Positions 1 to 64,000 of a stretch of 64,000 nt of DNA are shown here, in pieces (position 1 is the stretch's first letter; each line of letters opens with the position of its first letter). The stretch comes from an uncultured delta proteobacterium (GTDB lineage: Bacteria > Desulfobacterota > Binatia > Binatales > Binataceae), in the NCBI GenBank assembly GCA_963794325.1, contig CAWCDG010000002.1, positions 384,001 through 448,000 of the forward strand, written 5' to 3'. A model generated the notes under the pieces. It did no database searches. It was not told the origin of the DNA and saw only the letters and a program-made list of their open reading frames with translations. The position numbers were made by a program, and so were the translations under genes.

Positions 1-3000
1 ACGCTCCCTAACGACGACTGCTTCTACATGTACGATTCGATGCCTTATGACGACGGCGGAAATGTGCCGGCCTATTACGGCTACAAAGTCCTGGGTATAG
101 GTTACGGCGGCACCCTGAGGCTCTACGGGAAAGAAGGCGCAACCTATCCCGATACCACAATCGATCCAAAGAATAGCGGCACCAGTTGGGTGCGCTTGAA
201 CAACTGTGCGACAGGAACCTCGGATCCCAAGTGTAAGGACGGCGTCCTGCAGCCCGGCGCCACAACTCTAACTCTGTCAGGTGCGGTCGATTGGAAAATG
301 GGCGACAAGTTTGTCGTTACGACGACCGATTACCTGACTTCGCACACCGAGCAGTTTACGCTCTCGGCCGACGCGAACGGCAACACGCTTACTATCGCGT
401 CACCCGGGCTCGCGTTTCCGCATCACGCATCCGCGATCGATCTGACGTCGCGGATTCCGGCTGGCCGGAATTTTACCGACCTTACGTCCGTGGATACGCG
501 CGCAGCAGTGGGGCTTTTGACGCGAAATATCACCATCGTGTCCGGCGGCGACAAGCCGATGACGGATCTTCCCAGTCCTCAAGTACCACCGGTTGCTGAT
601 CCGAAGGTCTATTTCGGCGGGCACGTGGTCTTCAGGCAGGGGTTCAAGCAACTTCAGATTCAAGGAGTTGAATTTAATCAACTGGGAGAAGGCGGCAGGA
701 TAGGGCACTATCCAGTGCACTTTCATATGGCGCGCCAGGTCCCGCCCGATACCTTTATTAAGGACAGCTCGATCTGGGACTCGATGACGCGATGGGTCGT
801 CCTTCATGCTACCCAGGGCGTCCTGCTTGCTCGCAACGTCGGCTACCGGTCGATAGGAATGGGCTACTATCTCGAGGACGGGACCGAGATCAACAACAAG
901 CTCTACGCAAATCTGGGAGTCTCAGCAATTTCGGCGGTCGACGACAAGGCCAATACCCGCCTGGTTCCCGGGATACTTGCTTCGTACAGGGATCCGGACG
1001 GAAAGGCCTATCCTCCCAACACCGAAAACACGCCTTACGATTCCGACTATGAGCACCCATCCTTGTTCTGGATCATGAATGGCTGGAACGATTTCGAGTA
1101 CAACATGGCAGTTGGCGCCGAAATGTGCGGCAACTGCTATTGGATGCCGCCCGCTGCCAACAGCGGCAAATCACGAGACATGAACTGGAAGGGTTACGCG
1201 TCCCTGCAGCAGAATTTCGATCACCAGGGCACCGCGCCGCTGCAGGAGTTTCTCGGCAATACCTGTTCGACCGCGATGATGGCTTTTCATATCAACGGCA
1301 ACACCAGCTATTGCGCAGGTATAAATACCCAGTTCAGTGATGCAGAAGCTGGCAAACAGTTCCATTCGATTAAGAACGATCTTCTGCCGTTGCCGAAGGG
1401 CAAAAAGGCGGAGGCTGGCAAGCCAATGGGAATTGATCCGGCGAATGAAACCTTCTATCCGCGGGTGAACGCCGGCGGAAATCGTCAGCCGACGAAATGC
1501 GACAACCTTAGCGGCGATTGCAGCACTACACAGACCTGCGCTAGCGGTCATCTGGCTAACTGTATGGTGATGGTGCTGGATCGCTTTACAACTTCCTTTA
1601 ACTTTGCCGAGGAGAATTTCGCCGCCATATGGCTTCGTCCGCAATTTAATCTCGTTCTCAACAGTGCGATGACCGACGTGCTTAACGGCGGTCTTACCTT
1701 CGTGACCGGGGGCGGCTATACGCGAGCCGATGCGCTGCCCGGGATTTGGGACGTTGCGAGGAAAAGCGTTTTCATCGGCAACAGCCAGGATCCTGCTGCC
1801 AATCCCTACGCGACCAATGCCGGCCCGGTGAATCCTGAGGGTGTCAAATGCGGCAACAAGCAGCCTGCCACGGGCTTCTGCGCACCGGTTGACGCCAACG
1901 GAAATGACCTGGGAGTTTCATTCTCGCGAGTGAGCTTCGGCGTGAATCAGCGATTCTTCAACATTTACGATGGCCCTGCGCTCGAGGACTCGAACGCCTT
2001 CCTCGACATTACGGCGACTCAGATTACCGATTGTCTTCTTACCGGGGACATCGATTTCCGATGCTTCAACAGCAAATGGATGCAGGGAACGACCCTGGGT
2101 CTTCCGGGAATCTTTGCGGGTGCCGGCAAGCCGCCGAAGTCCTGCTATCTACCCAATGCTGCGATCGCATGGAAGCAGCCTAACGGCTTTTACTATCCGC
2201 CGTCCTTTCACTCGACCAACCTGTTTTTCAACGACGTCGAAATTCGGCACTACGTTGTTCTCCCTCGATTTCTGACTGGCAGCTATAAGACCGACGATCA
2301 AGCCACCAAGGAACGCTATTGCAATCGCCAGCCGCAGATGTTCAGTCCTGACTTTACTGACATCGATCGACAGACTGAGCTGAACGATGATGACGGTTCG
2401 CTGACTGGCCTGATTGGGACAGTCTCAGTCAACCAGGATGATTTCTTCCACGCACCCACCCAGGATACTGAGTGCGAATCCGACGTGCTCGCCAACACCG
2501 AAGGGACCGCAGTCACCAGCCCCTATGACTACGTCACCACTGTAGTGTATCCGGATTGCGCAAAAGTACCGTGGACGGGCCCAGGTGAGAAACCCAATCC
2601 AGGAGCTTGCAACGATGGCACTGATACTTGGAGTTACGACTGTGCCGATTCAGCGTGCTACGGCGTCCCGATGTATCGCCAGCTCCTGAATAACGGCGAA
2701 ACCACTGCGCCCTTTATCCGGCTTGCATCTCAAGCCACCGGCCAGCGCGAAACGATGAATCCCGACAATGGCGTTTACTACATCGATACGACTGTTGACC
2801 GCGGCACGCAGTCCACCACAGGGAATAAGTTCAGTATCTTTGAGAAGAACAAGACTTACCACGTATTTCTTCTCTTCGCCAAAGACACCACCAAAGAGAC
2901 TTACCAGATATTCGTAGGTAAGGGACTCGATAAGACGACTGTCGAAAATTCCGTCAACTTCGAGAAGGTGGATGTATCCAGTGCGGCGGCCAAGTTCAAT

Positions 3001-3558
3001 GTCCAGCCGAACTTCCCGACGGGATGGTCGAAGAGCTATCAGCCCAATGATGATCCCACGACCCACAAGGGTGGAGGGATTCTGACGGTTACGATAAATC
3101 TGTCCACGATGGGCGGCAGCGGTTATCAGGACGACGTTGATAAGTCGATTTTCAATCCTGACAACCCCACGCAGACGCGCTGCCAGCCGTCAACGATGTG
3201 CGCGTGGAGCACCAAGAACTCAGACTGCGAGTGCAACATCAGCGACAATCAGAACGATCCGTTGGGATTGTTCTATCTGCGCGATGATTGCATGAAAGAC
3301 AACGGCACCGCGTTTTGCAAATGGGCGGTAAGCGATGTCGACTACCCCGACGCGGGTGCATATGGGTTTTCCTTCACTTTGGGAGATAGCTTTGTAACCG
3401 CCGCCACTCAGCCGGAGCGAGATGCGCTTCGACCAGATCCGTCCTGCTTCCCGAAAACCGATCCGCTTTGGAACCTCCCCTTTAATCCTGCGTCGAGTGA
3501 CGTCGCCGGTGCGTGCTTCTATGCCAGCGGGCCGCCGTCACCGATGTTCTGTCAGTAA
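1..3558 (+). CDS. Large G8-domain/parallel beta-helix protein (TMEM2/CEMIP/fibrocystin-like), 5'-truncated by the window
   Basis: Frame open from base 1 (TLPNDDCFYM...). Motifs FGGHV..QIQGVEFNQLG..GHYPVHFH and SSIWDS.TRWVVLHATQG..L..NVGY..IG.GYYLEDG.E..N match the TMEM2/PKHD1 beta-helix region; many Cys pairs. Confidence 0.75.
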   Translation, partial: TLPNDDCFYMYDSMPYDDGGNVPAYYGYKVLGIGYGGTLRLYGKEGATYPDTTIDPKNSGTSWVRLNNCATGTSDPKCKDGVLQPGATTLTLSGAVDWKMGDKFVVTTTDYLTSHTEQFTLSADANGNTLTIASPGLAFPHHASAIDLTSRIPAGRNFTDLTSVDTRAAVGLLTRNITIVSGGDKPMTDLPSPQVPPVADPKVYFGGHVVFRQGFKQLQIQGVEFNQLGEGGRIGHYPVHFHMARQVPPDTFIKDSSIWDSMTRWVVLHATQGVLLARNVGYRSIGMGYYLEDGTEINNKLYANLGVSAISAVDDKANTRLVPGILASYRDPDGKAYPPNTENTPYDSDYEHPSLFWIMNGWNDFEYNMAVGAEMCGNCYWMPPAANSGKSRDMNWKGYASLQQNFDHQGTAPLQEFLGNTCSTAMMAFHINGNTSYCAGINTQFSDAEAGKQFHSIKNDLLPLPKGKKAEAGKPMGIDPANETFYPRVNAGGNRQPTKCDNLSGDCSTTQTCASGHLANCMVMVLDRFTTSFNFAEENFAAIWLRPQFNLVLNSAMTDVLNGGLTFVTGGGYTRADALPGIWDVARKSVFIGNSQDPAANPYATNAGPVNPEGVKCGNKQPATGFCAPVDANGNDLGVSFSRVSFGVNQRFFNIYDGPALEDSNAFLDITATQITDCLLTGDIDFRCFNSKWMQGTTLGLPGIFAGAGKPPKSCYLPNAAIAWKQPNGFYYPPSFHSTNLFFNDVEIRHYVVLPRFLTGSYKTDDQATKERYCNRQPQMFSPDFTDIDRQTELNDDDGSLTGLIGTVSVNQDDFFHAPTQDTECESDVLANTEGTAVTSPYDYVTTVVYPDCAKVPWTGPGEKPNPGACNDGTDTWSYDCADSACYGVPMYRQLLNNGETTAPFIRLASQATGQRETMNPDNGVYYIDTTVDRGTQSTTGNKFSIFEKNKTYHVFLLFAKDTTKETYQIFVGKGLDKTTVENSVNFEKVDVSSAAAKFNVQPNFPTGWSKSYQPNDDPTTHKGGGILTVTINLSTMGGSGYQDDVDKSIFNPDNPTQTRCQPSTMCAWSTKNSDCECNISDNQNDPLGLFYLRDDCMKDNGTAFCKWAVSDVDYPDAGAYGFSFTLGDSFVTAATQPERDALRPDPSCFPKTDPLWNLPFNPASSDVAGACFYASGPPSPMFCQ

Positions 3559-3635
3559 GCGCGCGCGAGGACAACTGAGTAATACTAACTAAATAGTCAC
3601 TAGGCATTAGTCACTTACTAATTAGCGTGGCTAAT

Positions 3636-3664
3636 TTGACATACTTCGACACACGAGGTAAACT
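3636..3664 (+). promoter_or_regulatory. Sigma70-type promoter
   Basis: TTGACA (3636-3641), 17 nt, TAAACT (3659-3664). Overlapped by inverted repeat AATTAGC-gtg-GCTAATT (3620-3636) and preceded by two TAGTCACT copies. Confidence 0.65.
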
Positions 3665-3800
3665 TTCATTCGTCGGAATCGCAAAACGAATCGAGCCCGA
3701 CTTTGATCCAGCCTGACCTGTGGCCCTTCCTGCTCGCCTTTGACCACGCTCCGCTAGACCAACCCAAATCCTGAGATATCAAGGCTTGAGGGAGACCCTA

Positions 3801-4175
3801 ATGGGACGACCTCGTTTCCATCCGATCCGGAACACTCTGGCCGCGCTCAGCATCGTCGGAGCGATGCTCCTGACGTTTGCGCCACCATGTGCTGCAACCC
3901 CCTGGCAAAAATCATGGGGCGACTACGACAGTCAACAGCAATGGCATGACGCGAGTTGGTGGCTGCAGAACCGCCACGACTGGGTCGCTTCGCATCACCC
4001 GGAATGGACTGAGAGCTACGCCGCAGTCCGCGGCCAAATCGGCGACTCCGATCGATTCCACGGACGGCATTACGGCGATGGAGGCTCAGATCGAGTGAAT
4101 GCCTCAGCACTGAAGGCCGCTAGGAACGAAAGGGCGAAGGCGTATTCCGAAGGACAGAAATATGAAAACGACTAA
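3801..4175 (+). CDS. Small exported Trp/His-rich hypothetical protein
   Basis: ATG 3801 after GGGAG; hydrophobic signal-like N-terminus; WGDYDSQQQWHDASWWLQNRHDWVASHHPEW motif. Confidence 0.6.
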   Translation: MGRPRFHPIRNTLAALSIVGAMLLTFAPPCAATPWQKSWGDYDSQQQWHDASWWLQNRHDWVASHHPEWTESYAAVRGQIGDSDRFHGRHYGDGGSDRVNASALKAARNERAKAYSEGQKYEND

Positions 4176-4527
4176 CTATGGAAAAATCGCAATGACGTTT
4201 GGTGGAATCCTGATAGCGACTTTGGCCGCAGGATGTTACGGCGGCGGCGGTTCGGGTTACTCGAACGGAGGCTACGGCTACAATAGCAGCTACAGCAGCT
4301 ATGGAAGCTCCTATCCTTATAGCGGCTACAACGGCGGATATTCGTATCCGCGAAGCTATGGAAGTTCGTACAACAGCGGCTATCAGAATGGAGTACGAGC
4401 AAGTGAGAATCGCGACCGCCGTGCAGATCGCGTCACCAACCAGCATGCAGTTGAAGTAAATCGGGATCGCACTGTGGCGCGTACTGACACGACGCATTCG
4501 AGAGGCGAGAGCACGGAGAGAAACTGA
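4162..4527 (+). CDS. Putative lipoprotein with Tyr/Gly/Ser-rich low-complexity region
   Basis: Signal peptide ending in lipobox-like LAAGC, then YGGGGSGYSNGGYGYNSSYSSYGSSY. Confidence 0.6.
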   Translation: MKTTNYGKIAMTFGGILIATLAAGCYGGGGSGYSNGGYGYNSSYSSYGSSYPYSGYNGGYSYPRSYGSSYNSGYQNGVRASENRDRRADRVTNQHAVEVNRDRTVARTDTTHSRGESTERN

Positions 4528-4538
4528 CCCGCCGCCTG

Positions 4539-5150
4539 CTATGCAGCTATGAAGCCAGCGACCAGCGCAATAGCCGCGCCTACATTGTCGGCCTCGGTGC
4601 GGCCGCTGCGTGCGCGCGGCTTGAAGGAGTGATCGCCATCTTCGAGCCATTCGACCCGCACTGCGGGCGATAGCTGGTAGGTGCGGACCTCTTCCGGAAG
4701 GCCAAAGTTGTCGCGCGTTCCCTGTAGGATCAACGTTGGGGTTCGGATCGTTTCGAGGTGTTTCGTTCGCGTCTTCTGAACCTTTCCTGGCGGATGAAAC
4801 GGATACCCAAGGCACACCACGCCGAGAACCCCCGCGTCGTCGGCGACCATACTCGCTATCCTGCCGCCCATCGATTTTCCGCCGATCACGAGTTGGTTAC
4901 CGCCAACCTCTTCGATTGCGTCGCGGAACGACTGCATCAGGATGCGTGCTGGATCCGGCGCGCCTCCTTTCCCGGTTTCCCGCCGCCGCTGCATGTAGGG
5001 AAATTCAAACCGGATCACCCTAACGCCGGACGCTGCAACTCCTTCGGCGACGCGCAGCATGAACGGCGAATCCATCGGCGCTCCCGCGCTATGCGCAAAC
5101 AAAAATGATTTCGCCGCCTTCTTGGGCCCATCGAAAAGCATCGCCGCCAT
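4539..5150 (-). CDS. Alpha/beta hydrolase (KANL3/Tex30-like family)
   Basis: AHSAGAPMDS, nucleophile elbow GGKSMGGR, LGYPFHPPGK, QGTRD, GDHSF. Confidence 0.85.
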   Translation of the reverse strand: MAAMLFDGPKKAAKSFLFAHSAGAPMDSPFMLRVAEGVAASGVRVIRFEFPYMQRRRETGKGGAPDPARILMQSFRDAIEEVGGNQLVIGGKSMGGRIASMVADDAGVLGVVCLGYPFHPPGKVQKTRTKHLETIRTPTLILQGTRDNFGLPEEVRTYQLSPAVRVEWLEDGDHSFKPRARSGRTEADNVGAAIALVAGFIAA

Positions 5151-5274
5151 GACGTTCGATCATCGAATGGTCGTAGCGTCAGTGCAACCTCATACTGCGG
5201 CGGAGGGAGCGAAGCCCAAAAAAAGGCGATTCGCTTCCTCCTCCGCCCCTTCTTCTGCGCAGTAGCCCGCCTTG

Positions 5275-5952
5275 CTACGAGGCGTGCGCGGATGCCGGCT
5301 GACTCGACGCTCTCAACGGCGCGGTCGCTTCGGAAAACTCAGCCAGGTAGCGCGCAACGCTCGGCCGGCTGTTCATTCGCGATAACCATTTCGCGACATT
5401 GCCAAACTCTGGCGACGGTGCGCCTTCCATCAACGATGCGATGTTGATTGGCGAGAAGCAGGAGATATCGGCGACGCTGAACTCACCGCACAGGTACTCG
5501 TTCTTGCCCAGCTCGCGATCGAGCCGCTGATACTGGCGCGCAAGCTCGGCCTTCGTCTGCGCGACTGCCGCCGCGTCTCGCGTCGATGCGTCGGGCTTCA
5601 GCAGCACCTCGCGCACCAGCACTCCAAGATTGGGCGCAAGCAGCATATCGCCGAGATCTTCGAGTATCCTGCATCGCGCGCGCTCAGCCGCACCGGTCGG
5701 AAACAGCGCCGGCTTCGGAAAGCGCTCGTCGAGGTATTCGAGAATGATCGTCGAGTCGGGAATCACAGCGTCGCCATCGACCAGCACCGGAATCTGCAGC
5801 TTCGGATTAAGCCGCGGCAACTCCTCAGGCTTGATCCATCCGGTGGCCGGCGTCCAGTTGACCAGCCGGGTTTCGTGCGCGATCGCTTTTTCGAACATCG
5901 CGATCCGCGGTTTGGCGCTGTAAACGCTCAGGGGAGAATAGTAGAGCTTCAT
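5275..5952 (-). CDS. Glutathione S-transferase family protein
   Basis: MKLYYSP, LNP..QIPVLVDG, DSTIILEYLDERFP, YLCGEFSVADI. Confidence 0.9.
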   Translation of the reverse strand: MKLYYSPLSVYSAKPRIAMFEKAIAHETRLVNWTPATGWIKPEELPRLNPKLQIPVLVDGDAVIPDSTIILEYLDERFPKPALFPTGAAERARCRILEDLGDMLLAPNLGVLVREVLLKPDASTRDAAAVAQTKAELARQYQRLDRELGKNEYLCGEFSVADISCFSPINIASLMEGAPSPEFGNVAKWLSRMNSRPSVARYLAEFSEATAPLRASSQPASAHAS

Positions 5953-5985
5953 CGTCGTCCTCCGTTCCATGCGAAATGTTTGAGA

Positions 5986-6399
5986 TCAGGCCGGTAGCAC
6001 CATCTGTGTTTGAGTGGTCACTGCCAGCAGCTTGCCGGTATCCGACGTCACCCGCGTCTGCCATACCATCGTGCGCCGCCCGCGATGTATCGCGACGCAC
6101 TCTGCTCGCACGGTCGTACCAACCATCGCTGGGCCAACGAAGTTGGTCTTCGATTCGATCGTCGTCGTCATCGCACCGTCGCGCAGGTTCAACGAGGTCG
6201 CACATCCTCCGAGCGTATCGGCCAGCGCCATCATCGCGCCGCCATGCAGTATCGCGGGCCGCGTGCACAGGTCTTCGCGAACCGTCATTTCCGCCGTCAC
6301 GCATTCCGGCGTCGCACTGACGAACCTGATTCCGAGCAGCTTGGCAAACGGCAGCATGTCGCGGTTGAGTTGTTCGATTGCGTCCATAACGGTCATCAT
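5986..6399 (-). CDS. PaaI family (hotdog-fold) thioesterase
   Basis: LHGGAMMALADTLGG, TTTIESKTNF, HRGRRTMVWQT. Confidence 0.9.
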   Translation of the reverse strand: MMTVMDAIEQLNRDMLPFAKLLGIRFVSATPECVTAEMTVREDLCTRPAILHGGAMMALADTLGGCATSLNLRDGAMTTTIESKTNFVGPAMVGTTVRAECVAIHRGRRTMVWQTRVTSDTGKLLAVTTQTQMVLPA

Positions 6400-6418
6400 G
6401 GGCTCAAGCTCCGGTGCG

Positions 6419-6467
6419 AGTGGACCATTGACAGTTCCACTTTAGGAAATAATTAAGGATCCACTTT
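6419..6467. promoter_or_regulatory. Candidate MocR-family operator
   Basis: TCCACTTT at 6436-6443 and 6460-6467 plus inverted AGTGGA at 6419-6424 in the divergent intergenic region. Confidence 0.5.
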
Positions 6468-6515
6468 CGCCTCCCATTGCGGGCGTAGTACGGTCGATTT
6501 CGAAGAGGTGCCCTG

Positions 6516-7997
6516 ATGTTCCTGAGGCTCGATGCTAACGGCGCTTTATACGATCAGATTTACCGTGCGCTCAGAGGCCAGATTCTCGGTGGCCGATTGG
6601 CCGCGGCGGCGCGGGTGCCGGCCACCCGCGACCTCGCGCGCGAATTGGGCGTCTCGCGCAACGTCGCGATAATGGCGTACCGGCAACTGCTCGACGAAGG
6701 TTACCTGACAGCGCGCAAGGGCGCCGGGACTTTCGTCGCGCGCGAACTGCCGCGCCATCTCGCGACCGTCCCCGCTAGGCATCCTCTTCGTGCTACGCGG
6801 ACGCGGACCAGTGCGCCTCTGCATCTATCAGCGTACGCACGTCGCGTTCGTGAGGCTTCGCATGGTGTCCAGTTCACGTGGGAGCCGCGGCGCGACGTGC
6901 TGCCCTACGATTTCCGCTACGGTCCGCCGTCGTTCACCGATTTTCCACACGAAACGTGGTGCCGCATCGTGGCTCGGCGCGCGCGGCGCGTCTCGATTCG
7001 AGATCTCGATTACGGTTCGCCCGAAGGACTGCCCGCATTGCGCGAAGCGATTGCCGACTACGCCGGCCGTGCGCGGGCGATCGCGTGCACGCCTGATCAG
7101 ATCCTCGTCGTCAACGGCTCGCAGCAGACGCTCGACCTCGCAGCGCGTGTGCTGGTCGATCCTGGCGACGTCGTGCTGTTGGAAGAGCCGCACTATCGCG
7201 GCGCGCGAACCGTGATGCGCGCGGCGGGTGCGAAGATCGAAACGATCGCGGTTGACGAGCATGGCCTGCGCACCGCCGAACTCGCGCAGCGCCGCACGCC
7301 CAGCCGTCTCGCAATCGTGACTCCGTCGCATCAGTTTCCGACCGGCGCGGTGATGCCGCTGGGACGGCGACTCGAGCTGCTCGCTTGGGCGCGGCGTTCT
7401 GACGCCTGCATCTTCGAGGACGATTACGACAGCGAGTACCGCTATTCAGGGCGGCCTATCGAGGCGCTCGCCGCGCTCGATGACAGCGGGTGCGTGCTGT
7501 ACGCGGCGACGTTCTCGAAAGTGATGTTTCCTTCGCTGCGCCTCGGATACATGATTCTTCCCGAGCGGCTTATCGAGCCGATCCGTTCAGTCAAGGCGCT
7601 GATGGACACCGGAGGACCCCATCTCGCGCAGGCAGCGCTGGTCGATTTCATTCGCGAGGGCCATTTCGAACGCCATCTGCATCGCACGCGGACGCGTAAC
7701 GCCAGCCGCCGCGCCGCGATGCTCGACGCAATCGAGCGGCACCTTGGCGCCCGCGCGCAAGTGTCAGGCATCAATGCCGGCCTTCATCTAATGCTCTGGC
7801 TGCGAGACTTGCCCGCATCGAGATCGCGCGAGTTGCGGATGCGTGCGGCGCGCGCCGGGGTCGGCGTGTACTCAGTGGATCCGTTCTATCTGAAACCGCC
7901 GAAGCAACTCGGGCTCTTGCTTGGTTACGCGTCGAAGCCGGAAAAGCAAATTGCCGAAGGCATCCGCCGCTTCGCTTCAGTAGTGAATTCCTTCTGA
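6516..7997 (+). CDS. MocR/GabR family PLP-dependent GntR regulator
   Basis: wHTH (PATRDLARELGVSRN..AYRQLLDEGYL..RKGAGTFV) plus aminotransferase domain (VTPSHQFPTG, EDDYDSEY, TFSK..FPSLRLGY). Confidence 0.93.
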   Translation: MFLRLDANGALYDQIYRALRGQILGGRLAAAARVPATRDLARELGVSRNVAIMAYRQLLDEGYLTARKGAGTFVARELPRHLATVPARHPLRATRTRTSAPLHLSAYARRVREASHGVQFTWEPRRDVLPYDFRYGPPSFTDFPHETWCRIVARRARRVSIRDLDYGSPEGLPALREAIADYAGRARAIACTPDQILVVNGSQQTLDLAARVLVDPGDVVLLEEPHYRGARTVMRAAGAKIETIAVDEHGLRTAELAQRRTPSRLAIVTPSHQFPTGAVMPLGRRLELLAWARRSDACIFEDDYDSEYRYSGRPIEALAALDDSGCVLYAATFSKVMFPSLRLGYMILPERLIEPIRSVKALMDTGGPHLAQAALVDFIREGHFERHLHRTRTRNASRRAAMLDAIERHLGARAQVSGINAGLHLMLWLRDLPASRSRELRMRAARAGVGVYSVDPFYLKPPKQLGLLLGYASKPEKQIAEGIRRFASVVNSF

Positions 7998-8018
7998 GCG
8001 AGCGGAGTTCAATTCCTA

Positions 8019-8888
8019 TCAGAGTTCCAGTTGTGGCAGGAGCAGGTTCATTTGAAATCTCAAGGCGAATTGCTCGGTCTGCGTCGAGAACTGTCGATAG
8101 ACCATCCATTCGCCTGAGAAGGACGTGTCTATTGCGTAACCTTCGCCGAATTTCCAGACTTTCCCGAATCCGGCGCTAACCGGAATTTGAGTCGAAGTGT
8201 TATGACGCCAATTGATTGTCCAGGTCGCGTCGCTCGATTTCACATACCATCCGCGACCTAGTTGATAGGAGAGCATTGGTTGAATCTGCAGCGAGCTCAC
8301 CGGCACCGAATGCGACGAGGAATACGCAAACGACGTCGCCTGCTGAAACAGCCCGGCAATATTCAGCCCTGGAATTCCCCTGTACGAGAATGCCCAGGCC
8401 GGGCCCATCTGCCATGCCCCTTTCCCGGCAAATTCACTAGTGGAGGTAGGAAATACGAAGTAAGCCCCGACTCCCCATCGGAAGTGAGTCTCTTTTTCGT
8501 TCGGCCACGGCATCACGAACAGATCGAGCAGTTGGAAGTCGTCGAGCGCGGTGGTGGTTGTCGCGCCCTTGTTGCGGGGAACCGTGACGACTTGAATCGA
8601 CGGCCGAATAAGCTGCTCCAGCGGCGTGAACAATTGTGGGCGAACTGCCAGAAGCGGACGAAGTTGCAACGTGTTAGGCTGCGCATTCGTGCCGAACTCG
8701 GAGGGGGTGTAGATATCCTGAATTTTGAACTGCGTCAGTGCGGCGGTCGGATCGTATTCCTTCTCGGCCAGCCCCTCCTCGGTCAGATTTGTCGATGGGG
8801 TCTGCTGGGCGATACACAAAGAACAGCCCAGCAGCACCACAAATAGCGTTGCGAGGCAAGAAACGATGACGCGCATCGGATTGCTCAC
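8019..8888 (-). CDS. Exported protein, probable outer-membrane beta-barrel channel
   Basis: Signal peptide, alternating aromatic beta-strands, FPTSTS..GKGAWQMGP, C-terminal LRFQMNLLLP. Confidence 0.55.
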   Translation of the reverse strand: MSNPMRVIVSCLATLFVVLLGCSLCIAQQTPSTNLTEEGLAEKEYDPTAALTQFKIQDIYTPSEFGTNAQPNTLQLRPLLAVRPQLFTPLEQLIRPSIQVVTVPRNKGATTTTALDDFQLLDLFVMPWPNEKETHFRWGVGAYFVFPTSTSEFAGKGAWQMGPAWAFSYRGIPGLNIAGLFQQATSFAYSSSHSVPVSSLQIQPMLSYQLGRGWYVKSSDATWTINWRHNTSTQIPVSAGFGKVWKFGEGYAIDTSFSGEWMVYRQFSTQTEQFALRFQMNLLLPQLEL

Positions 8889-9076
8889 AATCCCCCGTTG
8901 CCTTGTTCACTTCCTTCCGCGACGAGCTAGCTGATTAGCCGCCGCCCTGACAATCTGCGCTTCTGACAACTCCTCGTAAATTGATCTTTGGTACAATGGC
9001 GGCTTCGCCATGTCACATGTCCGGCGGCCAGTGTGGTGGTCTCAGCGCAAACACCGGCTGATTGCTGTTTGAATGG

Positions 9077-11338
9077 TTAACGAGCCGGGCCGTTTAGATC
9101 GGCATCGTGCATCGCCTTGTGAATCGCGCCGAGCAAGACGGCTTTCTTCACAGGTTTGGCGATATGCGCGTCGCATCCGGCGTCGATTGCTTTGCTCAGT
9201 GCCTCGGCGAGGACTGACGCGGTCAACGCAAGGATCGGTATGCGCCGGCGTCCGGTCTCCCGCTCGATTGCGCGAATAGCACTGGTGGCCGAGTAGCCGT
9301 CCATGATCGGCATCTCGATATCCATCAGAACCAGATCGTAGTTGCCAGCTTTGAACATCTCGACCGCGATTGCGCCATTCTCGGCCTCGTCGACAGCGTA
9401 TGGCATCTTCTTGAAGTAGGCATTGACCAGCAGGCGATTGTCGCGGGAGTCGTCAGCTAAAAGGATTTTGAGCGGGCGCCTCTGGTTGAGAGCGTCGGCG
9501 CACGGAATTGAATCGACTACGCCGCGAGCAGTAGGTGAGGTCGGCCGCAATGAGACGCCGGTATTTCCAAGCGCTCGGTTAATCGCTTCGAACAGATCAA
9601 CATTCTTTATCGGTTTGATCATGAAAGTTCCGATGCCCACTGCGCGAGCACGCATCATGGTTTCGCCCAAATCATCAGAGGTGAGCATCAGGATGATAGG
9701 GCGGTCGCGCGGCGCCAGCGGACTGTCGCGAATCCTCGCGGCCACCTCTATCCCATCCATCGCCGGCATCCGGCAATCCAGCAGCACCGCGCAATAGGAC
9801 TCGCCGGCCGCTGCGGCGCGATCGATTTCATCCAGCGCGGCCTGGCCACTGTCGGCGCAGGTAACCAAAACGCCGCGCGCAGTGAGCGCCTGTTCAAGGA
9901 TGATACGGTTGGCGGCAGTGTCATCGACGATCAGAATACGCATGCCTGCCAGATGCGCATGCCCGGCGGCCGCGACCTCGACCTGGTGCGAGTGAGTCCC
10001 GAACTCGGCAGTGAAGCTGAAGGTACTGCCCTTGCCGACTTCACTGGTGACGGTTATCTCGCCCCGATACAACTCGACCAGCCGTTTAACGATCGTGAGA
10101 CCGAGCCCGGTGCCACCGTATTTACGCGTCGTCGACGAGTCGGCCTGGGTAAAGGCGCTGAAGATCGACTTCCTTTTGTCAGACGAGATTCCAATGCCGG
10201 TGTCAGTGACCGAGAAGCGAATCAGATCGGTGCCCGATTCGGAATCCGCACGCTCGACATCCACGCTGAGCACGATTCCACCCCGGTCGGTGAATTTGAC
10301 CGCGTTGCCAAGCAGATTGGCGATCATCTGCCGCAGGCGCAGCGGATCGCCGACCAGGATGCGTGGAACTTCGGAGGCGACCTGGCTGGTGAGTTCCAGA
10401 TGCTTCTGATGCGCGCGAAGCCCCGCCGTCTCGGCGACCGCATCGATCAGATCGCGGATGTCGAAATCGACTTCTTCGAAGCTTAGCTTTCCACTTTCGA
10501 TTTTGGCGAGATCGAGGATGTCGTTGATCAGATCGAGCAAAGTGGCGCCGTTGCTGCGGACGATATCAAGGTAGTGGCGCTGCTCGACGTTCAAGTCCCC
10601 TTCGGCGAGCATGTCGGCCATGCCCAGCACCGCGTTCATCGGGGTACGAATCTCGTGTGACATGCTCGAGAGGAAGTCTGATTTCGCGCGCGAGGCCTCG
10701 AGCGCCGCTTCGCGCGCGGCGATTAGCTCACGCTGCGTCTCCTTGATCTCGCCGATATCGCGAGTGATCGTGATGCAGCACCAATGTCCGCGAAACTTCA
10801 AGTTGAGCGCGGAGATTAGCCCGGTGTAGGTACTCCCATCCTTGCGGCGGAAGGTCGCTTCCATGTTTCGGACCACGCTTGCTCGTTTGAGCTCGGCGAC
10901 CAGGCGCGCGTTCTCCTCAGGGATCGCGAATGACGTGATTTCGCGTGAGCGGTGCCCAACTACATCTTCGCGCTGGTAGCCGCTGTGCCGCGTGTACTCT
11001 TCGTTGACGTCAACGTATCTGCCGGTTTCGAGATCGAGAATCATCATGGAGTCGAGATTCTGATCGAAGAGTTGGCGAAGCGCCGACTCACTTTCTCGCA
11101 AGCTGGCCGCGGTCAGCTCACCCTCGGCTATGATTTGGTCGCGCTGCGCAACTTCCTGTTCGAGGCGAGCCTGGGCTTCGTACCGAGCGGCGACCTGCTC
11201 GGCCAACTCGGCGCGGACGGCTTCGAGTTCGCGCTCGGCGGCAAGGCGCCGGCTGATCTCATCGTCGGCGATATCGGTCTGGTGGCGTCCCATTCTGAAA
11301 CCAATACTCCTCAAAGAGGCGTTTCTATGCTCGTGCAA
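9077..11338 (-). CDS. Cytoplasmic hybrid sensor histidine kinase (PAS-HisKA-HATPase-REC-REC)
   Basis: FLSSMSHEIRTPMN, NLLGNAVKFT, DTGIGI, GGTGLGL, two receiver domains (LDCRMPAMDG, MDIEMPIMDG). Exact start uncertain. Confidence 0.92.
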   Translation of the reverse strand: MHEHRNASLRSIGFRMGRHQTDIADDEISRRLAAERELEAVRAELAEQVAARYEAQARLEQEVAQRDQIIAEGELTAASLRESESALRQLFDQNLDSMMILDLETGRYVDVNEEYTRHSGYQREDVVGHRSREITSFAIPEENARLVAELKRASVVRNMEATFRRKDGSTYTGLISALNLKFRGHWCCITITRDIGEIKETQRELIAAREAALEASRAKSDFLSSMSHEIRTPMNAVLGMADMLAEGDLNVEQRHYLDIVRSNGATLLDLINDILDLAKIESGKLSFEEVDFDIRDLIDAVAETAGLRAHQKHLELTSQVASEVPRILVGDPLRLRQMIANLLGNAVKFTDRGGIVLSVDVERADSESGTDLIRFSVTDTGIGISSDKRKSIFSAFTQADSSTTRKYGGTGLGLTIVKRLVELYRGEITVTSEVGKGSTFSFTAEFGTHSHQVEVAAAGHAHLAGMRILIVDDTAANRIILEQALTARGVLVTCADSGQAALDEIDRAAAAGESYCAVLLDCRMPAMDGIEVAARIRDSPLAPRDRPIILMLTSDDLGETMMRARAVGIGTFMIKPIKNVDLFEAINRALGNTGVSLRPTSPTARGVVDSIPCADALNQRRPLKILLADDSRDNRLLVNAYFKKMPYAVDEAENGAIAVEMFKAGNYDLVLMDIEMPIMDGYSATSAIRAIERETGRRRIPILALTASVLAEALSKAIDAGCDAHIAKPVKKAVLLGAIHKAMHDADLNGPAR

Positions 11339-11390
11339 TAGAGAACGAGCAACTGTCGTGCCTCACAATCTTGGAAGCGTCACCGGGAGG

Positions 11391-12248
11391 TCAGAGCAAC
11401 GGAAGCGACTTAGGAGGGGCAAAGCGAGCGTCAAGATGATCGGGCGATTCGCTGATAGAGCAGGGCGGCGCCTTCGTAAATCGTCGCGCCGTTTTCGGGG
11501 CTGCCGACGAACTCGGCAATCTGTTGCATCTCAGCGACCCAGCGGTACGCCTTCGGGCGCATATCAGGAATCGCGCGATCGATGCGCGCGAGAAAGCTCG
11601 GCTGAGTGCGCTCGAGTTCGGATCGAAGCGCATCAGCAAGGCCTTCGCGTTCCGCGGCGCCGAGCATCGTCGCACATAGTGCGGTGAATCCCTTGGTGAG
11701 ACCGGCGTAAGAAAGCTTCAGGCCCGAGGCGGCGCCAATCGGACCGTCGAGAAGCGCGACATCGAGACCGAAACTGGCCAGCCGGGTCAGCAGATGCGCG
11801 TCGGCGCCCGACGCGTAAAAGCGCGGACCCTTCGCCGGGTCCTGAGTGCCTGCGACCGGTGGGCCTCCGATAATTCCGGCATCGATGAAAGTGATGGGGT
11901 CGAGAATGTCGCGGATACGCCGGCAAGTCGCGGGTGAGATCGCATTGCATTCGACAAAGGCGGGCTTCGAATGCGATGCGGCTGAGCGGACCACGAAGGC
12001 GTTCTGCGACCTCTACTGCCACGCCCGGAGGGCACGATCGAGAGAACGAAGTTCGCATCGCGTACCAACGAATCGTCGTCGCTTACCGTTTCGAGGCCGG
12101 CCTCGCGAACCCGCGCGACGCTCTCGGCACTGCGGCCCGCGATAGAGGTCACTACGCGCACGCCGGATGTTCGAAGCCGGCGGCCTACTGCGGCGCCCAT
12201 CTCGCCCGCGCCAACGATCGCAACCGTGACCAAATCCCGATCACTCAT
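11391..12248 (-). pseudogene. NAD(P)-dependent oxidoreductase (6PGD/3-hydroxyisobutyrate DH-like, DUF1932-type) broken by single-base insertions; likely sequencing errors
   Basis: GAGEMG Rossmann motif; reading runs VLSIVP / PGVAVEVAERLRGPLSRI / SKPAFVECNAISP across three frames; AYRWVAEM near the C-terminus. Confidence 0.8.
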
Positions 12249-12298
12249 CGAAGTCCTCCCCTAAACAGAGACCATTGCACAACCGCTCGCCGCCTCTT

Positions 12299-12333
12299 CC
12301 CCTCTCCCATCGGGAGAGGATTTAAGGTGAGGG
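12299..12333. repeat. Palindromic intergenic repeat (CCCTCTCCC..GGGAGAGG..GGTGAGGG type)
   Basis: cctctccc atc gggagagg hairpin followed by ggtgaggg. Confidence 0.55.
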
Positions 12334-12450
12334 ACCTTGTACAGCGAGCGCTTCGCACGCGATTCAAGATTCTGCCTCCGGATTGACGATGCAGAGAGCC
12401 TCGCATGCGTCGTGGTTGGGGGTGCGTCGGCCCGGCGTTCAAAAAAACCG

Positions 12451-12505
12451 GGATTCTTTGCTTCGCTCAGAATGACACAAGGAAGGTTCGCTCGAGAATG
12501 ACACA
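12451..12505. repeat. Half copy of the GTCATTCTGAGC../..GCTCAGAATGAC palindromic repeat family, with partial tandem duplication
   Basis: gattctttgcttcgctcagaatgaca then ttcgctcgagaatgacac; same family as 61289-61396. Confidence 0.6.
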
Positions 12506-12511
12506 GGAGTT

Positions 12512-13651
12512 TCAGTAGCGGTTCAGGCGGGCCAGGCGGTCGGCGTGGAAATTTGGGTCGCCGAAGAGTTCCTGGCAGACGCGGACTCGCTTCATGAAGA
12601 GGCCGATGTCGAACTCGTCGGTCATTCCGATGCCGCCATGCATCTGCACGGCTTCATTCACGGCGAGCGTCGCACTCAGACCGGCGCGGGCCTTTGCCAC
12701 CGAGACGATCGCACCACTGCGGTCACTGGAATCGTCGAGGGACTGCAGCGCCTTGAGCACAGCTGCGCGGGTGACTTCGAGCTCGCAGTAGAGATGCGCC
12801 GCGCGATGCTGCAACGCCTGAAATTCGCCGATCGCCTTGCCGAATTGTTTGCGTTCCTTCAGGTATGCGACGGTGCGGCCGAAACTCTCTTCGCTGGCGC
12901 CGACCATCTCGGCCGCAACCGCGGCGCGGCCTACATTAAGCACGCCCTCGAGCACGCCCCAGCCCGCATCGATCTTGCCGAGCAGGTTGTCGGCACTGAC
13001 CTTCACGTCGTCGAAAGTGATTCGCGCGGCGTTGTGAGTATCTACGGCTGAGGTGCGCTCAGCGCGAACTCCGGGCGCGTTTGCGTCCACAATGAACAGC
13101 GTGATTCCGTTGGTATCGCCCGCTTTGCCTGAGGTGCGCGCGGCCACGATCAGAAGATTCGCGACGTGGCCGTCGATCACATAAGTCTTGGCGCCGCTCA
13201 GCTTGAAGCCGTTGCCGGTGCGAGACGCAGGCATCGCGATTTTTTCCGGATGATGCTTCGCGGTTTCGTCGACCGCCAATGTGGCAATCAATTCACCGGC
13301 CACAATTTTCGGCAGATAGTTTTCTTTCTGTTTGTCGTTACCGCCGCGCGCGATCGCGGTCGCGGCCAAAACTGCGGTCGAGAGAAAAGGGGAGGGCGTC
13401 AGCGTGCGGCCCAGCTCCTCCATAACGACCCCGGCCTCGACGTGTCCGAGTCCGAGGCCGCCGTAATCTTGCGGTACCAGGATTCCCGCCCAGCCCATAT
13501 CCACGAAGTTCTTCCAGAGCGCGCGCGAGAATCCGTCGGCGTCGCGATTGTCTCGCAGCGCGCGCAGATGAGCGATCGGCGCATTCTTCGCCAGGAAGCC
13601 GCGCGCATTGTCGCGCAGCATCGTCTGTTCGTCGTTCAGTAATAACGCCAT
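12512..13651 (-). CDS. Acyl-CoA dehydrogenase (PimD-like subunit)
   Basis: MALLLNDEQTMLRD start; YGGLGLG, RKQFGKAIGEFQALQH, QMHGGIGMT. Confidence 0.9.
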   Translation of the reverse strand: MALLLNDEQTMLRDNARGFLAKNAPIAHLRALRDNRDADGFSRALWKNFVDMGWAGILVPQDYGGLGLGHVEAGVVMEELGRTLTPSPFLSTAVLAATAIARGGNDKQKENYLPKIVAGELIATLAVDETAKHHPEKIAMPASRTGNGFKLSGAKTYVIDGHVANLLIVAARTSGKAGDTNGITLFIVDANAPGVRAERTSAVDTHNAARITFDDVKVSADNLLGKIDAGWGVLEGVLNVGRAAVAAEMVGASEESFGRTVAYLKERKQFGKAIGEFQALQHRAAHLYCELEVTRAAVLKALQSLDDSSDRSGAIVSVAKARAGLSATLAVNEAVQMHGGIGMTDEFDIGLFMKRVRVCQELFGDPNFHADRLARLNRY

Positions 13652-13656
13652 CGCGG

Positions 13657-14838
13657 CTACGCACCCGGCAAGCCGAGGATGCGCTTGGCGATAATGTTGA
13701 GTTGAACCTCGCTGGTCCCGCCCTCGATCGAGTTCGCCTTGGAACGCAGCCATGCGCGGGCGGTGCGGCCCTCACGCGAGCGCTCGCCTTCCCATTCCAG
13801 CGCGTCAGTGCCGCCCGCCGACATCACCAGTTCCATCCGGCGCTTGTTGAGTTCGGTGCCGTAGTATTTCAGCAGTGACGAGACTGCCGGATGAGCCTGC
13901 CCGGCTTTGGCCATGTCGCCGGCGCGATCCATCGTGAGTCGAAAAGCGAGCGCGTCGATTTCGAACGCGGCTATCTGGCTGCGCAGGACGGTGTCCGCGA
14001 GCATCCCGTTTTCGGTGCCGACGGTGTCAGTCGCAATCTGCCCCAGCGATCGATTTTCCGACGTGCTGCCCATCCCGCCTATCATGTCGCGCTCGTGAGT
14101 CAGCAGATATTTCGCGATGTCCCATCCCTTGTTGAGTTTGCCGACGAGGTTCGCCTTGGGCACGAGTACGTCGTCGAAGAATGTCTGGCAGAAGGGCGAT
14201 GCGCCCGAGATCAAAGTGATTGGCTTGGTCGATACGCCGGCGCTCTCCATGTCGAACAGGACGAAGCTGATGCCCTCGTGCTTCGGCGCGTTGGGGTCGG
14301 TGCGCACCAGGCAGAAAATCCAGTCGGCCCTGTCCGCATATGAGGTCCAGATCTTCGAGCCGTTGACCAGGAAGTTGTCGCCCTTGTCCTCGGCACGGGT
14401 CTGCAGCGAGGCGAGATCGGAACCTGAGCCGGGTTCCGAGTAACCCTGGCACCATCGAATCTTGCCGTGTGCGATTTTCGGCAGATGCTCCCGCTTCTGT
14501 TCCTCGGAGCCGTACTTCAACAGCGCGGGCCCGAGCATCCAGATGCCGAAACTGTCGAGCGGCGAGCGGCAATTGAGTGCGCGCATTTCCTGCCGCAGGA
14601 TTTTTGCCTCGTCGCGCGAGAGTCCGCCGCCACCGTACTCGCGCGGCCACTCCGGCACGGTCCAGCCCTTCTCCGCCATGCGCTCGAGCCAGGTTCGCTG
14701 AGCGTCGGATTGAAATTTCCAATGCCGCCCGCCCCAGCAGGTGTCCTCTTCAGTTTGCGTCGGGCGGCGCATTTCAGAAGGGCAGTTGGCCTCGAGCCAT
14801 GCGCGGGTGTCTTTTCGGAACGTTTCAAGATTTTCCAT
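13657..14838 (-). CDS. Acyl-CoA dehydrogenase (PimC-like subunit)
   Basis: WPREYGGGG, WCQGYSEPGSGSDLASL, NGSKIWTS, SIEGGTSEVQLNII. Confidence 0.92.
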   Translation of the reverse strand: MENLETFRKDTRAWLEANCPSEMRRPTQTEEDTCWGGRHWKFQSDAQRTWLERMAEKGWTVPEWPREYGGGGLSRDEAKILRQEMRALNCRSPLDSFGIWMLGPALLKYGSEEQKREHLPKIAHGKIRWCQGYSEPGSGSDLASLQTRAEDKGDNFLVNGSKIWTSYADRADWIFCLVRTDPNAPKHEGISFVLFDMESAGVSTKPITLISGASPFCQTFFDDVLVPKANLVGKLNKGWDIAKYLLTHERDMIGGMGSTSENRSLGQIATDTVGTENGMLADTVLRSQIAAFEIDALAFRLTMDRAGDMAKAGQAHPAVSSLLKYYGTELNKRRMELVMSAGGTDALEWEGERSREGRTARAWLRSKANSIEGGTSEVQLNIIAKRILGLPGA

Positions 14839-15013
14839 AGTTGAATCTCGTGTTAATAGGTCTGTCCGCACGATTCAAGGTTTCGACGTTCATCAGTTCG
14901 ATCGTGATCCTTCCACCAAGACCGTCATTGCGCCTAAACCGAATAGAATGCATGAGAGCGAGCGTATGCGACGACGTCGCGATGCCATCCTCCATTCCCG
15001 ACGACACCTCATC

Positions 15014-15043
15014 ATCACCCATAATTTTATCACCCATAATTTT
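15014..15043. repeat. Perfect 15-bp tandem duplication ATCACCCATAATTTT x2
   Basis: Copies at 15014-15028 and 15029-15043 in an AT-rich divergent intergenic region. Confidence 0.8.
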
Positions 15044-15200
15044 CCGTGCTATTTTGAGCATGGTTTTAGTTAGCACCGGCGATTTCCTTGTCTTTAGGTG
15101 GGCGTAATGATACTAACTCGCTACCTTACAACTTTGTGCCCGCGATAAGCTTTATCGTCAGCCTAAAGTTTTAAGTCCGCAGGGTGGGGAGTAATCACAT

Positions 15201-18200
15201 ATGACTGTTCGTAATTCCGGCGTAGCGCCGCGCGCGCGGTACAGGACTGCAGCGGTATCGATTGGGGTCGTGTTTGTAATGGCAATCGTGGTCCTGACCT
15301 TGGGATCGCGAATGGGCGCCGCGGTGTCAACCGCATCGGCGGCCCTGCCCGGGGCGAGTTCCGGCTCGGCGACATCCAACGTGGCCAGTCCGGCAAACAA
15401 GGCTGAAGCGATTGCAAAAGCCAAGGGCATGATCGCCTCGATGCCGACGTACTTCGAGCGCAACCAGGGTCAGACCGATCCGAGCGTCAAGTACCTGTCG
15501 CGATCGGGACGCTACTCGATGTTCCTGACCGGCGATGCGACGACGGTTATCTCGATGGTCGGCGGTCAGATTCACAAAGGGCCGGCCTTCGCGATGTCGA
15601 ATCCGCCGGCCAAGCCCGATGAAGATCGGCTGGTCGAGTCCGACGTGCGAATCCGCCTGGTCGGCGCCAATACTCATCCAGCGGTGGCGGGATTGGAACC
15701 GCTGCCGGGTCGCGTGAACTATCTTATCGGCGACGTCAAGTCGAAGTGGCACACCAACATCCCGACTTTCTCGCGCGTGAAATTTTCGGGCGTCTATCCG
15801 GGCGTGGACGTGGTCCATTACGGCATCGGCGATTCGCTCGAATATGACATCGTGGCGGCGCCGGGCGCTGATACTTCAAAGATCAAACTCGCAGTCGAAG
15901 GCAACGCCACGACTGCGATCGACAAGGACGGGAATCTGCAGATCATAACGGCGGCGGGCGTCGTCGTGATGCACAAGCCGATCGTCTATCAGCAGAGTGC
16001 TGACGGTAGCCGGACGCCGGTTGGCGGCGGGTTCGTGTTGGCCAAAGACGGCACCATCGAAAATAGAATTCAGCGGCGCGATGTGAGCTTCCAGCTTGCC
16101 GCCTACGACCATTCACGCGAACTAGTAATCGACCCGGTCGCCTCGATTCTGGTTTACTCGACCTACCTCGGCGGAACTGCGTCGAGCAGAGGTCCCGTGA
16201 ACCTCGAGCAGTTCGGGGGAGTCACCGGCGGCACCGCACTCACGGTGGCCGACCTCGGTTTGGACGTGGCGCTGGATTCCGCGAACAATGCCTACGTTAC
16301 GGGTATCGCGTATTCGAAGAATTTTCCGACTACTGCCGGCGCGTTCCAGACGACGTTGAAGGGTGCGAACGCGCAGCCAAATACCAATCCGAACGCGTTC
16401 GTCGCCAAATTTAATTACTCGTCGGCCTCCAACGCCGCGTCGTTGGTCTATTCGACCTATCTCGGTGGTGCGGGCGATCAGGTCCCAGGGGACGCGGGTA
16501 ACGGCGATGGCGATCTCGGATTTGGAGTCGCGGTGGACGCGGGAAACCAGGCATTCGTGGTCGGTCAGACCTATTCGTCAGGTACCGATACAACGACAGG
16601 TTTCCCGGGGACGCATTTGTGCGGAGCGTTTGGGCAGACCAACGACCAGGGCGCTGCCTCCACCAACGTGGGATTTGTCTCCAAGCTGAATTCCACCGGC
16701 TCCGACGTCATCTGGTCCTGCTACATCGACGGTTCAGACAACGCGACTGAGTCGCGCGTGGCGCTGTACCCCGTAGGATGCGGAGCCACGGTCGGAACGC
16801 AATGCAAAGCATATATGTCGGGCTCGACCCAGAGCACGATCGCCCAGGGCTTCCCTGGTACTGCGAACCGGTTCCAGATGGACCTGCGGGCAACCAGTGG
16901 AAAGAGCAATGCGACCTTTATCGTGGTGCATGAAGACGGACAGTCGCTCGATTACGCTACTCAGTACGGTGGTACCGGCAATGGCACGAACGCCGATGCG
17001 GGCGTTGCGGTTGCGGTTGACTCCAACGGCGACGGCTACATAACCGGCGCGACGTTCTCCACCGATCTGACGTTGGCAAATGCGGCGTTCAGCACCTACG
17101 AGGGCGGCGGAAACAGTCCGAAGACCAGTAACGCCTTTGTCGCTCAATTCAACCCGAACCAGGCCGGCTCGGTGCCGAATACCGCTTCGCTGATCTACGC
17201 GACGTACCTCGGCGGCCACGGTGCGAGCGGCACGGTCAACATCACGTTCCCGGTATCGAAGTCGATTACCCTGACGGTCGGCGACCTCGGAACCGGAATC
17301 CTGGTAGATTCCAGTTTCGATATCTGGGTGACCGGCCTTACCGCCTCCACTGATTTTCAGAAGATACCCGGCAACGTGGGGACTTCTTTCCAATCTCACA
17401 ACGAGGCTGGAAGCCGGACCGACTGCACTCCCAACACGGCCAATCCGCCGGCCACCGCCGCTTTCGTCATGCAGCTCGACCCGGTTCATCAAACCACTTC
17501 GAACCAGGTTCGTTATTCCACATATTTCGGCGGATGCGGAATCCAGGTGGCTGCGCCGATGGGATTCGGGACCGGGTCGATCGGATTCGGTGACGCCGCT
17601 ACCGGCATCGCCGCGGTCGGCAGCAAGATCTACCTCACCGGCGCGACCACCAGCGGCACCCTTGCGGGACATGATTTCCCGCTCAGCGCTAATGCGCTCG
17701 CCTGCAACAGCGCCGGGGGGTATCGCCTCGATGACAACCAGAGCGCCGGATTCAGCTTCGGCGGTGGCCTGATCGACATTCCAATCGTGGCGTTTGCCAG
17801 TGAGCTCGACACCTCGCAAGCGATGGCCTCAAATGAGCTGGTCTTTTCGACGCTGCTCGGCGGGACCGGTACGGCGGATCTCGGCGGAGGCATCGCGGTC
17901 GATTCGAATGGAAATCTGGTGGTCGCGGGACTTACCTATTCGACCGATTTCCCAATCACGCCGAACGCGTTCCAGTTCGCGAATAAAGGCAACAAGAACA
18001 GTTCGACCAACGCGTTCCTGACAGTGCTCGATCCGACCGGGTCCAGCTGTCCGACGCCGTTCCCGACGCCGACCGCGACCGCGACTGCGACCGGCGCGAC
18101 AGCGACCGCGACGCCGACCGCTACGGCGACCGCGACCAATACCGCGACTGCGACCGCGACAGGTACGACTGGTGCGACGGCGACCGCAACCGCGACCAGG

Positions 18201-18770
18201 ACCGCGACCGCGACCGCGACGGCGACCAGGACCGCCACCGCAACTGCAACTTCGACCTCAACTGGATCGTCTACTGCAACCGCGACCGCGACGGCCACCA
18301 GGACTGCTACGGCGACGGCGACTTCGACATCAACCGGTTCATCAACGCCGACTGCGACCGCAACCAGGACTGCGACCGCTACTGCGACCGCAACCGCTAC
18401 CGCAACGGCGACTCAGACCGCGACTCCCACCGCGACCGCGACCGCGGGAACCGGACACATAAAGGTGATACCGAAGAAGAAGCTGAACCTGAAAGCGTTG
18501 CCGAGCGCGATGGCCACGCGCACTATCACCATCGACAATACGGGTACTGGCCCGCTGACCGCTAATGTCAGTCCCACGTCGCTTAATCCTCCGTTCTCGG
18601 AGACGGGCGCGGCAGCCGGGATTGTTATCCCCGCGATGAGCTCTCATGAGGTGATAGTCACCTACTCGCCGACGAAGAAGGGAAAGTCGAAGACCTCGGT
18701 CACTATCACGAGCAACGATCCCAAGCATAAGAAGGCGATCAAAATATTGATACAAGGCACGGCGAAATAG
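15201..18770 (+). CDS. Large exported SBBP-repeat beta-propeller protein with Thr/Ala linker and C-terminal Ig-like domain
   Basis: Signal/TM segment, FERNQGQTD, VYPGVDVVHYG..LEYD, LVIDP, repeated LVYSTYLGG / GxTxSxDFP units, about 130 aa (TA)n tract, TITIDNTGTGPL..ITSNDP domain. Confidence 0.85.
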   Translation: MTVRNSGVAPRARYRTAAVSIGVVFVMAIVVLTLGSRMGAAVSTASAALPGASSGSATSNVASPANKAEAIAKAKGMIASMPTYFERNQGQTDPSVKYLSRSGRYSMFLTGDATTVISMVGGQIHKGPAFAMSNPPAKPDEDRLVESDVRIRLVGANTHPAVAGLEPLPGRVNYLIGDVKSKWHTNIPTFSRVKFSGVYPGVDVVHYGIGDSLEYDIVAAPGADTSKIKLAVEGNATTAIDKDGNLQIITAAGVVVMHKPIVYQQSADGSRTPVGGGFVLAKDGTIENRIQRRDVSFQLAAYDHSRELVIDPVASILVYSTYLGGTASSRGPVNLEQFGGVTGGTALTVADLGLDVALDSANNAYVTGIAYSKNFPTTAGAFQTTLKGANAQPNTNPNAFVAKFNYSSASNAASLVYSTYLGGAGDQVPGDAGNGDGDLGFGVAVDAGNQAFVVGQTYSSGTDTTTGFPGTHLCGAFGQTNDQGAASTNVGFVSKLNSTGSDVIWSCYIDGSDNATESRVALYPVGCGATVGTQCKAYMSGSTQSTIAQGFPGTANRFQMDLRATSGKSNATFIVVHEDGQSLDYATQYGGTGNGTNADAGVAVAVDSNGDGYITGATFSTDLTLANAAFSTYEGGGNSPKTSNAFVAQFNPNQAGSVPNTASLIYATYLGGHGASGTVNITFPVSKSITLTVGDLGTGILVDSSFDIWVTGLTASTDFQKIPGNVGTSFQSHNEAGSRTDCTPNTANPPATAAFVMQLDPVHQTTSNQVRYSTYFGGCGIQVAAPMGFGTGSIGFGDAATGIAAVGSKIYLTGATTSGTLAGHDFPLSANALACNSAGGYRLDDNQSAGFSFGGGLIDIPIVAFASELDTSQAMASNELVFSTLLGGTGTADLGGGIAVDSNGNLVVAGLTYSTDFPITPNAFQFANKGNKNSSTNAFLTVLDPTGSSCPTPFPTPTATATATGATATATPTATATATNTATATATGTTGATATATATRTATATATATRTATATATSTSTGSSTATATATATRTATATATSTSTGSSTPTATATRTATATATATATATATQTATPTATATAGTGHIKVIPKKKLNLKALPSAMATRTITIDNTGTGPLTANVSPTSLNPPFSETGAAAGIVIPAMSSHEVIVTYSPTKKGKSKTSVTITSNDPKHKKAIKILIQGTAK
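18051..18446 (+). repeat. Coding low-complexity (ACCGCG)n-like repeat encoding the TATATA linker
   Basis: Degenerate hexamer array read as Thr-Ala. Confidence 0.85.
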
Positions 18771-18799
18771 ACGAGTAGGTCTCGACAGACGCGCGTAAT

Positions 18800-18831
18800 A
18801 AAGCGGCGAGCCTTAGGGCTCGCCGCTTTTT
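18800..18831. terminator. Intrinsic terminator, probably bidirectional
   Basis: aaagcggcgagcc-ttag-ggctcgccgcttttt between convergent genes. Confidence 0.85.
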
Positions 18832-18889
18832 CATTCAGAATACAGCGGTCCGCGCGCGACAACGGAGCCCGGCCATAATACTGAAAAAA

Positions 18890-19696
18890 TCAAATCACAA
18901 TCCCACGATGCGCCCGCACGCTAAGTGAGTATCGTTCCCGCGCTCGGCTAAGCCGCACCGGCGCCGCGAACGCGCTCGACAGCATCGCCGACGTCAGCAC
19001 CTGCGCACGCGGTCCGGCCGCGAGCACGCGACCCGACTTCAGCACCAGCACATGTGAGAATATCGGTACGACTTCTTCGACATGGTGGGTGACCAGTACC
19101 ATTGTCGGCGCTCCTCGAGCACGGGCGATGCGCTGCAAAAATTGCAGGAAATGCTCGCGTGCGACCGGGTCGAGCCCCGCGCACGGCTCGTCGAGGATCA
19201 TCAACCTCGGCGATGCCATCAGCGCTCGTCCTATCAGCACGCGCTGGCGCTCGCCTTGCGATAGATATCGCCACGGACGATCGCGCAGGTCGCGCGCCTC
19301 GATACGACGCAATATTGCGTCGGCGGCGCGCCGATCCTCGGCGCGCATTTCACCCCAATAGCCGATTTGCGCATAGCGTCCGCTGACGATGGCTTTGAGA
19401 GCGGTCTCGCTGTCGTCCATCATCTGATGCACGCTCGAGCTGACCAGCCCAATTCGCGTCCTCAGCTCGCGCCAATCAAATCTCCCGTAAGTCTCACCAA
19501 GCACGCGAATCTCGCCCGCGGTCGGCGGCAGATATCCGGTCAGCGCCCGCAACAGCGAAGTCTTCCCTGACCCGTTGGCTCCAAGAATCGCCCAATGCTC
19601 GCCGCGCGCAACCCGCCAATCAACCGACTCAAGAATCACAGCCTCCCGCTCAACCCGCAGCGAACTCACTTCAATCACAGGCACACTAGATTTCAT
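18890..19696 (-). CDS. ABC transporter ATP-binding protein (ModF/YlmA-like)
   Basis: GANGSGKT, LSQGERQR, ILDEPCAGLD, VTHHVEE. Confidence 0.9.
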   Translation of the reverse strand: MKSSVPVIEVSSLRVEREAVILESVDWRVARGEHWAILGANGSGKTSLLRALTGYLPPTAGEIRVLGETYGRFDWRELRTRIGLVSSSVHQMMDDSETALKAIVSGRYAQIGYWGEMRAEDRRAADAILRRIEARDLRDRPWRYLSQGERQRVLIGRALMASPRLMILDEPCAGLDPVAREHFLQFLQRIARARGAPTMVLVTHHVEEVVPIFSHVLVLKSGRVLAAGPRAQVLTSAMLSSAFAAPVRLSRARERYSLSVRAHRGIVI

Positions 19697-19748
19697 CGTG
19701 CGCAAACTTTTAACAGCCCGCCTTGTCTGAATGCGAGCCTCCAGATTC

Positions 19749-19770
19749 GTAGGACGGAATTTATTCCGTC
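19749..19770 (+). repeat. REP-like element GTAG-GACGGAAT-TT-ATTCCGTC
   Basis: Identical 22-mer at 45740-45761; GTAG foot plus hairpin. Confidence 0.8.
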
Positions 19771-19853
19771 GGATTTCCCGCACTGGCAGAAAAGTTCAGG
19801 GATGAACTGTTCAGCCTTATGCAATCTCTTTCCCCGGCGCACAATGCCCCTCG

Positions 19854-21014
19854 ATGCAGCACCTCATTACACGCACCGGCGGTGAAAGCGAGACGCAGGC
19901 GGGCAAACTGATTCCTTCGTTCGTGATCGATACCGCCGGTGCGCCCGCCACCGCGCCGGCCTCCGGAGACTTATCCGCCTCAGCTCCCGAATGGATCGAG
20001 CTGCTCCCGTCGGGCGTCTTCTACGGCCGCGATGGACGCGGGCCGTTTCGCCTCGACGATCCGGCCGCGGTGATCGAATCGACGACCGCATTGCAAATGA
20101 ACGCGGGCATCCCGATTGACTACGATCATGCCACCGACTTCGGTGCGCCCGAAGGACGGCCCGCTCCCGCCGCCGGATGGATTCGCCAATTCGAAGTGCG
20201 TGACGGTGCGGTGTGGGGCCGGGTCGAATGGACCGCGCGCGCATCGAGTTCGATCGTCGCGCGCGAGTACCGCTACGTCTCGCCCGTGTTCCAGTTCGAT
20301 CCGAAAGACGGAAGCGTGACGCGGCTGCTGCGAGCCGGGCTCACCAACAATCCAAATCTTCATTTGACCGCGATTGCGGCGTCGCAAATATCGGCGTCCG
20401 ACAACCAAACGAAGGACCAACAGATGGAATTTCCAACTCAGGAATTGCGCGACCTGCTTAACCTCGAGGGCGATGCGACTGTCGCCGATATCGTCGCAAA
20501 AGTGCGCGAACTGCGCGCGGCCGGCGATGCGGCGTCGTCACAGTCGATTAGCACGCATGCACACGACCCCGCGCACTACGTCGCAATCGCCGAATTCGAG
20601 CGCGCGCTGACTGAGCTGAACGCGCTCAAAGCGGAGCACGCACGCGAACGCGCCGCGCATACGGTGGAAGAAGCGATTCGCGCGGGCAAGCTGGTACCCG
20701 CGCAGCGCGAATGGGCGATCGCGTACTGCGCGGCGGATGCGCGCGGGTTCCAGGCCTTCGCGGCCAAGCAGCCGTCCATCCTCGGCGAAAATCTCGGGCT
20801 GTCGGGAGAGCCGCCTGCCGACCGGCGCGCCGGCGGGCTCAACTCGGCGGAGCTCGCAATCTGCGCGCAGCTCGGCCTCAAGCATTCCGAGTTCATCCGC
20901 CGCAAGCGCGGCCGCGCGGACTTCCTGAGCCTCGAACGCGCCGATGCGGATCTGCGAAACGCGGCAGCCGCGGAACGCGGACCTTACGATAACCGAACAA
21001 CGAGGCGCTCTTAA
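19854..21014 (+). CDS. Mu-like prohead protease I with C-terminal scaffold
   Basis: PEWIELLP.G...GRDGRGP, PIDYDH, APAAGWI, WGRVEWT, EYRYVSPVF, AGLTNNPNL; C-terminal AIRAGKLVPAQREWA and ICAQLGL. Confidence 0.9.
   Translation: MQHLITRTGGESETQAGKLIPSFVIDTAGAPATAPASGDLSASAPEWIELLPSGVFYGRDGRGPFRLDDPAAVIESTTALQMNAGIPIDYDHATDFGAPEGRPAPAAGWIRQFEVRDGAVWGRVEWTARASSSIVAREYRYVSPVFQFDPKDGSVTRLLRAGLTNNPNLHLTAIAASQISASDNQTKDQQMEFPTQELRDLLNLEGDATVADIVAKVRELRAAGDAASSQSISTHAHDPAHYVAIAEFERALTELNALKAEHARERAAHTVEEAIRAGKLVPAQREWAIAYCAADARGFQAFAAKQPSILGENLGLSGEPPADRRAGGLNSAELAICAQLGLKHSEFIRRKRGRADFLSLERADADLRNAAAAERGPYDNRTTRRS
20424..21014 (+). CDS. Putative nested in-frame scaffolding protein (Mu gpZ-like)
   Basis: AAGGA (20412-20416) 7 nt before an in-frame ATG just after the protease domain. 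Confidence 0.55.
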   Translation: MEFPTQELRDLLNLEGDATVADIVAKVRELRAAGDAASSQSISTHAHDPAHYVAIAEFERALTELNALKAEHARERAAHTVEEAIRAGKLVPAQREWAIAYCAADARGFQAFAAKQPSILGENLGLSGEPPADRRAGGLNSAELAICAQLGLKHSEFIRRKRGRADFLSLERADADLRNAAAAERGPYDNRTTRRS

Positions 21015-21048
21015 TACTGAAAAAACTCGCGCTCTTAATACTGAAAAA
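21005..21048 (+). repeat. 20-bp direct repeat GCGCTCTTAATACTGAAAAA x2 (24-nt period)
   Basis: Copies at 21005-21024 and 21029-21048, spanning the protease stop codon. Confidence 0.85.
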
Positions 21049-21057
21049 GGTGAAAAG

Positions 21058-21540
21058 ATGGCGGCTCTAACCAATTCGCGAAATACGCCCGAGATGGCCG
21101 ACGGCGGCAGGATGCGCGTTTACCCGGTCGAGGCGAACACCAACGTTTACCTCGGCGGGATGGTCGCGCTCAACGCGGCCGGCAACGCGGTGCCGGCGTC
21201 GGCGACGACCACCGTCGCAAATGCGCTCAAGGTCGTGGGGCGCGCGGAATACGTGAAAAACGGAATCCCCGGTCAGAATGCGATCAACAATCCCGGCGCC
21301 GCCGCCGCGATTTCGATCGCCGCGCGCAAGGGAGTGTTCCTCTACGCGACCGACGGCTCGGTCGGCGCAGCCCAGGTCGGACTCGTCTGCTTCGCGCTCG
21401 ACGACAACAACGTTACCGCCACCGATCGCGCAAGCGGTGCCAATGTCCAGCAATACGCGGCGGCCGGCATTGTCGTCGCGATCGATCCAAGCGGCCAGGT
21501 CTGGGTGGATTTCTGGCATCAAGCGACCGCATCCGCATGA
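21058..21540 (+). CDS. Mu-like head decoration/cement protein
   Basis: MAALTNSRNTP start, YPVEANT.VYLGGMVAL, RKGVF, ALDDNNV, VWVDF; lies between protease and capsid. Confidence 0.7.
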   Translation: MAALTNSRNTPEMADGGRMRVYPVEANTNVYLGGMVALNAAGNAVPASATTTVANALKVVGRAEYVKNGIPGQNAINNPGAAAAISIAARKGVFLYATDGSVGAAQVGLVCFALDDNNVTATDRASGANVQQYAAAGIVVAIDPSGQVWVDFWHQATASA

Positions 21541-21578
21541 CGATGACGTTCACCGGCTAAAAAGAGAGGAAATACTAA

Positions 21579-22523
21579 ATGGAAATCAGCGCAGCGAATC
21601 TGACCGCATTGTTCACCGGCTTCGACGTCGTCTTCCAGCGCGGGTTCGAAAAGCCGCCGTCATACTACGAGCAGATCACCAGCGTCGTGCGCTCGGCCTC
21701 GCGCCAGACTACCTATCCGTGGCTCGGACGCACTACCAAGTTTCGCGAATGGCTGGGCGACAGGGTAATCCAGGCGCTCGAAACGCACGAGTACACAATA
21801 GTCAATCGGAATTTCGAAGATACAGTGGCTATTGATCGAAACGACATCGAAGACGACACCTACGGCGCCTATGAGCCGATCATCGAGCAGCTCGGATGGG
21901 ACACCAAGGTGCATCCCGACATGCTGCTGTTCGCAATGATCAAGGACGCAGTAGCTAATCCCGGCGACGTCGTCGGCTTCGACGGCGTCCCGTTCTTTTC
22001 GGCGAGCCATCCCGTCGGCCTGATGGGTCAGACCGGAAACACCGCGGCGAATATCAACTCAAGCGGATCGGGTGCCTACTGGTATCTGATCGACGCGTCG
22101 CGAGTGATTCGTCCCTTCATCTTTCAGCTCCGTCGCGAATACGCAGTGACGCGAATGACCAATGTCGCCGACGAGGCGGTCTTCAACCGCCGCGAATTCC
22201 GCTACGGCGTGGACGGCCGCGCCAACACCGGCGTCGGCCTGTGGCAGTTGGCCTACGCCAGCAACACCGATCTCAGCAATCCGACCAACTACGGCGCGGT
22301 GCGCGCCGCGATGCGAGCGTTCAAAACCGATGCGGGACAGCCGTTTGGCGCGCTCTCGAGCCGCGACGGTGTGTACCTGCTGGTCCCCCCGACTCTCGAA
22401 GAAGTCGCGCGGCAACTGTTGAACTCAGAGTTCATGGCCGGTGCCGGCGCGAGCGCGAACGTCGCGACCTCGAACATCTGGCGCAACAGCGCGGACCTTA
22501 TCGTCAGCGAGTTCCTGGCATAA
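21579..22523 (+). CDS. Mu-like major capsid protein (gpT family)
   Basis: YPWLG...FREWLGDR, NRNFEDTVAIDRNDIEDD, HPDML, DGVPFFSASHP, YGVDGR.N.G.GLWQLAY, LLVPP.LE..ARQLL. Confidence 0.93.
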   Translation: MEISAANLTALFTGFDVVFQRGFEKPPSYYEQITSVVRSASRQTTYPWLGRTTKFREWLGDRVIQALETHEYTIVNRNFEDTVAIDRNDIEDDTYGAYEPIIEQLGWDTKVHPDMLLFAMIKDAVANPGDVVGFDGVPFFSASHPVGLMGQTGNTAANINSSGSGAYWYLIDASRVIRPFIFQLRREYAVTRMTNVADEAVFNRREFRYGVDGRANTGVGLWQLAYASNTDLSNPTNYGAVRAAMRAFKTDAGQPFGALSSRDGVYLLVPPTLEEVARQLLNSEFMAGAGASANVATSNIWRNSADLIVSEFLA

Positions 22524-22619
22524 GGACGCGGTGAAAAGTGGAACAGCGATGAATCCAGTTTCCCTGAGCCGGCCAGACGCGGGTCCCCCTCCTGCCCGCA
22601 GCGCCGGAGTGCATGGCAA

Positions 22620-22661
22620 CTCTCCGCGGGCGCGCTTCCATTGTTCAGCGCCCGCGGAGAG
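22620..22661 (+). other. Perfect 14-bp hairpin in the spacer after the capsid gene
   Basis: CTCTCCGCGGGCGC, 14-nt loop, GCGCCCGCGGAGAG; only a short U tract follows. Confidence 0.7.
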
Positions 22662-22706
22662 ACCTTTCAGTCGAATAGTCACTTGCGATGCGACGAGGTT
22701 AGTACA

Positions 22707-23141
22707 GTGAGTTACGCGACCGCCCAGGACATGATCAATCGATACCCTAATCGGGATCTGGTCCAACTGACTAATGAAGATCCAACCGCGACGACCATAA
22801 ACAACGCACCGATCACTCAAGCCCTGGCCGACGCCTCCGCGGAAATCGACGGATACATCGAAGGCCGCTTCACCCTCCCGCTGACGGATCCCCCCGCCGT
22901 CCTCAACCGTCTCACCACCGATATCGCGATGTACCGCATGCAGTCGCTCCGCCCTCTGCACGACCTGGAAGATGCGCGGAAACGATATGAGGACGCGGTC
23001 GCGATGCTCGTGAAGGTAGCGGCCGGCGAGCTCACCCTCGGATTGTCGGCTGACGGCCAGGAACCACCAGTGACAGAAATGCAAGAGAAGGTACAAGGGC
23101 CTGATCGCACATTCAGCCGCAAAAATCTGAGGGGCTACTGA
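22707..23141 (+). CDS. Mu gp36-like head-tail connector (DUF1320)
   Basis: GTG start after GAGG; SYATAQDM..RY, LVQLT, ALADASAEIDGY..RF.LPL, DIA.YR, RYEDAV..L..VA.G.L.LG. Confidence 0.88.
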   Translation: MSYATAQDMINRYPNRDLVQLTNEDPTATTINNAPITQALADASAEIDGYIEGRFTLPLTDPPAVLNRLTTDIAMYRMQSLRPLHDLEDARKRYEDAVAMLVKVAAGELTLGLSADGQEPPVTEMQEKVQGPDRTFSRKNLRGY

Positions 23142-23142
23142 A

Positions 23143-23964
23143 ATGGGCGTGACGCTTGACGCGCCGTGGAACGGGTTGGTCTTCACACCGCCCTCCGCGA
23201 TCGACATCGCGACGATAGAAGACTCGATCGTTACTCAACTGCGTTCACAAATCAGCTCGATCGAAATCACACACTACCCGGATCGTCCCGAAACCTGGCG
23301 CATGACCCATCGCGTGGGAGCGGCGTTGGTGATGTACAAGGGCGCGCACTACGGCGACCTGCTCGACACCGCAGCAACAATCCAGGAACGCAAACTCGAG
23401 TTCGAGATCTCAATCATGATGCGCGATCTAGGATGGGCCGTCGGTGGCGAGGCGGCGGGGCCTAGTCCGGGCGCATACGCAATTATCGAAGCGGTCCGGA
23501 CCGCGCTGACCGGCTTTGAGGTTCCCGGCTGCCGCAAAATGTTCCCGGTGAGTGAGAAATTCGTGAAGCGCGACAAGCAGGGCGGCGTATGGACGTACGC
23601 TTCGACCTTCGCGCTGAGCACGGTTGCAGTCGAAGGCTCGCAGGCCGATGACTTTCCATTCTTCACCAAGGGCATCGCGCTCGAAGAAGGGGGAGAAAGT
23701 ACACTCACCGTCGGCGCGTCGGCATACTCGTTCAACTCGAATCTCCAGGTTCAGCTTCCCCACGGTAATGCGTTTGCAGTCAGCGTCACAGGTCCCGGCA
23801 ACGCGCAGTTGATCGAAGGCGCGGACTTTTCGGTGGATCGCGCGAACGGAATAGTCATTGCGATTCCCGGCGGTGTGATTTCAGCCGGCGAAACGGTGCA
23901 GATTGCGTACTCATACGCCGACGGGGCTATCGCGACCGCAGGCCAGACCGAGCCGACTAACTAA
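23143..23964 (+). CDS. Gp37-like tail terminator with an extra C-terminal beta domain
   Basis: YPDRPE...THRVGAALV.Y.G, AYAIIEAVR.AL.GF..PGC, GVW.Y; position before the sheath gene. Confidence 0.7.
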   Translation: MGVTLDAPWNGLVFTPPSAIDIATIEDSIVTQLRSQISSIEITHYPDRPETWRMTHRVGAALVMYKGAHYGDLLDTAATIQERKLEFEISIMMRDLGWAVGGEAAGPSPGAYAIIEAVRTALTGFEVPGCRKMFPVSEKFVKRDKQGGVWTYASTFALSTVAVEGSQADDFPFFTKGIALEEGGESTLTVGASAYSFNSNLQVQLPHGNAFAVSVTGPGNAQLIEGADFSVDRANGIVIAIPGGVISAGETVQIAYSYADGAIATAGQTEPTN

Positions 23965-24005
23965 TCGGACTAATAGTAACTCATCCGACTGAGTAAAGGT
24001 GATAC

Positions 24006-25547
24006 ATGCCAGCCAGTTTCCTGCATGGAGTTGAAGTAATCGAAGTACCTAATGGGCCGGTGCCGGTCACCGTCGTCAAATCGGCGGTGATCGGATTGGT
24101 CGGGACGGCGCCGACATGGGCGGTGGCGCCGCCAATAGTAGCGGCGGCGCTGAATACGCCGACGCTGGTGTCGTCGGCGCTCAACGCCGCAGAGTTCGGG
24201 CCGACAGTTCGCGGATACACGATTCCGTATGCCTTAGCAGCTATCCAGGCGCAAGGCGCGGGACAGGCGATCGTCGTCAACGTATTCGATCCGACGAGAC
24301 ACTTCACTGCCATAGCTGCGACCGCATTCACGTTCAACGCGCAGAACGCTATCAACCTCGGGCACATGGGAGTGTCGAATGTAGTAGTCACTAGTAATCC
24401 AACTGGTACTATGTACATCGCGGGCACTGACTACACGCTCGACGCGGTGAACGGAGCGGTATCGCTGGTGCCAATCGCCTCGGGAGGACATATTGCCGCC
24501 GGCGCCAGCGTGTTGATTGCGTTCGACTACGCCGATCCGTCGAAGGTGACGGACGCTGATGTGATCGGGGCAATCACCGGCGGCGTGTACACGGGACTTC
24601 AGGTATTCCAGACGACCTACGGCACGTTGGGATTCTTTCCGAAGATCCTGATCGCACCGAGCTATTCGCAAGACCCCACTGTCGCGACCGCTCTCGATGC
24701 GATGGCGACCAAGGTTCGAGCGATGGCGCTGGTCGATTCGCCGCCCGGGACGTCGGCTGCCGCGGCGACAACGAATCGCGGCGTAGTCGGCAACAGCTTC
24801 GCAACTTCGAGCAAGCGAACGATTCTCTGCTACCCGCAAGAGACGTTTTTCGACACTGGAATTGTACCGACCGGAGTGACGCTTAACGCTTCCGGAATCC
24901 CGCTGACATCGCAATTCAACGCGAACGCCGTGGGGCCATATTCGCAGTGGGTGGCTGGAGCGATGGCGGCGAAGGACCTGGCGCAAGGTTACTGGTGGTC
25001 GCCGTCGAACACGCCGGTTGCTGGAATGCTCGGGCCTGATGTTCAGCTCTATGCGTCCATTCTCGACGCGTCGTCGGACGTGAACAGTCTGAACGCCGCG
25101 GGAATCGTGACCGTGTTCAACGCATTCGGCACAGGACTTCGCGTGTGGGGAAACCGGAGCGCGGGGTACCCGACTGCGACCACGCCGGACAATTTTATCT
25201 CGGTACGTCGCACGATGGATGTAATCGAGGAATCCGTGGAGCTGGCGATGCTGCAGTTTATCGATCAGCCGATTTCGAACGCGCTGATCGATGCGATCCT
25301 GGCCAGTGCGAATGCCTTTATCAGATCACTCATCCAGCGTGGAGCATTGGTCGCGGGGGCGGCGAGCTTCAACCCGGCAGAGAATCCATCGGCACAAATT
25401 GCGGGAGGCCAGCTGGTATTCGATATCGACGTAATGCCGCCGCCGCCTGCGGAAAGAATCACGTTCGAAGCATTCATCGATGTAACGTTGCTGCAGCAAC
25501 TAGGGAGCACGAGCCCGATCACTGTAGCTGCGGGGGCGACGGCATAA
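24006..25547 (+). CDS. Contractile tail sheath protein
   Basis: FLHGVEVIEV, SAVIGLVGTAP, PKILIAP, GYWWSPSN, LNAAGIVTV, WGNRS, FISVRRT, PPPAERITF. Confidence 0.95.
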   Translation: MPASFLHGVEVIEVPNGPVPVTVVKSAVIGLVGTAPTWAVAPPIVAAALNTPTLVSSALNAAEFGPTVRGYTIPYALAAIQAQGAGQAIVVNVFDPTRHFTAIAATAFTFNAQNAINLGHMGVSNVVVTSNPTGTMYIAGTDYTLDAVNGAVSLVPIASGGHIAAGASVLIAFDYADPSKVTDADVIGAITGGVYTGLQVFQTTYGTLGFFPKILIAPSYSQDPTVATALDAMATKVRAMALVDSPPGTSAAAATTNRGVVGNSFATSSKRTILCYPQETFFDTGIVPTGVTLNASGIPLTSQFNANAVGPYSQWVAGAMAAKDLAQGYWWSPSNTPVAGMLGPDVQLYASILDASSDVNSLNAAGIVTVFNAFGTGLRVWGNRSAGYPTATTPDNFISVRRTMDVIEESVELAMLQFIDQPISNALIDAILASANAFIRSLIQRGALVAGAASFNPAENPSAQIAGGQLVFDIDVMPPPPAERITFEAFIDVTLLQQLGSTSPITVAAGATA

Positions 25548-25571
25548 CTCGCCCGACACGAGAGGTACACA

Positions 25572-26090
25572 ATGAACATCCAGATCAACTCACTGACTAA
25601 TGCGAATATATACATCGACGGCATTGGACTACTCGGGCGAGCTGAAGAGATCGAGATCGCGAATCCCAAGCACAAGATGATTGACTACAAGGGCTTGGGG
25701 ATGGCCGGCACGGCTGAGTTGTGGGCGGGTGTCGAAAAGCTCGAGTCAAAAATCAAGTGGGCGTCTTTCGACGCGGAGACGCTCACGATGTCGAGCAGCC
25801 CATTTCAAACGCACTCCTTTCAAGCGCGCGGGAATCTCGAGCAGTACACCAGCCAGGGAAGAACCGCGCAGCTTCCGGTGGTGTATCTGATGACCGGGGT
25901 CTTCAAAGATGCGGGGAGTCCCACCTTCCGGCAACATCAGATGGTCGAGACTACTTCAATAGTAAGTATCTACCACTGTGAACTATTCGTCGCCGGCGTC
26001 CAAATATACTTGTACGACGTATTCGCCAATATTTACGTAGTAGGCGGCGTCGATCAACTGAGTACGTTCCGATCGAGTCTTGGCGGGTGA
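25572..26090 (+). CDS. Tail tube protein (P2 FII-like)
   Basis: TNANIYIDG..LLGRAEEI, GLGMAG..EL..GVEKLE, D..ANIY.VGGVDQL; follows the sheath gene. Confidence 0.9.
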   Translation: MNIQINSLTNANIYIDGIGLLGRAEEIEIANPKHKMIDYKGLGMAGTAELWAGVEKLESKIKWASFDAETLTMSSSPFQTHSFQARGNLEQYTSQGRTAQLPVVYLMTGVFKDAGSPTFRQHQMVETTSIVSIYHCELFVAGVQIYLYDVFANIYVVGGVDQLSTFRSSLGG

Positions 26091-26097
26091 GTGACTA

Positions 26098-26463
26098 ATG
26101 AACACCGACGACACAACAGTGAATGGAGTGCGAATAGGTGGCAAGGAAGCCGCTGACGAAGCGGGTGCACGATCGATCGAGCTGCCGTCGGGCGCTCATG
26201 CCGAGGTGCGAAAAGGCTATGGGCGAGACCTGATGCGGGCGCAACGGGCAGCGGTCGGCGGAGACGCGAGCGCAGTGATATTTGCTTTGATCGCCGAGGT
26301 AGCTCGCGTAAATGGATGCAAGATCGTGTACGAGGACGTGCTCGAGATGGATCTGGCGGACGTTATGGCGTTACAGGCGGAGGTGATTGACGAAAATTTC
26401 GACCGCCCTCCGCAGCGAGCTTCGCAGGTCTCATCCAATTCGGATTCTCGGTCCAGGAATTGA
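26098..26463 (+). CDS. Tail assembly chaperone (gpE/G-like)
   Basis: LPSG, GRDL..AQR, ALIA.V, EDVLEMDLAD; follows the tube gene. Confidence 0.8.
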   Translation: MNTDDTTVNGVRIGGKEAADEAGARSIELPSGAHAEVRKGYGRDLMRAQRAAVGGDASAVIFALIAEVARVNGCKIVYEDVLEMDLADVMALQAEVIDENFDRPPQRASQVSSNSDSRSRN

Positions 26464-26561
26464 GCGGGATGGATTTTGCGGAGCTGTCGTACTGGCTGGA
26501 CGCAATGATTGAGTATCAACGGATGTGCGTCGAACGCGGCGGAGGGGCGAGTCGTGACTAG
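26098..26561 (+). CDS. -1 frameshift-extended tail chaperone (gpE+E'-like, about 154 aa)
   Basis: Slippery A AAT TTC at 26394-26400 in the correct phase; -1 frame reads RPPSAASFAGLIQFGFSVQELSGMDFAELSYWLDAM.. to TAG at 26559-26561. Confidence 0.78.
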
Positions 26562-26621
26562 TAATCGCAGTGACTATACCAGAGTGTGCGTAGTGAGTAA
26601 TCCACAAGAGACGGTGAGGCG

Positions 26622-26906
26622 ATGGGAATAAGACTATTCGTTGGCAATCTGAGTTTTTCGTTGGGCGATGGGGATTTGCGTGAGGCCTTTGCCGAGATAG
26701 GCGGTGTAGATCGGGCTGAGATCGTGCGCGATCGGTTCGACGGACGCTCGCGCGGATTCGGCTTTGTCGAAATGAAGACTCAGGACGACGCCGCGGTCGC
26801 GCTGCGGGCAATGAACGGCAAAGAACTGGCAGGGCGTCCTCTGCGAGTGGAAGCAGCGACCTCGCATCGTCGCCCGTTCGACCGCAACGCCGCGCGCCCG
26901 CAGTAG
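26622..26906 (+). CDS. Single-RRM RNA-binding protein
   Basis: RNP2 LFVGNL, RNP1 RGFGFVEM, DRFDGRS, MNGKELAGRPLRVE; GAGG RBS. Confidence 0.95.
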   Translation: MGIRLFVGNLSFSLGDGDLREAFAEIGGVDRAEIVRDRFDGRSRGFGFVEMKTQDDAAVALRAMNGKELAGRPLRVEAATSHRRPFDRNAARPQ

Positions 26907-26939
26907 AAACACCGAAAGACGGGGCATCGCAGCGAGCAC

Positions 26940-27774
26940 ATGGCAAAGCAATCCAGACCAATCAACCCGACAGGGGGGACCAGGCGCGCGGACGCCGCGC
27001 GCGCGCTTAGGCAGCTTGATCGAGTGACTAGTATCGCGCGCGAGAACCGTCGAATCTCGCGGGCTGCGGCGAGCGTTGCGCGGGCTCGAGAGTTTCGTTG
27101 GCAGCCCTCTGCGGGGGCTTCGCTTTTGAAGCAGGCTCAGTTTGTTGAAGAAGACTCGCGCATTGAGCGAGGAACTGCTCGCGATGGCTCTGGCGGCGGT
27201 TCAGCGTGCGAGTTGGGGCGGCAGGACTAATATCGCGACTGCAGAACCTGGGCGGCGTAGCGCGGCGGCATTGGTCGAGGCCTCGAGTCGCTCGCGCCGA
27301 CAGATTCCGGAATTGTTTCAGGCGATGAAGGCTTTGGCGCGGATTGAACGCTCGGTCGAGTCGGGAAGCGCGGGACGAGCGATTTCAGAGCTGCGAAAAT
27401 ACTCGATGCCTACGTCAGTGTCCAAGTCTAATACGACGGGCCGAGGGCTTGGGAGTCCGGAAGCGCGACAACCATCGCTCGCCGGCGCGGGCAAATTAGC
27501 GAGCGTCCGTATTGCGCGATCGATTCGCGCAGCGAAACTGCCCGCGAGTGTTTCGCAGCGGGAGTTCGCGCAGCCGTCGGGCGACGTGCGCGGTTCTAAT
27601 CAAACCGGCGGGCGAGGCGGGATTACGATCAACTCATCGCCGACAGTCGTGATCAATGCGCCTGCGAGCGGCGCCATGCAGAATGATGTGATTGGCGCAT
27701 TGCGAGCGCATCGCGAAGAACTGTTCGATGAGTTGAAACGGGAATCGGCGCGACGCGAGCGCGCGCAGTTCTGA
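26940..27774 (+). CDS. Short basic protein at the tape-measure position, split by one +1 frameshift (about 277 aa if joined)
   Basis: ORFs 26940-27230 and 27142-27774 overlap; C-terminus ITINSSPTVVINA...ELKRESARRERAQF resembles tape-measure C-termini and abuts the gpU-like gene. Confidence 0.55.
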
Positions 27775-27779
27775 GGAGA

Positions 27780-28370
27780 ATGCACTTGTTCGCAGCATTG
27801 GGCGACATTCAATTCGAAGTGGTTGGCTCTCCGGAAACCTATGAATCCGCGGCGGCGTATGACTTCGCCGAGCAGAAGGTGATCGAGAGTAAGCCGCTGC
27901 TGCAGTGGGTTGGCAACGATCTCGAACGGCTGAAGTTCGAGCTGATGTGGCACGCGTCATTCACGAATCCGGGGGCGCAGCTGGCGCAGTTGCGCGCGAC
28001 GGCCGCAGAGCACCTCGCACTGCCGCTGGTCTTTGGCAACGGGGGATTTCGCGGCTTCTTTGTCATCGAATCGATCAATGTGAAATCGCAGCAACTGTCG
28101 GCGGGCGGATCCCCGATTGCAATCCGCGTTGCCCTGGCACTCAAGGAATCGATAGCAGATCCTCTGCTGCTGTCCAGAACGCAGCCGCTGACTGGATTGT
28201 CGCCGCTGGGAATCGTGATTGCGCAGCAGGAGGCGGGTGGCCGTGCGAACGCGATCGCGTCCGGCGTGTCGGTATTACTCAGTATTCCGTTAGCGGCGGG
28301 GACAAGCGGTCCCAATCTTGAGGCAGGCGATGTGCCGGCCCCAGCTATCGTGAGGAGCGCGGGGCGATGA
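27780..28370 (+). CDS. P2 gpU-like tail tube initiator
   Basis: FAALGDIQF, FAEQ.VI..KPLLQWVG..L, LVFGNG...G.FVI. Confidence 0.85.
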   Translation: MHLFAALGDIQFEVVGSPETYESAAAYDFAEQKVIESKPLLQWVGNDLERLKFELMWHASFTNPGAQLAQLRATAAEHLALPLVFGNGGFRGFFVIESINVKSQQLSAGGSPIAIRVALALKESIADPLLLSRTQPLTGLSPLGIVIAQQEAGGRANAIASGVSVLLSIPLAAGTSGPNLEAGDVPAPAIVRSAGR

Positions 28371-28609
28371 TGCTTTCGGGACGTTTAATACTTCACGTCA
28401 CGACGGCGGGTGAACGGTGGGACCTGCTAGCCTGGCGATACTACGGTGATCCGACTGACTATTCGCCGATTATAATGGCTAATCCGAATGTAGCTATTGA
28501 ACCGGTATTCGATGCCGGCATCTCAATAGCGATACCGCTTCAGCAGAAGAGCGCGATGGCGACGGCCAACCTGCCGCCCTGGAAAGTATCACAAGCGGTG
28601 AGCGGGTAA
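28367..28609 (+). CDS. Tail protein X (P2 gpX, LysM-like)
   Basis: HVT..GERWDLLAWRYYGDP, II.ANP, LPPWK. Confidence 0.9.
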   Translation: MMLSGRLILHVTTAGERWDLLAWRYYGDPTDYSPIIMANPNVAIEPVFDAGISIAIPLQQKSAMATANLPPWKVSQAVSG

Positions 28610-29625
28610 TGGCTGCGGGGGCATTTAATATAGTTCGATCGCCGCAGTGGATACTCACTTATTCGGATGTGAACATTACGGCAGATGTATCGGAGATGGT
28701 TCTTGCAATCAGGTATATCGATCGGCTCGACGGCACCTCGAGCGATCTGGAGATTGAACTCGAAGACTCAGGGAAGCTGTGGCAGGGGCCGTGGTATCCG
28801 GTGATCGGCGACATAGTCAGTCTGCAAATTGGCTATAGCAATGAGCTATTGCTGGACTGCGGAACATTCCAGATTGACGAGTTGGAATCGGATGGGCCGC
28901 CCGACGTTATGAGACTGCGATGCCTTGCCGCGTACATCACGACCGCGATGCGGACCGCAAATACTGTGGCCTACGAAAACATGGGCATCGTAGAAATCGT
29001 GGCGCAAATCGCGGCGAAGTATGGATTGACGGTGGTGATGGCGTCGTCCGAATCGGAAAACGACATAACGTTTGCGCGCGTGACGCAGCGGCGTCAGATG
29101 GATTTGGAATTTCTGAAGCGCCTGGGGAGAGAGCACAATTTTGATTTCACGGTGCGTGCCGGTCAACTGATCTTTTACGAGCGAGCGGCGCTCGAATCTA
29201 TTCCGGCCGCGACGTTGATTACGCGATCTGACACTTTGCGGTTCGCATTTCGGAACCGGGCGCGCCGAATCTACGACGCCGCGGACTTCTCGTACTTCGA
29301 TCCTGATACGAAAGAGCTGATTACTCAGTCGGTACCGTCGGACGGATCTTCGCCGACGGGCGATACCCTGAAAATCGTTGCGCGCTGTGAAAATGCAGAG
29401 CAGGCGCAGGTCAAAGCAGCAGCCGGACTTCATTTGCACAACATGGTGTTGGTGGACGCGTCGATTGAAGGACCCGGGAACACGGTGCTGGTGGCCGGGA
29501 ACAACGTGCAGCTCAGTGGATGGGGCGCGCTCGATGGGAAGTATTTGATCGAGACCGCAAAGCATCACATGGCGCGCGCGACGGGATACACAACATCAAT
29601 TGCAGCGCGACGGATTAACCCATGA
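28609..29625 (+). CDS. Baseplate hub / P2 gpD-like protein
   Basis: Y.DRLDG.S.DLEIELED, W.P..GD...LQIGY, CGTF.IDE.E..GPPD, DLEFLKRL, G...LVAG..V.L.G.G.LDG.Y.I. Confidence 0.88.
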   Translation: MAAGAFNIVRSPQWILTYSDVNITADVSEMVLAIRYIDRLDGTSSDLEIELEDSGKLWQGPWYPVIGDIVSLQIGYSNELLLDCGTFQIDELESDGPPDVMRLRCLAAYITTAMRTANTVAYENMGIVEIVAQIAAKYGLTVVMASSESENDITFARVTQRRQMDLEFLKRLGREHNFDFTVRAGQLIFYERAALESIPAATLITRSDTLRFAFRNRARRIYDAADFSYFDPDTKELITQSVPSDGSSPTGDTLKIVARCENAEQAQVKAAAGLHLHNMVLVDASIEGPGNTVLVAGNNVQLSGWGALDGKYLIETAKHHMARATGYTTSIAARRINP

Positions 29626-30314
29626 ACGACATAATTGAATACCGCGAGCGATTTGCTGCGCTGAACCCCACGTTCCGGGTCGGGATTGTGCAGGCGCAGG
29701 ACCCCGCGCATGCGAAGGTGCGGGTGGTGTTTCCGGATTACGACGAAATGATCAGCTGGTGGCTGCCGGTTGTTTTTGCAAAGACCCAGAACGACAAGGT
29801 GTACTGGATTCCGGATATCGGCGAGCAGGTCGTTTGCCTGATGGACCTGCGCGACGAGGCCGGCGCGGTGCTGGGTGCGATCTATTCGAGCGCCGACACG
29901 CCGCCAGTAAACAGCGCTGACAAGTTTCATCTCGCGTTCAGGGACGGCGCGCACTTCGACTACGATCGCGTCGCGCATCTGCTCGATCTCCTTTTCCAGG
30001 ACACGACGGAACTCAAATACGACGCTCGGGTGCATCTGCTCGATCTGAAATTTCAGGATCAGGCGGAGCTGCAGTATGACGGTACCGAGCATGTTCTGAG
30101 CATGAATCTGCCGCAGGGTGCGGCGTTCAATCTCTCGGCGAACGGTGCGCAGATTCAGATCGACTCGAACGGCAACGTCGTCATCAAGAGTGGAGGGCTG
30201 GTTCAGATCGGGAACGGCCCGCTGGCAGGTGTCGCTCGGCTGGGCGATCGAGTGCAAGTCGGCGAGGCGACCGGAACGATCGTGAGCGCGAGCACCGACG
30301 TGCTGGCGGGATGA
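29622..30314 (+). CDS. Baseplate spike (gpV family)
   Basis: RVGIV, VRV.FPD, WLPV, PDIGEQVVCL.D..G.VLGAIYS..D.PP; internal 19-aa repeats. Confidence 0.88.
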   Translation: MNDIIEYRERFAALNPTFRVGIVQAQDPAHAKVRVVFPDYDEMISWWLPVVFAKTQNDKVYWIPDIGEQVVCLMDLRDEAGAVLGAIYSSADTPPVNSADKFHLAFRDGAHFDYDRVAHLLDLLFQDTTELKYDARVHLLDLKFQDQAELQYDGTEHVLSMNLPQGAAFNLSANGAQIQIDSNGNVVIKSGGLVQIGNGPLAGVARLGDRVQVGEATGTIVSASTDVLAG

Positions 30315-30733
30315 CGATGCCGGCAGGCGCAATTACACTTGCAGATATCAGATCGGCTGATTGGTCGTTGGCTCTAGGAGCCATCGGCGAAGTAGTGCAG
30401 GGGATCGCCGACGTCGAACAGTGTTTGGGAATTATTGTGACGACGCCGCGCGGGAGCGACCCTTTGCGGCCGACCTTCGGCGCGAATATCTGGCGGTACA
30501 TCGACTTTCCGATCAGTCTTGCGCTACCCGCAATCGTCAGCGAACTGACCTCGGCGATCACAATTTGGGAGCCGCGCGTGAATCTTGTTTCGGTGACGGC
30601 GCAAAGCGTCAACGATGCGACTGCGCAATCGGGCGCGCAGCTCGACGTCACGCTCAGCTGGCGGCTCAAGCTGGGCGTCACCGGGGCTCCCGTTCAGATC
30701 ACGACCGTGACAATCCCGGGAGCGGCGGTCTAG
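30311..30733 (+). CDS. Baseplate wedge gpW/gp25 family
   Basis: DVEQCL.II.TTP.GSDP.RP.FG, YID.P, AI..WEPRV. Confidence 0.9.
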   Translation: MTMPAGAITLADIRSADWSLALGAIGEVVQGIADVEQCLGIIVTTPRGSDPLRPTFGANIWRYIDFPISLALPAIVSELTSAITIWEPRVNLVSVTAQSVNDATAQSGAQLDVTLSWRLKLGVTGAPVQITTVTIPGAAV

Positions 30734-30765
30734 CCGGGGCCGCGCCGACGCGATGAAAGGATGAG

Positions 30766-31938
30766 TTGATGGGTGCAGGAATTCCGTCGCTGCCGCCGCC
30801 GGTGTTCGTCAACGACGCGGACGGTCTCGATCCAAACCTGATCCTCGCGGACATGATCGCCGAGTTCGAGGCGGCGTCGGGCCGGACGCTTCAACCGGCC
30901 CAGGTGGAGCGCCTGCTCATTAATTTGTATGCGTACCGCGAATCGCTGGTGCGCAACGCGATTCAGTATGCGGCCGAGCAGAATCTGCTCGCGTTCGCAT
31001 CGTTCCCGATGCTCGATTATCTAGGTCAACTGTTGAGCGTCAATCGATTGGCCTCGCAGCCCGCGGTGACGACGATTCAATTCACCTTGACCGGCGCGCT
31101 GACGGTGCCGTTTACGATTGCTGCGGGAACCCTGGTCGGCACGAGCGATGGGCAGTTTGCATTCGCAACCAGCGCGACGATCACACTCGCGGCCGGTGCA
31201 ACCATCGCAAGTGTCGCTGCCGCCGCGACGGCTCCAGGAGCGGGTGCGAATGGATACCTGGCGGGACAAGTCAGCGTCCAGCTCAATCCGAACAGTTTGA
31301 TCGCGAGCGTGACGAACACCAGCACGACCACCGGTGGCTCTGCTCCCGAGACGGACGATCATCTGCGCACGCGCATCCAGGCTGCGCCGAATCAATTCAG
31401 CGTCGCGGGACCGAGCGGGGCGTACCGGTTCTTTGCGATCGGCGCGGACCCGTCGATCGTCGATGCGCAAATTGTCAGTCCCTCTCCCGGATCGGTGAAT
31501 GTGTATGTGCTGACGGGACCGGTGACGCAACAGCCTGCGCCGGCGCCGAACAGCGCGGGAGTCGCGAACTCCGCGTTGCTTGCAAAAGTCGCGACGGTGC
31601 TGAATGCCGACACGATGCGTCCGTTGACCGACACCGTGAACGTGCTTGCAGTGACCGAGGTGGACTACCAGATCACCGCGACGGTGACGCTGTATTCGGA
31701 TGCCGATCCCACTGCGACGATCGTCGCGGCAACGGCGGCCGTCACCGAACTGGCGCTCGAGCTGGCGGCCAAGATTCAGCGCGACATCGTGCCGAGCCAG
31801 ATAATTGCGGCGCTATCGGTGGCGGGCGTCTATGGCGTGACGCTCACGTCGCCGACTCTGACGACGCTCACCTATGGGCAGTGGGCGAACTGCACGACGA
31901 TCGCGCTGACGACAGCGTTCAGCACGGAGCATAGCTGA
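30766..31938 (+). CDS. Baseplate J/gp47 family
   Basis: GRTL.PAQVERLLI...AYRE, QNLLAFA, ETDDHLR.RI, FSVAGP.GAY.F.A, RPLTD.V.V. Confidence 0.92.
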   Translation: MMGAGIPSLPPPVFVNDADGLDPNLILADMIAEFEAASGRTLQPAQVERLLINLYAYRESLVRNAIQYAAEQNLLAFASFPMLDYLGQLLSVNRLASQPAVTTIQFTLTGALTVPFTIAAGTLVGTSDGQFAFATSATITLAAGATIASVAAAATAPGAGANGYLAGQVSVQLNPNSLIASVTNTSTTTGGSAPETDDHLRTRIQAAPNQFSVAGPSGAYRFFAIGADPSIVDAQIVSPSPGSVNVYVLTGPVTQQPAPAPNSAGVANSALLAKVATVLNADTMRPLTDTVNVLAVTEVDYQITATVTLYSDADPTATIVAATAAVTELALELAAKIQRDIVPSQIIAALSVAGVYGVTLTSPTLTTLTYGQWANCTTIALTTAFSTEHS

Positions 31939-32801
31939 TGCCCGAGCTGTCGGCCGCTCCTTCGATTAACGATACGCGCACGCAGGCGCTGCTGGAGTTG
32001 ATCTCGCGGCTCGCCGCACTCGATCTCACGACGCTGCTGGTTTACCGAATCGACTCGGTGGTGGACGGCGCACTGCCATTTTTGGCGTGGCAGTTCGACG
32101 TCCTTTCTCCGCTGTGGCAGTTGATTGCGCCGGTGGCGATTGGGGTCGATGCGCTGACGAACATCGATTTGCTGATCGACGTCGACAACCTGATCGAATC
32201 CGGCGGCCTGGTTACGGAGCTGACGCTGACCGAGGCGGCGCAGCGCGAACTGCTCAAGAACGCAATCGGGCTGCATCGATTTCGCGGTACGCCGTGGGCA
32301 ATCAAGCAGGCGCTAGCATCGTTGGGATGGGAGCAGGTCGTTTTGCTCGAGGGTCAGACCAGCTGGGGCGGCGTCTCGTATCCGTCGAATCAGGGCTGGG
32401 CGGTCTTTCGCGTCATCATTGATCTCGCCGTGGGACAGGGCGTCTCAATCGGCGCGTCGGCGACGGCGGCTGCGGCGGCGAATTTTTTTAAGCCGGCGCG
32501 CGCGTGGCTCGATTCGGTATGGTTTGCAGTGCCGGGGATTTCCGACGTGGGGCCGAAGCCGTCGGACAAGCTGACGCTCGGCGGAATCGTGAAGTACCAA
32601 CTCGACGCCGCGCCCGCGCCCAATGACAATGCGCTGGCTTTTGCGATTGCGACGGCATCGCTCACCGACCCGCACGGTCCGATTGTCCCCGCTTACGACG
32701 GCCACTATCGGCATAGCGGGATCACTCACGGCGCCAATGAACCCGAAGTCGCGGACTCGGCGCTTATCCTTAACGGCGCGGCCGTTTTGCACGGAGGTTG
32801 A
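31938..32801 (+). CDS. Tail protein I (P2 gpI family)
   Basis: LPFLAWQFDV, RELLKNAI.LHR.RGTPWAIK.AL, WA.FRV, KPAR. Confidence 0.85.
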   Translation: MPELSAAPSINDTRTQALLELISRLAALDLTTLLVYRIDSVVDGALPFLAWQFDVLSPLWQLIAPVAIGVDALTNIDLLIDVDNLIESGGLVTELTLTEAAQRELLKNAIGLHRFRGTPWAIKQALASLGWEQVVLLEGQTSWGGVSYPSNQGWAVFRVIIDLAVGQGVSIGASATAAAAANFFKPARAWLDSVWFAVPGISDVGPKPSDKLTLGGIVKYQLDAAPAPNDNALAFAIATASLTDPHGPIVPAYDGHYRHSGITHGANEPEVADSALILNGAAVLHGG

Positions 32802-32802
32802 A

Positions 32803-33267
32803 ATGAGAAGGCCGATAGGAATCGTGCGGATACGAGTTGTCGAGCGCGGCCGCGTCGTCTGGCAACACGAGGGAACCAATCTTTTCGTGAACGCCGGGCG
32901 GCCGGCGCTCGCGGCGCTGCTCGGTGGCGACACCGCGGGTGAATTTGCTGCGGCGGTGGGATTTGGTTCCGGCTCGGCAGCGCCGACGGTCACCGACACC
33001 GCGCTGACCGCGGCTGTGTATTACAAAGCGCTCGATGGTCACAGCGAGGACGGCAACGGCAGCTTGACGCTCAACTGGTCGCTGACGACGGCGGACACCG
33101 GCGCGCAGGGAATAACGATCCAGGAGTTGGCGATATTCGCGAATCATGGCAGCGCGATACTGCCGGGAACCGCCGCGCCGACCCCGATGCTCGCGCGCAA
33201 GACTATTGCACCAATAGTGTTTGGCGCGGGAATGAGTATTAGCGGTACGTGGACGCTTACTTTCTGA
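32803..33267 (+). CDS. Baseplate/tail-collar-associated protein
   Basis: ATG 32803 after GGAGG; NLFVNAG, GFGSG..AP...DTAL, I.EL.IF, ARK, GTW.LTF. Confidence 0.6.
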   Translation: MRRPIGIVRIRVVERGRVVWQHEGTNLFVNAGRPALAALLGGDTAGEFAAAVGFGSGSAAPTVTDTALTAAVYYKALDGHSEDGNGSLTLNWSLTTADTGAQGITIQELAIFANHGSAILPGTAAPTPMLARKTIAPIVFGAGMSISGTWTLTF

Positions 33268-33275
33268 GGTAGTCA

Positions 33276-33836
33276 ATGGCTACACTAATCGACGCAGCCG
33301 AGTTCACCTCAAATGAGGTTTACCAGATACAAGCGACCGATCCGGTCGAAGGCGCCGCCACTGGAGCGAGTTTCAGCGGTACTGGAATTTCGAATCAACC
33401 GCATCAGCAACTGGCTAATCGCACCGCGTTCTTGAAGCAGCGCCAGGACGTCAATATCTCGAATATCGGCCTGTTGCAGGCCTTCATGGCGAACTTCGCC
33501 GGCGCGATGGGCGCCAACGGCTACCTGGCTATTCCGCTAGCCGACGTGAATCGCGGATCGATCGTCGCGATCGTCCAGTGGGGCGCGATGTTTCCGGGCG
33601 GCGGGCTCGACAACGACACAAGCTACACGGTGACCTGGCCGACTGCCTTTCCCAACGCATGCGTGTGGTCGAGCGCGACCTTGTCGAACTCTCGGGCGCT
33701 AAGGAATGCCGGCCAGTTGATAGTCGACATAGTCAGTTTCACGACGACCACGGGAACCTTCAGATCGGATCTTATCGGCGGCGTCGCAAGCCAGCTCCCC
33801 AACGATGGCTTCTACTGGATGGCGATTGGATTTTAG
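33276..33836 (+). CDS. Short tail-fibre-like protein
   Basis: VYQI..TDPV.G, N...QQLANRT.FLK anchor; C-terminal NGY...VQWG, VTWP.AFPNAC, YW.AIG. Only 186 aa. Confidence 0.75.
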   Translation: MATLIDAAEFTSNEVYQIQATDPVEGAATGASFSGTGISNQPHQQLANRTAFLKQRQDVNISNIGLLQAFMANFAGAMGANGYLAIPLADVNRGSIVAIVQWGAMFPGGGLDNDTSYTVTWPTAFPNACVWSSATLSNSRALRNAGQLIVDIVSFTTTTGTFRSDLIGGVASQLPNDGFYWMAIGF

Positions 33837-33857
33837 GAAATCGACGGGAGCCGGCGG

Positions 33858-36512
33858 ATGGAGATGAATGTGAGACAAAAGATTTCGCCGGCGATTTGGC
33901 GCGCGATGTTCGCCACGTTGATCCTGCTGGTAGTTAGTGACGGGGCAAATGCGCAGAATCTGCCGCCGCCCGGAGCTTATCAGCCGATTCCCAACTTCAC
34001 CGGGGTAGGTGCGGGATTGCAGTTCCGCGAAGCGATCAACCAGCGCTTCGCCGGCAACCAGCCGATCGCGCCTTCAATCGTCACCCCTACCTTCGTCAAC
34101 CTGCCGCCCGAGCAGGACGGGATGCTCCTCTTCTGCAAGGACTGCAAGAGCGCGACGCCGTGCGTAAGTGGCGGAGCGGGTGCTTTTGCTCTCGGCACTC
34201 GCGGACAGTGGGCGTGCGCGGGCGCGGCTCTGGAAGCCACTCTCAACGCAAACGGCAATAAGGTCTCGAACCTTGCGAGCGGCACCGTCAATGGAGACGC
34301 GGTCGCGTTTGGCCAGACTGGAGCGCAGCTCAACACGATTTCAGGCTCGAAGCTCGACGGCAGCGACGCTATCTCGAACGTCAGCGTCAACGGCGTCAAG
34401 AACGTGAGAGCATTCGGCGCGACTGGTTCGCTGGCGACCGCGTCGGCTACGACCATCGCCGGCAACGCAACGGTCACCGTCAATTCAATCGGGGATTTCA
34501 AAATCGGGAATTGGGTGAAGCTCGATCATGCGGGCGCCGCCTCGAACGCGAATGCTCCGACCGGCGTGACCGTGGTCCCGAACAGTTACGGGATGAATCC
34601 CAATCCGACCTCGGATATCACTAAAACTGTGGCGAACGGCGGCGGCTGTCAGGTCGATACCGCCACCACTAACAGCGCGCACAACACTGCGTGCAACGTT
34701 TCGTATACCTATCAGATTGTCGGAGTGAGCCAGGGCGGCGGATGGTCGGCGCCGACGGGCGCGGTATCGACCAGCGCGGGGCCGGCGACGCTGAGCACAA
34801 ACAATAACCTCCTGTTGAGTTGGACCGGCGCTGCCAACGACATCGCGTATCTGATCTATTCGTGCAGTGGCGCTTCATGCACGCCGAGCCTGCACGCGGT
34901 AGTGCCTCACGCCGGACCGCTGGGCGCCACGGCGGAATCCTATCGCGACTTCGGGCATGCGTTCGGCACCGATGAAGATTTCGGTACGGCGATCCGCTCG
35001 AGCAGCGCGGCGCAGGATCTGTTCGCGCAGATTACGGGCGTAAGCGGGACCAACGTGACTCTGTCGGTAGCGCCGGCGCAGACTGGATCGTCCACGATGC
35101 GCCACGATGACAGCGTGCCGATCAACGCGGCGATCAGTTCGATCTGCTCGCATAGCGCGACGACCGGCACAGTCGGCGGCATCGTCGAGTTCCCCGCGAC
35201 CTCGACTTACCCACTCGCCCAGTCGCTCAACCTCTACGGATGCTGGGGCGTCACGCTCTCAGTGACCGGCGCTCAGAACGGCGACGGCGGACGTCCGGTC
35301 GAACTCGAGTGGCACGGCGTCACCGGCGGCACCGTCATCAATATGAACAAGGCGGCCGACTCCCGAGTGGCGGGGCTGTCAGTCTCGGGAATCAATGGGA
35401 ATACGGCGGGCGTGATCCTCGACGTGGACAATTACCCGACCGGCGGAAGCGGTGACAATCTGGCGACGCAGAACGATACGTTCGAGCGGCTGGAACTCGG
35501 CCGGGCGGGCATCGGCATTCGCGTCGCGAATCGATCGGGCGCCAACGTCCAGGACCTGAGCTTTCGCGACGTGCAGATCTCGAATCCGTCGAACGGGCAG
35601 GGCGGCATGTGGGGCTACTTCTTCGGCGGCCTCGGCCAGACGTACAACGAAGAGATCCGCGGCGGCCTGATCGCCGGCCATGACGTCGCGATCGTCTCGG
35701 CATTCGTCGGACAACTCGAAATTTACGGCACCGACTTCGAGCAGAACAAAATCGAGGCATGGACTATCGATCGCTTCGGCGGCGGTGCCGACGGCAACAT
35801 GATGTTTTCCGGCGTGACCAGCGAGAGCGCTCAATATTTCATCTACGACAATTCGGGCAGCAACCCCTCGAACTTCATCGTCGATGCGAGCCGAATCGCG
35901 GACGCCCCGGGACCGAACGGATACGTGATGCAGTTGAGCCGGCCAATCGCAATCAAAAGTTCATGGGTTTGCAGCGGCGGGACTACGGTTTGCGGAATCA
36001 GCAACGGCAACGCGCCGAGTCCAAACCCGATTTTTTCGATGCAGAGCAATTACGGCGACGCGATCCCGTTTCGCAACGGCGACGGCAGCAACTCGCCCGA
36101 CACGGTGCTCTTCACTGAGTTTACCGATTTGGTTGCAGCCGGCGCCGTTCGAATCGGCTACTTGAGCCATACACCGAACATCGAAGCATGCTCGAACGCC
36201 GGCGCGGTCTCGACCAGCACCACGCTCGTGTTCTCGACCAATTCGTGCCAGAAAATTTCCACCGCGACGACCGGACTCACCTATACGCTATCGACGACCG
36301 GGCTGGTCGCCGATCAAGTTGTGACCATCGAGTCCTACATCACCGGCGCAATTTCCGCGGGCCCTGTATTCGCGACCTCAAGCGGCGCAATCAAATGGAC
36401 CGGCGGTTCGGCGCCGACCTCGAGCATCGCCGGCGGCTACGTGGACGTGTTGAGACTGAAGTGGGACGGCGCCAACTGGCTCGAGCTCAGCCGCAGCATC
36501 GGCGACCATTGA
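33858..36512 (+). CDS. Tailspike/pectate-lyase-3-like beta-helix protein with N-terminal signal peptide
   Basis: RQK..AIWRAMFATLILLVVSDGANA|Q signal; NVRAFGATG and DDSVPINAAI..GGIVEFP..STY motifs; G/N/T-rich beta repeats. Confidence 0.65.
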   Translation: MEMNVRQKISPAIWRAMFATLILLVVSDGANAQNLPPPGAYQPIPNFTGVGAGLQFREAINQRFAGNQPIAPSIVTPTFVNLPPEQDGMLLFCKDCKSATPCVSGGAGAFALGTRGQWACAGAALEATLNANGNKVSNLASGTVNGDAVAFGQTGAQLNTISGSKLDGSDAISNVSVNGVKNVRAFGATGSLATASATTIAGNATVTVNSIGDFKIGNWVKLDHAGAASNANAPTGVTVVPNSYGMNPNPTSDITKTVANGGGCQVDTATTNSAHNTACNVSYTYQIVGVSQGGGWSAPTGAVSTSAGPATLSTNNNLLLSWTGAANDIAYLIYSCSGASCTPSLHAVVPHAGPLGATAESYRDFGHAFGTDEDFGTAIRSSSAAQDLFAQITGVSGTNVTLSVAPAQTGSSTMRHDDSVPINAAISSICSHSATTGTVGGIVEFPATSTYPLAQSLNLYGCWGVTLSVTGAQNGDGGRPVELEWHGVTGGTVINMNKAADSRVAGLSVSGINGNTAGVILDVDNYPTGGSGDNLATQNDTFERLELGRAGIGIRVANRSGANVQDLSFRDVQISNPSNGQGGMWGYFFGGLGQTYNEEIRGGLIAGHDVAIVSAFVGQLEIYGTDFEQNKIEAWTIDRFGGGADGNMMFSGVTSESAQYFIYDNSGSNPSNFIVDASRIADAPGPNGYVMQLSRPIAIKSSWVCSGGTTVCGISNGNAPSPNPIFSMQSNYGDAIPFRNGDGSNSPDTVLFTEFTDLVAAGAVRIGYLSHTPNIEACSNAGAVSTSTTLVFSTNSCQKISTATTGLTYTLSTTGLVADQVVTIESYITGAISAGPVFATSSGAIKWTGGSAPTSSIAGGYVDVLRLKWDGANWLELSRSIGDH

Positions 36513-36518
36513 TCGGCG

Positions 36519-37968
36519 TCAACCGAGACGCTCGATAATTTGTTCCATCGCGATTCCGCGTGAACCTTTGACCAGCAGAACGTCGCCCGGATGGATCAAT
36601 CCGGCGACTATTTTTGCGGCGGCGACACTGTCGGGCGATGTGAGGACGTCGATCGCGTTTGTATCGCGAAAGACGACTTCGCGCGCGTGATTCATTTCGG
36701 GGCCGACGGCGACGAATGCGGCCGGACGCGCTCGCATCACGTCGCGAATGGCGTCCTGATGGGCCGCGGCCGACTGTTCGCCCAACTCGAGCATATCGCC
36801 CATCGCAATCACCAGGCGGGCGCCGAGACCGTCGGCGACCTCGCGCGCGGCTGCGAGCGCGGCGCGAATCGAGCGCGGATTCGAGTTGTAACTGTCATCG
36901 ATTACGAAGATGCCGTTGATCGAAGTGCTGGCGAGCCGGCCCGCGACCGGCTGGACGCCGGCGAGAGCGTGGGCGATCGCGGCGAGCTCGTGCGATTCGA
37001 GCGGCGCGGCGCGCATCGCGGCACCCCCGGCGATAGCGGCGGTGCAGTTGATCGCGGCGGCCTCTCCCAGCAGCGCAATTTCAGTTTCGATGAGAGGCGC
37101 GACTCCCTCTGCTACCAGGGCGCGATCGATTTCGATGCGAATACGCGAGCGGGTGCCGGCGCTTCGACCGATCAGCCGAACGTGAGCGTCAGGCGACTTG
37201 CCAAATGTGATTCGATTGAGATGTTTCGGAATCCGCGAGAGCACCATCGGTTCATCGGCGGACGCGACCGCATACTGTCGCGAGGTCGAGAACAGCGCGG
37301 CTTCTTCATCGGCGATATCGTCAAGCGTGCCCAGACCCTCGCTGTGCTCCAGATCGACGTTGAGGACCATCGCGACGTCCGGCTTGACGATCTGTGCAAG
37401 CTTTGGAATTTCGCCGCGCGTATTGGTGCCGCATTCGAGCACGGCCGCGCGATGCTCGCCGGTGAGCGTGAAAATGGTCATCGGCACGCCGATCAGATTG
37501 TTCAGGTTGCCGAACGTAGAGAGCGTCGATCCGAACAGCGCGCGAACCACCGCGGCAGTGAGTTCCTTGGTCGTGGTCTTTCCGACCGCCCCGCCGATCG
37601 CGATGAGCGGAAGGGCGCGGGCCGCGCGCGTGCGTGCCAGATGATGGTGCGCGAGCTGTCCCAGCGCGGTGAGAGTGTCGGCAACCTCGATGCAATCGAG
37701 GCCCGCATGACTTTGAGCACGCGTGACAATCGCCGCTACCGCTCCGCGCGCGGCCGCCTGCGTGAGATAGTCATGGCCATCGGACCCACTGCCTCGCAGT
37801 GCGACAAATATCGCGCCAGGCCTCGATCGATCGTGTATCGATGCTGACGCCGCGGATCCGATCACTGGCCGAGATAGTCGAGGTGCTGCTGACGACAGTG
37901 CCGCCGGTCGCCTCGACAACTCCGGCACGCGTGAACTCGCACTCATTGATCGGAATCGCCGTAGCCAT
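36519..37968 (-). CDS. murF: UDP-MurNAc-tripeptide:D-Ala-D-Ala ligase, with one frameshift near 37821
   Basis: GVSIDTRSI / PGAIFVALRG..DGHDY joined across an extra base; GKTTTKE, GNLNNLIGVP, DDSYNSNP, GDMLELG, VLLVKGSRG. Confidence 0.9.
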
Positions 37969-37988
37969 CGCGAATACATTGTGCCGAA

Positions 37989-40265
37989 TTGTCCGACCCG
38001 CTCATACCGTCCTCGCCGATCGCCGCCGCACCTGTTGATGCGCGCGAGGGTCGCCAACTGGACGCCGCCTCCGTCGCGCGTAATCCTGTTGCCGTGGCCC
38101 AAGCGCAGAAAGCGACCGAGACGATCGAGGGCATCCTCGATCAGGTCCTGTTCGCCAACGACAAGACCGGCTACTCGGTCGCGGTCGTCGTCATCCCGAA
38201 TGAGCATGGCGACTTTCGCCGCGTCACAGTCGTCGGCAATCTCGCCGGTCTCGAAGTCGGCTCGACCATCCGCGCGCTGGGCGGCTTCGAAAATCATCCA
38301 CGCTTCGGCGAGCAGTTCCATGTCGTCGATTTCGAAACGCTGCGCCCCGCCGGAGCCGTCGCGATCGAACGCTACCTCGCTTCGGAGATCAAAGGGATTG
38401 GCCGCAGGCTCGCGCGGCGAATTGCCGAGCACTTTGGCGACACGCTGGGCGAAGTACTGGACAACGCGCCCGAACGGATGCGCGAGGTGCCCGGCATCGG
38501 CGGCGCGGTCGCGCGCACCATCGCCGCCGCATGGCGCGACGCATCTGGCCTCCGCGAGCTGACCGTCTTTCTGCGCGGTCACGGCCTCGCCGCGACCCAC
38601 GCGCGGCGTATCCATAAGTTCTACGGCAAGGACGCGCTCGAGGTCGTGAAGCGCGATCCGTACGTGCTCGCGCGCACCATTCACGGCATCGGATTTCGCA
38701 CCGCCGACGCTATCGCGGAAAAACTCGGCATCCCGCGCAACTCTATCCAGCGCGCGCGCGCCGCCGTCCTCTACATCCTCGAACGCATGTCCGATGAGGG
38801 CCACGTCTATTCGCCGTTCGAGTATCTCGAAGGCCAGTTTCGCACCGCGCTCGACATGGACCCCGACCTCGCCCACGACGCCGTCAACGAGCTCGCCGCC
38901 AGCGGTGAGGTGATTGCCGAAGAAGCCGACGATCACATCGCGATTTATCTGGCCCGCCTGCACGAGGCCGAGGTCAACGTTGCCAAGCGAATCGCGGAAC
39001 TGAACGCAGGCCGCGCGATGAACAAGGACGTGATCGATCGCGCCGTCGCGGCCGCCATCAAATCATCCGAGTTGGAACTCTCAGCCGAGCAAAAGAGCGC
39101 ACTGCGATGCGCGCTGGCCAGCCGCGTCACCGTAATCACCGGCGGTCCCGGTACCGGAAAGACCACCTTGCTGCGCTCGCTGCTGGTTGCGCTCGCCGAC
39201 GTCGGTTTGAAGCCTACGCTCGCCGCGCCGACCGGACGCGCGGCTCGCCGGCTCCAGGACGCCGCGGGGCGCGACGCGAAGACGATTCACCGGCTGCTCG
39301 AATACGCTCCCGAGAGCGGCGGCTTTCTCCGCAACAAGAATTTTCCGCTGCGCACCAACTATCTGATCATCGACGAGGCCTCGATGATGGACGTCGAGCT
39401 CGCCTCGAGCCTGCTCTCCGCGCTGATGCCGAACTGTTCGCTGTTGCTGGTCGGCGATCGCGATCAGCTTCCGTCGGTCGGTCCCGGCAGCGTGCTCAAG
39501 GACGTGATCGCGTCGGACTTCGTCCCGGTCGTGCAGTTGAAGGAAGTCTATCGGCAGGCGCGCCGCAGCTTGATCGTCGCCAACGCGCATCGCCTGAATC
39601 GCGGCGAGTTCCCGCAGCTTTCCAACGACGCCGAAGGCGATTTTTTTTTCTTCGAGCGCAACGCTGCCGAGGACGTGCTCGCCACCATCAAACAACTCGT
39701 GCAGCAACGGCTGATCGGGCGCTTCGGAATCAACGACCCCCGCGAAATCCAGGTGCTGACTCCGATGAACCGCGGCCCACTCGGCACCCATCTTCTGAAT
39801 CGCGAGCTGCAAGCATTGCTGAATCCATCGGGTCGCGAACTTCGCTCCGGCGACCGGACGTTTCGAGAGGGAGATCGCGTCATCCAATTGCGCAACAATT
39901 ACGACAAGGCCGTTTTCAACGGCTCGATCGGCCGGATCGTCGCAATCAATTCTGAAAAAGCGCGCGTGAGCGTCACGTTCGAAGAGACTCACGCTGAGTA
40001 TGATCTGTCCGAACTAGACGAACTGGCCCTCGCCTACGCGATCTCGGTGCACAAGAGCCAGGGGAGCCAGTATCCCGCGATCGTGATGCCGATACATTCG
40101 AGCCACTACCTGATGCTCCGCCGCAACCTGCTCTACACCGCAATCACACGCGCCGAGCGGGTATGCGTGCTGGTCGGAACGAAGAGCGCGCTGCAGCAGG
40201 CGGTGCGCAATCAGGACGAGCGCCTGCGGTTCTCGCGCTTGGCCGCCCGATTGCACGTGGACTGA
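37989..40265 (+). CDS. recD2: ATP-dependent RecD2-like helicase
   Basis: HPRFGEQF, HhH repeats, GIGFRTAD, ITGGPGTGKTT, IIDEASM, GDRDQLPSVGPG, AYAISVHKSQGSQY. Start uncertain. Confidence 0.93.
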   Translation: MSDPLIPSSPIAAAPVDAREGRQLDAASVARNPVAVAQAQKATETIEGILDQVLFANDKTGYSVAVVVIPNEHGDFRRVTVVGNLAGLEVGSTIRALGGFENHPRFGEQFHVVDFETLRPAGAVAIERYLASEIKGIGRRLARRIAEHFGDTLGEVLDNAPERMREVPGIGGAVARTIAAAWRDASGLRELTVFLRGHGLAATHARRIHKFYGKDALEVVKRDPYVLARTIHGIGFRTADAIAEKLGIPRNSIQRARAAVLYILERMSDEGHVYSPFEYLEGQFRTALDMDPDLAHDAVNELAASGEVIAEEADDHIAIYLARLHEAEVNVAKRIAELNAGRAMNKDVIDRAVAAAIKSSELELSAEQKSALRCALASRVTVITGGPGTGKTTLLRSLLVALADVGLKPTLAAPTGRAARRLQDAAGRDAKTIHRLLEYAPESGGFLRNKNFPLRTNYLIIDEASMMDVELASSLLSALMPNCSLLLVGDRDQLPSVGPGSVLKDVIASDFVPVVQLKEVYRQARRSLIVANAHRLNRGEFPQLSNDAEGDFFFFERNAAEDVLATIKQLVQQRLIGRFGINDPREIQVLTPMNRGPLGTHLLNRELQALLNPSGRELRSGDRTFREGDRVIQLRNNYDKAVFNGSIGRIVAINSEKARVSVTFEETHAEYDLSELDELALAYAISVHKSQGSQYPAIVMPIHSSHYLMLRRNLLYTAITRAERVCVLVGTKSALQQAVRNQDERLRFSRLAARLHVD

Positions 40266-40269
40266 TAAA

Positions 40270-40914
40270 TCAGTGGTGTCCCATCAGACGGACGATCGCG
40301 AACACAATGACCCCGACAGTGAGCAGTACGATAAGCGGCGGTATCAGAACCGCAGCCAGCGCGCGCCACGCGGAGAATCGATGCACCTCGCCGATACACT
40401 TCAGCGAGACGAAGAATCCCCACACCGCGAGCACACCCTCGACCACCATAACTTTGTAAAATGCGGGATCGATCGCCGGCATCGTTCCCGGCGTCGTTGG
40501 AACCGGTATCGGGATGCCCATCAGGACTGCGAGCAACAGGACAGTCGCGGCGGCGATTCCGGGCACTTGCGACCAGGCTATCGCGGCGCGCATTTCGACT
40601 CGGCTCGCGACGCCGCCGAGCAGGCTCCCCGACCATTTGAAGACCGCGCCAAAGATGAAAAGAAACAGAACTCCGAGCGCTGCTCGAAATGCGACGCTTA
40701 CCGCGACCCAGAGCGGCCACAGCACCGACAGATTCGCGTTAGTGCCAAGCGCCTTCGACCATTGCTCCGCCAACGCGCTAATCGCCGGACCGACCGCAAC
40801 CAGTATGATTACATTGCGCGTCGGATCGGTATCGACGATTCGCCGCATCGTCGCGCGCGGCTCCGTCCATATCGTAAAGAAAGGTGTGATTGAGTTGCCG
40901 GTCCCGTCGGCCAT
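40270..40914 (-). CDS. Yip1 family membrane protein
   Basis: PFFTIWTEPRATMRRI, several TM helices, EVHRFSAWRA. Confidence 0.8.
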   Translation of the reverse strand: MADGTGNSITPFFTIWTEPRATMRRIVDTDPTRNVIILVAVGPAISALAEQWSKALGTNANLSVLWPLWVAVSVAFRAALGVLFLFIFGAVFKWSGSLLGGVASRVEMRAAIAWSQVPGIAAATVLLLAVLMGIPIPVPTTPGTMPAIDPAFYKVMVVEGVLAVWGFFVSLKCIGEVHRFSAWRALAAVLIPPLIVLLTVGVIVFAIVRLMGHH

Positions 40915-41014
40915 GGAAGCTGTCTCGCTGCGACTCTCGCCACGCTAGCATCTTGGGCGCATCGCGCAACAGCGCGATTGACTCAGATTCGCGATGCGAA
41001 CTACGATCGCGAAG

Positions 41015-41323
41015 ATGAAACGCCTCAACTCGATTCTTCTGGCCGCGTTGCTTGCGGGATCCGTGCACGCTTACGGATGCGTCTTCGTCCAATCGAGTGC
41101 GATCGCCGATCGTGCGGGCGCCGGCAATCCGATCACCGCGAATGCGAGCGACCTCGGATACCTTCACCTGATCGCGCCGCAAGGACTGACCCAGACCGCG
41201 CTTTCGAATCTGCTGAGCAGCTGCGCCACCGGCAAAGTGTCGGGCGTGACGACCGAGCTTCAGATGCGAGATTTCTTTCTGGTCCAGTCGTACAACGTGT
41301 CAGTCAGCGGCACCTGCAGCTAG
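41015..41323 (+). CDS. Small exported hypothetical protein
   Basis: MKRLNSILLAALLAG signal; Cys pair in the mature region. Confidence 0.55.
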   Translation: MKRLNSILLAALLAGSVHAYGCVFVQSSAIADRAGAGNPITANASDLGYLHLIAPQGLTQTALSNLLSSCATGKVSGVTTELQMRDFFLVQSYNVSVSGTCS

Positions 41324-41820
41324 CGGATCTTGACGGCGGGCTTTTCCGACGGTGGCCGGCTGCGCTTGCCGCGCACCGGCCGCAGCGCACGAAGAAAACT
41401 CATCACTGCCTCAGCCTCCGATCGCACCGCATCGGGATCGTGACCGGCTTGCTCCAGCGCTTGCTCGACGTCCGCAATAGTCTTTGCCCAATCGTTCTTG
41501 TACTTGCGATTCAGCTCCTTCCACGCCACGCCCGCCAGCGCGTCCGTGACATTCGCCGGCGGACGATAAAATCCACGCGCGATCAGCACCGCGATCGCCG
41601 GATAACCGACGTAGCCCTGCCAGTACGACGCGTTGTCGTTCGACGCGATCTCGCGCCCGTCGGCGGACGTCTCGACCTCATAAGTCTTCGCTCCGTCCGA
41701 CGAGGTTACCGTCGCCCGCCGCTCGTCCTCGATTCGCACCCGTCCGTCGCCAATCGCGCCGAGCGCCTCGTACACCTTGATCAGCGGCGGCATTTTCCAC
41801 TGCGATGCTGGCATAGCCAT
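41320..41820 (-). CDS. Hypothetical protein
   Basis: WKMPP.IKVYEALGAI.DGRV, SNDNASYWQGY.GYPAIA; host-like codon usage. Confidence 0.65.
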   Translation of the reverse strand: MAMPASQWKMPPLIKVYEALGAIGDGRVRIEDERRATVTSSDGAKTYEVETSADGREIASNDNASYWQGYVGYPAIAVLIARGFYRPPANVTDALAGVAWKELNRKYKNDWAKTIADVEQALEQAGHDPDAVRSEAEAVMSFLRALRPVRGKRSRPPSEKPAVKIR

Positions 41821-41885
41821 CTCTAATCGATCATATTCGACATCACGTCAATCAATCTGGAGACCATGAAAAAGTGAGAAACGCG

Positions 41886-42335
41886 ATGGCAAATCCACCA
41901 ATCGGCAAACTCGACCATATCGGAATCGCGGTTAAGAGCGTCGCCGAGGCGCGCAAGTTTTTCGAGGACACGCTCGGCGCCAGCTTCGTGTTCGAAGCGG
42001 CCAACGAAGCAGCCGGCTACAAGCTCGCCGCGCTCGATCTGAGCGGATTGTCAATCGAGCTCCTGGAGCCGCTCGGAGAGAATTCGTTCCTGCACAAATT
42101 TCTCGAAAAGCGCGGCGAGGGGATGCATCACCTGACCTTCAACGTCCCGGACTGCAAAGAGAAGACCGCCGCTTTGAAAGAGCAGGGCGTTCGCATCGTC
42201 GACGAAACCCGATGGTCGTCCACCAGCTTCGAATCTTTCATCTCCCCGCGCTCATCGCACGGAGTACTAATCCAACTAGGCTCGGGCTACCCAACCCTCA
42301 ACAGCGATCCAGCCTGGACCCGGAAGAAGGACTAA
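41886..42335 (+). CDS. VOC family protein (methylmalonyl-CoA epimerase-like)
   Basis: LDHIGIAV, IELLEP, KFLEKRGEGMHHL, HGVLIQL. Confidence 0.85.
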   Translation: MANPPIGKLDHIGIAVKSVAEARKFFEDTLGASFVFEAANEAAGYKLAALDLSGLSIELLEPLGENSFLHKFLEKRGEGMHHLTFNVPDCKEKTAALKEQGVRIVDETRWSSTSFESFISPRSSHGVLIQLGSGYPTLNSDPAWTRKKD

Positions 42336-42360
42336 CCCTCCCCCCAAAAACTTCCTAACA

Positions 42361-42445
42361 GGGACGAAGTCCCGCATCTTTTCTTTAATACCGGGTGCAG
42401 GGGTCACCCCTGCCGCGGAAGCGTGAAACCCGCGGAGGGTTTCAC
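42361..42445. terminator. Hairpin cluster between convergent genes
   Basis: gggac-gaa-gtccc then a T tract; gcagggg-tca-cccctgc; gtgaaaccc-gcgga-gggtttcac. Confidence 0.5.
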
Positions 42446-42460
42446 ATTCAATAAACTTCT

Positions 42461-43240
42461 TTACCCAATCAGCCCCGGATTCGCGCCGCCGTCGATCGTG
42501 ACGTTCGCGCCATGAATGAACGCTGCGCGATCCGACGCGAGGAACATCACCAGGTCCGCAACTTCTTCAGCCTTGCCGGGACGTCCCAGCGGCGTCATTC
42601 GCTTCAGCACTTCATCCATATTACCGCCCGCGGCGCGTCGCTCGGTGAACACGCGCAACCGGTCGGTGAAAATCGGCCCTGGATTCACTCCGACCACGCG
42701 CACGCCATGCTTCGATCCCTCATTCGCCAGCGCCTTCGTAAAATGGTTAAGCGCGGCATTCGCCGATCCACCAATCATATATCCGCCAGTCGGAATCAGC
42801 CCGCCGGTCCCGATCACATTCACGATCACGCCGTGACCCTGGCGCTGCATTTGCGGCAAGACTTCGCGCGCCATCCGCACATAGCCGAAGAATTTGAGAT
42901 TCCAGTCCTCGAGCCACTCGTCGTCGGTAAGCTTCTGAAAGTCGCCCGGCCGCGCGCTGCCGGCATTGTTCACGAGGATGTCGATTTTGCCGAACGCCTC
43001 GACGCATCGCGCGACGACTCGCTTCACATCCTCCGGCTTGTTGAGGTCCGCCTGAATTGCCTCGACGCGCGCACCGTCGCGCCCGCGGGCCAGTTTCACG
43101 GTTTCATCCAGCGCTTCGCGGCCGCGCGCGCATACCAGCACCGACGCGCCTTCCAGTGCGAACCCGATTGCAGTCGCGCGCCCGATTCCTTTGCTGCCGC
43201 CCGTGACGATCGCCACTTTACCGCCGAGTCCGAGTTCCAT
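42461..43240 (-). CDS. SDR family oxidoreductase
   Basis: TGGSKGIG, ILVNNAG, VNPGPI.T, DGG. Confidence 0.9.
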   Translation of the reverse strand: MELGLGGKVAIVTGGSKGIGRATAIGFALEGASVLVCARGREALDETVKLARGRDGARVEAIQADLNKPEDVKRVVARCVEAFGKIDILVNNAGSARPGDFQKLTDDEWLEDWNLKFFGYVRMAREVLPQMQRQGHGVIVNVIGTGGLIPTGGYMIGGSANAALNHFTKALANEGSKHGVRVVGVNPGPIFTDRLRVFTERRAAGGNMDEVLKRMTPLGRPGKAEEVADLVMFLASDRAAFIHGANVTIDGGANPGLIG

Positions 43241-43362
43241 TGTGGATAACCTCTATAAGATTCCGTCGTCCAAGTTCACATCGCACCGTCGCGAGGGTCA
43301 ACCGCCTTAACATGACTCCTTCTATCTGACACGATTGCGGTAAGCGCCCCACGGCCTTTGCA

Positions 43363-45039
43363 ATGAAAGAACTGATCGTCTCCATCCTTCGCGACGCAAT
43401 CGGGCGGGCGCGCGCCGCCGGTCAATTAACCTCCGAAATTCCGGCCATCGGAATCGAGGCGCCGCGCGATTCTGCCCACGGCGACATCGCTTCGAACATC
43501 GCGCTGATTCTCGCAAAGCCCGAGCGTAAATCACCTCGTGCGATTGCCGAGATAATCAAGTCGCACGTCACGTTGCCCGCCGAGGTGAGCGAAGTCTCAG
43601 TCGCCGGTCCCGGCTTCATCAATTTCAAAATGTCGCCGGCGTACTGGCATTCTGAGATTCGCCGCGCCGCCGCCGCTGGCCGCGATTTCTGGAAACCTCG
43701 CGCATGGGAACTGCGCCCTGGCGCTGGCAAGAAAGTGCAAGTCGAATTTCTATCAGCCAATCCTACCGGCCCCGTGACTGTCGGCCACGGCCGCAACGCA
43801 GTCCTCGGCGACACGATCGCGCGTCTCTACGAGGCCGCGCGCTTTGACGTGACGCGCGAATATTATTTCAACGATGGCGGCCGCCAGATGAAGCTGCTCG
43901 GCGAGTCGGTCCGCGCGCGCTATCTGCAGGCCCATGGCATCGACGCCCCGATGCCTCCCGATGGCTACCAGGGCGAGTACATCGTCGACATCGCGCGCGC
44001 TCTGAAAGCCGAGCGCGGCGATTCGCTCATCTCTGTCACCGATCTCGAAATTTTCCGCTCGGTGGCTGTCAAAGCCATCTTCGCCGACATCAACCAGACC
44101 TGCACGCGCCTCGGAATCCGCTTCGACGTCTTCACCAACGAGCTCGATCTCTTCAACTCCGGCAAGGTCGATGCGGTCCTCAAGGCTCTCCACGATGCGG
44201 GCCTGACCTTCGAGCAGGACGGCGCAGTTTACCTGCGCGGCGAGCCGCTCGGACTTCCGAAAGACGCGGTGTTGGTGCGCAGCGGCCCCGACCGCCAGCC
44301 GACTTACCGCACTCCGGACATCGCCTATCACATCGAGAAGCTCAAGCGCGGCTTCGACTTGATCGTGGGCATCTTCGGCGCCGATCACATCGCCGAGCAT
44401 CAGGAGGTCGTCGCCGCCGTTAAGGCGCTCGGTTACGACATCGCTCCCATCCGCGCAATCATCTACCAGTTCGTCACGCTCACCCGCGCCGGCGAGAAAG
44501 TTAAAATGTCCACGCGCAAGGCGACCTACGTCACGCTCGACGAATTGATCGACGAAGTCGGCGCCGACGTCGTCCGATTTTTCTTTCTGTTCCGCAAATC
44601 CGACAGCCAGCTCGATTTCGATCTCGAGCTTGCCAAAAAGCAGGCGCCCGAGAATCCTGTCTTCTATGTCCAGTATGCGCACGCGCGCCTCGCCAGCATT
44701 TTCCGCGAGGGCGCCGCGAAAGATCTGATACTCCCGGCGGACACTTCTTCGATAGACCTCAACCTGCTCGGCCCCGAGGAACTCGATCTCGCCAAGCGCG
44801 CGCTCGGACTCCCCGACGTGATGTCCGCTGCCGCCGAGGCCCTCGAGCCGCATCGAATTCCATTCTATCTGCTCGACCTGGCCGGCGACTTCCATCGCTA
44901 CTACAACAAGCCCGCGAATCGTATAATTGGGCTGGATCGCCAGCTCAGTTTGGCGCGGATGTACATGGCGCAAATTCTCAACGACGCGATCGCGGGCGGT
45001 CTCGAGTTGCTCGGGGTGAGCGCTCCAGAGCGGATGTGA
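43363..45039 (+). CDS. argS: Arginine--tRNA ligase
   Basis: SANPTGPVTVGHGR, KMSTRK, FDLELA, YVQYAHAR, LLGVSAPERM. Confidence 0.97.
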   Translation: MKELIVSILRDAIGRARAAGQLTSEIPAIGIEAPRDSAHGDIASNIALILAKPERKSPRAIAEIIKSHVTLPAEVSEVSVAGPGFINFKMSPAYWHSEIRRAAAAGRDFWKPRAWELRPGAGKKVQVEFLSANPTGPVTVGHGRNAVLGDTIARLYEAARFDVTREYYFNDGGRQMKLLGESVRARYLQAHGIDAPMPPDGYQGEYIVDIARALKAERGDSLISVTDLEIFRSVAVKAIFADINQTCTRLGIRFDVFTNELDLFNSGKVDAVLKALHDAGLTFEQDGAVYLRGEPLGLPKDAVLVRSGPDRQPTYRTPDIAYHIEKLKRGFDLIVGIFGADHIAEHQEVVAAVKALGYDIAPIRAIIYQFVTLTRAGEKVKMSTRKATYVTLDELIDEVGADVVRFFFLFRKSDSQLDFDLELAKKQAPENPVFYVQYAHARLASIFREGAAKDLILPADTSSIDLNLLGPEELDLAKRALGLPDVMSAAAEALEPHRIPFYLLDLAGDFHRYYNKPANRIIGLDRQLSLARMYMAQILNDAIAGGLELLGVSAPERM

Positions 45040-45055
45040 AGGGACGGAGAAGGGG

Positions 45056-45739
45056 ATGCGATTCGAAATCAAGGCAGGTGGCGGCTTTCTGATTCTGCTC
45101 GGACTAGTCGGGTTGTCGGGCGCGGTCTTCGTGCTGGGATTGGTCGCGGGCTACGAGATGGCCCGTCAGACGCAGCCCGATGTGAATCAAATCTCCTCGA
45201 CTTACCCGCTGCCGAATGCGCCCGAAAAGCCCGCGCCCGTATCCGAGATGTCGCCCGCGGCTCAGGCGTCGGCGGCGATCGCGTCCGCACCGGCTCCCCG
45301 AACCGTCCCGGTAAAACCGCCGGCGCCCGCGATCAGCGAAAGCGACGCCAATCCCGCTTCGCATCCATCACCTGCCGCCGTCGCGCGTTTGAAACCGCCG
45401 CGCGAAGCGCCGGCGATTACTCCGCCGACATCGGAAGATGAAAACACCGACGAGGATACTGAAACGGCTTCAGCTCCCACCTCGCCATCGCGCGCGCTAC
45501 CGCCCGGCGCCAAGCCCTACAACATTCAGATCGAAGCCGTGATGGACAAGAGCGGGGCGGACGAGATGGTCTCGCGGCTGAAGGAACTGGGCTACAACGC
45601 CCAGGAAACAAAAGTCGCGCTCAACGGGCAGACCTGGTATCGCGTCCGCATCGGACCCTACGACAGCGCGGACGAAGCGACCGCCGCGCAAAACGAATTG
45701 CGCGAAAAATACAAGCAGGCCTACACGACCTCGCACTGA
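45056..45739 (+). CDS. SPOR domain protein
   Basis: TM helix, P/A-rich linker, WYRVRIGPY; follows argS. Confidence 0.88.
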   Translation: MRFEIKAGGGFLILLGLVGLSGAVFVLGLVAGYEMARQTQPDVNQISSTYPLPNAPEKPAPVSEMSPAAQASAAIASAPAPRTVPVKPPAPAISESDANPASHPSPAAVARLKPPREAPAITPPTSEDENTDEDTETASAPTSPSRALPPGAKPYNIQIEAVMDKSGADEMVSRLKELGYNAQETKVALNGQTWYRVRIGPYDSADEATAAQNELREKYKQAYTTSH

Positions 45740-45815
45740 GTAGGACGGAATTTATTCCGTCATGCAGCGGAATTTATTCCCTCAAGAAGAATCGACGAAA
45801 TAAATTTCGTCCTAC
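45740..45815. repeat. REP doublet (REPIN-like)
   Basis: GTAGGACGGAATTTATTCCGTC at 45740-45761, a partial third copy, and an inverted copy at 45794-45815 with compensatory stem changes. Confidence 0.85.
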
Positions 45816-45817
45816 TA

Positions 45818-46543
45818 ATGGCCGACACCTACAACGACCGCCTCTTCAACGGCAATCGCGCGCGCCGCTTCCTGCATGAACGCCGCTTCTGGTGGCTGAC
45901 CGATCGGCTGCGCCGCTTGAGCATGCGCCGCGCCGACATAATCGAGATCGGATGCTACGACGCAAAGACGATCTCGTACCTCGAACGCAGCGATATCACC
46001 GTCAATCGATACGTCGGCTACGAGTCCGAGGACTACCTCGTTGACAGCGTGCGGGAGCAATGGGCTGCGCGCCCCGAAATCACGATCCTGAAATCGACGT
46101 CAGCGTCAGACATCGACCTGTCTCAGACCTTCGACGTTGGCATCTGCATGGAAACCCTCGAGCATCTTCCCGACGAACTCGTCGACGGCTACCTGGAGAT
46201 TCTTGCAAAGGTCGTGCGCGGCCCGGTCTTCTTCACGATCCCGGTCGAACGCGGCGCGATGCTGGTGGCGAAGCAACTCGGCTATCGCATCTTCGGAATG
46301 TACGGCGATCGCCTGTCCTGGCGCGATCTACTGAACGGCGCCCTAAGCCAAACCGACCGAATCCCCCGTCACGAACACGCCGGCTTCGACGACCGCCAGA
46401 TGATCAAGCGCATCGCGCACCACTTCAACGTCACAGAATCCGCCGGCCTCTTCGTCCCATATTTCACCACCCTAAATTTCACCGTCGGTATAGTCGGGTC
46501 AGCGCGCACAGTTGACAACGACTCGGCTCACCTTCATCATTAA
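45818..46543 (+). CDS. Class I SAM-dependent methyltransferase-like protein
   Basis: IIEIGC, FDVGICMETLEHL, TIPVE. Confidence 0.7.
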   Translation: MADTYNDRLFNGNRARRFLHERRFWWLTDRLRRLSMRRADIIEIGCYDAKTISYLERSDITVNRYVGYESEDYLVDSVREQWAARPEITILKSTSASDIDLSQTFDVGICMETLEHLPDELVDGYLEILAKVVRGPVFFTIPVERGAMLVAKQLGYRIFGMYGDRLSWRDLLNGALSQTDRIPRHEHAGFDDRQMIKRIAHHFNVTESAGLFVPYFTTLNFTVGIVGSARTVDNDSAHLHH

Positions 46544-46550
46544 TCCTAAG

Positions 46551-46631
46551 ATGAAACTCACGAGCCGAAATGTTTGCGCGGGATGGTGGCGTTGGCACCT
46601 CGATGCACCCGCCTGCGCGCCGGCTTTGTAA
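46551..46631 (+). CDS. trpL: trp operon leader peptide (26 aa)
   Basis: MKLTSRNVCAGWWRWHLDAPACAPAL* directly upstream of the terminator and trpE. Confidence 0.88.
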   Translation: MKLTSRNVCAGWWRWHLDAPACAPAL

Positions 46632-46653
46632 TTCATCGCAAAACCGATTTCCC

Positions 46654-46692
46654 AAAAGGGCCGCAGGCAAAACCTGCGGCCCTTTTCTTTTT
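46654..46692 (+). terminator. trp attenuator terminator
   Basis: aaaagggccgcagg-caaaa-cctgcggcccttttcttttt; alternative pairing of gcctgcg (46611-46617) with cgcaggc (46662-46668). Confidence 0.9.
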
Positions 46693-46734
46693 GGATTTGA
46701 ACGACGGAGTCGAAAGTAAGCGAGGCAAACTGGA

Positions 46735-48240
46735 ATGTTGCAGCCCACGGAAAAAGAATTCGAACGTCTCGCGGCTGACGGATTCAACCTCATCCCCGTT
46801 TTCGAGGAAGTCGCCGCCGACCTCGAGACTCCCGTCTCCGCCTTCCTGAAAATCGCGCGCGGCGACTACGCCTTCCTGCTCGAAAGCGTCCGCGGCGGCG
46901 AGAAATGGGGCCGCTACACCTTCCTCGGCAGTGATCCCTTCATGGTAATGCGCGCGCGCAAAAACCGCATGGATATCATCCGGCCCGGCCGCGGCGTCGA
47001 GGTACGCTCCGTCGCCAACTCCTTTGAGGAGTTGCGCGCCGAGGTCAAGCGCTTCCGCTCCCCCGAGCTGCCCAACCTGCCGCGCTTCTTCGGCGGCGCC
47101 GTCGGCTTTCTCGCGTATGACATCGTGCGATGCTTCGAAAAGATTCCCGAGACCGCCACCGACGATCTCGGTACGCCCGATTTCCACCTGATGTTCACCG
47201 ACACGGTGCTCTGCTTCGACAACGTCCGCCAGACCCTCAAAGTCATCGCCAACGTTCCAGTCGAGGAATTCGCTTCGACGAAGATGGCCTATCAGAGCGC
47301 GCGCATCAAAATCGACGAGGTCCTCGAGCGCCTCAAGCGTCCCGCCGTGCCGCCGTTTCTTGAAGGTGCGAGCAACGTCCCCATCAACGACGCCTCCATC
47401 ACCTCGAACGTGACGCGCGAGGGCTACATGGCGATGGTTTCCGCGGCGAAGGAATATATTGCGGCCGGCGACGTCATCCAGGTCGTCCCGTCGCAGCGCT
47501 TCGAGGCACCGCTCACCGCGCATCCGTTCAACATCTACCGCAGCCTGCGCACGATTAACCCCTCGCCCTACATGTTCTACTTGCGCCTCGGCGATCAAAC
47601 GCTGGTCGGCGCCTCGCCCGAAGTGATGGTCCGGGTCGAAGGCCGCGAGATAACGCTGCGGCCGATCGCCGGCACCCGCCGCCGCGGCGTCACCGAAGCC
47701 GAGGACCGCGAACTCGAAGCCGAGTTGCTCGCCGATCCCAAGGAACGCGCCGAGCACGTGATGCTGGTCGACCTCGGCCGCAACGACGTCGGCCGCGTCT
47801 CCGAAATCGGCTCGGTGAAAGTGACCGAGCTGATGGTCGTCGAGCGCTATTCGCACGTGATGCACATCGTGTCGAATGTCACCGGCGTGCTGCGCGAAGG
47901 ATGCGACGCGTTCGACGCTTTCGCGGCCACTTTTCCGCAAGGCACCGTCTCCGGCGCGCCGAAAATCCGCGCGATGGAAATCATCGACGAGCTCGAATCG
48001 GTGCGGCGCGGAGTGTACGCAGGCGCAGTCGGCTATTTCAGCTACACCGGCAACACCGACACGGCGATCGCGCTGCGCACGCTGCTGATCAAAGGCAATC
48101 GCGTCTATATCCAGGCGGGCGGCGGCGTCGTCGCCGACTCGGACCCCGGCGCCGAGTTCGAGGAATCGGTGAACAAGGCTCGCGCGATGGTGCGGGCGCT
48201 CCAGGCCGCGCGCGATTTCGAAACGGCGGCGAAGAGGTAA
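46735..48240 (+). CDS. trpE: Anthranilate synthase component I
   Basis: [51 protein letters not shown]. Confidence 0.97.
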
Positions 48241-48245
48241 GTCGC

Positions 48246-48860
48246 ATGGCAGGAAATAAAAACATTCACGTGCTGATGATCGATAACTACGACTCGTTTA
48301 CCTACAACATCGTGCAGTATCTCGGCGAGCTCGGCGCTGAGGTCACAGTCAAGCGCAACGACGCCATCGACGTCGCCGGCGTCCGCGCGCTTCATCCCAA
48401 CGCGGTCGTCATCTCGCCGGGTCCTTGCACTCCCACCGAGGCCGGAATCTCGCTGACGCTTTTGCGCGAGATGGCCGGCGAAGTTCCGATACTCGGCGTG
48501 TGCCTCGGCCTGCAATGTATCGGCGAGGCGTTCGGCGGCAAGGTGGTGCGCGCGGATCGCCTGATGCACGGCAAGACCTCGCCGATAATCCACGACGGCA
48601 AAACAATCTTCGCGAACATCCCAAGTCCGTTCGACGCGATGCGCTATCATTCGCTGCTGGTCGACGCCGCGTCGATTCCGCCGACGCTGCACGTCAGCGC
48701 CCGCACAGCGGAAAACGAAATCATGGGCCTTCGCCACAAGCAGCACGCGGTCGAAGGCGTGCAGTTTCATCCCGAGTCGATTCTGACCTTCGAGGGCAAG
48801 CATCTGCTGCAAAACTTTCTCGACGGCCTCAACAAAAACAAAAACGGAATCGCACGATGA
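48246..48860 (+). CDS. trpG: Anthranilate synthase component II
   Basis: [32 protein letters not shown]. Confidence 0.95.
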
Positions 48861-49879
48861 ACGAACTGCACGACGCACTGCAAGCGCTCATCGACGGTCG
48901 CTCGCTCACCGACGCTGAGTCCGAACGCGCGATCGGCGAGATTATGGACGGAGGCGAGCCCGACGCAGTCGTCGGTGCATTCCTGGTCGCGTTGAAAATC
49001 AAAGGCGCCGAGGCCGACGAGCTGGCAGGTGCGGTGCGCGCGATGCTGAAGCGGGCGCGTCCGCTCAATCTTCGCGACGGCAACGTGCTCGACACCTGCG
49101 GCACCGGGGGCGACGGCGCCAGCACCTTCAACATCTCGACTGGCGCCGCGTTGATCGCGGCGGCGGCGGGCGTGCCGGTCGCCAAGCACGGCAACCGCGC
49201 GATCAGCGGCACCGTCGGCACGGCCGACGTGCTCGAAGCGATGGGCGTGAAGATCGATTGCGATCCCGACGGGCTGAAGCGATGCCTCGACGAAGCGGGA
49301 TGCTGTCACATCTTCGCGCAGTCGTATCATCCCGCGTTCAAGAAAATTGCGCCGCTGAGACGCGAGCTCCGAATCCGCACCATCTTCAATCTGATGGGGT
49401 CGCTCGGCAACCCGGCGCGTCCTCGCTTTCATTTGTTGGGCGTCGCCGAAGAGAATCTGATCCGGCCGATGGCGAACGCGCTGAAGGCACTTGGCACGCG
49501 GCGCGCGATGGTCGTTCACGGCGGCGACGGAATCGACGAAATCGCGATCAGCGGCCCGACGAAAATTGTGGAACTCCGCGACGGCGATCTGACGGAATAC
49601 GAAATCACACCGGAGAGCCTCGGCGTCTCGCGCGGCGACCATCGCGCGCTGGTGATCAAGAATATAGATGATGCGGTGCGGGTTCTGCGCGGCGCGCTTG
49701 ATGGCGGCGCGGGGCCGGCGCAAGATGTCCTCGCGCTCAACGGCGGCGCCGCAATCTACCTCGGTGGCAAGGCCGCGTCGATAAAAGAAGGTGTCGATGC
49801 GGCGCGCGAAATTATCGCCACGCGCCGCGGACTGGAAGTCCTTGAAAAGCTGCGCCGCGCCAGCAACGGAATACAATGA
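48857..49879 (+). CDS. trpD: Anthranilate phosphoribosyltransferase
   Basis: [30 protein letters not shown]. Confidence 0.96.
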
Positions 49880-50655
49880 GCTCGATCCTCGACAATATTT
49901 ATGCGGCCAAACGCGTCGAAGTGCGCGCTCGACGCGCGATCGTTTCGCCGATGGCGATCGTCGCCGAGGCGAATCGCGCACCCAGGCCGCGCGATTTCGT
50001 CGCGGCACTTCGCGCACATCGTCCCGCGATTATCGCGGAGATAAAGCGCGCGTCTCCGAGCAAGGGCGATATCATGCCGGGGCTCGATCCAGCCAACGTC
50101 GCGCGCGAATATGTCGCCGGCGGAGCCGCAGCGATCTCGGTTCTCACCGACGTCCATTTCAAAGGCACGCTCGACGATCTGCGAGCCGTCCGCGCCGCCG
50201 TGGACGCTCCGCTGTTGCGCAAGGACTTCATCTTCGAGCCATACCAGGTGTACGAAGCGCGGGCCGCCGGCGCGGACTGCATTTTGCTGATCGCCGCGAT
50301 GCTGAAAGAGGGCGAGCTGCGTTCGCTGGCGGCGCTTGCACGCGAACTTGGAATGGCGACGCTGGTCGAATCGCACAATCTCGAAGAGTTCGCACTGGCC
50401 GGGAAAATCGGCGCGGGCCTGATCGGCATCAACAACCGCGACCTGCATACTTTCGTGACCGATATCGCTGTGACCGAACGTCTGCTTGCCGGCTTCAAGG
50501 GCGACGCGCTGATTGTCACGGAAAGTGGAATCGATTCGCCCGACGATATTCGGCGTCTCGACGCTGCTGGCGCTCGCGCGTTTTTGGTCGGCGAAAGTTT
50601 GCTGAAAGCGGGCAAGCCGGGCACGAAACTCGACGAGCTGATGCGAGCGCTATGA
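49876..50655 (+). CDS. trpC: Indole-3-glycerol phosphate synthase
   Basis: IAEIKRASPSKG, LRKDFI, GINNRDL, ESGI. Confidence 0.96.
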   Translation: MSSILDNIYAAKRVEVRARRAIVSPMAIVAEANRAPRPRDFVAALRAHRPAIIAEIKRASPSKGDIMPGLDPANVAREYVAGGAAAISVLTDVHFKGTLDDLRAVRAAVDAPLLRKDFIFEPYQVYEARAAGADCILLIAAMLKEGELRSLAALARELGMATLVESHNLEEFALAGKIGAGLIGINNRDLHTFVTDIAVTERLLAGFKGDALIVTESGIDSPDDIRRLDAAGARAFLVGESLLKAGKPGTKLDELMRAL

Positions 50656-51260
50656 CAGTACGAGTCAAAATCTGCGGCATCACTCGCGTCGAGGACGCGC
50701 GCGCAGCGATCGATGCGGGTGCCGATATGATTGGTCTGAACTTCTACGCGAAGAGTCCACGCTACATCGAGATCGATCGTGCCCGCGAGATTCGCGAGGC
50801 GATTGGCGCGCACGCATCCGTAGTCGGAGTCTTCGTCAACGCGAGTCGCAGCTATATAGATGAAAGACTGCGTGCTGTGTCGCTCAATATGATCCAGTTC
50901 TCCGGCGACGAGGATGACGCGGCGCTTCCGGGTTTGCCAGTTCCGTCGATTGTTACTCGCCGGTTCAGGCAAGGCGACGAATCGAGCATCGCGCCGCATC
51001 GCGCGGACTATGTGCTGTTCGACGCCTTCAATGAAGAGCTGTTGGGCGGCACCGGCAGCCGCATCCAGCTGGACCTGCTTCGCCGGCTCGACTTGAGCCA
51101 CGCGTTTGTCGCCGGCGGATTGAATCCCGACAACGTTGCGGAAGTCGCGGCGCTCGAACCTTACGCAGTCGATTGCGCCAGCGGTGTCGAATCGTCGCCG
51201 GGTGTAAAGGACCACGATAAACTGAGGAGCTTCGTCAATAATGCAAAACGTTCCCGATAG
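50652..51260 (+). CDS. trpF: Phosphoribosylanthranilate isomerase
   Basis: [28 protein letters not shown]. Confidence 0.95.
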
Positions 51261-52434
51261 CCGCGGCCACTTCGGCCAGTTCGGCGGAAAGTACGTCGCG
51301 GAAACCTTGATGCCCGCGCTGTTCGAGCTAGAGCGCGCATACAAGGAGGCGCGTCGCGATCCGAAATTTCGCGAGGAACTCGAAACTCGCTCGCGCGAGT
51401 TCGTCGGACGACCGACGCCGCTGTACTTGTGCGAGAATCTCACATCGAAACTCGGCGGCGCGAAAATTTATCTGAAGCGCGAGGATCTCTGCCACACCGG
51501 CGCGCACAAAGTGAACAACACGCTCGGCCAAGCTCTGCTCGCGGTGCGGATGAACAAGGCGCGCATCACGGCCGAGACCGGTGCGGGACAGCATGGCGTT
51601 GCGACCGCGACGATGGCTGCGCTGTTTCGCCGCGAATGCGAGGTCTTCATGGGTTCGGTGGACGTCGAGCGCCAATCGCTCAACGTCTTTCGGATGAAGC
51701 TGCTCGGCGCGAAGGTCACTCCGGTCGAGAGCGGCAGCAAGAGCCTGAAGGACGCGATGAACGAGGCGCTGCGCGACTGGATCGCGACCGTGCGCAATAC
51801 TTACTACCTGATTGGCACCACGGCGGGGCCGCATCCGTACCCGATGATCGTGCGCGACTTCCAGGCGGTCATCGGGCGCGAGGCGCGCCGCCAGATTCTC
51901 AAGCACGAGGGCCGTCTGCCCGACGTGCTGGTCGCATGCGTCAACGGCGGCTCGAACGCGATCGGACTTTTCTATCCGTTCATCAAAGACACCGGCGTGA
52001 AGATGGTTGGCGTCGAGGCCGCCGGTCTCGGCATCAGCGGCCCGCATCATGCCGCCACGATCACGACCGGCAGTGTCGGCGTTCTGCACGGCAACAAGAC
52101 CTACCTGCTGCAGGATGAGCTCGGGCAGATTCGTGAGACTCATTCGATTGCGGCGGGCCTCGATTATCCAGGCGTCGGCCCCGAGCATTCGTGGCTGAAT
52201 GACGTGGGCCGCGCCGAGTATACGTCAGTTACCGACGCCGAAGCGCTCGACGCTTTGAAGATGCTGTCCGAGACCGAGGGGATCATTCCGGCGCTCGAGA
52301 GTTCTCATGCGGTGGCGCATGCAATCAAGCTGGCGCCGCAGATGTCGAAGGAACAAATCATGATCGTGAATCTGTCGGGACGCGGCGACAAGGATATGCA
52401 GACGGTCGCCAAGGCGCTCGGGGTGACGGTGTAA
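51241..52434 (+). CDS. trpB: Tryptophan synthase beta chain
   Basis: [39 protein letters not shown]. Confidence 0.98.
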
Positions 52435-52436
52435 AC

Positions 52437-53279
52437 ATGGCAGCGGCGCATAGAATCAAACGCAAATTTCGCGAGCTGCGCGCGCGCAACGAGGCGGCGC
52501 TGATCCCGTACATCGTGGCCGGCGATCCCGATATGGATACGACGCGGAAGCTGGTGCTCGAACTCGAAGCGCGCGGCGCCGACCTGATAGAGCTGGGCGT
52601 GCCGTTCTCCGATCCGATGGCCGACGGGCCCGCCAATCAGCGTGCGTCGGCGCGCGGACTGGGCGCGGGCGCGTCTTTGGCTGCGATTCTCTCGATGGTG
52701 AGCGAGCTGCGCGCGGATACGCAGATCCCGCTGATCCTGTTCGGATACTACAACCCGATTTTTCACTACGGATGCGAGCGGCTCTGCGCCGACGCCGCGC
52801 GCGCGGGTGTCGACGCACTACTGGTGGTCGATTTGCCGCCCGAAGAATCTGGCGAGCTCAAGAAACCGGCGCGTGCCAACGGCCTTGACCTTATCTACCT
52901 GCTCGCGCCGACGACGCCGATAGATCGGAGCCGCGCGATCGCGCGCTCGGCCAGCGGTTTTCTCTACTATGTGTCGGTGACGGGCGTGACCGGCGCGCGC
53001 GCGCATCTCGACACGGGCATCGCCGAGCACATGCGCGAGATTCGCAGCGTGACCGATTTGCCGATTGGCGTCGGCTTCGGAATCTCGACGCCCGAGCAGG
53101 CCGCCGAGGTCGCGACGATGGCGGACGCGGTGGTGGTCGGCAGTGCGATTTCGCTTTTGATCGAGGCCCACGTAAAGTCGGGCGACGTGCCGGAGGCAGT
53201 AGGCGGCCTTATTGATGCAATGAAAAGCGCCATGAAGTCGGCGCGCATTGCGCCCACGGTGGAGAGTTCAAATGGCTGA
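52437..53279 (+). CDS. trpA: Tryptophan synthase alpha chain
   Basis: ELGVPFSDPMADGP, YYNP, GVTGAR, VGFGIS. Confidence 0.97.
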   Translation: MAAAHRIKRKFRELRARNEAALIPYIVAGDPDMDTTRKLVLELEARGADLIELGVPFSDPMADGPANQRASARGLGAGASLAAILSMVSELRADTQIPLILFGYYNPIFHYGCERLCADAARAGVDALLVVDLPPEESGELKKPARANGLDLIYLLAPTTPIDRSRAIARSASGFLYYVSVTGVTGARAHLDTGIAEHMREIRSVTDLPIGVGFGISTPEQAAEVATMADAVVVGSAISLLIEAHVKSGDVPEAVGGLIDAMKSAMKSARIAPTVESSNG

Positions 53280-54144
53280 GCGCGAACCGACGCCGATTGC
53301 GACGCAGGCAGTTTCGGACGACATCTGGTCGAAGTGCCCGTCGTGCAAGGAGATGGCGTTCCGCAAGGAAGTGGAGCGCAATCTGAACGTATGCCCCAAG
53401 TGCGGCTATCATTTCCGCGTCACGGTGCCGCAGCGGCTTTCGATCAGCGTCGATCGCGGTACCTGGCGCGAGCTGATGGCCGAGATGGCGATTGGCGATC
53501 CGCTCGGCTTCGTCGATTCGCGCCCCTATCCGAAGCGGATGGAACAGGCGCGCGCGAACAGCGGCCGCAACGACGCGGTGGTGGTGGGAATCGGCAAGAT
53601 CGAGAATCGGCCGGTCGCGATCGGCGTGATGGATTTCGAGTTCATGGGCGGCAGCATGGGTGTGGTGGTCGGCGAGAAGATCGCGCGGCTGTTCGACCTC
53701 GCGGGCGAACGCAAACTCCCGGTGATCATCTTCGTCGCATCGGGTGGCGCGCGGATGCAGGAAGGCGCGCTCTCGTTGATGCAGATGGCGAAAGTCTCAT
53801 CCGCCATCGCCCGATATCGCGACGCGCGCCTGCCGTACATTTCGGTACTCTGCGATCCGACTACCGGCGGCGTGGCCGCGTCGTTTGCGATGCTTGGTGA
53901 TTTGAATCTCTCCGAGCCGGGAGCCTTGATCGGTTTTGCTGGCCGTCGGGTGACGGCGCAAACCAGCGGTCAGGAGCTGCCGGAAAATTTTCAGCGCGCC
54001 GAATTTTTACTCGCGCACGGCATGCTCGACGCAATCGTCCCGCGTCACCAGATGCGCTTCACGCTGGCACGAATCCTCACGATGCTAACGAAGCCGCGAG
54101 GCAACCGCGGCGCAGGGAAGGGCGCGTCGAAGGGTAAGCGCTGA
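53272..54144 (+). CDS. accD: Acetyl-CoA carboxylase carboxyltransferase beta
   Basis: W.KCP.C..CPKC zinc finger, FMGGSMG, SGGARMQEG, PTTGGV.ASFA. Confidence 0.97.
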   Translation: MAEREPTPIATQAVSDDIWSKCPSCKEMAFRKEVERNLNVCPKCGYHFRVTVPQRLSISVDRGTWRELMAEMAIGDPLGFVDSRPYPKRMEQARANSGRNDAVVVGIGKIENRPVAIGVMDFEFMGGSMGVVVGEKIARLFDLAGERKLPVIIFVASGGARMQEGALSLMQMAKVSSAIARYRDARLPYISVLCDPTTGGVAASFAMLGDLNLSEPGALIGFAGRRVTAQTSGQELPENFQRAEFLLAHGMLDAIVPRHQMRFTLARILTMLTKPRGNRGAGKGASKGKR

Positions 54145-54201
54145 CCTGCACGGGGGGAATCTTCCGCCTTCCATCGTGAGCCGCTAAACTTCGGGCTGAC
54201 C

Positions 54202-55512
54202 ATGGACCAGCTCTCCAAAACTATCGACTGGCTCTATTCGCTCGAGGCGCGCGGCGAGATTTACAAGCTCGAGCGGATGGAGGCTGCTCTCGACCTCATC
54301 GGCAATCCGCATCGGCGAATTCGCGCCGTGCATATCGCGGGCACCAAGGGTAAGGGTTCTGTCGCCGCGATGCTCGACAGTTGCCTGCGCCAGGCTGGCT
54401 ACCGCACAGGACTCTATACGAAGCCGCATCTTGTGAACCTCGCGGAGCGGACGCGAATCTCAGGTGCCGAAATTCCCGCGGGGCTGATGCTCGACTATAT
54501 CGAGCGGCTGCGCGCGATCTACGACCGCGCGGCCATGGCGCTCACGTTCTTCGAGTTCACCGTCGCGATGATGTTCCTCTACTTCGCTAAGGAGAACGTC
54601 GATATCGCGATCGTCGAGACAGGACTTGGCGGGCGGCTCGATTCCACCAACGTCGTGACGCCGATATTGAGCGTGATCACGCCGATCGGTTTCGATCACA
54701 TGGAATATCTCGGCTACACGATCGCGGCGATTGCGGGCGAGAAGGGTGGCATCATCAAGAACGACATTCCGGTGGTGATTGGCGCGCGCGATGCCGAGGC
54801 GCGGCTGACGCTAACCTCTATCGCAGGCCAGCGTGGAAGTGCGGTGCGACTGATCGATCGCGATTTTTCTTACAAGTCGCACGCGCCGGCGCATCGATTG
54901 GACTACCACGGCCTCGGCCTGGAATTGCGCGATCTCGAGATTGGATTGGCGGGGCCGTTTCAACATGAGAACGCCGCGATTGCGGTTGCCACCCTCGAAG
55001 CCTTACGCTCGCAGGGCTGGCAAATTGACGAGAACGCAATCCGGACGGGTCTTCGGGACATCTACTGGCCGGGACGTTTCGACGTCGTATCGCAGCGGCC
55101 GCTCGTGATTCTCGACTGCGCGCATAACGAGATGAGTATCGCGGCGCTGCTCGAGACGATGACCGTCGAGCTTGGCCCGGATGTGAAACCGCGGCTGATA
55201 TTCGGATGCCAATCGGCGAAGGAATGGCCGCGGATGGCTGCGATGCTCGCGCCGCGCGTGCGCGATGTCACCCTGACGCGGGCCAAACCGAAGCTGCCGC
55301 TCGAGCCGGAGGAACTCGTCGCGCATTTCGCGGGGCATTGTCCGGCGCGCGTCGAGCGCGACCCAATGCGAGCGATCGAGCGCGTGATTTCAGAATTGGG
55401 GCCCGATGACGTGGCACTCGTTACGGGATCAGTGTATCTTATCGGCGAAGTTTACCCGTATTTTTTGACCCGCGAGGGGCGGAGTGGGTTGTTTACTGAA
55501 GCCGGCGCTTAA
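54202..55512 (+). CDS. folC: Folylpolyglutamate/dihydrofolate synthase
   Basis: HIAGTKGKGS, ETGLGGRLDSTN, WPGRF, LDCAHN, TGSVYLIG. Confidence 0.96.
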   Translation: MDQLSKTIDWLYSLEARGEIYKLERMEAALDLIGNPHRRIRAVHIAGTKGKGSVAAMLDSCLRQAGYRTGLYTKPHLVNLAERTRISGAEIPAGLMLDYIERLRAIYDRAAMALTFFEFTVAMMFLYFAKENVDIAIVETGLGGRLDSTNVVTPILSVITPIGFDHMEYLGYTIAAIAGEKGGIIKNDIPVVIGARDAEARLTLTSIAGQRGSAVRLIDRDFSYKSHAPAHRLDYHGLGLELRDLEIGLAGPFQHENAAIAVATLEALRSQGWQIDENAIRTGLRDIYWPGRFDVVSQRPLVILDCAHNEMSIAALLETMTVELGPDVKPRLIFGCQSAKEWPRMAAMLAPRVRDVTLTRAKPKLPLEPEELVAHFAGHCPARVERDPMRAIERVISELGPDDVALVTGSVYLIGEVYPYFLTREGRSGLFTEAGA

Positions 55513-58096
55513 AAGAATCGCGATTGCGATGTTGTGGCTGTTGGCAGCAACGCTGGCACCGGCTATCGCGAGAGCAGATACGCCAGCCACAGGCCCCGCC
55601 AAATCGAACTCTAAGAAATCTGGAATTCCCTCCCCGGTGCGCGCCGCGCATGAAGAGCCGGTCAACGTCACCGGCCAGGAAACCATCTACGATTCGAAGA
55701 CCGATACCTTCGTCGTGAAGGGCGACGCCGTCATGACCCAGGGCGGCAGCGTGCTCAAGGCCGACGAGATCGATATCATGCGGCGCGACCGCAAGGCGCG
55801 CGCGATCGGCAATGTCCATTTGATCGATCCCGAAGTCGAGATGTGGGCGACTGATGGCACCATCGACATCACCAATGAGACGATGGTGCTGAACAACGCC
55901 AAGATATTGGCGAAACAAAACATTTATCATCTCGAAGGCAAGCAGATCATAAAGCAGGAGGGCCAGACCTACGAGGTAAAGAACGGATTCTTTACCACCT
56001 GCGGATGCGAGAAGGGCACGCCGTCATGGTCGATAAATGCCCAGCATATGGTGGTGAACATGGGGCAGACTGGGACCGCCACCAATGCGACCTTCAACGT
56101 AGCCGGCTATCCGGTGATTCCGACGCCGTATCTGATTTTTCCGGCCGACACTGATCGGCACAGCGGCTTGCTGAGCGGACGCGAGGGTCAATCTGGATTG
56201 CGCGGCTTCCAGTGGCTGCAGCCCTACTATATCGCCATCAACAAGAGTTCGGACGCGACCGTTGCGTTTGATGTCGAGACCTCGCAGCGGGTTGGCGGGC
56301 TGGCCGAGTATCGGTTGGTCAACGGCAAGGACGATTACCTGTGGGCGGACGGCGCATTCTACAACGAATCGCTCCGTTCGGCTGCGAATCGTCAGAACGA
56401 CATCGTCGATGGGCAAATCGCCGATCCGCATATCCCGATCGATCGCTACGGAATTATCGCGATGACGCGGCAACATATTACGGACGATCTGATCGCATAC
56501 GGCGACACGATTTCCGTGAGCGACAGCCTGTACTTGCGCGAGATGGATGTGTGGACGTTGTCGCGCGGCTTCACCTTCGGCCAGGGCGCGACCAACTTCG
56601 GCTCGACGACCAACGCGCCGTCGGATTTCGGATTGCTCTATCAGTTCAACAACGCGTACGCGCGGATGCAGGGCACCTGGAATCAGGATCTGATTCAGCC
56701 GCAGCAGTTCGCCCTGCAGCGGCTGCCTGATGCGACGGTGTCGGGCCGCCAGGAATTGTTCAACAACCTGATGTTCGCGGATTACGACGCTGAGGCGGTC
56801 GACTTCTACCGCTATCAGGGTATCGATGGCGGGCGCTTCTCTGCGAATCCCCGGGTCACGCTGCCATGGCGTTTGGGTGACTACCTCAATGGTTACGGGA
56901 CGGTCGGTGCGCAAGCCGTCGGGTACGATACGACCGGCCGCAACATCAAGATCTTTCCCGTCGGAACGACACCCGCCCAAGTCGCTGCCAACTCGACCTG
57001 TCCCAGCGGCGGCGGCGTTCAGCTCTCCTTCAACAATTGTGCAACGTTAAGCCCGTTCAGCAACGGCGGAACAACCGCGCGGCTCATCCCATACGCAAAA
57101 ACCGGAATTTCAACCGTCCTCGATCGCGTTTACGATTTCCAATGGAAATCGATCGAGAAGCTCAAAAACACCATCGAGCCGTTTGCCAACTATGCGTACG
57201 TGCCGCGCATCTACCAGGGCAATCTGCCGCTGTTCGATCAGACCGATCGCATGAATGCGCGCAGTCTCATCACTTACGGATTCACGACGCGGTTGTTCGC
57301 AAAGGTCAGGGAAGAGGCTCCGGAGCAGACGACTACTGACGCGACCCCGACCCAAGCTATAACGGGTACCGGCGGTTCCAACGTCGGGCCGTTCCATGAA
57401 GATGCGCTCTCGACTTCATTGGCGCCACACGGCGGGAGCATCGTCCGCGACGGCGAGCATTCCCAGGAACTCGGCTCGTTGACGATACAGCAGGCGTACG
57501 ACGTATCGAACGAGGTGACGGTTGACGGATCGAAGATCTCAGACATCGAGGGGCTGCTTAACGTTTACGCGACCCAGATTGCAACGCTGTCTTCGCAGCT
57601 CGATTACAATCCACGCTCCCATTCAGGGATAACCTTTGCCAACGCGGCCCTGGCTATTCAGCCGCCGTGGGGCGACAAGGGAGCGCCGATTTACCTCGGC
57701 AAAGCGCTGCAAGGCTCGTTCATCGAGTTCGCATACAACTACGCCAGCCGGACGGCGACGGTCTTTCCCGCGACCAGCAAGAACGCTGCGCAGTTCGTTT
57801 CGGGACGCGCGTACACCGACGTATTCGATCGCCTCGGCGTTTACATTGCCCCCAGCTACGATCTCGCGGACAACCGGAACCTGTCGACCGAATACGGCGT
57901 ACGATTGAAATCTCCATGCGATTGTTGGGCGGCCGATCTTGGAATTATCGATTCGACCAATCCCAACGAAGTACAGATCCAGTTCCAGCTGACCCTCGGC
58001 GGCCTGGGCTCAGTCGGACGCAGTCCGTTCGGACGCAACCCGTTCCAGACGCGCGGCCTGGTCGGCTCCCCAACCGGAGTCCTGCCGAATTACTAA
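55484..58096 (+). CDS. lptD: LPS assembly protein LptD
   Basis: Signal peptide, OstA-like N-domain, FTTC..PSW, RHSGLL, long beta-barrel, DCW near the C-terminus. Start uncertain. Confidence 0.85.
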   Translation: MGCLLKPALKRIAIAMLWLLAATLAPAIARADTPATGPAKSNSKKSGIPSPVRAAHEEPVNVTGQETIYDSKTDTFVVKGDAVMTQGGSVLKADEIDIMRRDRKARAIGNVHLIDPEVEMWATDGTIDITNETMVLNNAKILAKQNIYHLEGKQIIKQEGQTYEVKNGFFTTCGCEKGTPSWSINAQHMVVNMGQTGTATNATFNVAGYPVIPTPYLIFPADTDRHSGLLSGREGQSGLRGFQWLQPYYIAINKSSDATVAFDVETSQRVGGLAEYRLVNGKDDYLWADGAFYNESLRSAANRQNDIVDGQIADPHIPIDRYGIIAMTRQHITDDLIAYGDTISVSDSLYLREMDVWTLSRGFTFGQGATNFGSTTNAPSDFGLLYQFNNAYARMQGTWNQDLIQPQQFALQRLPDATVSGRQELFNNLMFADYDAEAVDFYRYQGIDGGRFSANPRVTLPWRLGDYLNGYGTVGAQAVGYDTTGRNIKIFPVGTTPAQVAANSTCPSGGGVQLSFNNCATLSPFSNGGTTARLIPYAKTGISTVLDRVYDFQWKSIEKLKNTIEPFANYAYVPRIYQGNLPLFDQTDRMNARSLITYGFTTRLFAKVREEAPEQTTTDATPTQAITGTGGSNVGPFHEDALSTSLAPHGGSIVRDGEHSQELGSLTIQQAYDVSNEVTVDGSKISDIEGLLNVYATQIATLSSQLDYNPRSHSGITFANAALAIQPPWGDKGAPIYLGKALQGSFIEFAYNYASRTATVFPATSKNAAQFVSGRAYTDVFDRLGVYIAPSYDLADNRNLSTEYGVRLKSPCDCWAADLGIIDSTNPNEVQIQFQLTLGGLGSVGRSPFGRNPFQTRGLVGSPTGVLPNY

Positions 58097-58100
58097 GTTC

Positions 58101-58125
58101 AGTGGGGCGGGCCGCCGTGCCCGCC
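58101..58125 (+). repeat. REP-like 25-mer, copy 1
   Basis: AGTGGGGCGGGCCGCCGTGCCCGCC, identical to 59116-59140. Confidence 0.8.
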
Positions 58126-58139
58126 CGCTCCTTGGCCTG

Positions 58140-59051
58140 CTAGAAATAAAGCAACGCGATATCCGCCAGGATCCACAGCGCGACCGCGAGCATCAGCTGC
58201 CGATCGCGCATCAACGCGCGCGCCGGGTCGCCACCTTCGTCGCGCTCGTCGATCAGGTAGAGATAGCGCAGGATTCCGAACGCGACGAACGGCACCGTCA
58301 AATAGAGATAGTGGGTGCCGAGCTTCGATTCGACTTCCGCCGACGCAGTGTAAATCATGTAGCTGACGAGAGTCGCGCCGGTGACGATCGAGATCATCTG
58401 ATCGACCAGCCGGACGCTGTACTCCGAGAGCGCGCTGCGATGCGCGATAGCGTCGTCGCCGAGCACGATCAGCTCGTGACGCCGGCGCGCCAGCACCAGG
58501 AACAGCGCCAGCACGAACGTGATGAAAACCAGCCATGGCGATACTTCGACATGAATCGCGACGCCGCCCGCGAATGCGCGCAACACAAAGCCGATCGCAA
58601 CCGCGATCACGTCGATGATCACGTGGTGCTTGGCCCACAGCGAATAGAACAACTGAAGCGCGACGTACAGCAGCGCGATTCCGACGAACTCGCGGCCCAG
58701 CACGATGCTCAACACAATCGCAATCGCGCCCAGCGTCAGCGCGGCACGGGTGGCGGCGGAAACCGTTATGTCGCCACGCGCCAGCGGGCGGTTGCACTTT
58801 TCGGGATTCAGCCGATCGGCCTCGCGGTCAGCGATGTCATTCAGAATATAGCCGGCGCTCGAAAGCGCGCAGAACGCGACGAACGCGATGCCTGCAAGAA
58901 CCACGTCGTGGAGCACGAACAGCCGCTGGCCGAACAGCAACGCCGCCAGCACCAACGCGTTCTTGATCCATTGATGCGGCCGCGCGAGGCGAAATATCGC
59001 GCTTATCCCGCCGGTCTGCGAACTATCGTCCAGCTTGGTCGCCGCATTCAT
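58140..59051 (-). CDS. UbiA-family decaprenyl-phosphate phosphoribosyltransferase-like protein
   Basis: RPHQWIKN, YILNDIADREADR..P.K..RPLA.G, GFVLRA, RR.EL, RYLYL. Confidence 0.88.
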   Translation of the reverse strand: MNAATKLDDSSQTGGISAIFRLARPHQWIKNALVLAALLFGQRLFVLHDVVLAGIAFVAFCALSSAGYILNDIADREADRLNPEKCNRPLARGDITVSAATRAALTLGAIAIVLSIVLGREFVGIALLYVALQLFYSLWAKHHVIIDVIAVAIGFVLRAFAGGVAIHVEVSPWLVFITFVLALFLVLARRRHELIVLGDDAIAHRSALSEYSVRLVDQMISIVTGATLVSYMIYTASAEVESKLGTHYLYLTVPFVAFGILRYLYLIDERDEGGDPARALMRDRQLMLAVALWILADIALLYF

Positions 59052-59115
59052 TGCATTTCGTTGTATAGGTCCGCGCTTCGCTGCCGCAAGATGGCGGTGG
59101 TGTCTTGTTTTTTAT

Positions 59116-59140
59116 AGTGGGGCGGGCCGCCGTGCCCGCC
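59116..59140 (+). repeat. REP-like 25-mer, copy 2
   Basis: Identical to 58101-58125. Confidence 0.8.
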
Positions 59141-59351
59141 ATCGACGCGCGGGCGTCCGCGCCCACGCTTACCAATGAACGACTCCTCTCACTTCTACCG
59201 CAGACGCCTGCCGCACTGCAGAGTATCGCTGGACGCGGCCGCAACTTGGAGGAGAGATGACGGGCACATAGGCCGCCCCGCTGAAACCCGGACACTACCA
59301 GATGACTTTGGCACTTGACCGCGGGCCGCGGATGCGAAAACAGTACGCTCG

Positions 59352-60413
59352 ATGAGTACTTCGACCCAGGAAAAAACCGGTCCGTCGGCCACCGTCGATC
59401 TAGCCGGCCTCAAACGATTCCTCGATCAGCGCAAGCTCGGCGACACGGCCGCTCTTCGATCTGAAAACATTTCGTTTGGCCATTCCAACGAGGTTCACCT
59501 GATTCACTTCGACGGCCATTCGTGGGCCCTTAGACGCCCGCCGCGCGGACCGTTGCTCCCGACCGCGCACGACATGATGCGTGAATATCGCGTCATCAAA
59601 GCCCTGCAGGACACCGCTGTCCCCGTGCCGCGCGTGTACGCCGTGTGCGACGATTCGTCATACATCGGCGCGCCGTTCTACCTGATGGAGTATATGCGCG
59701 GCGACGTCGTGCGCGCCGACAACAAGCACTTCGCGCAGACTCCTGACCTGCGCCGCCAAGTCAGCGAGCAGATGGTCGATGTGCTCGTCGCGCTGCAGGA
59801 GGTCGATTGGCGCGCGGCCGGCCTCGAAGGGTTCGGGCGGCCGGACGGTTACCTCGAGCGCCAGCTCAAGCGATGGACCGATCAGCTCGAACGTACGATT
59901 CCGCATACGCGGCCGCTGCCGGTGATGGAAAAAGTTAAAGAGTGGCTGCGCGCGCGAATCCCCCAGTCGCCTGCGCCGACCATCGTCCACGGCGATTACA
60001 AGCTCGACAACGTGATGTTCGATCCGAAAACCTCGCGCGCGATCGCCGTGCTCGATTGGGAAATGTCGACGATTGGCGATCCACTCGCGGATTTCGGCTG
60101 GATGCTGACCTACTGGCCCGACCCGACCGACCTCGCATCAGGCGGCGTGATCGCCAGCATGCAGGCCGCCGAAGGATGGCTGACGCGTCGCGAGATGATC
60201 GATCGATACGAGAGCGTCACCGGACGTGCGATGCGCGACTTCCCGTTCTACCAGGCGTTTGCGCTGTTCAAGCTCGCCATCATCATGGAGGGCAGCTACG
60301 CCCGCTTCGTCCTCGGCCAGACCGACGATCCGCTGTTCGCACTGAGCAAGGAACGAGTCCCAGCGCTCGCCGACGCAGCGTGGTCGGTGTGCAACTCGAC
60401 GTCGGGTCACTAG
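59352..60413 (+). CDS. Phosphotransferase family protein (APH/ACAD10-11 N-terminal-like)
   Basis: LRRPP.G.LLPTAHDM.REY, VHGDYKLDN, VLDWEMST.GDPLAD. Confidence 0.9.
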   Translation: MSTSTQEKTGPSATVDLAGLKRFLDQRKLGDTAALRSENISFGHSNEVHLIHFDGHSWALRRPPRGPLLPTAHDMMREYRVIKALQDTAVPVPRVYAVCDDSSYIGAPFYLMEYMRGDVVRADNKHFAQTPDLRRQVSEQMVDVLVALQEVDWRAAGLEGFGRPDGYLERQLKRWTDQLERTIPHTRPLPVMEKVKEWLRARIPQSPAPTIVHGDYKLDNVMFDPKTSRAIAVLDWEMSTIGDPLADFGWMLTYWPDPTDLASGGVIASMQAAEGWLTRREMIDRYESVTGRAMRDFPFYQAFALFKLAIIMEGSYARFVLGQTDDPLFALSKERVPALADAAWSVCNSTSGH

Positions 60414-61261
60414 CGAGCGGCGGCGCGAAAGATCGATCGCAACCATCCGCGCGCTTCCGGATACTGCTCGACGTCGAGCACGAACTCCTGCCCGATGCCG
60501 ACCGTCTGCAGGCGCGTCGAGCTTCCGCAGTCAGTCCAGCGGCTCGGATCGCCATGATAGGTGAGGGCAGGGCGCCCGCCAGGTGCAAACCATGGCGGCA
60601 GCTCCCACACCGAACGACTCGATTGGCTGCGTGTGAGTATCAGCTCAGGTCTGATCCGATCGAAAGTTCCAGCACCGCTCGTTTTGAGGCCAATCGACGA
60701 AAGGCGGTCGCTCGCGAAGTAAAGAGTGTTGTTTTCGTATTCGACTAGACGCCTCGCGAAATGAGGATGTCCGGCCGCCCAGGGCTTTTCGGCGGCGATG
60801 TCTCTGGTAGCTGCGGCGACGTCCCCGACCTGCAGCCATCCAAAGATGACGTGAAGTTTCGGCGCGTCGCGGACGAAGCGGAACGCACCTCCGACTTTCT
60901 CGGCGCGGCGAAAATATCCGAAAAAAATAAACAGATCGCCTGGGCCGACGTCGTGGCGCGCGAGATGGCTCTGCGCGGCGCCGGCCTGTCCAAAGATTGG
61001 ACGCCATCCCGCGGCGCGCGCAATCGACTGGCGGCGCAAATCCGGATCGAGATGCGCACCGTCGCGACGGCGGACTCGTCTATGGGTCAGGTCTTCAACA
61101 ATTTGCGCGATCGATGACCCGTTGAACGATGAAAGTTTCGCGTATGACGCCGGCGCGTCGGCATCGGGAATCGGAAGCGAGCAAAGTCGCCCGTCGATAA
61201 TTGGACTCGGACACCCGCCATTGGCCGAATCAAATCCCTTGCGACTGAGTATCAGCTTCAT
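60410..61261 (-). CDS. Nmad3-like (nucleotide-modification-associated domain 3) protein
   Basis: ILSRKGFDS..GG.PSPI, SLPIP, HLDPDL, FGQ.GAAQSHL, GDLF.FFG.F, H.IFGWLQVG, GQEFV. Confidence 0.7.
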   Translation of the reverse strand: MKLILSRKGFDSANGGCPSPIIDGRLCSLPIPDADAPASYAKLSSFNGSSIAQIVEDLTHRRVRRRDGAHLDPDLRRQSIARAAGWRPIFGQAGAAQSHLARHDVGPGDLFIFFGYFRRAEKVGGAFRFVRDAPKLHVIFGWLQVGDVAAATRDIAAEKPWAAGHPHFARRLVEYENNTLYFASDRLSSIGLKTSGAGTFDRIRPELILTRSQSSRSVWELPPWFAPGGRPALTYHGDPSRWTDCGSSTRLQTVGIGQEFVLDVEQYPEARGWLRSIFRAAAR

Positions 61262-61288
61262 CGCACAAATCCGTTTCTCACTTCTTGC

Positions 61289-61396
61289 GTCATTCTGAGC
61301 GGAAGCTGCTGTAGCGAAGAATCTCGACGGACGCCTTGCGTGCGGCGTCCGTCAGTATGCGCTGCGGGCGAGATCCTTCGCTACGCTCAGGATGAC
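61289..61396. repeat. Long palindromic intergenic repeat (GTCATTCTGAGC..GCGAAGAATCTC / GAGATCCTTCGCT..GCTCAGGATGAC)
   Basis: Imperfect terminal inverted repeats with an internal hairpin; related half copy at 12451. Confidence 0.75.
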
Positions 61397-61449
61397 GGAT
61401 CTGGCTCATGCTATATTTCTCCCCGAACTCTCCACAAGGAAAATTTTCA

Positions 61450-62106
61450 ATGCCGGATTCTGATCTGCTGGCCGAACTGGCGCGCTTTATCGAACGCATC
61501 ACCGCGATCGCCCGGACTGGTCTCGCCTTCAAGCCCGACGGCTTCGACTCCGAGCGCTACGAAGAATTGCTCAAGGAGGCTGCCAGGATGCATTCGATCG
61601 TCGCCGGTGCGAGCGACGACGACGCGGAACAATTGCGCCGCCAATGGCGTGAGCAGGTGATCGCGGGCTATGACGGCTACGTCACTGCGGCAGTTGGTGT
61701 CGGTATCATCGCGTTCAACCATCGGAACGAGCTGCTGATGATTCAGCGGCCGACCGGCAAGTGGTGGTATCCCACCGGATTCTGTGACGTCGGAGTATCG
61801 CCCGCCGAGAATGTCGCCAAGGAAGCGCGCGAGGAGACCGGGCTTATCGTTATACCCGAACGTCTGATCGGCGTGATCGACAACAAAAAATATGGCTCAC
61901 CGGCCCGCCATATCTACTCGATGCTTTTCTATTGCCGAATCGTCGGCGGAGAACTGACGCCGAATCCGCTCGAAGCGATTGCCGCCAGGTTCTTTCCGCT
62001 CGATCGGCTGCCGGAGCCGATGCATGCGCTCGATCGCAAGTGGATCGGACTCGCGCGCGAGTTCCACTTCGACGGCCGCATCGCGCCGTATTTCGATCCG
62101 CTGTGA
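61450..62106 (+). CDS. Nudix hydrolase with N-terminal helical domain
   Basis: AIARTGLAF...FD.ERY, GYVT, Nudix box GFCDVGVSPAENVAKEAREETG. Confidence 0.88.
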   Translation: MPDSDLLAELARFIERITAIARTGLAFKPDGFDSERYEELLKEAARMHSIVAGASDDDAEQLRRQWREQVIAGYDGYVTAAVGVGIIAFNHRNELLMIQRPTGKWWYPTGFCDVGVSPAENVAKEAREETGLIVIPERLIGVIDNKKYGSPARHIYSMLFYCRIVGGELTPNPLEAIAARFFPLDRLPEPMHALDRKWIGLAREFHFDGRIAPYFDPL

Positions 62107-62110
62107 GGTT

Positions 62111-62626
62111 CTAGCGAGTAGTCGCTTCGGCCGGGGTGGATTGAGCCTGGGTGGGCGGGGTTCCGCTGGTGCTCGCGCCGATCGAGATGATCATCATCCC
62201 CTGCTCATAGCGCGGACCCCCGACGATCAACGTGCCGTTGTTCTTGAGCTTGAGGTCGGTGGTCATCATCGGGCGCGTCCCGTCGAACAGCACGATCTCC
62301 ATCGCGATCATGTCGGCATCGATCGCGCGGGGTTGCACATGGAGAATCTTGCCGCCCGGCAGCGTGAACGCGATCATCTTGCCGCAATCGGTCTCCCCTT
62401 CGTTGTGACCGATCAGGCTGTAGGTCGTAAATCCGAAAAGCCCGCGCAGCTTCTTGTCCATTCCACCGAGCCGCGGGTCCGTACCTTCGTTGGTATCCGC
62501 CGCCATTACCGAGTCGATGTAAACATAGACCTGCTTTGGCGGCGGCTGCGCATATGGCAGACCCTGCGTTCCAAAGGTCGTGATCGCAATGATGAGAAAG
62601 GTGAGCCTACCGGGACGCAGCGTCAT
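62111..62626 (-). CDS. Exported hypothetical protein in the sigma/anti-sigma operon
   Basis: Signal-like N-terminus; abuts the anti-sigma gene. Confidence 0.6.
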   Translation of the reverse strand: MTLRPGRLTFLIIAITTFGTQGLPYAQPPPKQVYVYIDSVMAADTNEGTDPRLGGMDKKLRGLFGFTTYSLIGHNEGETDCGKMIAFTLPGGKILHVQPRAIDADMIAMEIVLFDGTRPMMTTDLKLKNNGTLIVGGPRYEQGMMIISIGASTSGTPPTQAQSTPAEATTR

Positions 62627-62632
62627 AGCGGC

Positions 62633-63217
62633 CTACGGCTGATCCGGCAGCCAGATGACCGTCGTATCTCTTCGAGGCTCGCTCCAGACTGCGACCGAAT
62701 GGTTGGCTGACTCGAGTCGTGAGATGTCGGCGTGAGAATCGTTGTCCTCCATCGTGGGCTCGTTGGCTGCCGCGGTCGCAACTTGATTGGCCGGCGGGGC
62801 GGAAGCGTTCTGATCTGAACTGGCGACTACCGTCGGCTGCGTCCCTCGATTGGCGAATTGGCGCGCATACGGCGTCATCAGAACTATCGTCATGATCGCT
62901 GCCGCTGCTACCGCACCGCCCCACGCGACGCCCGATCCGACCGAGTCCAACTGGCGCCGAATGAAACGTTCGATTCTCGTGAGCACTGGCTGCGGCAGAC
63001 GATCGAGTCGCGCGATTACCGCGCTCGAGAATCCAGCCAGCGAAGGCGCGGCTGTGATCGATCTGAGGTTTCGTCCGAGAGTCGAATAGTCTCCGAGAAC
63101 GGCCGTGCATGATTCGCATCGCGCCAGATGAAACGCGACTTCCTGCATCTCGTTCGGTTCGAGTTCAGAGTCCTCGAACGCGCCGAGCATCATGCTTATT
63201 TCACTACATTCAGCCAT
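62633..63217 (-). CDS. Zinc-finger (ZAS) anti-sigma factor
   Basis: HLARCESC motif, TM helix, downstream of the ECF sigma. Confidence 0.88.
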   Translation of the reverse strand: MAECSEISMMLGAFEDSELEPNEMQEVAFHLARCESCTAVLGDYSTLGRNLRSITAAPSLAGFSSAVIARLDRLPQPVLTRIERFIRRQLDSVGSGVAWGGAVAAAAIMTIVLMTPYARQFANRGTQPTVVASSDQNASAPPANQVATAAANEPTMEDNDSHADISRLESANHSVAVWSEPRRDTTVIWLPDQP

Positions 63218-63226
63218 AGATGTCGC

Positions 63227-63805
63227 TCAGTTCCCGCCCACGTCCTTCAAGATGTTACGCAGGTGCGTGCGTGCATAATGCAACCTGCTCATGACCGTTC
63301 CTCTTGGGCACTGCAAAACGTCGCTAATTTCGTCGTACGACATTCCTTCGACTTCGCGTAGAAGTATCACTGCGCGATGTTCTGGCGTCAACTCCTCCAG
63401 CGCTTGCTTTAGCCGCGCCGAGAGTTCACTACGACTGACTTCCTTGAACGAGTCTCCTGCGGTCGTCGGCAGCTTGCTGATCTCGTTTTCGGCATCTTCT
63501 CCGTGAAGAACAACGTGGCGTCCCTCGCGCCGCCAGAAATCGATCGCGAGGTTGGCCGCGATTCGATAAAGCCAGGTTGAGAAGCTCGAGCGGGATTCGA
63601 ACTTCGACAGGTTTTCGTAGGCGCGGACAAAAGTTTCTTGCGCCAGTTCAATCGCATCATCCTGATTGTGCACCACTGCCAGCGCGACGCCGACCACCCG
63701 GCGCTGGTATCGTTCCACCAAAACGCCGAACGCTTCCGAATCGCCCTTGCGCGAGCGTTCGATAAGTTCGGCTTCATCACCGTCGTGGCGGCCTGGTGTT
63801 CTCAA
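63227..63805 (-). CDS. ECF RNA polymerase sigma factor (RpoE-like)
   Basis: AFGVLVERYQ, QETFVRAY, FSTWLYRIA.N, EGMSYDEIS, GTVMSRLHYAR. Confidence 0.93.
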   Translation of the reverse strand: MRTPGRHDGDEAELIERSRKGDSEAFGVLVERYQRRVVGVALAVVHNQDDAIELAQETFVRAYENLSKFESRSSFSTWLYRIAANLAIDFWRREGRHVVLHGEDAENEISKLPTTAGDSFKEVSRSELSARLKQALEELTPEHRAVILLREVEGMSYDEISDVLQCPRGTVMSRLHYARTHLRNILKDVGGN

Positions 63806-63848
63806 CTTGAGTAGACGCAGTTGCGGGCGACTAAATTCAGCGAAGTGT

Positions 63849-64000
63849 TCATCCGGCCGCGCCGCCCATCTCGGCCCAGTTCGGACCGGATTTCAGCTCT
63901 ACTTTCAGTGGGATTTTGAGTTCGGCGACCCCCTCCATTTCGCGTTTTGCCAGTTTTGCCGCTTCTTGCCATTCGTTTTCGGGTGCTTCGAGCAGTAGTT
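63849..64000 (-). CDS. polA: DNA polymerase I, C-terminal end (partial)
   Basis: Minus-strand translation LLLEAPENEWQEAAKLAKREMEGVAELKIPLKVELKSGPNWAEMGGAAG*. Confidence 0.85.
   Translation of the reverse strand, partial: LLLEAPENEWQEAAKLAKREMEGVAELKIPLKVELKSGPNWAEMGGAAG

What the first reader, a model, noticed from the sequence alone, without database searches (positions are those of the whole stretch)
19854..36512. Candidate domesticated Mu-derived head plus contractile-tail machine (GTA-like or new injection particle), not a prophage
Seen: one 16.7-kb co-directional operon with protease/scaffold, decoration, gpT capsid, gp36, gp37, sheath, tube, chaperone, gpU, X, D, V, W, J, I and fibre genes, many with touching or overlapping stops and starts. 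It begins 157 bp from a host ABC ATPase and ends 6 bp from murF. No transposase, integrase, repressor, replication, holin/endolysin or decayed phage fragments are visible at either edge. Established: R-type tailocins and eCIS lack capsids, and GTAs keep only morphogenesis genes, sometimes split across loci. Inference: clean loss of the selfish functions with intact structural genes and retained recoding signals suggests host selection. The combination of capsid, contractile tail, RRM protein, mini tape measure and exported spike matches no system I know.
Basis: partly seen in the sequence, partly recalled or inferred. Interest (0 to 1): 0.92.

Follow-up and report, generated by a model that had tools for sequence, protein, structure and literature searches.

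The report
Domesticated Mu-like phage particle genes
This stretch is the head-and-tail half of an ancient, immobilised Mu-like phage that a whole family of uncultured soil bacteria has kept intact, so it probably still builds phage-like particles for the cell's own use.

Summary
Window 19854-36512 is one co-directional operon of 21 head, contractile-tail, baseplate and fibre genes between an ABC ATPase gene and murF.

It is only half of the element. The genome's single Mu-type portal lies on another contig. It sits there with a LexA-like S24 repressor, a Mor activator, lysis-type genes, gp27 and the large terminase. In most related species the two halves lie 8-20 kb apart at one locus. In two other genera they touch, giving a compact element of about 22 kb.

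No transposase and no Mu F or G gene is present. The host is Candidatus Binatus (Binataceae).

- **Distribution:** the capsid gene is in 24 of 24 sampled species of the genus and 106 of 150 of the family. It is in 1 of 175 genomes of other families of the class, and that one is only 36% identical.
- **Selection:** dN/dS is 0.04-0.2, with the same synonymous depth as the flanking host genes.
- **Inheritance:** the element tree matches the SecA tree.
- **Recoding:** a -1 frameshift signal is kept in 28 of 29 elements.

This is a vertically inherited, selected, immobile phage remnant. It most resembles PBSX or a gene transfer agent, so it is not without precedent. Particle production and function are untested. 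This genome has lost the endolysin gene.

The parts
19785..19853 (+). Conserved non-coding block upstream of gene I. It holds the dyad GTTCAGGGATGAAC plus TGTTCAG at 19794-19814. Candidate activator-dependent (Mor-type) late promoter.
   Evidence: Aligned in 16 of 16 Binatus genomes whatever lies upstream. Unique in the G000 genome. Present with 1-2 mismatches in 3 of 3 genomes of genera g37 and g40, and not found in 13 genomes of other genera. The function is inferred.
19854..21014 (+). Mu I-type head protease/scaffold
   Evidence: PF10123, E 9.8e-71. dN/dS 0.156.
21058..21540 (+). Head protein in the position of Mu Z (ORF listed from 20944; probable start at 21058)
   Evidence: phrog_1731, residues 39-190. 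Relatives carry stops upstream of residue 40.
21579..22523 (+). Major capsid protein gpT
   Evidence: PF10124, E 1.6e-92. Only copy in the genome. dN/dS 0.051.
22641..23141 (+). Mu gp36-type head-tail connector protein
   Evidence: PF07030, E 2.5e-35.
23143..23964 (+). Gp37-type head completion / tail terminator-like protein
   Evidence: PF09646, E 2.7e-31.
24006..25547 (+). Contractile tail sheath
   Evidence: PF04984 and PF17482. 43% identical to the BcepMu/phiE255 sheath. dN/dS 0.097.
25572..26090 (+). Tail tube
   Evidence: PF04985, E 1.3e-37. dN/dS 0.039.
26098..26561 (+). Tail assembly chaperone (26098-26463) with a -1 slippery heptamer A_AAT_TTC at 26394-26400 and a -1 extension open to 26561
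   Evidence: phrog_21320, with weak PF10109. Sequence read. The heptamer plus a 53-62 codon extension is present in 28 of 29 elements.
26622..26906 (+). 94-aa RNA-recognition-motif protein inside the tail module
   Evidence: PF00076, E 1.2e-21. NF058537 scores 85.5 bits, below its cut-off of 100. Kept at this position in genera g1, g37, g40, g32, g19, g29, g31 and one of two g33 genomes. dN/dS 0.068. Four host paralogues at 39-49% identity.
26940..27774 (+). Short tape measure protein, written in two frames in this assembly (26940-27230 and 27142-27774)
   Evidence: One ORF of 266-365 aa in relatives, with a conserved C-terminal 70 aa. One base at 27206 is absent from a contig of run X1, depth 10.7.
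27780..28370 (+). P2 gpU-type tail protein
   Evidence: PF06995, E 7.5e-26.
28367..28609 (+). Tail protein X
   Evidence: PF05489, E 1e-12.
28609..29625 (+). gpD-type baseplate hub
   Evidence: phrog_52, E 3.3e-79. Weak PF05954.
29622..30314 (+). gpV-type baseplate spike
   Evidence: PF04717, E 7e-6.
30311..30733 (+). gpW / gp25-type baseplate wedge
   Evidence: PF04965, E 3e-12.
30766..31938 (+). Baseplate J
   Evidence: PF04865, E 2.5e-48.
31938..32801 (+). P2 gpI-type baseplate/tail protein
   Evidence: PF09684, E 6.8e-17.
32803..33267 (+). Conserved phage protein of unknown role (ORF listed from 32623; probable start at 32803)
   Evidence: phrog_5417, residues 71-214. Relatives carry stops before residue 51.
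33276..33836 (+). Short tail fibre
   Evidence: PF21882 and phrog_4209. The most divergent gene: 55-92% identity, dN/dS 0.33.
33858..36512 (+). Accessory 884-aa protein, probably a tailspike-like receptor-binding protein
   Evidence: No Pfam or PHROG hit. Homologues share only the first 15-25% and then carry pectate-lyase-like or LamG domains. The nearest Atlas clusters are viral tailspike-type, scores 0.81-0.88, which are leads only. Present in some Binatus genomes only.
18890..19783 (-). Flank: ABC transporter ATPase gene (host gene, not part of the element)
   Evidence: PF00005. Upstream of I in 7 of 10 Binatus genomes.
36519..37898 (-). Flank: murF (host gene). The 814-aa ORF in the list is over-long.
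   Evidence: TIGR01143, 297 bits against a cut-off of 288.6. Follows the element in 16 of 16 Binatus genomes. One base at 37821 is absent in 4 of 4 runs.

Best explanation
Window 19854-36512 is the late head-and-tail operon of a BcepMu-like transposable myovirus. The phage lost its transposition and replication arm, and its F and G genes, near the base of the family Binataceae. Since then it has been inherited vertically under purifying selection as a chromosomal gene set.

The set has two parts. In this genome they lie on two contigs.
- **Part A** (contig C3:91684-100227): a divergent LexA-like S24 repressor, a small zinc-finger protein, a Mor-type activator, lysis-type membrane and lipoprotein genes, gp27, the large terminase and the portal.
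- **Part B:** the window operon.

The inferred working is as follows.
1. DNA damage makes the repressor cleave itself.
2. Part A is then transcribed.
3. Mor switches on Part B in trans at the conserved dyad upstream of gene I.
4. Procapsids form on the portal and are filled with DNA by the terminase.
5. The heads are joined to short contractile tails. The tape measure is about 280 aa, one third the length of BcepMu's.
6. The cell lyses and releases particles.

With no means of replicating or integrating, the particles can only carry cellular DNA or kill neighbours. That makes the element a PBSX-like or gene-transfer-agent-like particle.

Shown here: the gene content, the split, the conservation, the selection, the vertical descent and the recoding signal. 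Inferred: induction, trans-activation, particle formation, and what the particles do.

In this genome the endolysin gene has been deleted, so release may be impaired here.
For: **Gene content.**

**One set per genome.** There is a single portal and a single gpT, on different contigs. Sheath, tube, J and TerL are also single.

**Halves linked in relatives.**
- The two halves lie on one contig and one strand in G013, G018, G009, G016, G014, G006, G012, G003 and others.
- They are contiguous in G078, G102 and G100, giving about 22 kb from repressor to fibre.

**Distribution.**
- gpT is in 24 of 24 other genus genomes.
- The portal is in 41 of 46.
- gpT is in 106 of 150 other family genomes and 22 of 30 genera.
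- In the class sample, 22 of 25 Binataceae have it, against 1 of 175 in 19 other families, and that one is 36% identical.

**Selection.**
- dN/dS by gene: gpT 0.051, tube 0.039, sheath 0.097, TerL 0.103, portal 0.103, fibre 0.33.
- Element dS is 0.5-1.0. Flanking host genes give 0.47-0.66.

**Integrity.** 270 of 288 cells are whole in the tail half and 68 of 70 in the packaging half.

**Trees.**
- Every multi-member genus is one clade in the element, GyrBA and SecA trees.
- The distance correlation between element and SecA is 0.961 overall and 0.934 within the genus.
- The Mantel correlation of element against GyrBA is 0.886, reached by 0 of 9999 permutations.

**What is missing.**
- No Mu F is found in G000, G007, G078, G100 or G089, while the model rings in phage RS138.
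- No DDE_2 is found in G000, G007, G078 or G089.
- The repressor gene abuts a host carboxyltransferase gene. Only a small ORF separates it from Mor.

**Functional signals.**
- The frameshift signal is kept in 28 of 29 elements.
- The promoter block is conserved in 16 of 16 Binatus genomes and is unique in the genome.
- The S24 repressor shows GDSM, VKR and an A-G pair in its sequence. That these are the LexA catalytic and cleavage motifs is recalled knowledge.

**Closest cultured phages.** BcepMu and phiE255, with TerL 57% and sheath 43% identical. The structural genes are collinear with BcepMu.
Against: - There is no expression, particle or DNA-content evidence of any kind.
- This genome lacks the GH108 endolysin that follows Mor in 9 of 9 other Binatus genomes. 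No copy was found anywhere in the assembly, which is 85% complete.
- F (minor head protein, annotated 'DNA pilot') and G (annotated neck protein) are missing from all elements examined. Either loss might prevent heads from being completed or joined to tails.
- The tape measure gene is absent in situ in genera g37, g40 and g32. Only weak matches lie elsewhere in g37, and none in g40 or g32.
- G018 has lost the genes from the chaperone to gpW.
- The gene is not found in 44 of 150 family genomes, including all sampled members of genera g25 (0 of 5) and g36 (0 of 6). So it is dispensable.
- The GyrB-GyrA tree disagrees with the element tree inside the genus, r 0.485. Some exchange between species is therefore not excluded.
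- Purifying selection alone cannot tell host benefit from selfish persistence.
- All genomes are metagenome bins with assembly indels.
Confidence: 0.72

Rival explanations
1. An ordinary defective prophage in slow decay. The genes are still open only because inactivation was recent, and no function is selected.
For: - This genome has lost the endolysin, and its two halves are separated.
- G018 has a 5-kb internal deletion.
- Some genes are split in some bins.
- The element is absent from 44 of 150 family genomes.
Against: - Synonymous divergence between species is 0.5-1.0 while dN/dS is 0.04-0.2. Unselected genes would not stay open over that depth.
- 270 of 288 and 68 of 70 cells are whole.
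- Essential host genes are split at similar rates in these bins: gyrB in 4 of 39 and secA in 3 of 27. Many 'breaks' are therefore assembly errors.
- The element is conserved across 22 of 30 genera.
- The frameshift signal is kept in 28 of 29 elements.
Confidence: 0.04
2. A still active temperate phage that infects many Binataceae and integrates at one preferred site by an unrecognised mechanism.
For: - It has a complete switch (repressor and Mor), lysis, packaging, head and tail genes.
- 112 fragments are filed as viral in IMG/VR.
- MuA-type transposases exist elsewhere in two family genomes, at G100:C5 and G066:C1.
Against: - No transposase, integrase or replication gene lies in or beside the element in any genome examined.
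- Host genes of differing content and length (5-17 kb) interrupt it between portal and I.
- The halves lie 1.25 Mb apart on opposite strands in the single-contig genome G007, and on two contigs here.
- Element dS equals that of the flanking host genes.
- The element tree follows SecA down to species level.
Confidence: 0.04
3. The gene set is kept, but not to make DNA-filled tailed particles. It might be kept for the repressor's immunity function, for the embedded RRM protein or other passenger genes, or for tails alone acting as a bacteriocin.
For: - F and G are lost in all elements.
- The tape measure is shrinking and is lost in three genera.
- The RRM gene is as conserved as the structural genes, dN/dS 0.068.
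- The fibre and receptor-binding genes diversify, as in tailocins.
Against: - Terminase, gp27, portal, protease and capsid genes are under the same strong constraint as the tail genes.
- They are present in 41 of 46 (portal) and 24 of 24 (capsid) genus genomes. A tail-only or regulator-only function would not keep them.
- R-type tailocins have no head genes (established knowledge).
Confidence: 0.15
4. The split into two loci is a binning or assembly artefact, and this genome really has one contiguous element.
For: - G000 is a metagenome bin of 10 contigs, 85% complete.
- It has consensus indel errors, at 37821 and probably 27206.
Against: - Both halves sit far inside long contigs (C2 680 kb, C3 457 kb), with host genes on both sides and equal G+C.
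- The single-contig genome G007 shows an equally complete separation.
- Synteny with relatives ends at defined points on both sides.
Confidence: 0.05

Closest known systems
PBSX-like defective prophages of Bacillus (phage-like bacteriocin particles)
   Same: - A chromosomal, non-replicating phage remnant conserved in synteny across related species.
- A backward-transcribed repressor gene at the left end.
- Late genes for terminase, portal, capsid, sheath, tube, baseplate J and lysis.
- SOS-type induction, which is shown for PBSX and inferred here from the S24 repressor.
- The tape measure is a variable region in both.

The PBSX features come from passages read in PMC8347963.
   Different: - It descends from another phage lineage (BcepMu-like transposable phage), in another phylum with a Gram-negative-type envelope (LptD is in the window).
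- It is controlled by a Mor-type activator.
- It is interrupted or split into two loci.
- It carries an RRM protein in the tail module.
- Its tape measure is only about 280 aa.
- Nothing is known here about packaged DNA size or killing.
Gene transfer agents, especially RcGTA of Rhodobacterales
   Same: - A phage-derived structural gene set without replication or integration functions.
- Widespread and vertically inherited in a host clade.
- Under purifying selection.
- Spread over several loci that must act together. The abstract of PMC5026251 gives 24 genes in five loci. Section titles of that paper name host-recognition genes and polysaccharide lyase assays.
- The general definition of a GTA is in passages of PMC8987985.
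   Different: - RcGTA is siphovirus-like (HK97-type head, non-contractile tail) and is under cellular regulators (recalled).
- This element keeps its own phage-type repressor and activator and has a contractile tail.
- Random DNA packaging and transfer, the defining activities, are untested here.
BcepMu / phiE255-type transposable myoviruses
   Same: - The closest cultured relatives, with TerL 57%, sheath 43% and capsid about 40% identical.
- The same gene order from the lysis genes through gp27, TerL, portal, I/Z, T, gp36, gp37, sheath, tube, frameshifted chaperone, tape measure, U, X, D, V, W, J, I and fibre.
   Different: - The element lacks BcepMu genes 1-16 (transposase, transposition ATPase, GemA and others).
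- It lacks F (gp30) and G (gp31).
- Its tape measure is about 280 aa against 846 aa.
- It has an extra RRM gene.
- It is fixed at one chromosomal site.
R-type tailocins (for example R-pyocins) and extracellular contractile injection systems
   Same: - A contractile sheath, tube and P2-type baseplate.
- Diversifying fibres.
- An S24-type repressor paired with an activator, as in pyocin control by PrtR and PrtN (recalled).
   Different: These systems have no capsid, portal or terminase. Here those genes are conserved and constrained.
Order-wide ancient prophage of Sphingomonadales
   Same: An orthologous prophage remnant kept across families, with evolutionary rates like those of the host (abstract and section titles of PMC5381585).
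   Different: That work ascribes retention to passenger genes. The element there is not Mu-like, by its abstract.

Membership tests
Gene transfer agent | Phage-derived structural gene set that lacks replication, integration or transposition genes | tested here: met
   No DDE_2 in G000, G007, G078 or G089. No room for such genes between the repressor and Mor.
Gene transfer agent | Vertical inheritance and purifying selection across a host clade | tested here: met
Gene transfer agent | Particles package more or less random pieces of cellular DNA, too small to carry the whole gene set | not testable with these tools
   No particle or virome data. No RNA holder was listed and only soil DNA contigs were found.
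Gene transfer agent | Packaged DNA is delivered to and recombined in recipient cells | not testable with these tools
   No cultured host.
PBSX-like defective prophage | Head, contractile tail, packaging and lysis genes with a divergent repressor, at a conserved chromosomal site | tested here: met
   In G000 itself the endolysin is missing.
PBSX-like defective prophage | Induction by DNA damage | tested here: inconclusive
   The repressor has Peptidase_S24, E 8e-21. The residues GDSM, VKR and an A-G pair are visible. Self-cleavage was not tested, and the meaning of the motifs is recalled.
PBSX-like defective prophage | Particles kill related strains without propagating | not testable with these tools
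   No culture.
Functional Mu/BcepMu-like transposable phage | DDE transposase and transposition ATPase next to the repressor | tested here: not met
   The models ring elsewhere in the family (G100:C5, G066:C1), so they can see such genes.
Functional Mu/BcepMu-like transposable phage | F and G morphogenesis genes between portal and I | tested here: not met
   PF04233 is absent from G000, G007, G078, G100 and G089 but found in the control phage RS138. The portal is followed directly by I in G078, G102 and G100.
R-type tailocin | Tail genes only, with no capsid or packaging genes | tested here: not met
   Capsid, protease, portal and terminase are present and constrained.

The most novel reading that the evidence does not exclude
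Binataceae carry a sixth, independent kind of gene transfer agent. It would be the first known to descend from a transposable (Mu/BcepMu-like) phage and the first with a contractile tail outside the Firmicutes.
- Its two gene blocks can sit anywhere in the chromosome, because a Mor-type activator drives the head-tail block in trans from a private promoter.
- An embedded RNA-binding (RRM) protein has become part of the machine's control or assembly.
- Its tape measure has been shortened step by step to give an unusually short tail: about 480 aa, then 400, then 280, then none in situ.

If so, this particle would be a major route of gene exchange, or of kin-directed killing, in a widespread uncultured soil phylum.
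Probability: 0.3. Interest if true: 0.9.

Novelty: new variant of a known kind. Interest (0 to 1): 0.78.

Why it matters
Only a handful of independent domestications of whole tailed phages into cell-serving particles are known: RcGTA-type, BaGTA, VSH-1, Dd1, VTA and PBSX-like. That list is recalled, not from a call.

This would add one from a different phage lineage, in Binatota, a phylum known only from metagenomes. It is kept in most of a bacterial family.

It gives a clear natural experiment on which phage parts can be lost (transposase, F, G and most of the tape measure) and which must be kept. It also shows how a phage regulatory circuit lets the gene set be split across the chromosome.

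It matters for annotation too. These loci are filed as viral contigs in IMG/VR (112 fragments), although they are chromosomal genes of the bacteria.

My searches found no paper that links Binatota with gene transfer agents (0 papers). Only one paper, on another subject by its title and abstract opening in the listing, links Binatota with prophages.

Tried and rejected
**Host markers.** rpoB was not found in G000, so I used gyrB-gyrA and secA instead.

**GyrBA discordance.** The GyrB-GyrA tree disagreed with the element tree inside the genus. SecA showed that the gyrase genes are the outlier, not the element.

**My error on murF.** In some searches the 'murF' query was cut out of frame (36519-37900). 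The 45-61% identities and stops seen there are artefacts. With the right frame murF is 66-85% identical in 16 of 16 Binatus genomes. My first integrity count was also distorted by over-long ORF starts. One search located the stops upstream of the true starts, and one search is the corrected count.

**Transposase model.** PF02914 did not ring in the control phage RS138, whose transposase is of another type. The negative result therefore rests on the model ringing in G100, on PF09299, and on the lack of space in the locus.

**Second promoter copy.** I searched the whole G000 genome for a second copy of the promoter dyad. None was found, so co-regulation of the two loci by one motif is not shown.

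**Promoter and terminator scan.** The consensus scan of 18700-38000 found no more sites than shuffles do: 4 against 4.9 promoters, and 12 against 16.2 terminators.

**Tape measure indel.** The DNA alignment of the tape measure region was too divergent to place the indel. The laid contigs settled it.

**Tape measure in g37, g40 and g32.** A profile search gave only weak matches elsewhere in g37 and none in g40 or g32. This is unresolved.

**Expression.** No RNA holder was listed. Only contigs of four soil DNA runs from one study were laid.

**The 884-aa protein.** Pfam and PHROGs gave nothing. The Atlas gave leads below 0.9 only. No structure was predicted.

**Spurious ORFs.** ORFs p96, p116, p134 and part of p155 in the C3 locus are translations of a dispersed repeat. 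p189 looks like the antisense of a - strand gene. I dropped them as genes.

Supplementary files of papers were not opened. Table S1 of PMC8347963 and the supplements of PMC5026251 might refine the comparisons.

Full report
**What is in the window.** ORF listing and family scans confirm an unbroken + strand series from 19854 to 36512. In order, the genes are:
- Mu I protease/scaffold
- a head protein in the Z position
- the gpT capsid protein
- gp36 and gp37
- sheath and tube
- a tail assembly chaperone
- a 94-aa RRM protein
- a short tape measure
- P2-type U, X, D, V, W, J and I
- a phrog_5417 protein
- a short fibre
- an 884-aa protein without family hits.

Upstream lies an ABC ATPase gene on the other strand. 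Downstream, 6 bp away, is the end of murF. The chaperone carries the heptamer A_AAT_TTC at 26394-26400, with an open -1 frame to 26561. The window holds no tRNA gene, and G+C does not change at the borders. The rest of the window holds ordinary cellular genes: acyl-CoA dehydrogenases, a histidine kinase, RecD2, ArgS, anthranilate synthase and LptD.

**The other half.**
- The window has no portal or terminase. The whole assembly (10 contigs, 85% complete) has exactly one Mu-type portal, on contig C3, and exactly one gpT, in the window.
- Around the portal lie:
  - a divergent HTH-Peptidase_S24 repressor that abuts a host carboxyltransferase gene
  - a small zinc-finger ORF
  - a Mor-family activator
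  - a holin-like ORF
  - a lipoprotein
  - a membrane and coiled-coil protein
  - a phrog_436 protein
  - gp27
  - the large terminase
  - the portal
  - then - strand cellular genes.
- Some ORFs between them are translations of a dispersed repeat with hundreds of copies in the genome.
- No Mu F gene and no DDE_2 transposase is found in the assembly.

**Who else has it.**
- Record titles of close relatives name Candidatus Binatus and Binataceae, from soil and peat metagenome bins (117 relatives; the best 80 are 75-99% identical).
- Among one genome per species, gpT is in 24 of 24 other sampled species of the genus. The portal is in 41 of 46.
- gpT is in 106 of 150 other genomes of the family and in 22 of 30 genera. 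It is nearly always a single copy, and identity is graded by genus: 92-98% in g1, 85-88% in g37, 80-83% in g43 and 75-79% in g31 and g33.
- In a sample of the class it is in 22 of 25 Binataceae. It is in only 1 of 175 genomes of 19 other families, and that match is 36% identical.
- The tallies include a few unpublished genomes, named in the last paragraph of the 'tried and rejected' field.

**Architecture in relatives.** In eight Binatus species with both halves on one contig, the order is:
1. host monooxygenase, hydrolase and carboxyltransferase genes
2. repressor, zinc-finger ORF, Mor, GH108 endolysin, membrane and lipoprotein genes, phrog_436, gp27, TerL and portal
3. a methyltransferase and 5-17 kb of variable cellular genes, often a DUF7948 protein and the ABC ATPase
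4. the head-tail operon
5. murF.

Other points on architecture:
- murF follows the operon in 16 of 16 Binatus genomes.
- In genera g33 and g31 the portal is followed directly by gene I. There the whole element is compact, about 22 kb from repressor to fibre, again with no transposase, F or G.
- The interruption between portal and I is therefore derived.
- In G007 (one contig) the halves are 1.25 Mb apart on opposite strands. In this genome they are on two contigs. The sequences next to gene I differ between these two genomes, which suggests separate events.
- Synteny of this genome with relatives ends about 2.5 kb after the portal and at the DUF7948 gene before I.

**Selection and integrity.**
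- Pairwise Nei-Gojobori estimates over 10 Binatus genomes give these dN/dS values: tube 0.039, gpT 0.051, RRM 0.068, sheath 0.097, TerL 0.103, portal 0.103, other structural genes 0.11-0.20, and fibre 0.33.
- Median dS of element genes is 0.5-1.0. Flanking host genes give 0.47-0.66. The element is therefore as old in these lineages as its neighbours.
- With trimmed queries, 270 of 288 gene-by-genome cells of the tail half and 68 of 70 of the packaging half are whole. Nine of the 18 misses are one deletion in G018, from tube to J.
- These bins also split essential genes: gyrB in 4 of 39 and secA in 3 of 27. Isolated frameshifts are therefore not evidence of decay.
- This assembly has errors of that kind. 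All four laid runs lack a base at 37821. One run lacks a base at 27206, which by frame arithmetic joins the two tape measure frames into one 277-codon gene.

**Descent.**
- I built a tree of ten concatenated element proteins from 30 genomes, and trees of GyrB+GyrA and SecA. In all three, every multi-member genus is one clade. The group g1+g37+g40+g32 is recovered in all three.
- Element distances correlate with SecA at 0.961 overall and 0.934 within the genus.
- GyrBA is the discordant marker inside the genus: 0.485 with the element and 0.389 with SecA.
- These are quick trees from one or two host markers, so limited exchange between species is not excluded.

**Closest phages and what was lost.**
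- No cultured phage is close. The best capsid match is 42%. TerL is 57% and sheath 43% identical to BcepMu and phiE255.
- Against the BcepMu map the structural and lysis genes are collinear.
- The element lacks the whole arm with transposase, transposition ATPase, GemA and neighbours. It also lacks F (gp30) and G (gp31).
- The tape measure is 846 aa in BcepMu. Here it is 266-365 aa in Binatus, 363-487 aa in five other genera, and absent in situ in g37, g40 and g32.
- MuA-type genes do occur in the family (G100:C5, G066:C1), but far from the element.

**Signals of retained function.**
- The -1 heptamer with a 53-62 codon extension is present in 28 of 29 elements that have a chaperone hit, across more than ten genera.
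- A 70-nt block with the dyad GTTCAG-N3-TGAAC lies 40-60 nt before the start of I. It is conserved in 16 of 16 Binatus genomes whatever lies upstream. It is also conserved in the three g37 and g40 genomes, and it is unique in this genome.
- In phage Mu, gene I begins its own C-activated late transcript. That is recalled from the Mu literature. It would explain why a break at exactly this point is tolerated.
- The repressor shows the S24 residues expected for self-cleavage (the meaning of the motifs is recalled).
- A GH108 plus PG_binding_3 endolysin follows Mor in 9 of 9 other Binatus genomes and in other genera. It is deleted in this genome, with no copy elsewhere in the assembly.
- The 884-aa last gene shares its first 200 residues or so with proteins whose remainders carry pectate-lyase-like and LamG domains.
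- One such paralogue lies in this genome on C4, next to Wza- and Wzc-type polysaccharide export genes.
- This modular pattern, and the Atlas leads, fit a receptor-binding tailspike.

**Reading.** The data show an immobile, vertically inherited and selectively maintained phage gene set.
- The constraint on terminase, portal and capsid genes argues for DNA-filled heads, not a bare tailocin.
- With no replication or integration genes, the particles cannot propagate the element as a phage does.
- The best analogues are PBSX-like particles and gene transfer agents, including the multi-locus layout of RcGTA.
- Whether the particles transfer DNA, kill neighbours or both cannot be decided here.

Three observations stay unexplained:
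- the conserved RRM gene between the chaperone and the tape measure
- the progressive shortening and loss of the tape measure while its chaperone and frameshift persist
- the universal loss of F and G.

**Novelty.** I found no paper linking Binatota with gene transfer agents (0 papers). One paper, on another subject by its listing, mentions Binatota and prophages. Six papers hold 'Mu-like', 'gene transfer agent' and 'domesticated' together. By title and abstract opening in that listing, none describes a Mu-derived agent. Apart from passages of PMC8987985, I did not read their texts. The finding is a new variant of a known kind, resting on comparative genomics only.

Noticed in passing
G000 contig C3:93339-93557 (L003:11340-11558): The GH108/PG_binding_3 endolysin gene follows Mor in 9 of 9 other Binatus genomes. 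It is missing here through a deletion of about 500 bp, and no copy is found in the rest of the assembly.
   Followed up: yes
window 18847-18889; L003:11968-13317, 14506-14856 and 16439-16657: A dispersed repeat family (682 blastn matches in the genome, up to 230 copies per position) sits in intergenic spaces of the packaging locus and once in the window. Its translations (PFPRGKG-type motifs) mimic ORFs.
   Followed up: partly
window 37821 and 36519-38963: All four laid runs lack one base at 37821, so the 814-aa ORF over murF is an assembly artefact. The murF part is 36519-37898.
   Followed up: yes
G000 contig C4:45837-48515, - strand (L280:5838-8516): A second 892-aa protein has the same N-terminal 200 residues as the 884-aa gene (46% identity). 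It carries pectate-lyase-like and LamG domains and lies beside Wza- and Wzc-type polysaccharide export genes. It may be a third locus of the system, or it may be a cellular enzyme.
   Followed up: partly
L140, L141, L142 and L143 (genomes G082, G133, G085, G101): In genera g37, g40 and g32 the RRM gene is followed directly by gpU, with no tape measure gene. The chaperone is kept in all four. The -1 frameshift signal is kept in three of them (G082, G133, G101) but was not found in G085 (g40). Weak tape-measure-like matches lie elsewhere in g37 only.
   Followed up: partly
L020 and L121 (genome G018): One species has lost the genes from the tail chaperone to gpW, about 5 kb, while keeping both flanking parts of the operon.
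   Followed up: partly
G100:C5:69203-70009 and G066:C1:370921-371103: MuA-type transposase genes (743- and 723-codon frames) exist in two Binataceae genomes, far from the conserved element. They may belong to true Mu-like prophages.
   Followed up: no
L154 and L155 (genomes G066 and G072): Two genera carry much more divergent versions (capsid 57-63% identical, long branches). They have no detectable chaperone or tape measure, and G066 has about 3.4 kb between portal and I. These may be a separate lineage.
   Followed up: no
gyrB-gyrA of Binatus genomes (L134, L135, L250-L262): Inside the genus the gyrase genes give a different tree from both SecA and the element. This hints at recombination of the gyrase region between species.
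   Followed up: partly
L236:4892-5299 and L238:7955-8350 (genomes G078 and G100): In the compact elements a small protein with a DnaA C-terminal HTH domain lies between the repressor and Mor. Binatus has a zinc-finger ORF at that place.
   Followed up: no
window 15201-18770 and 28-3558: Two very large secreted-type proteins flank the region. One is a 1189-aa DUF7948, beta-propeller and Ig-like protein just upstream of the ABC gene. The other is a 1176-aa CEMIP beta-helix protein.
   Followed up: no
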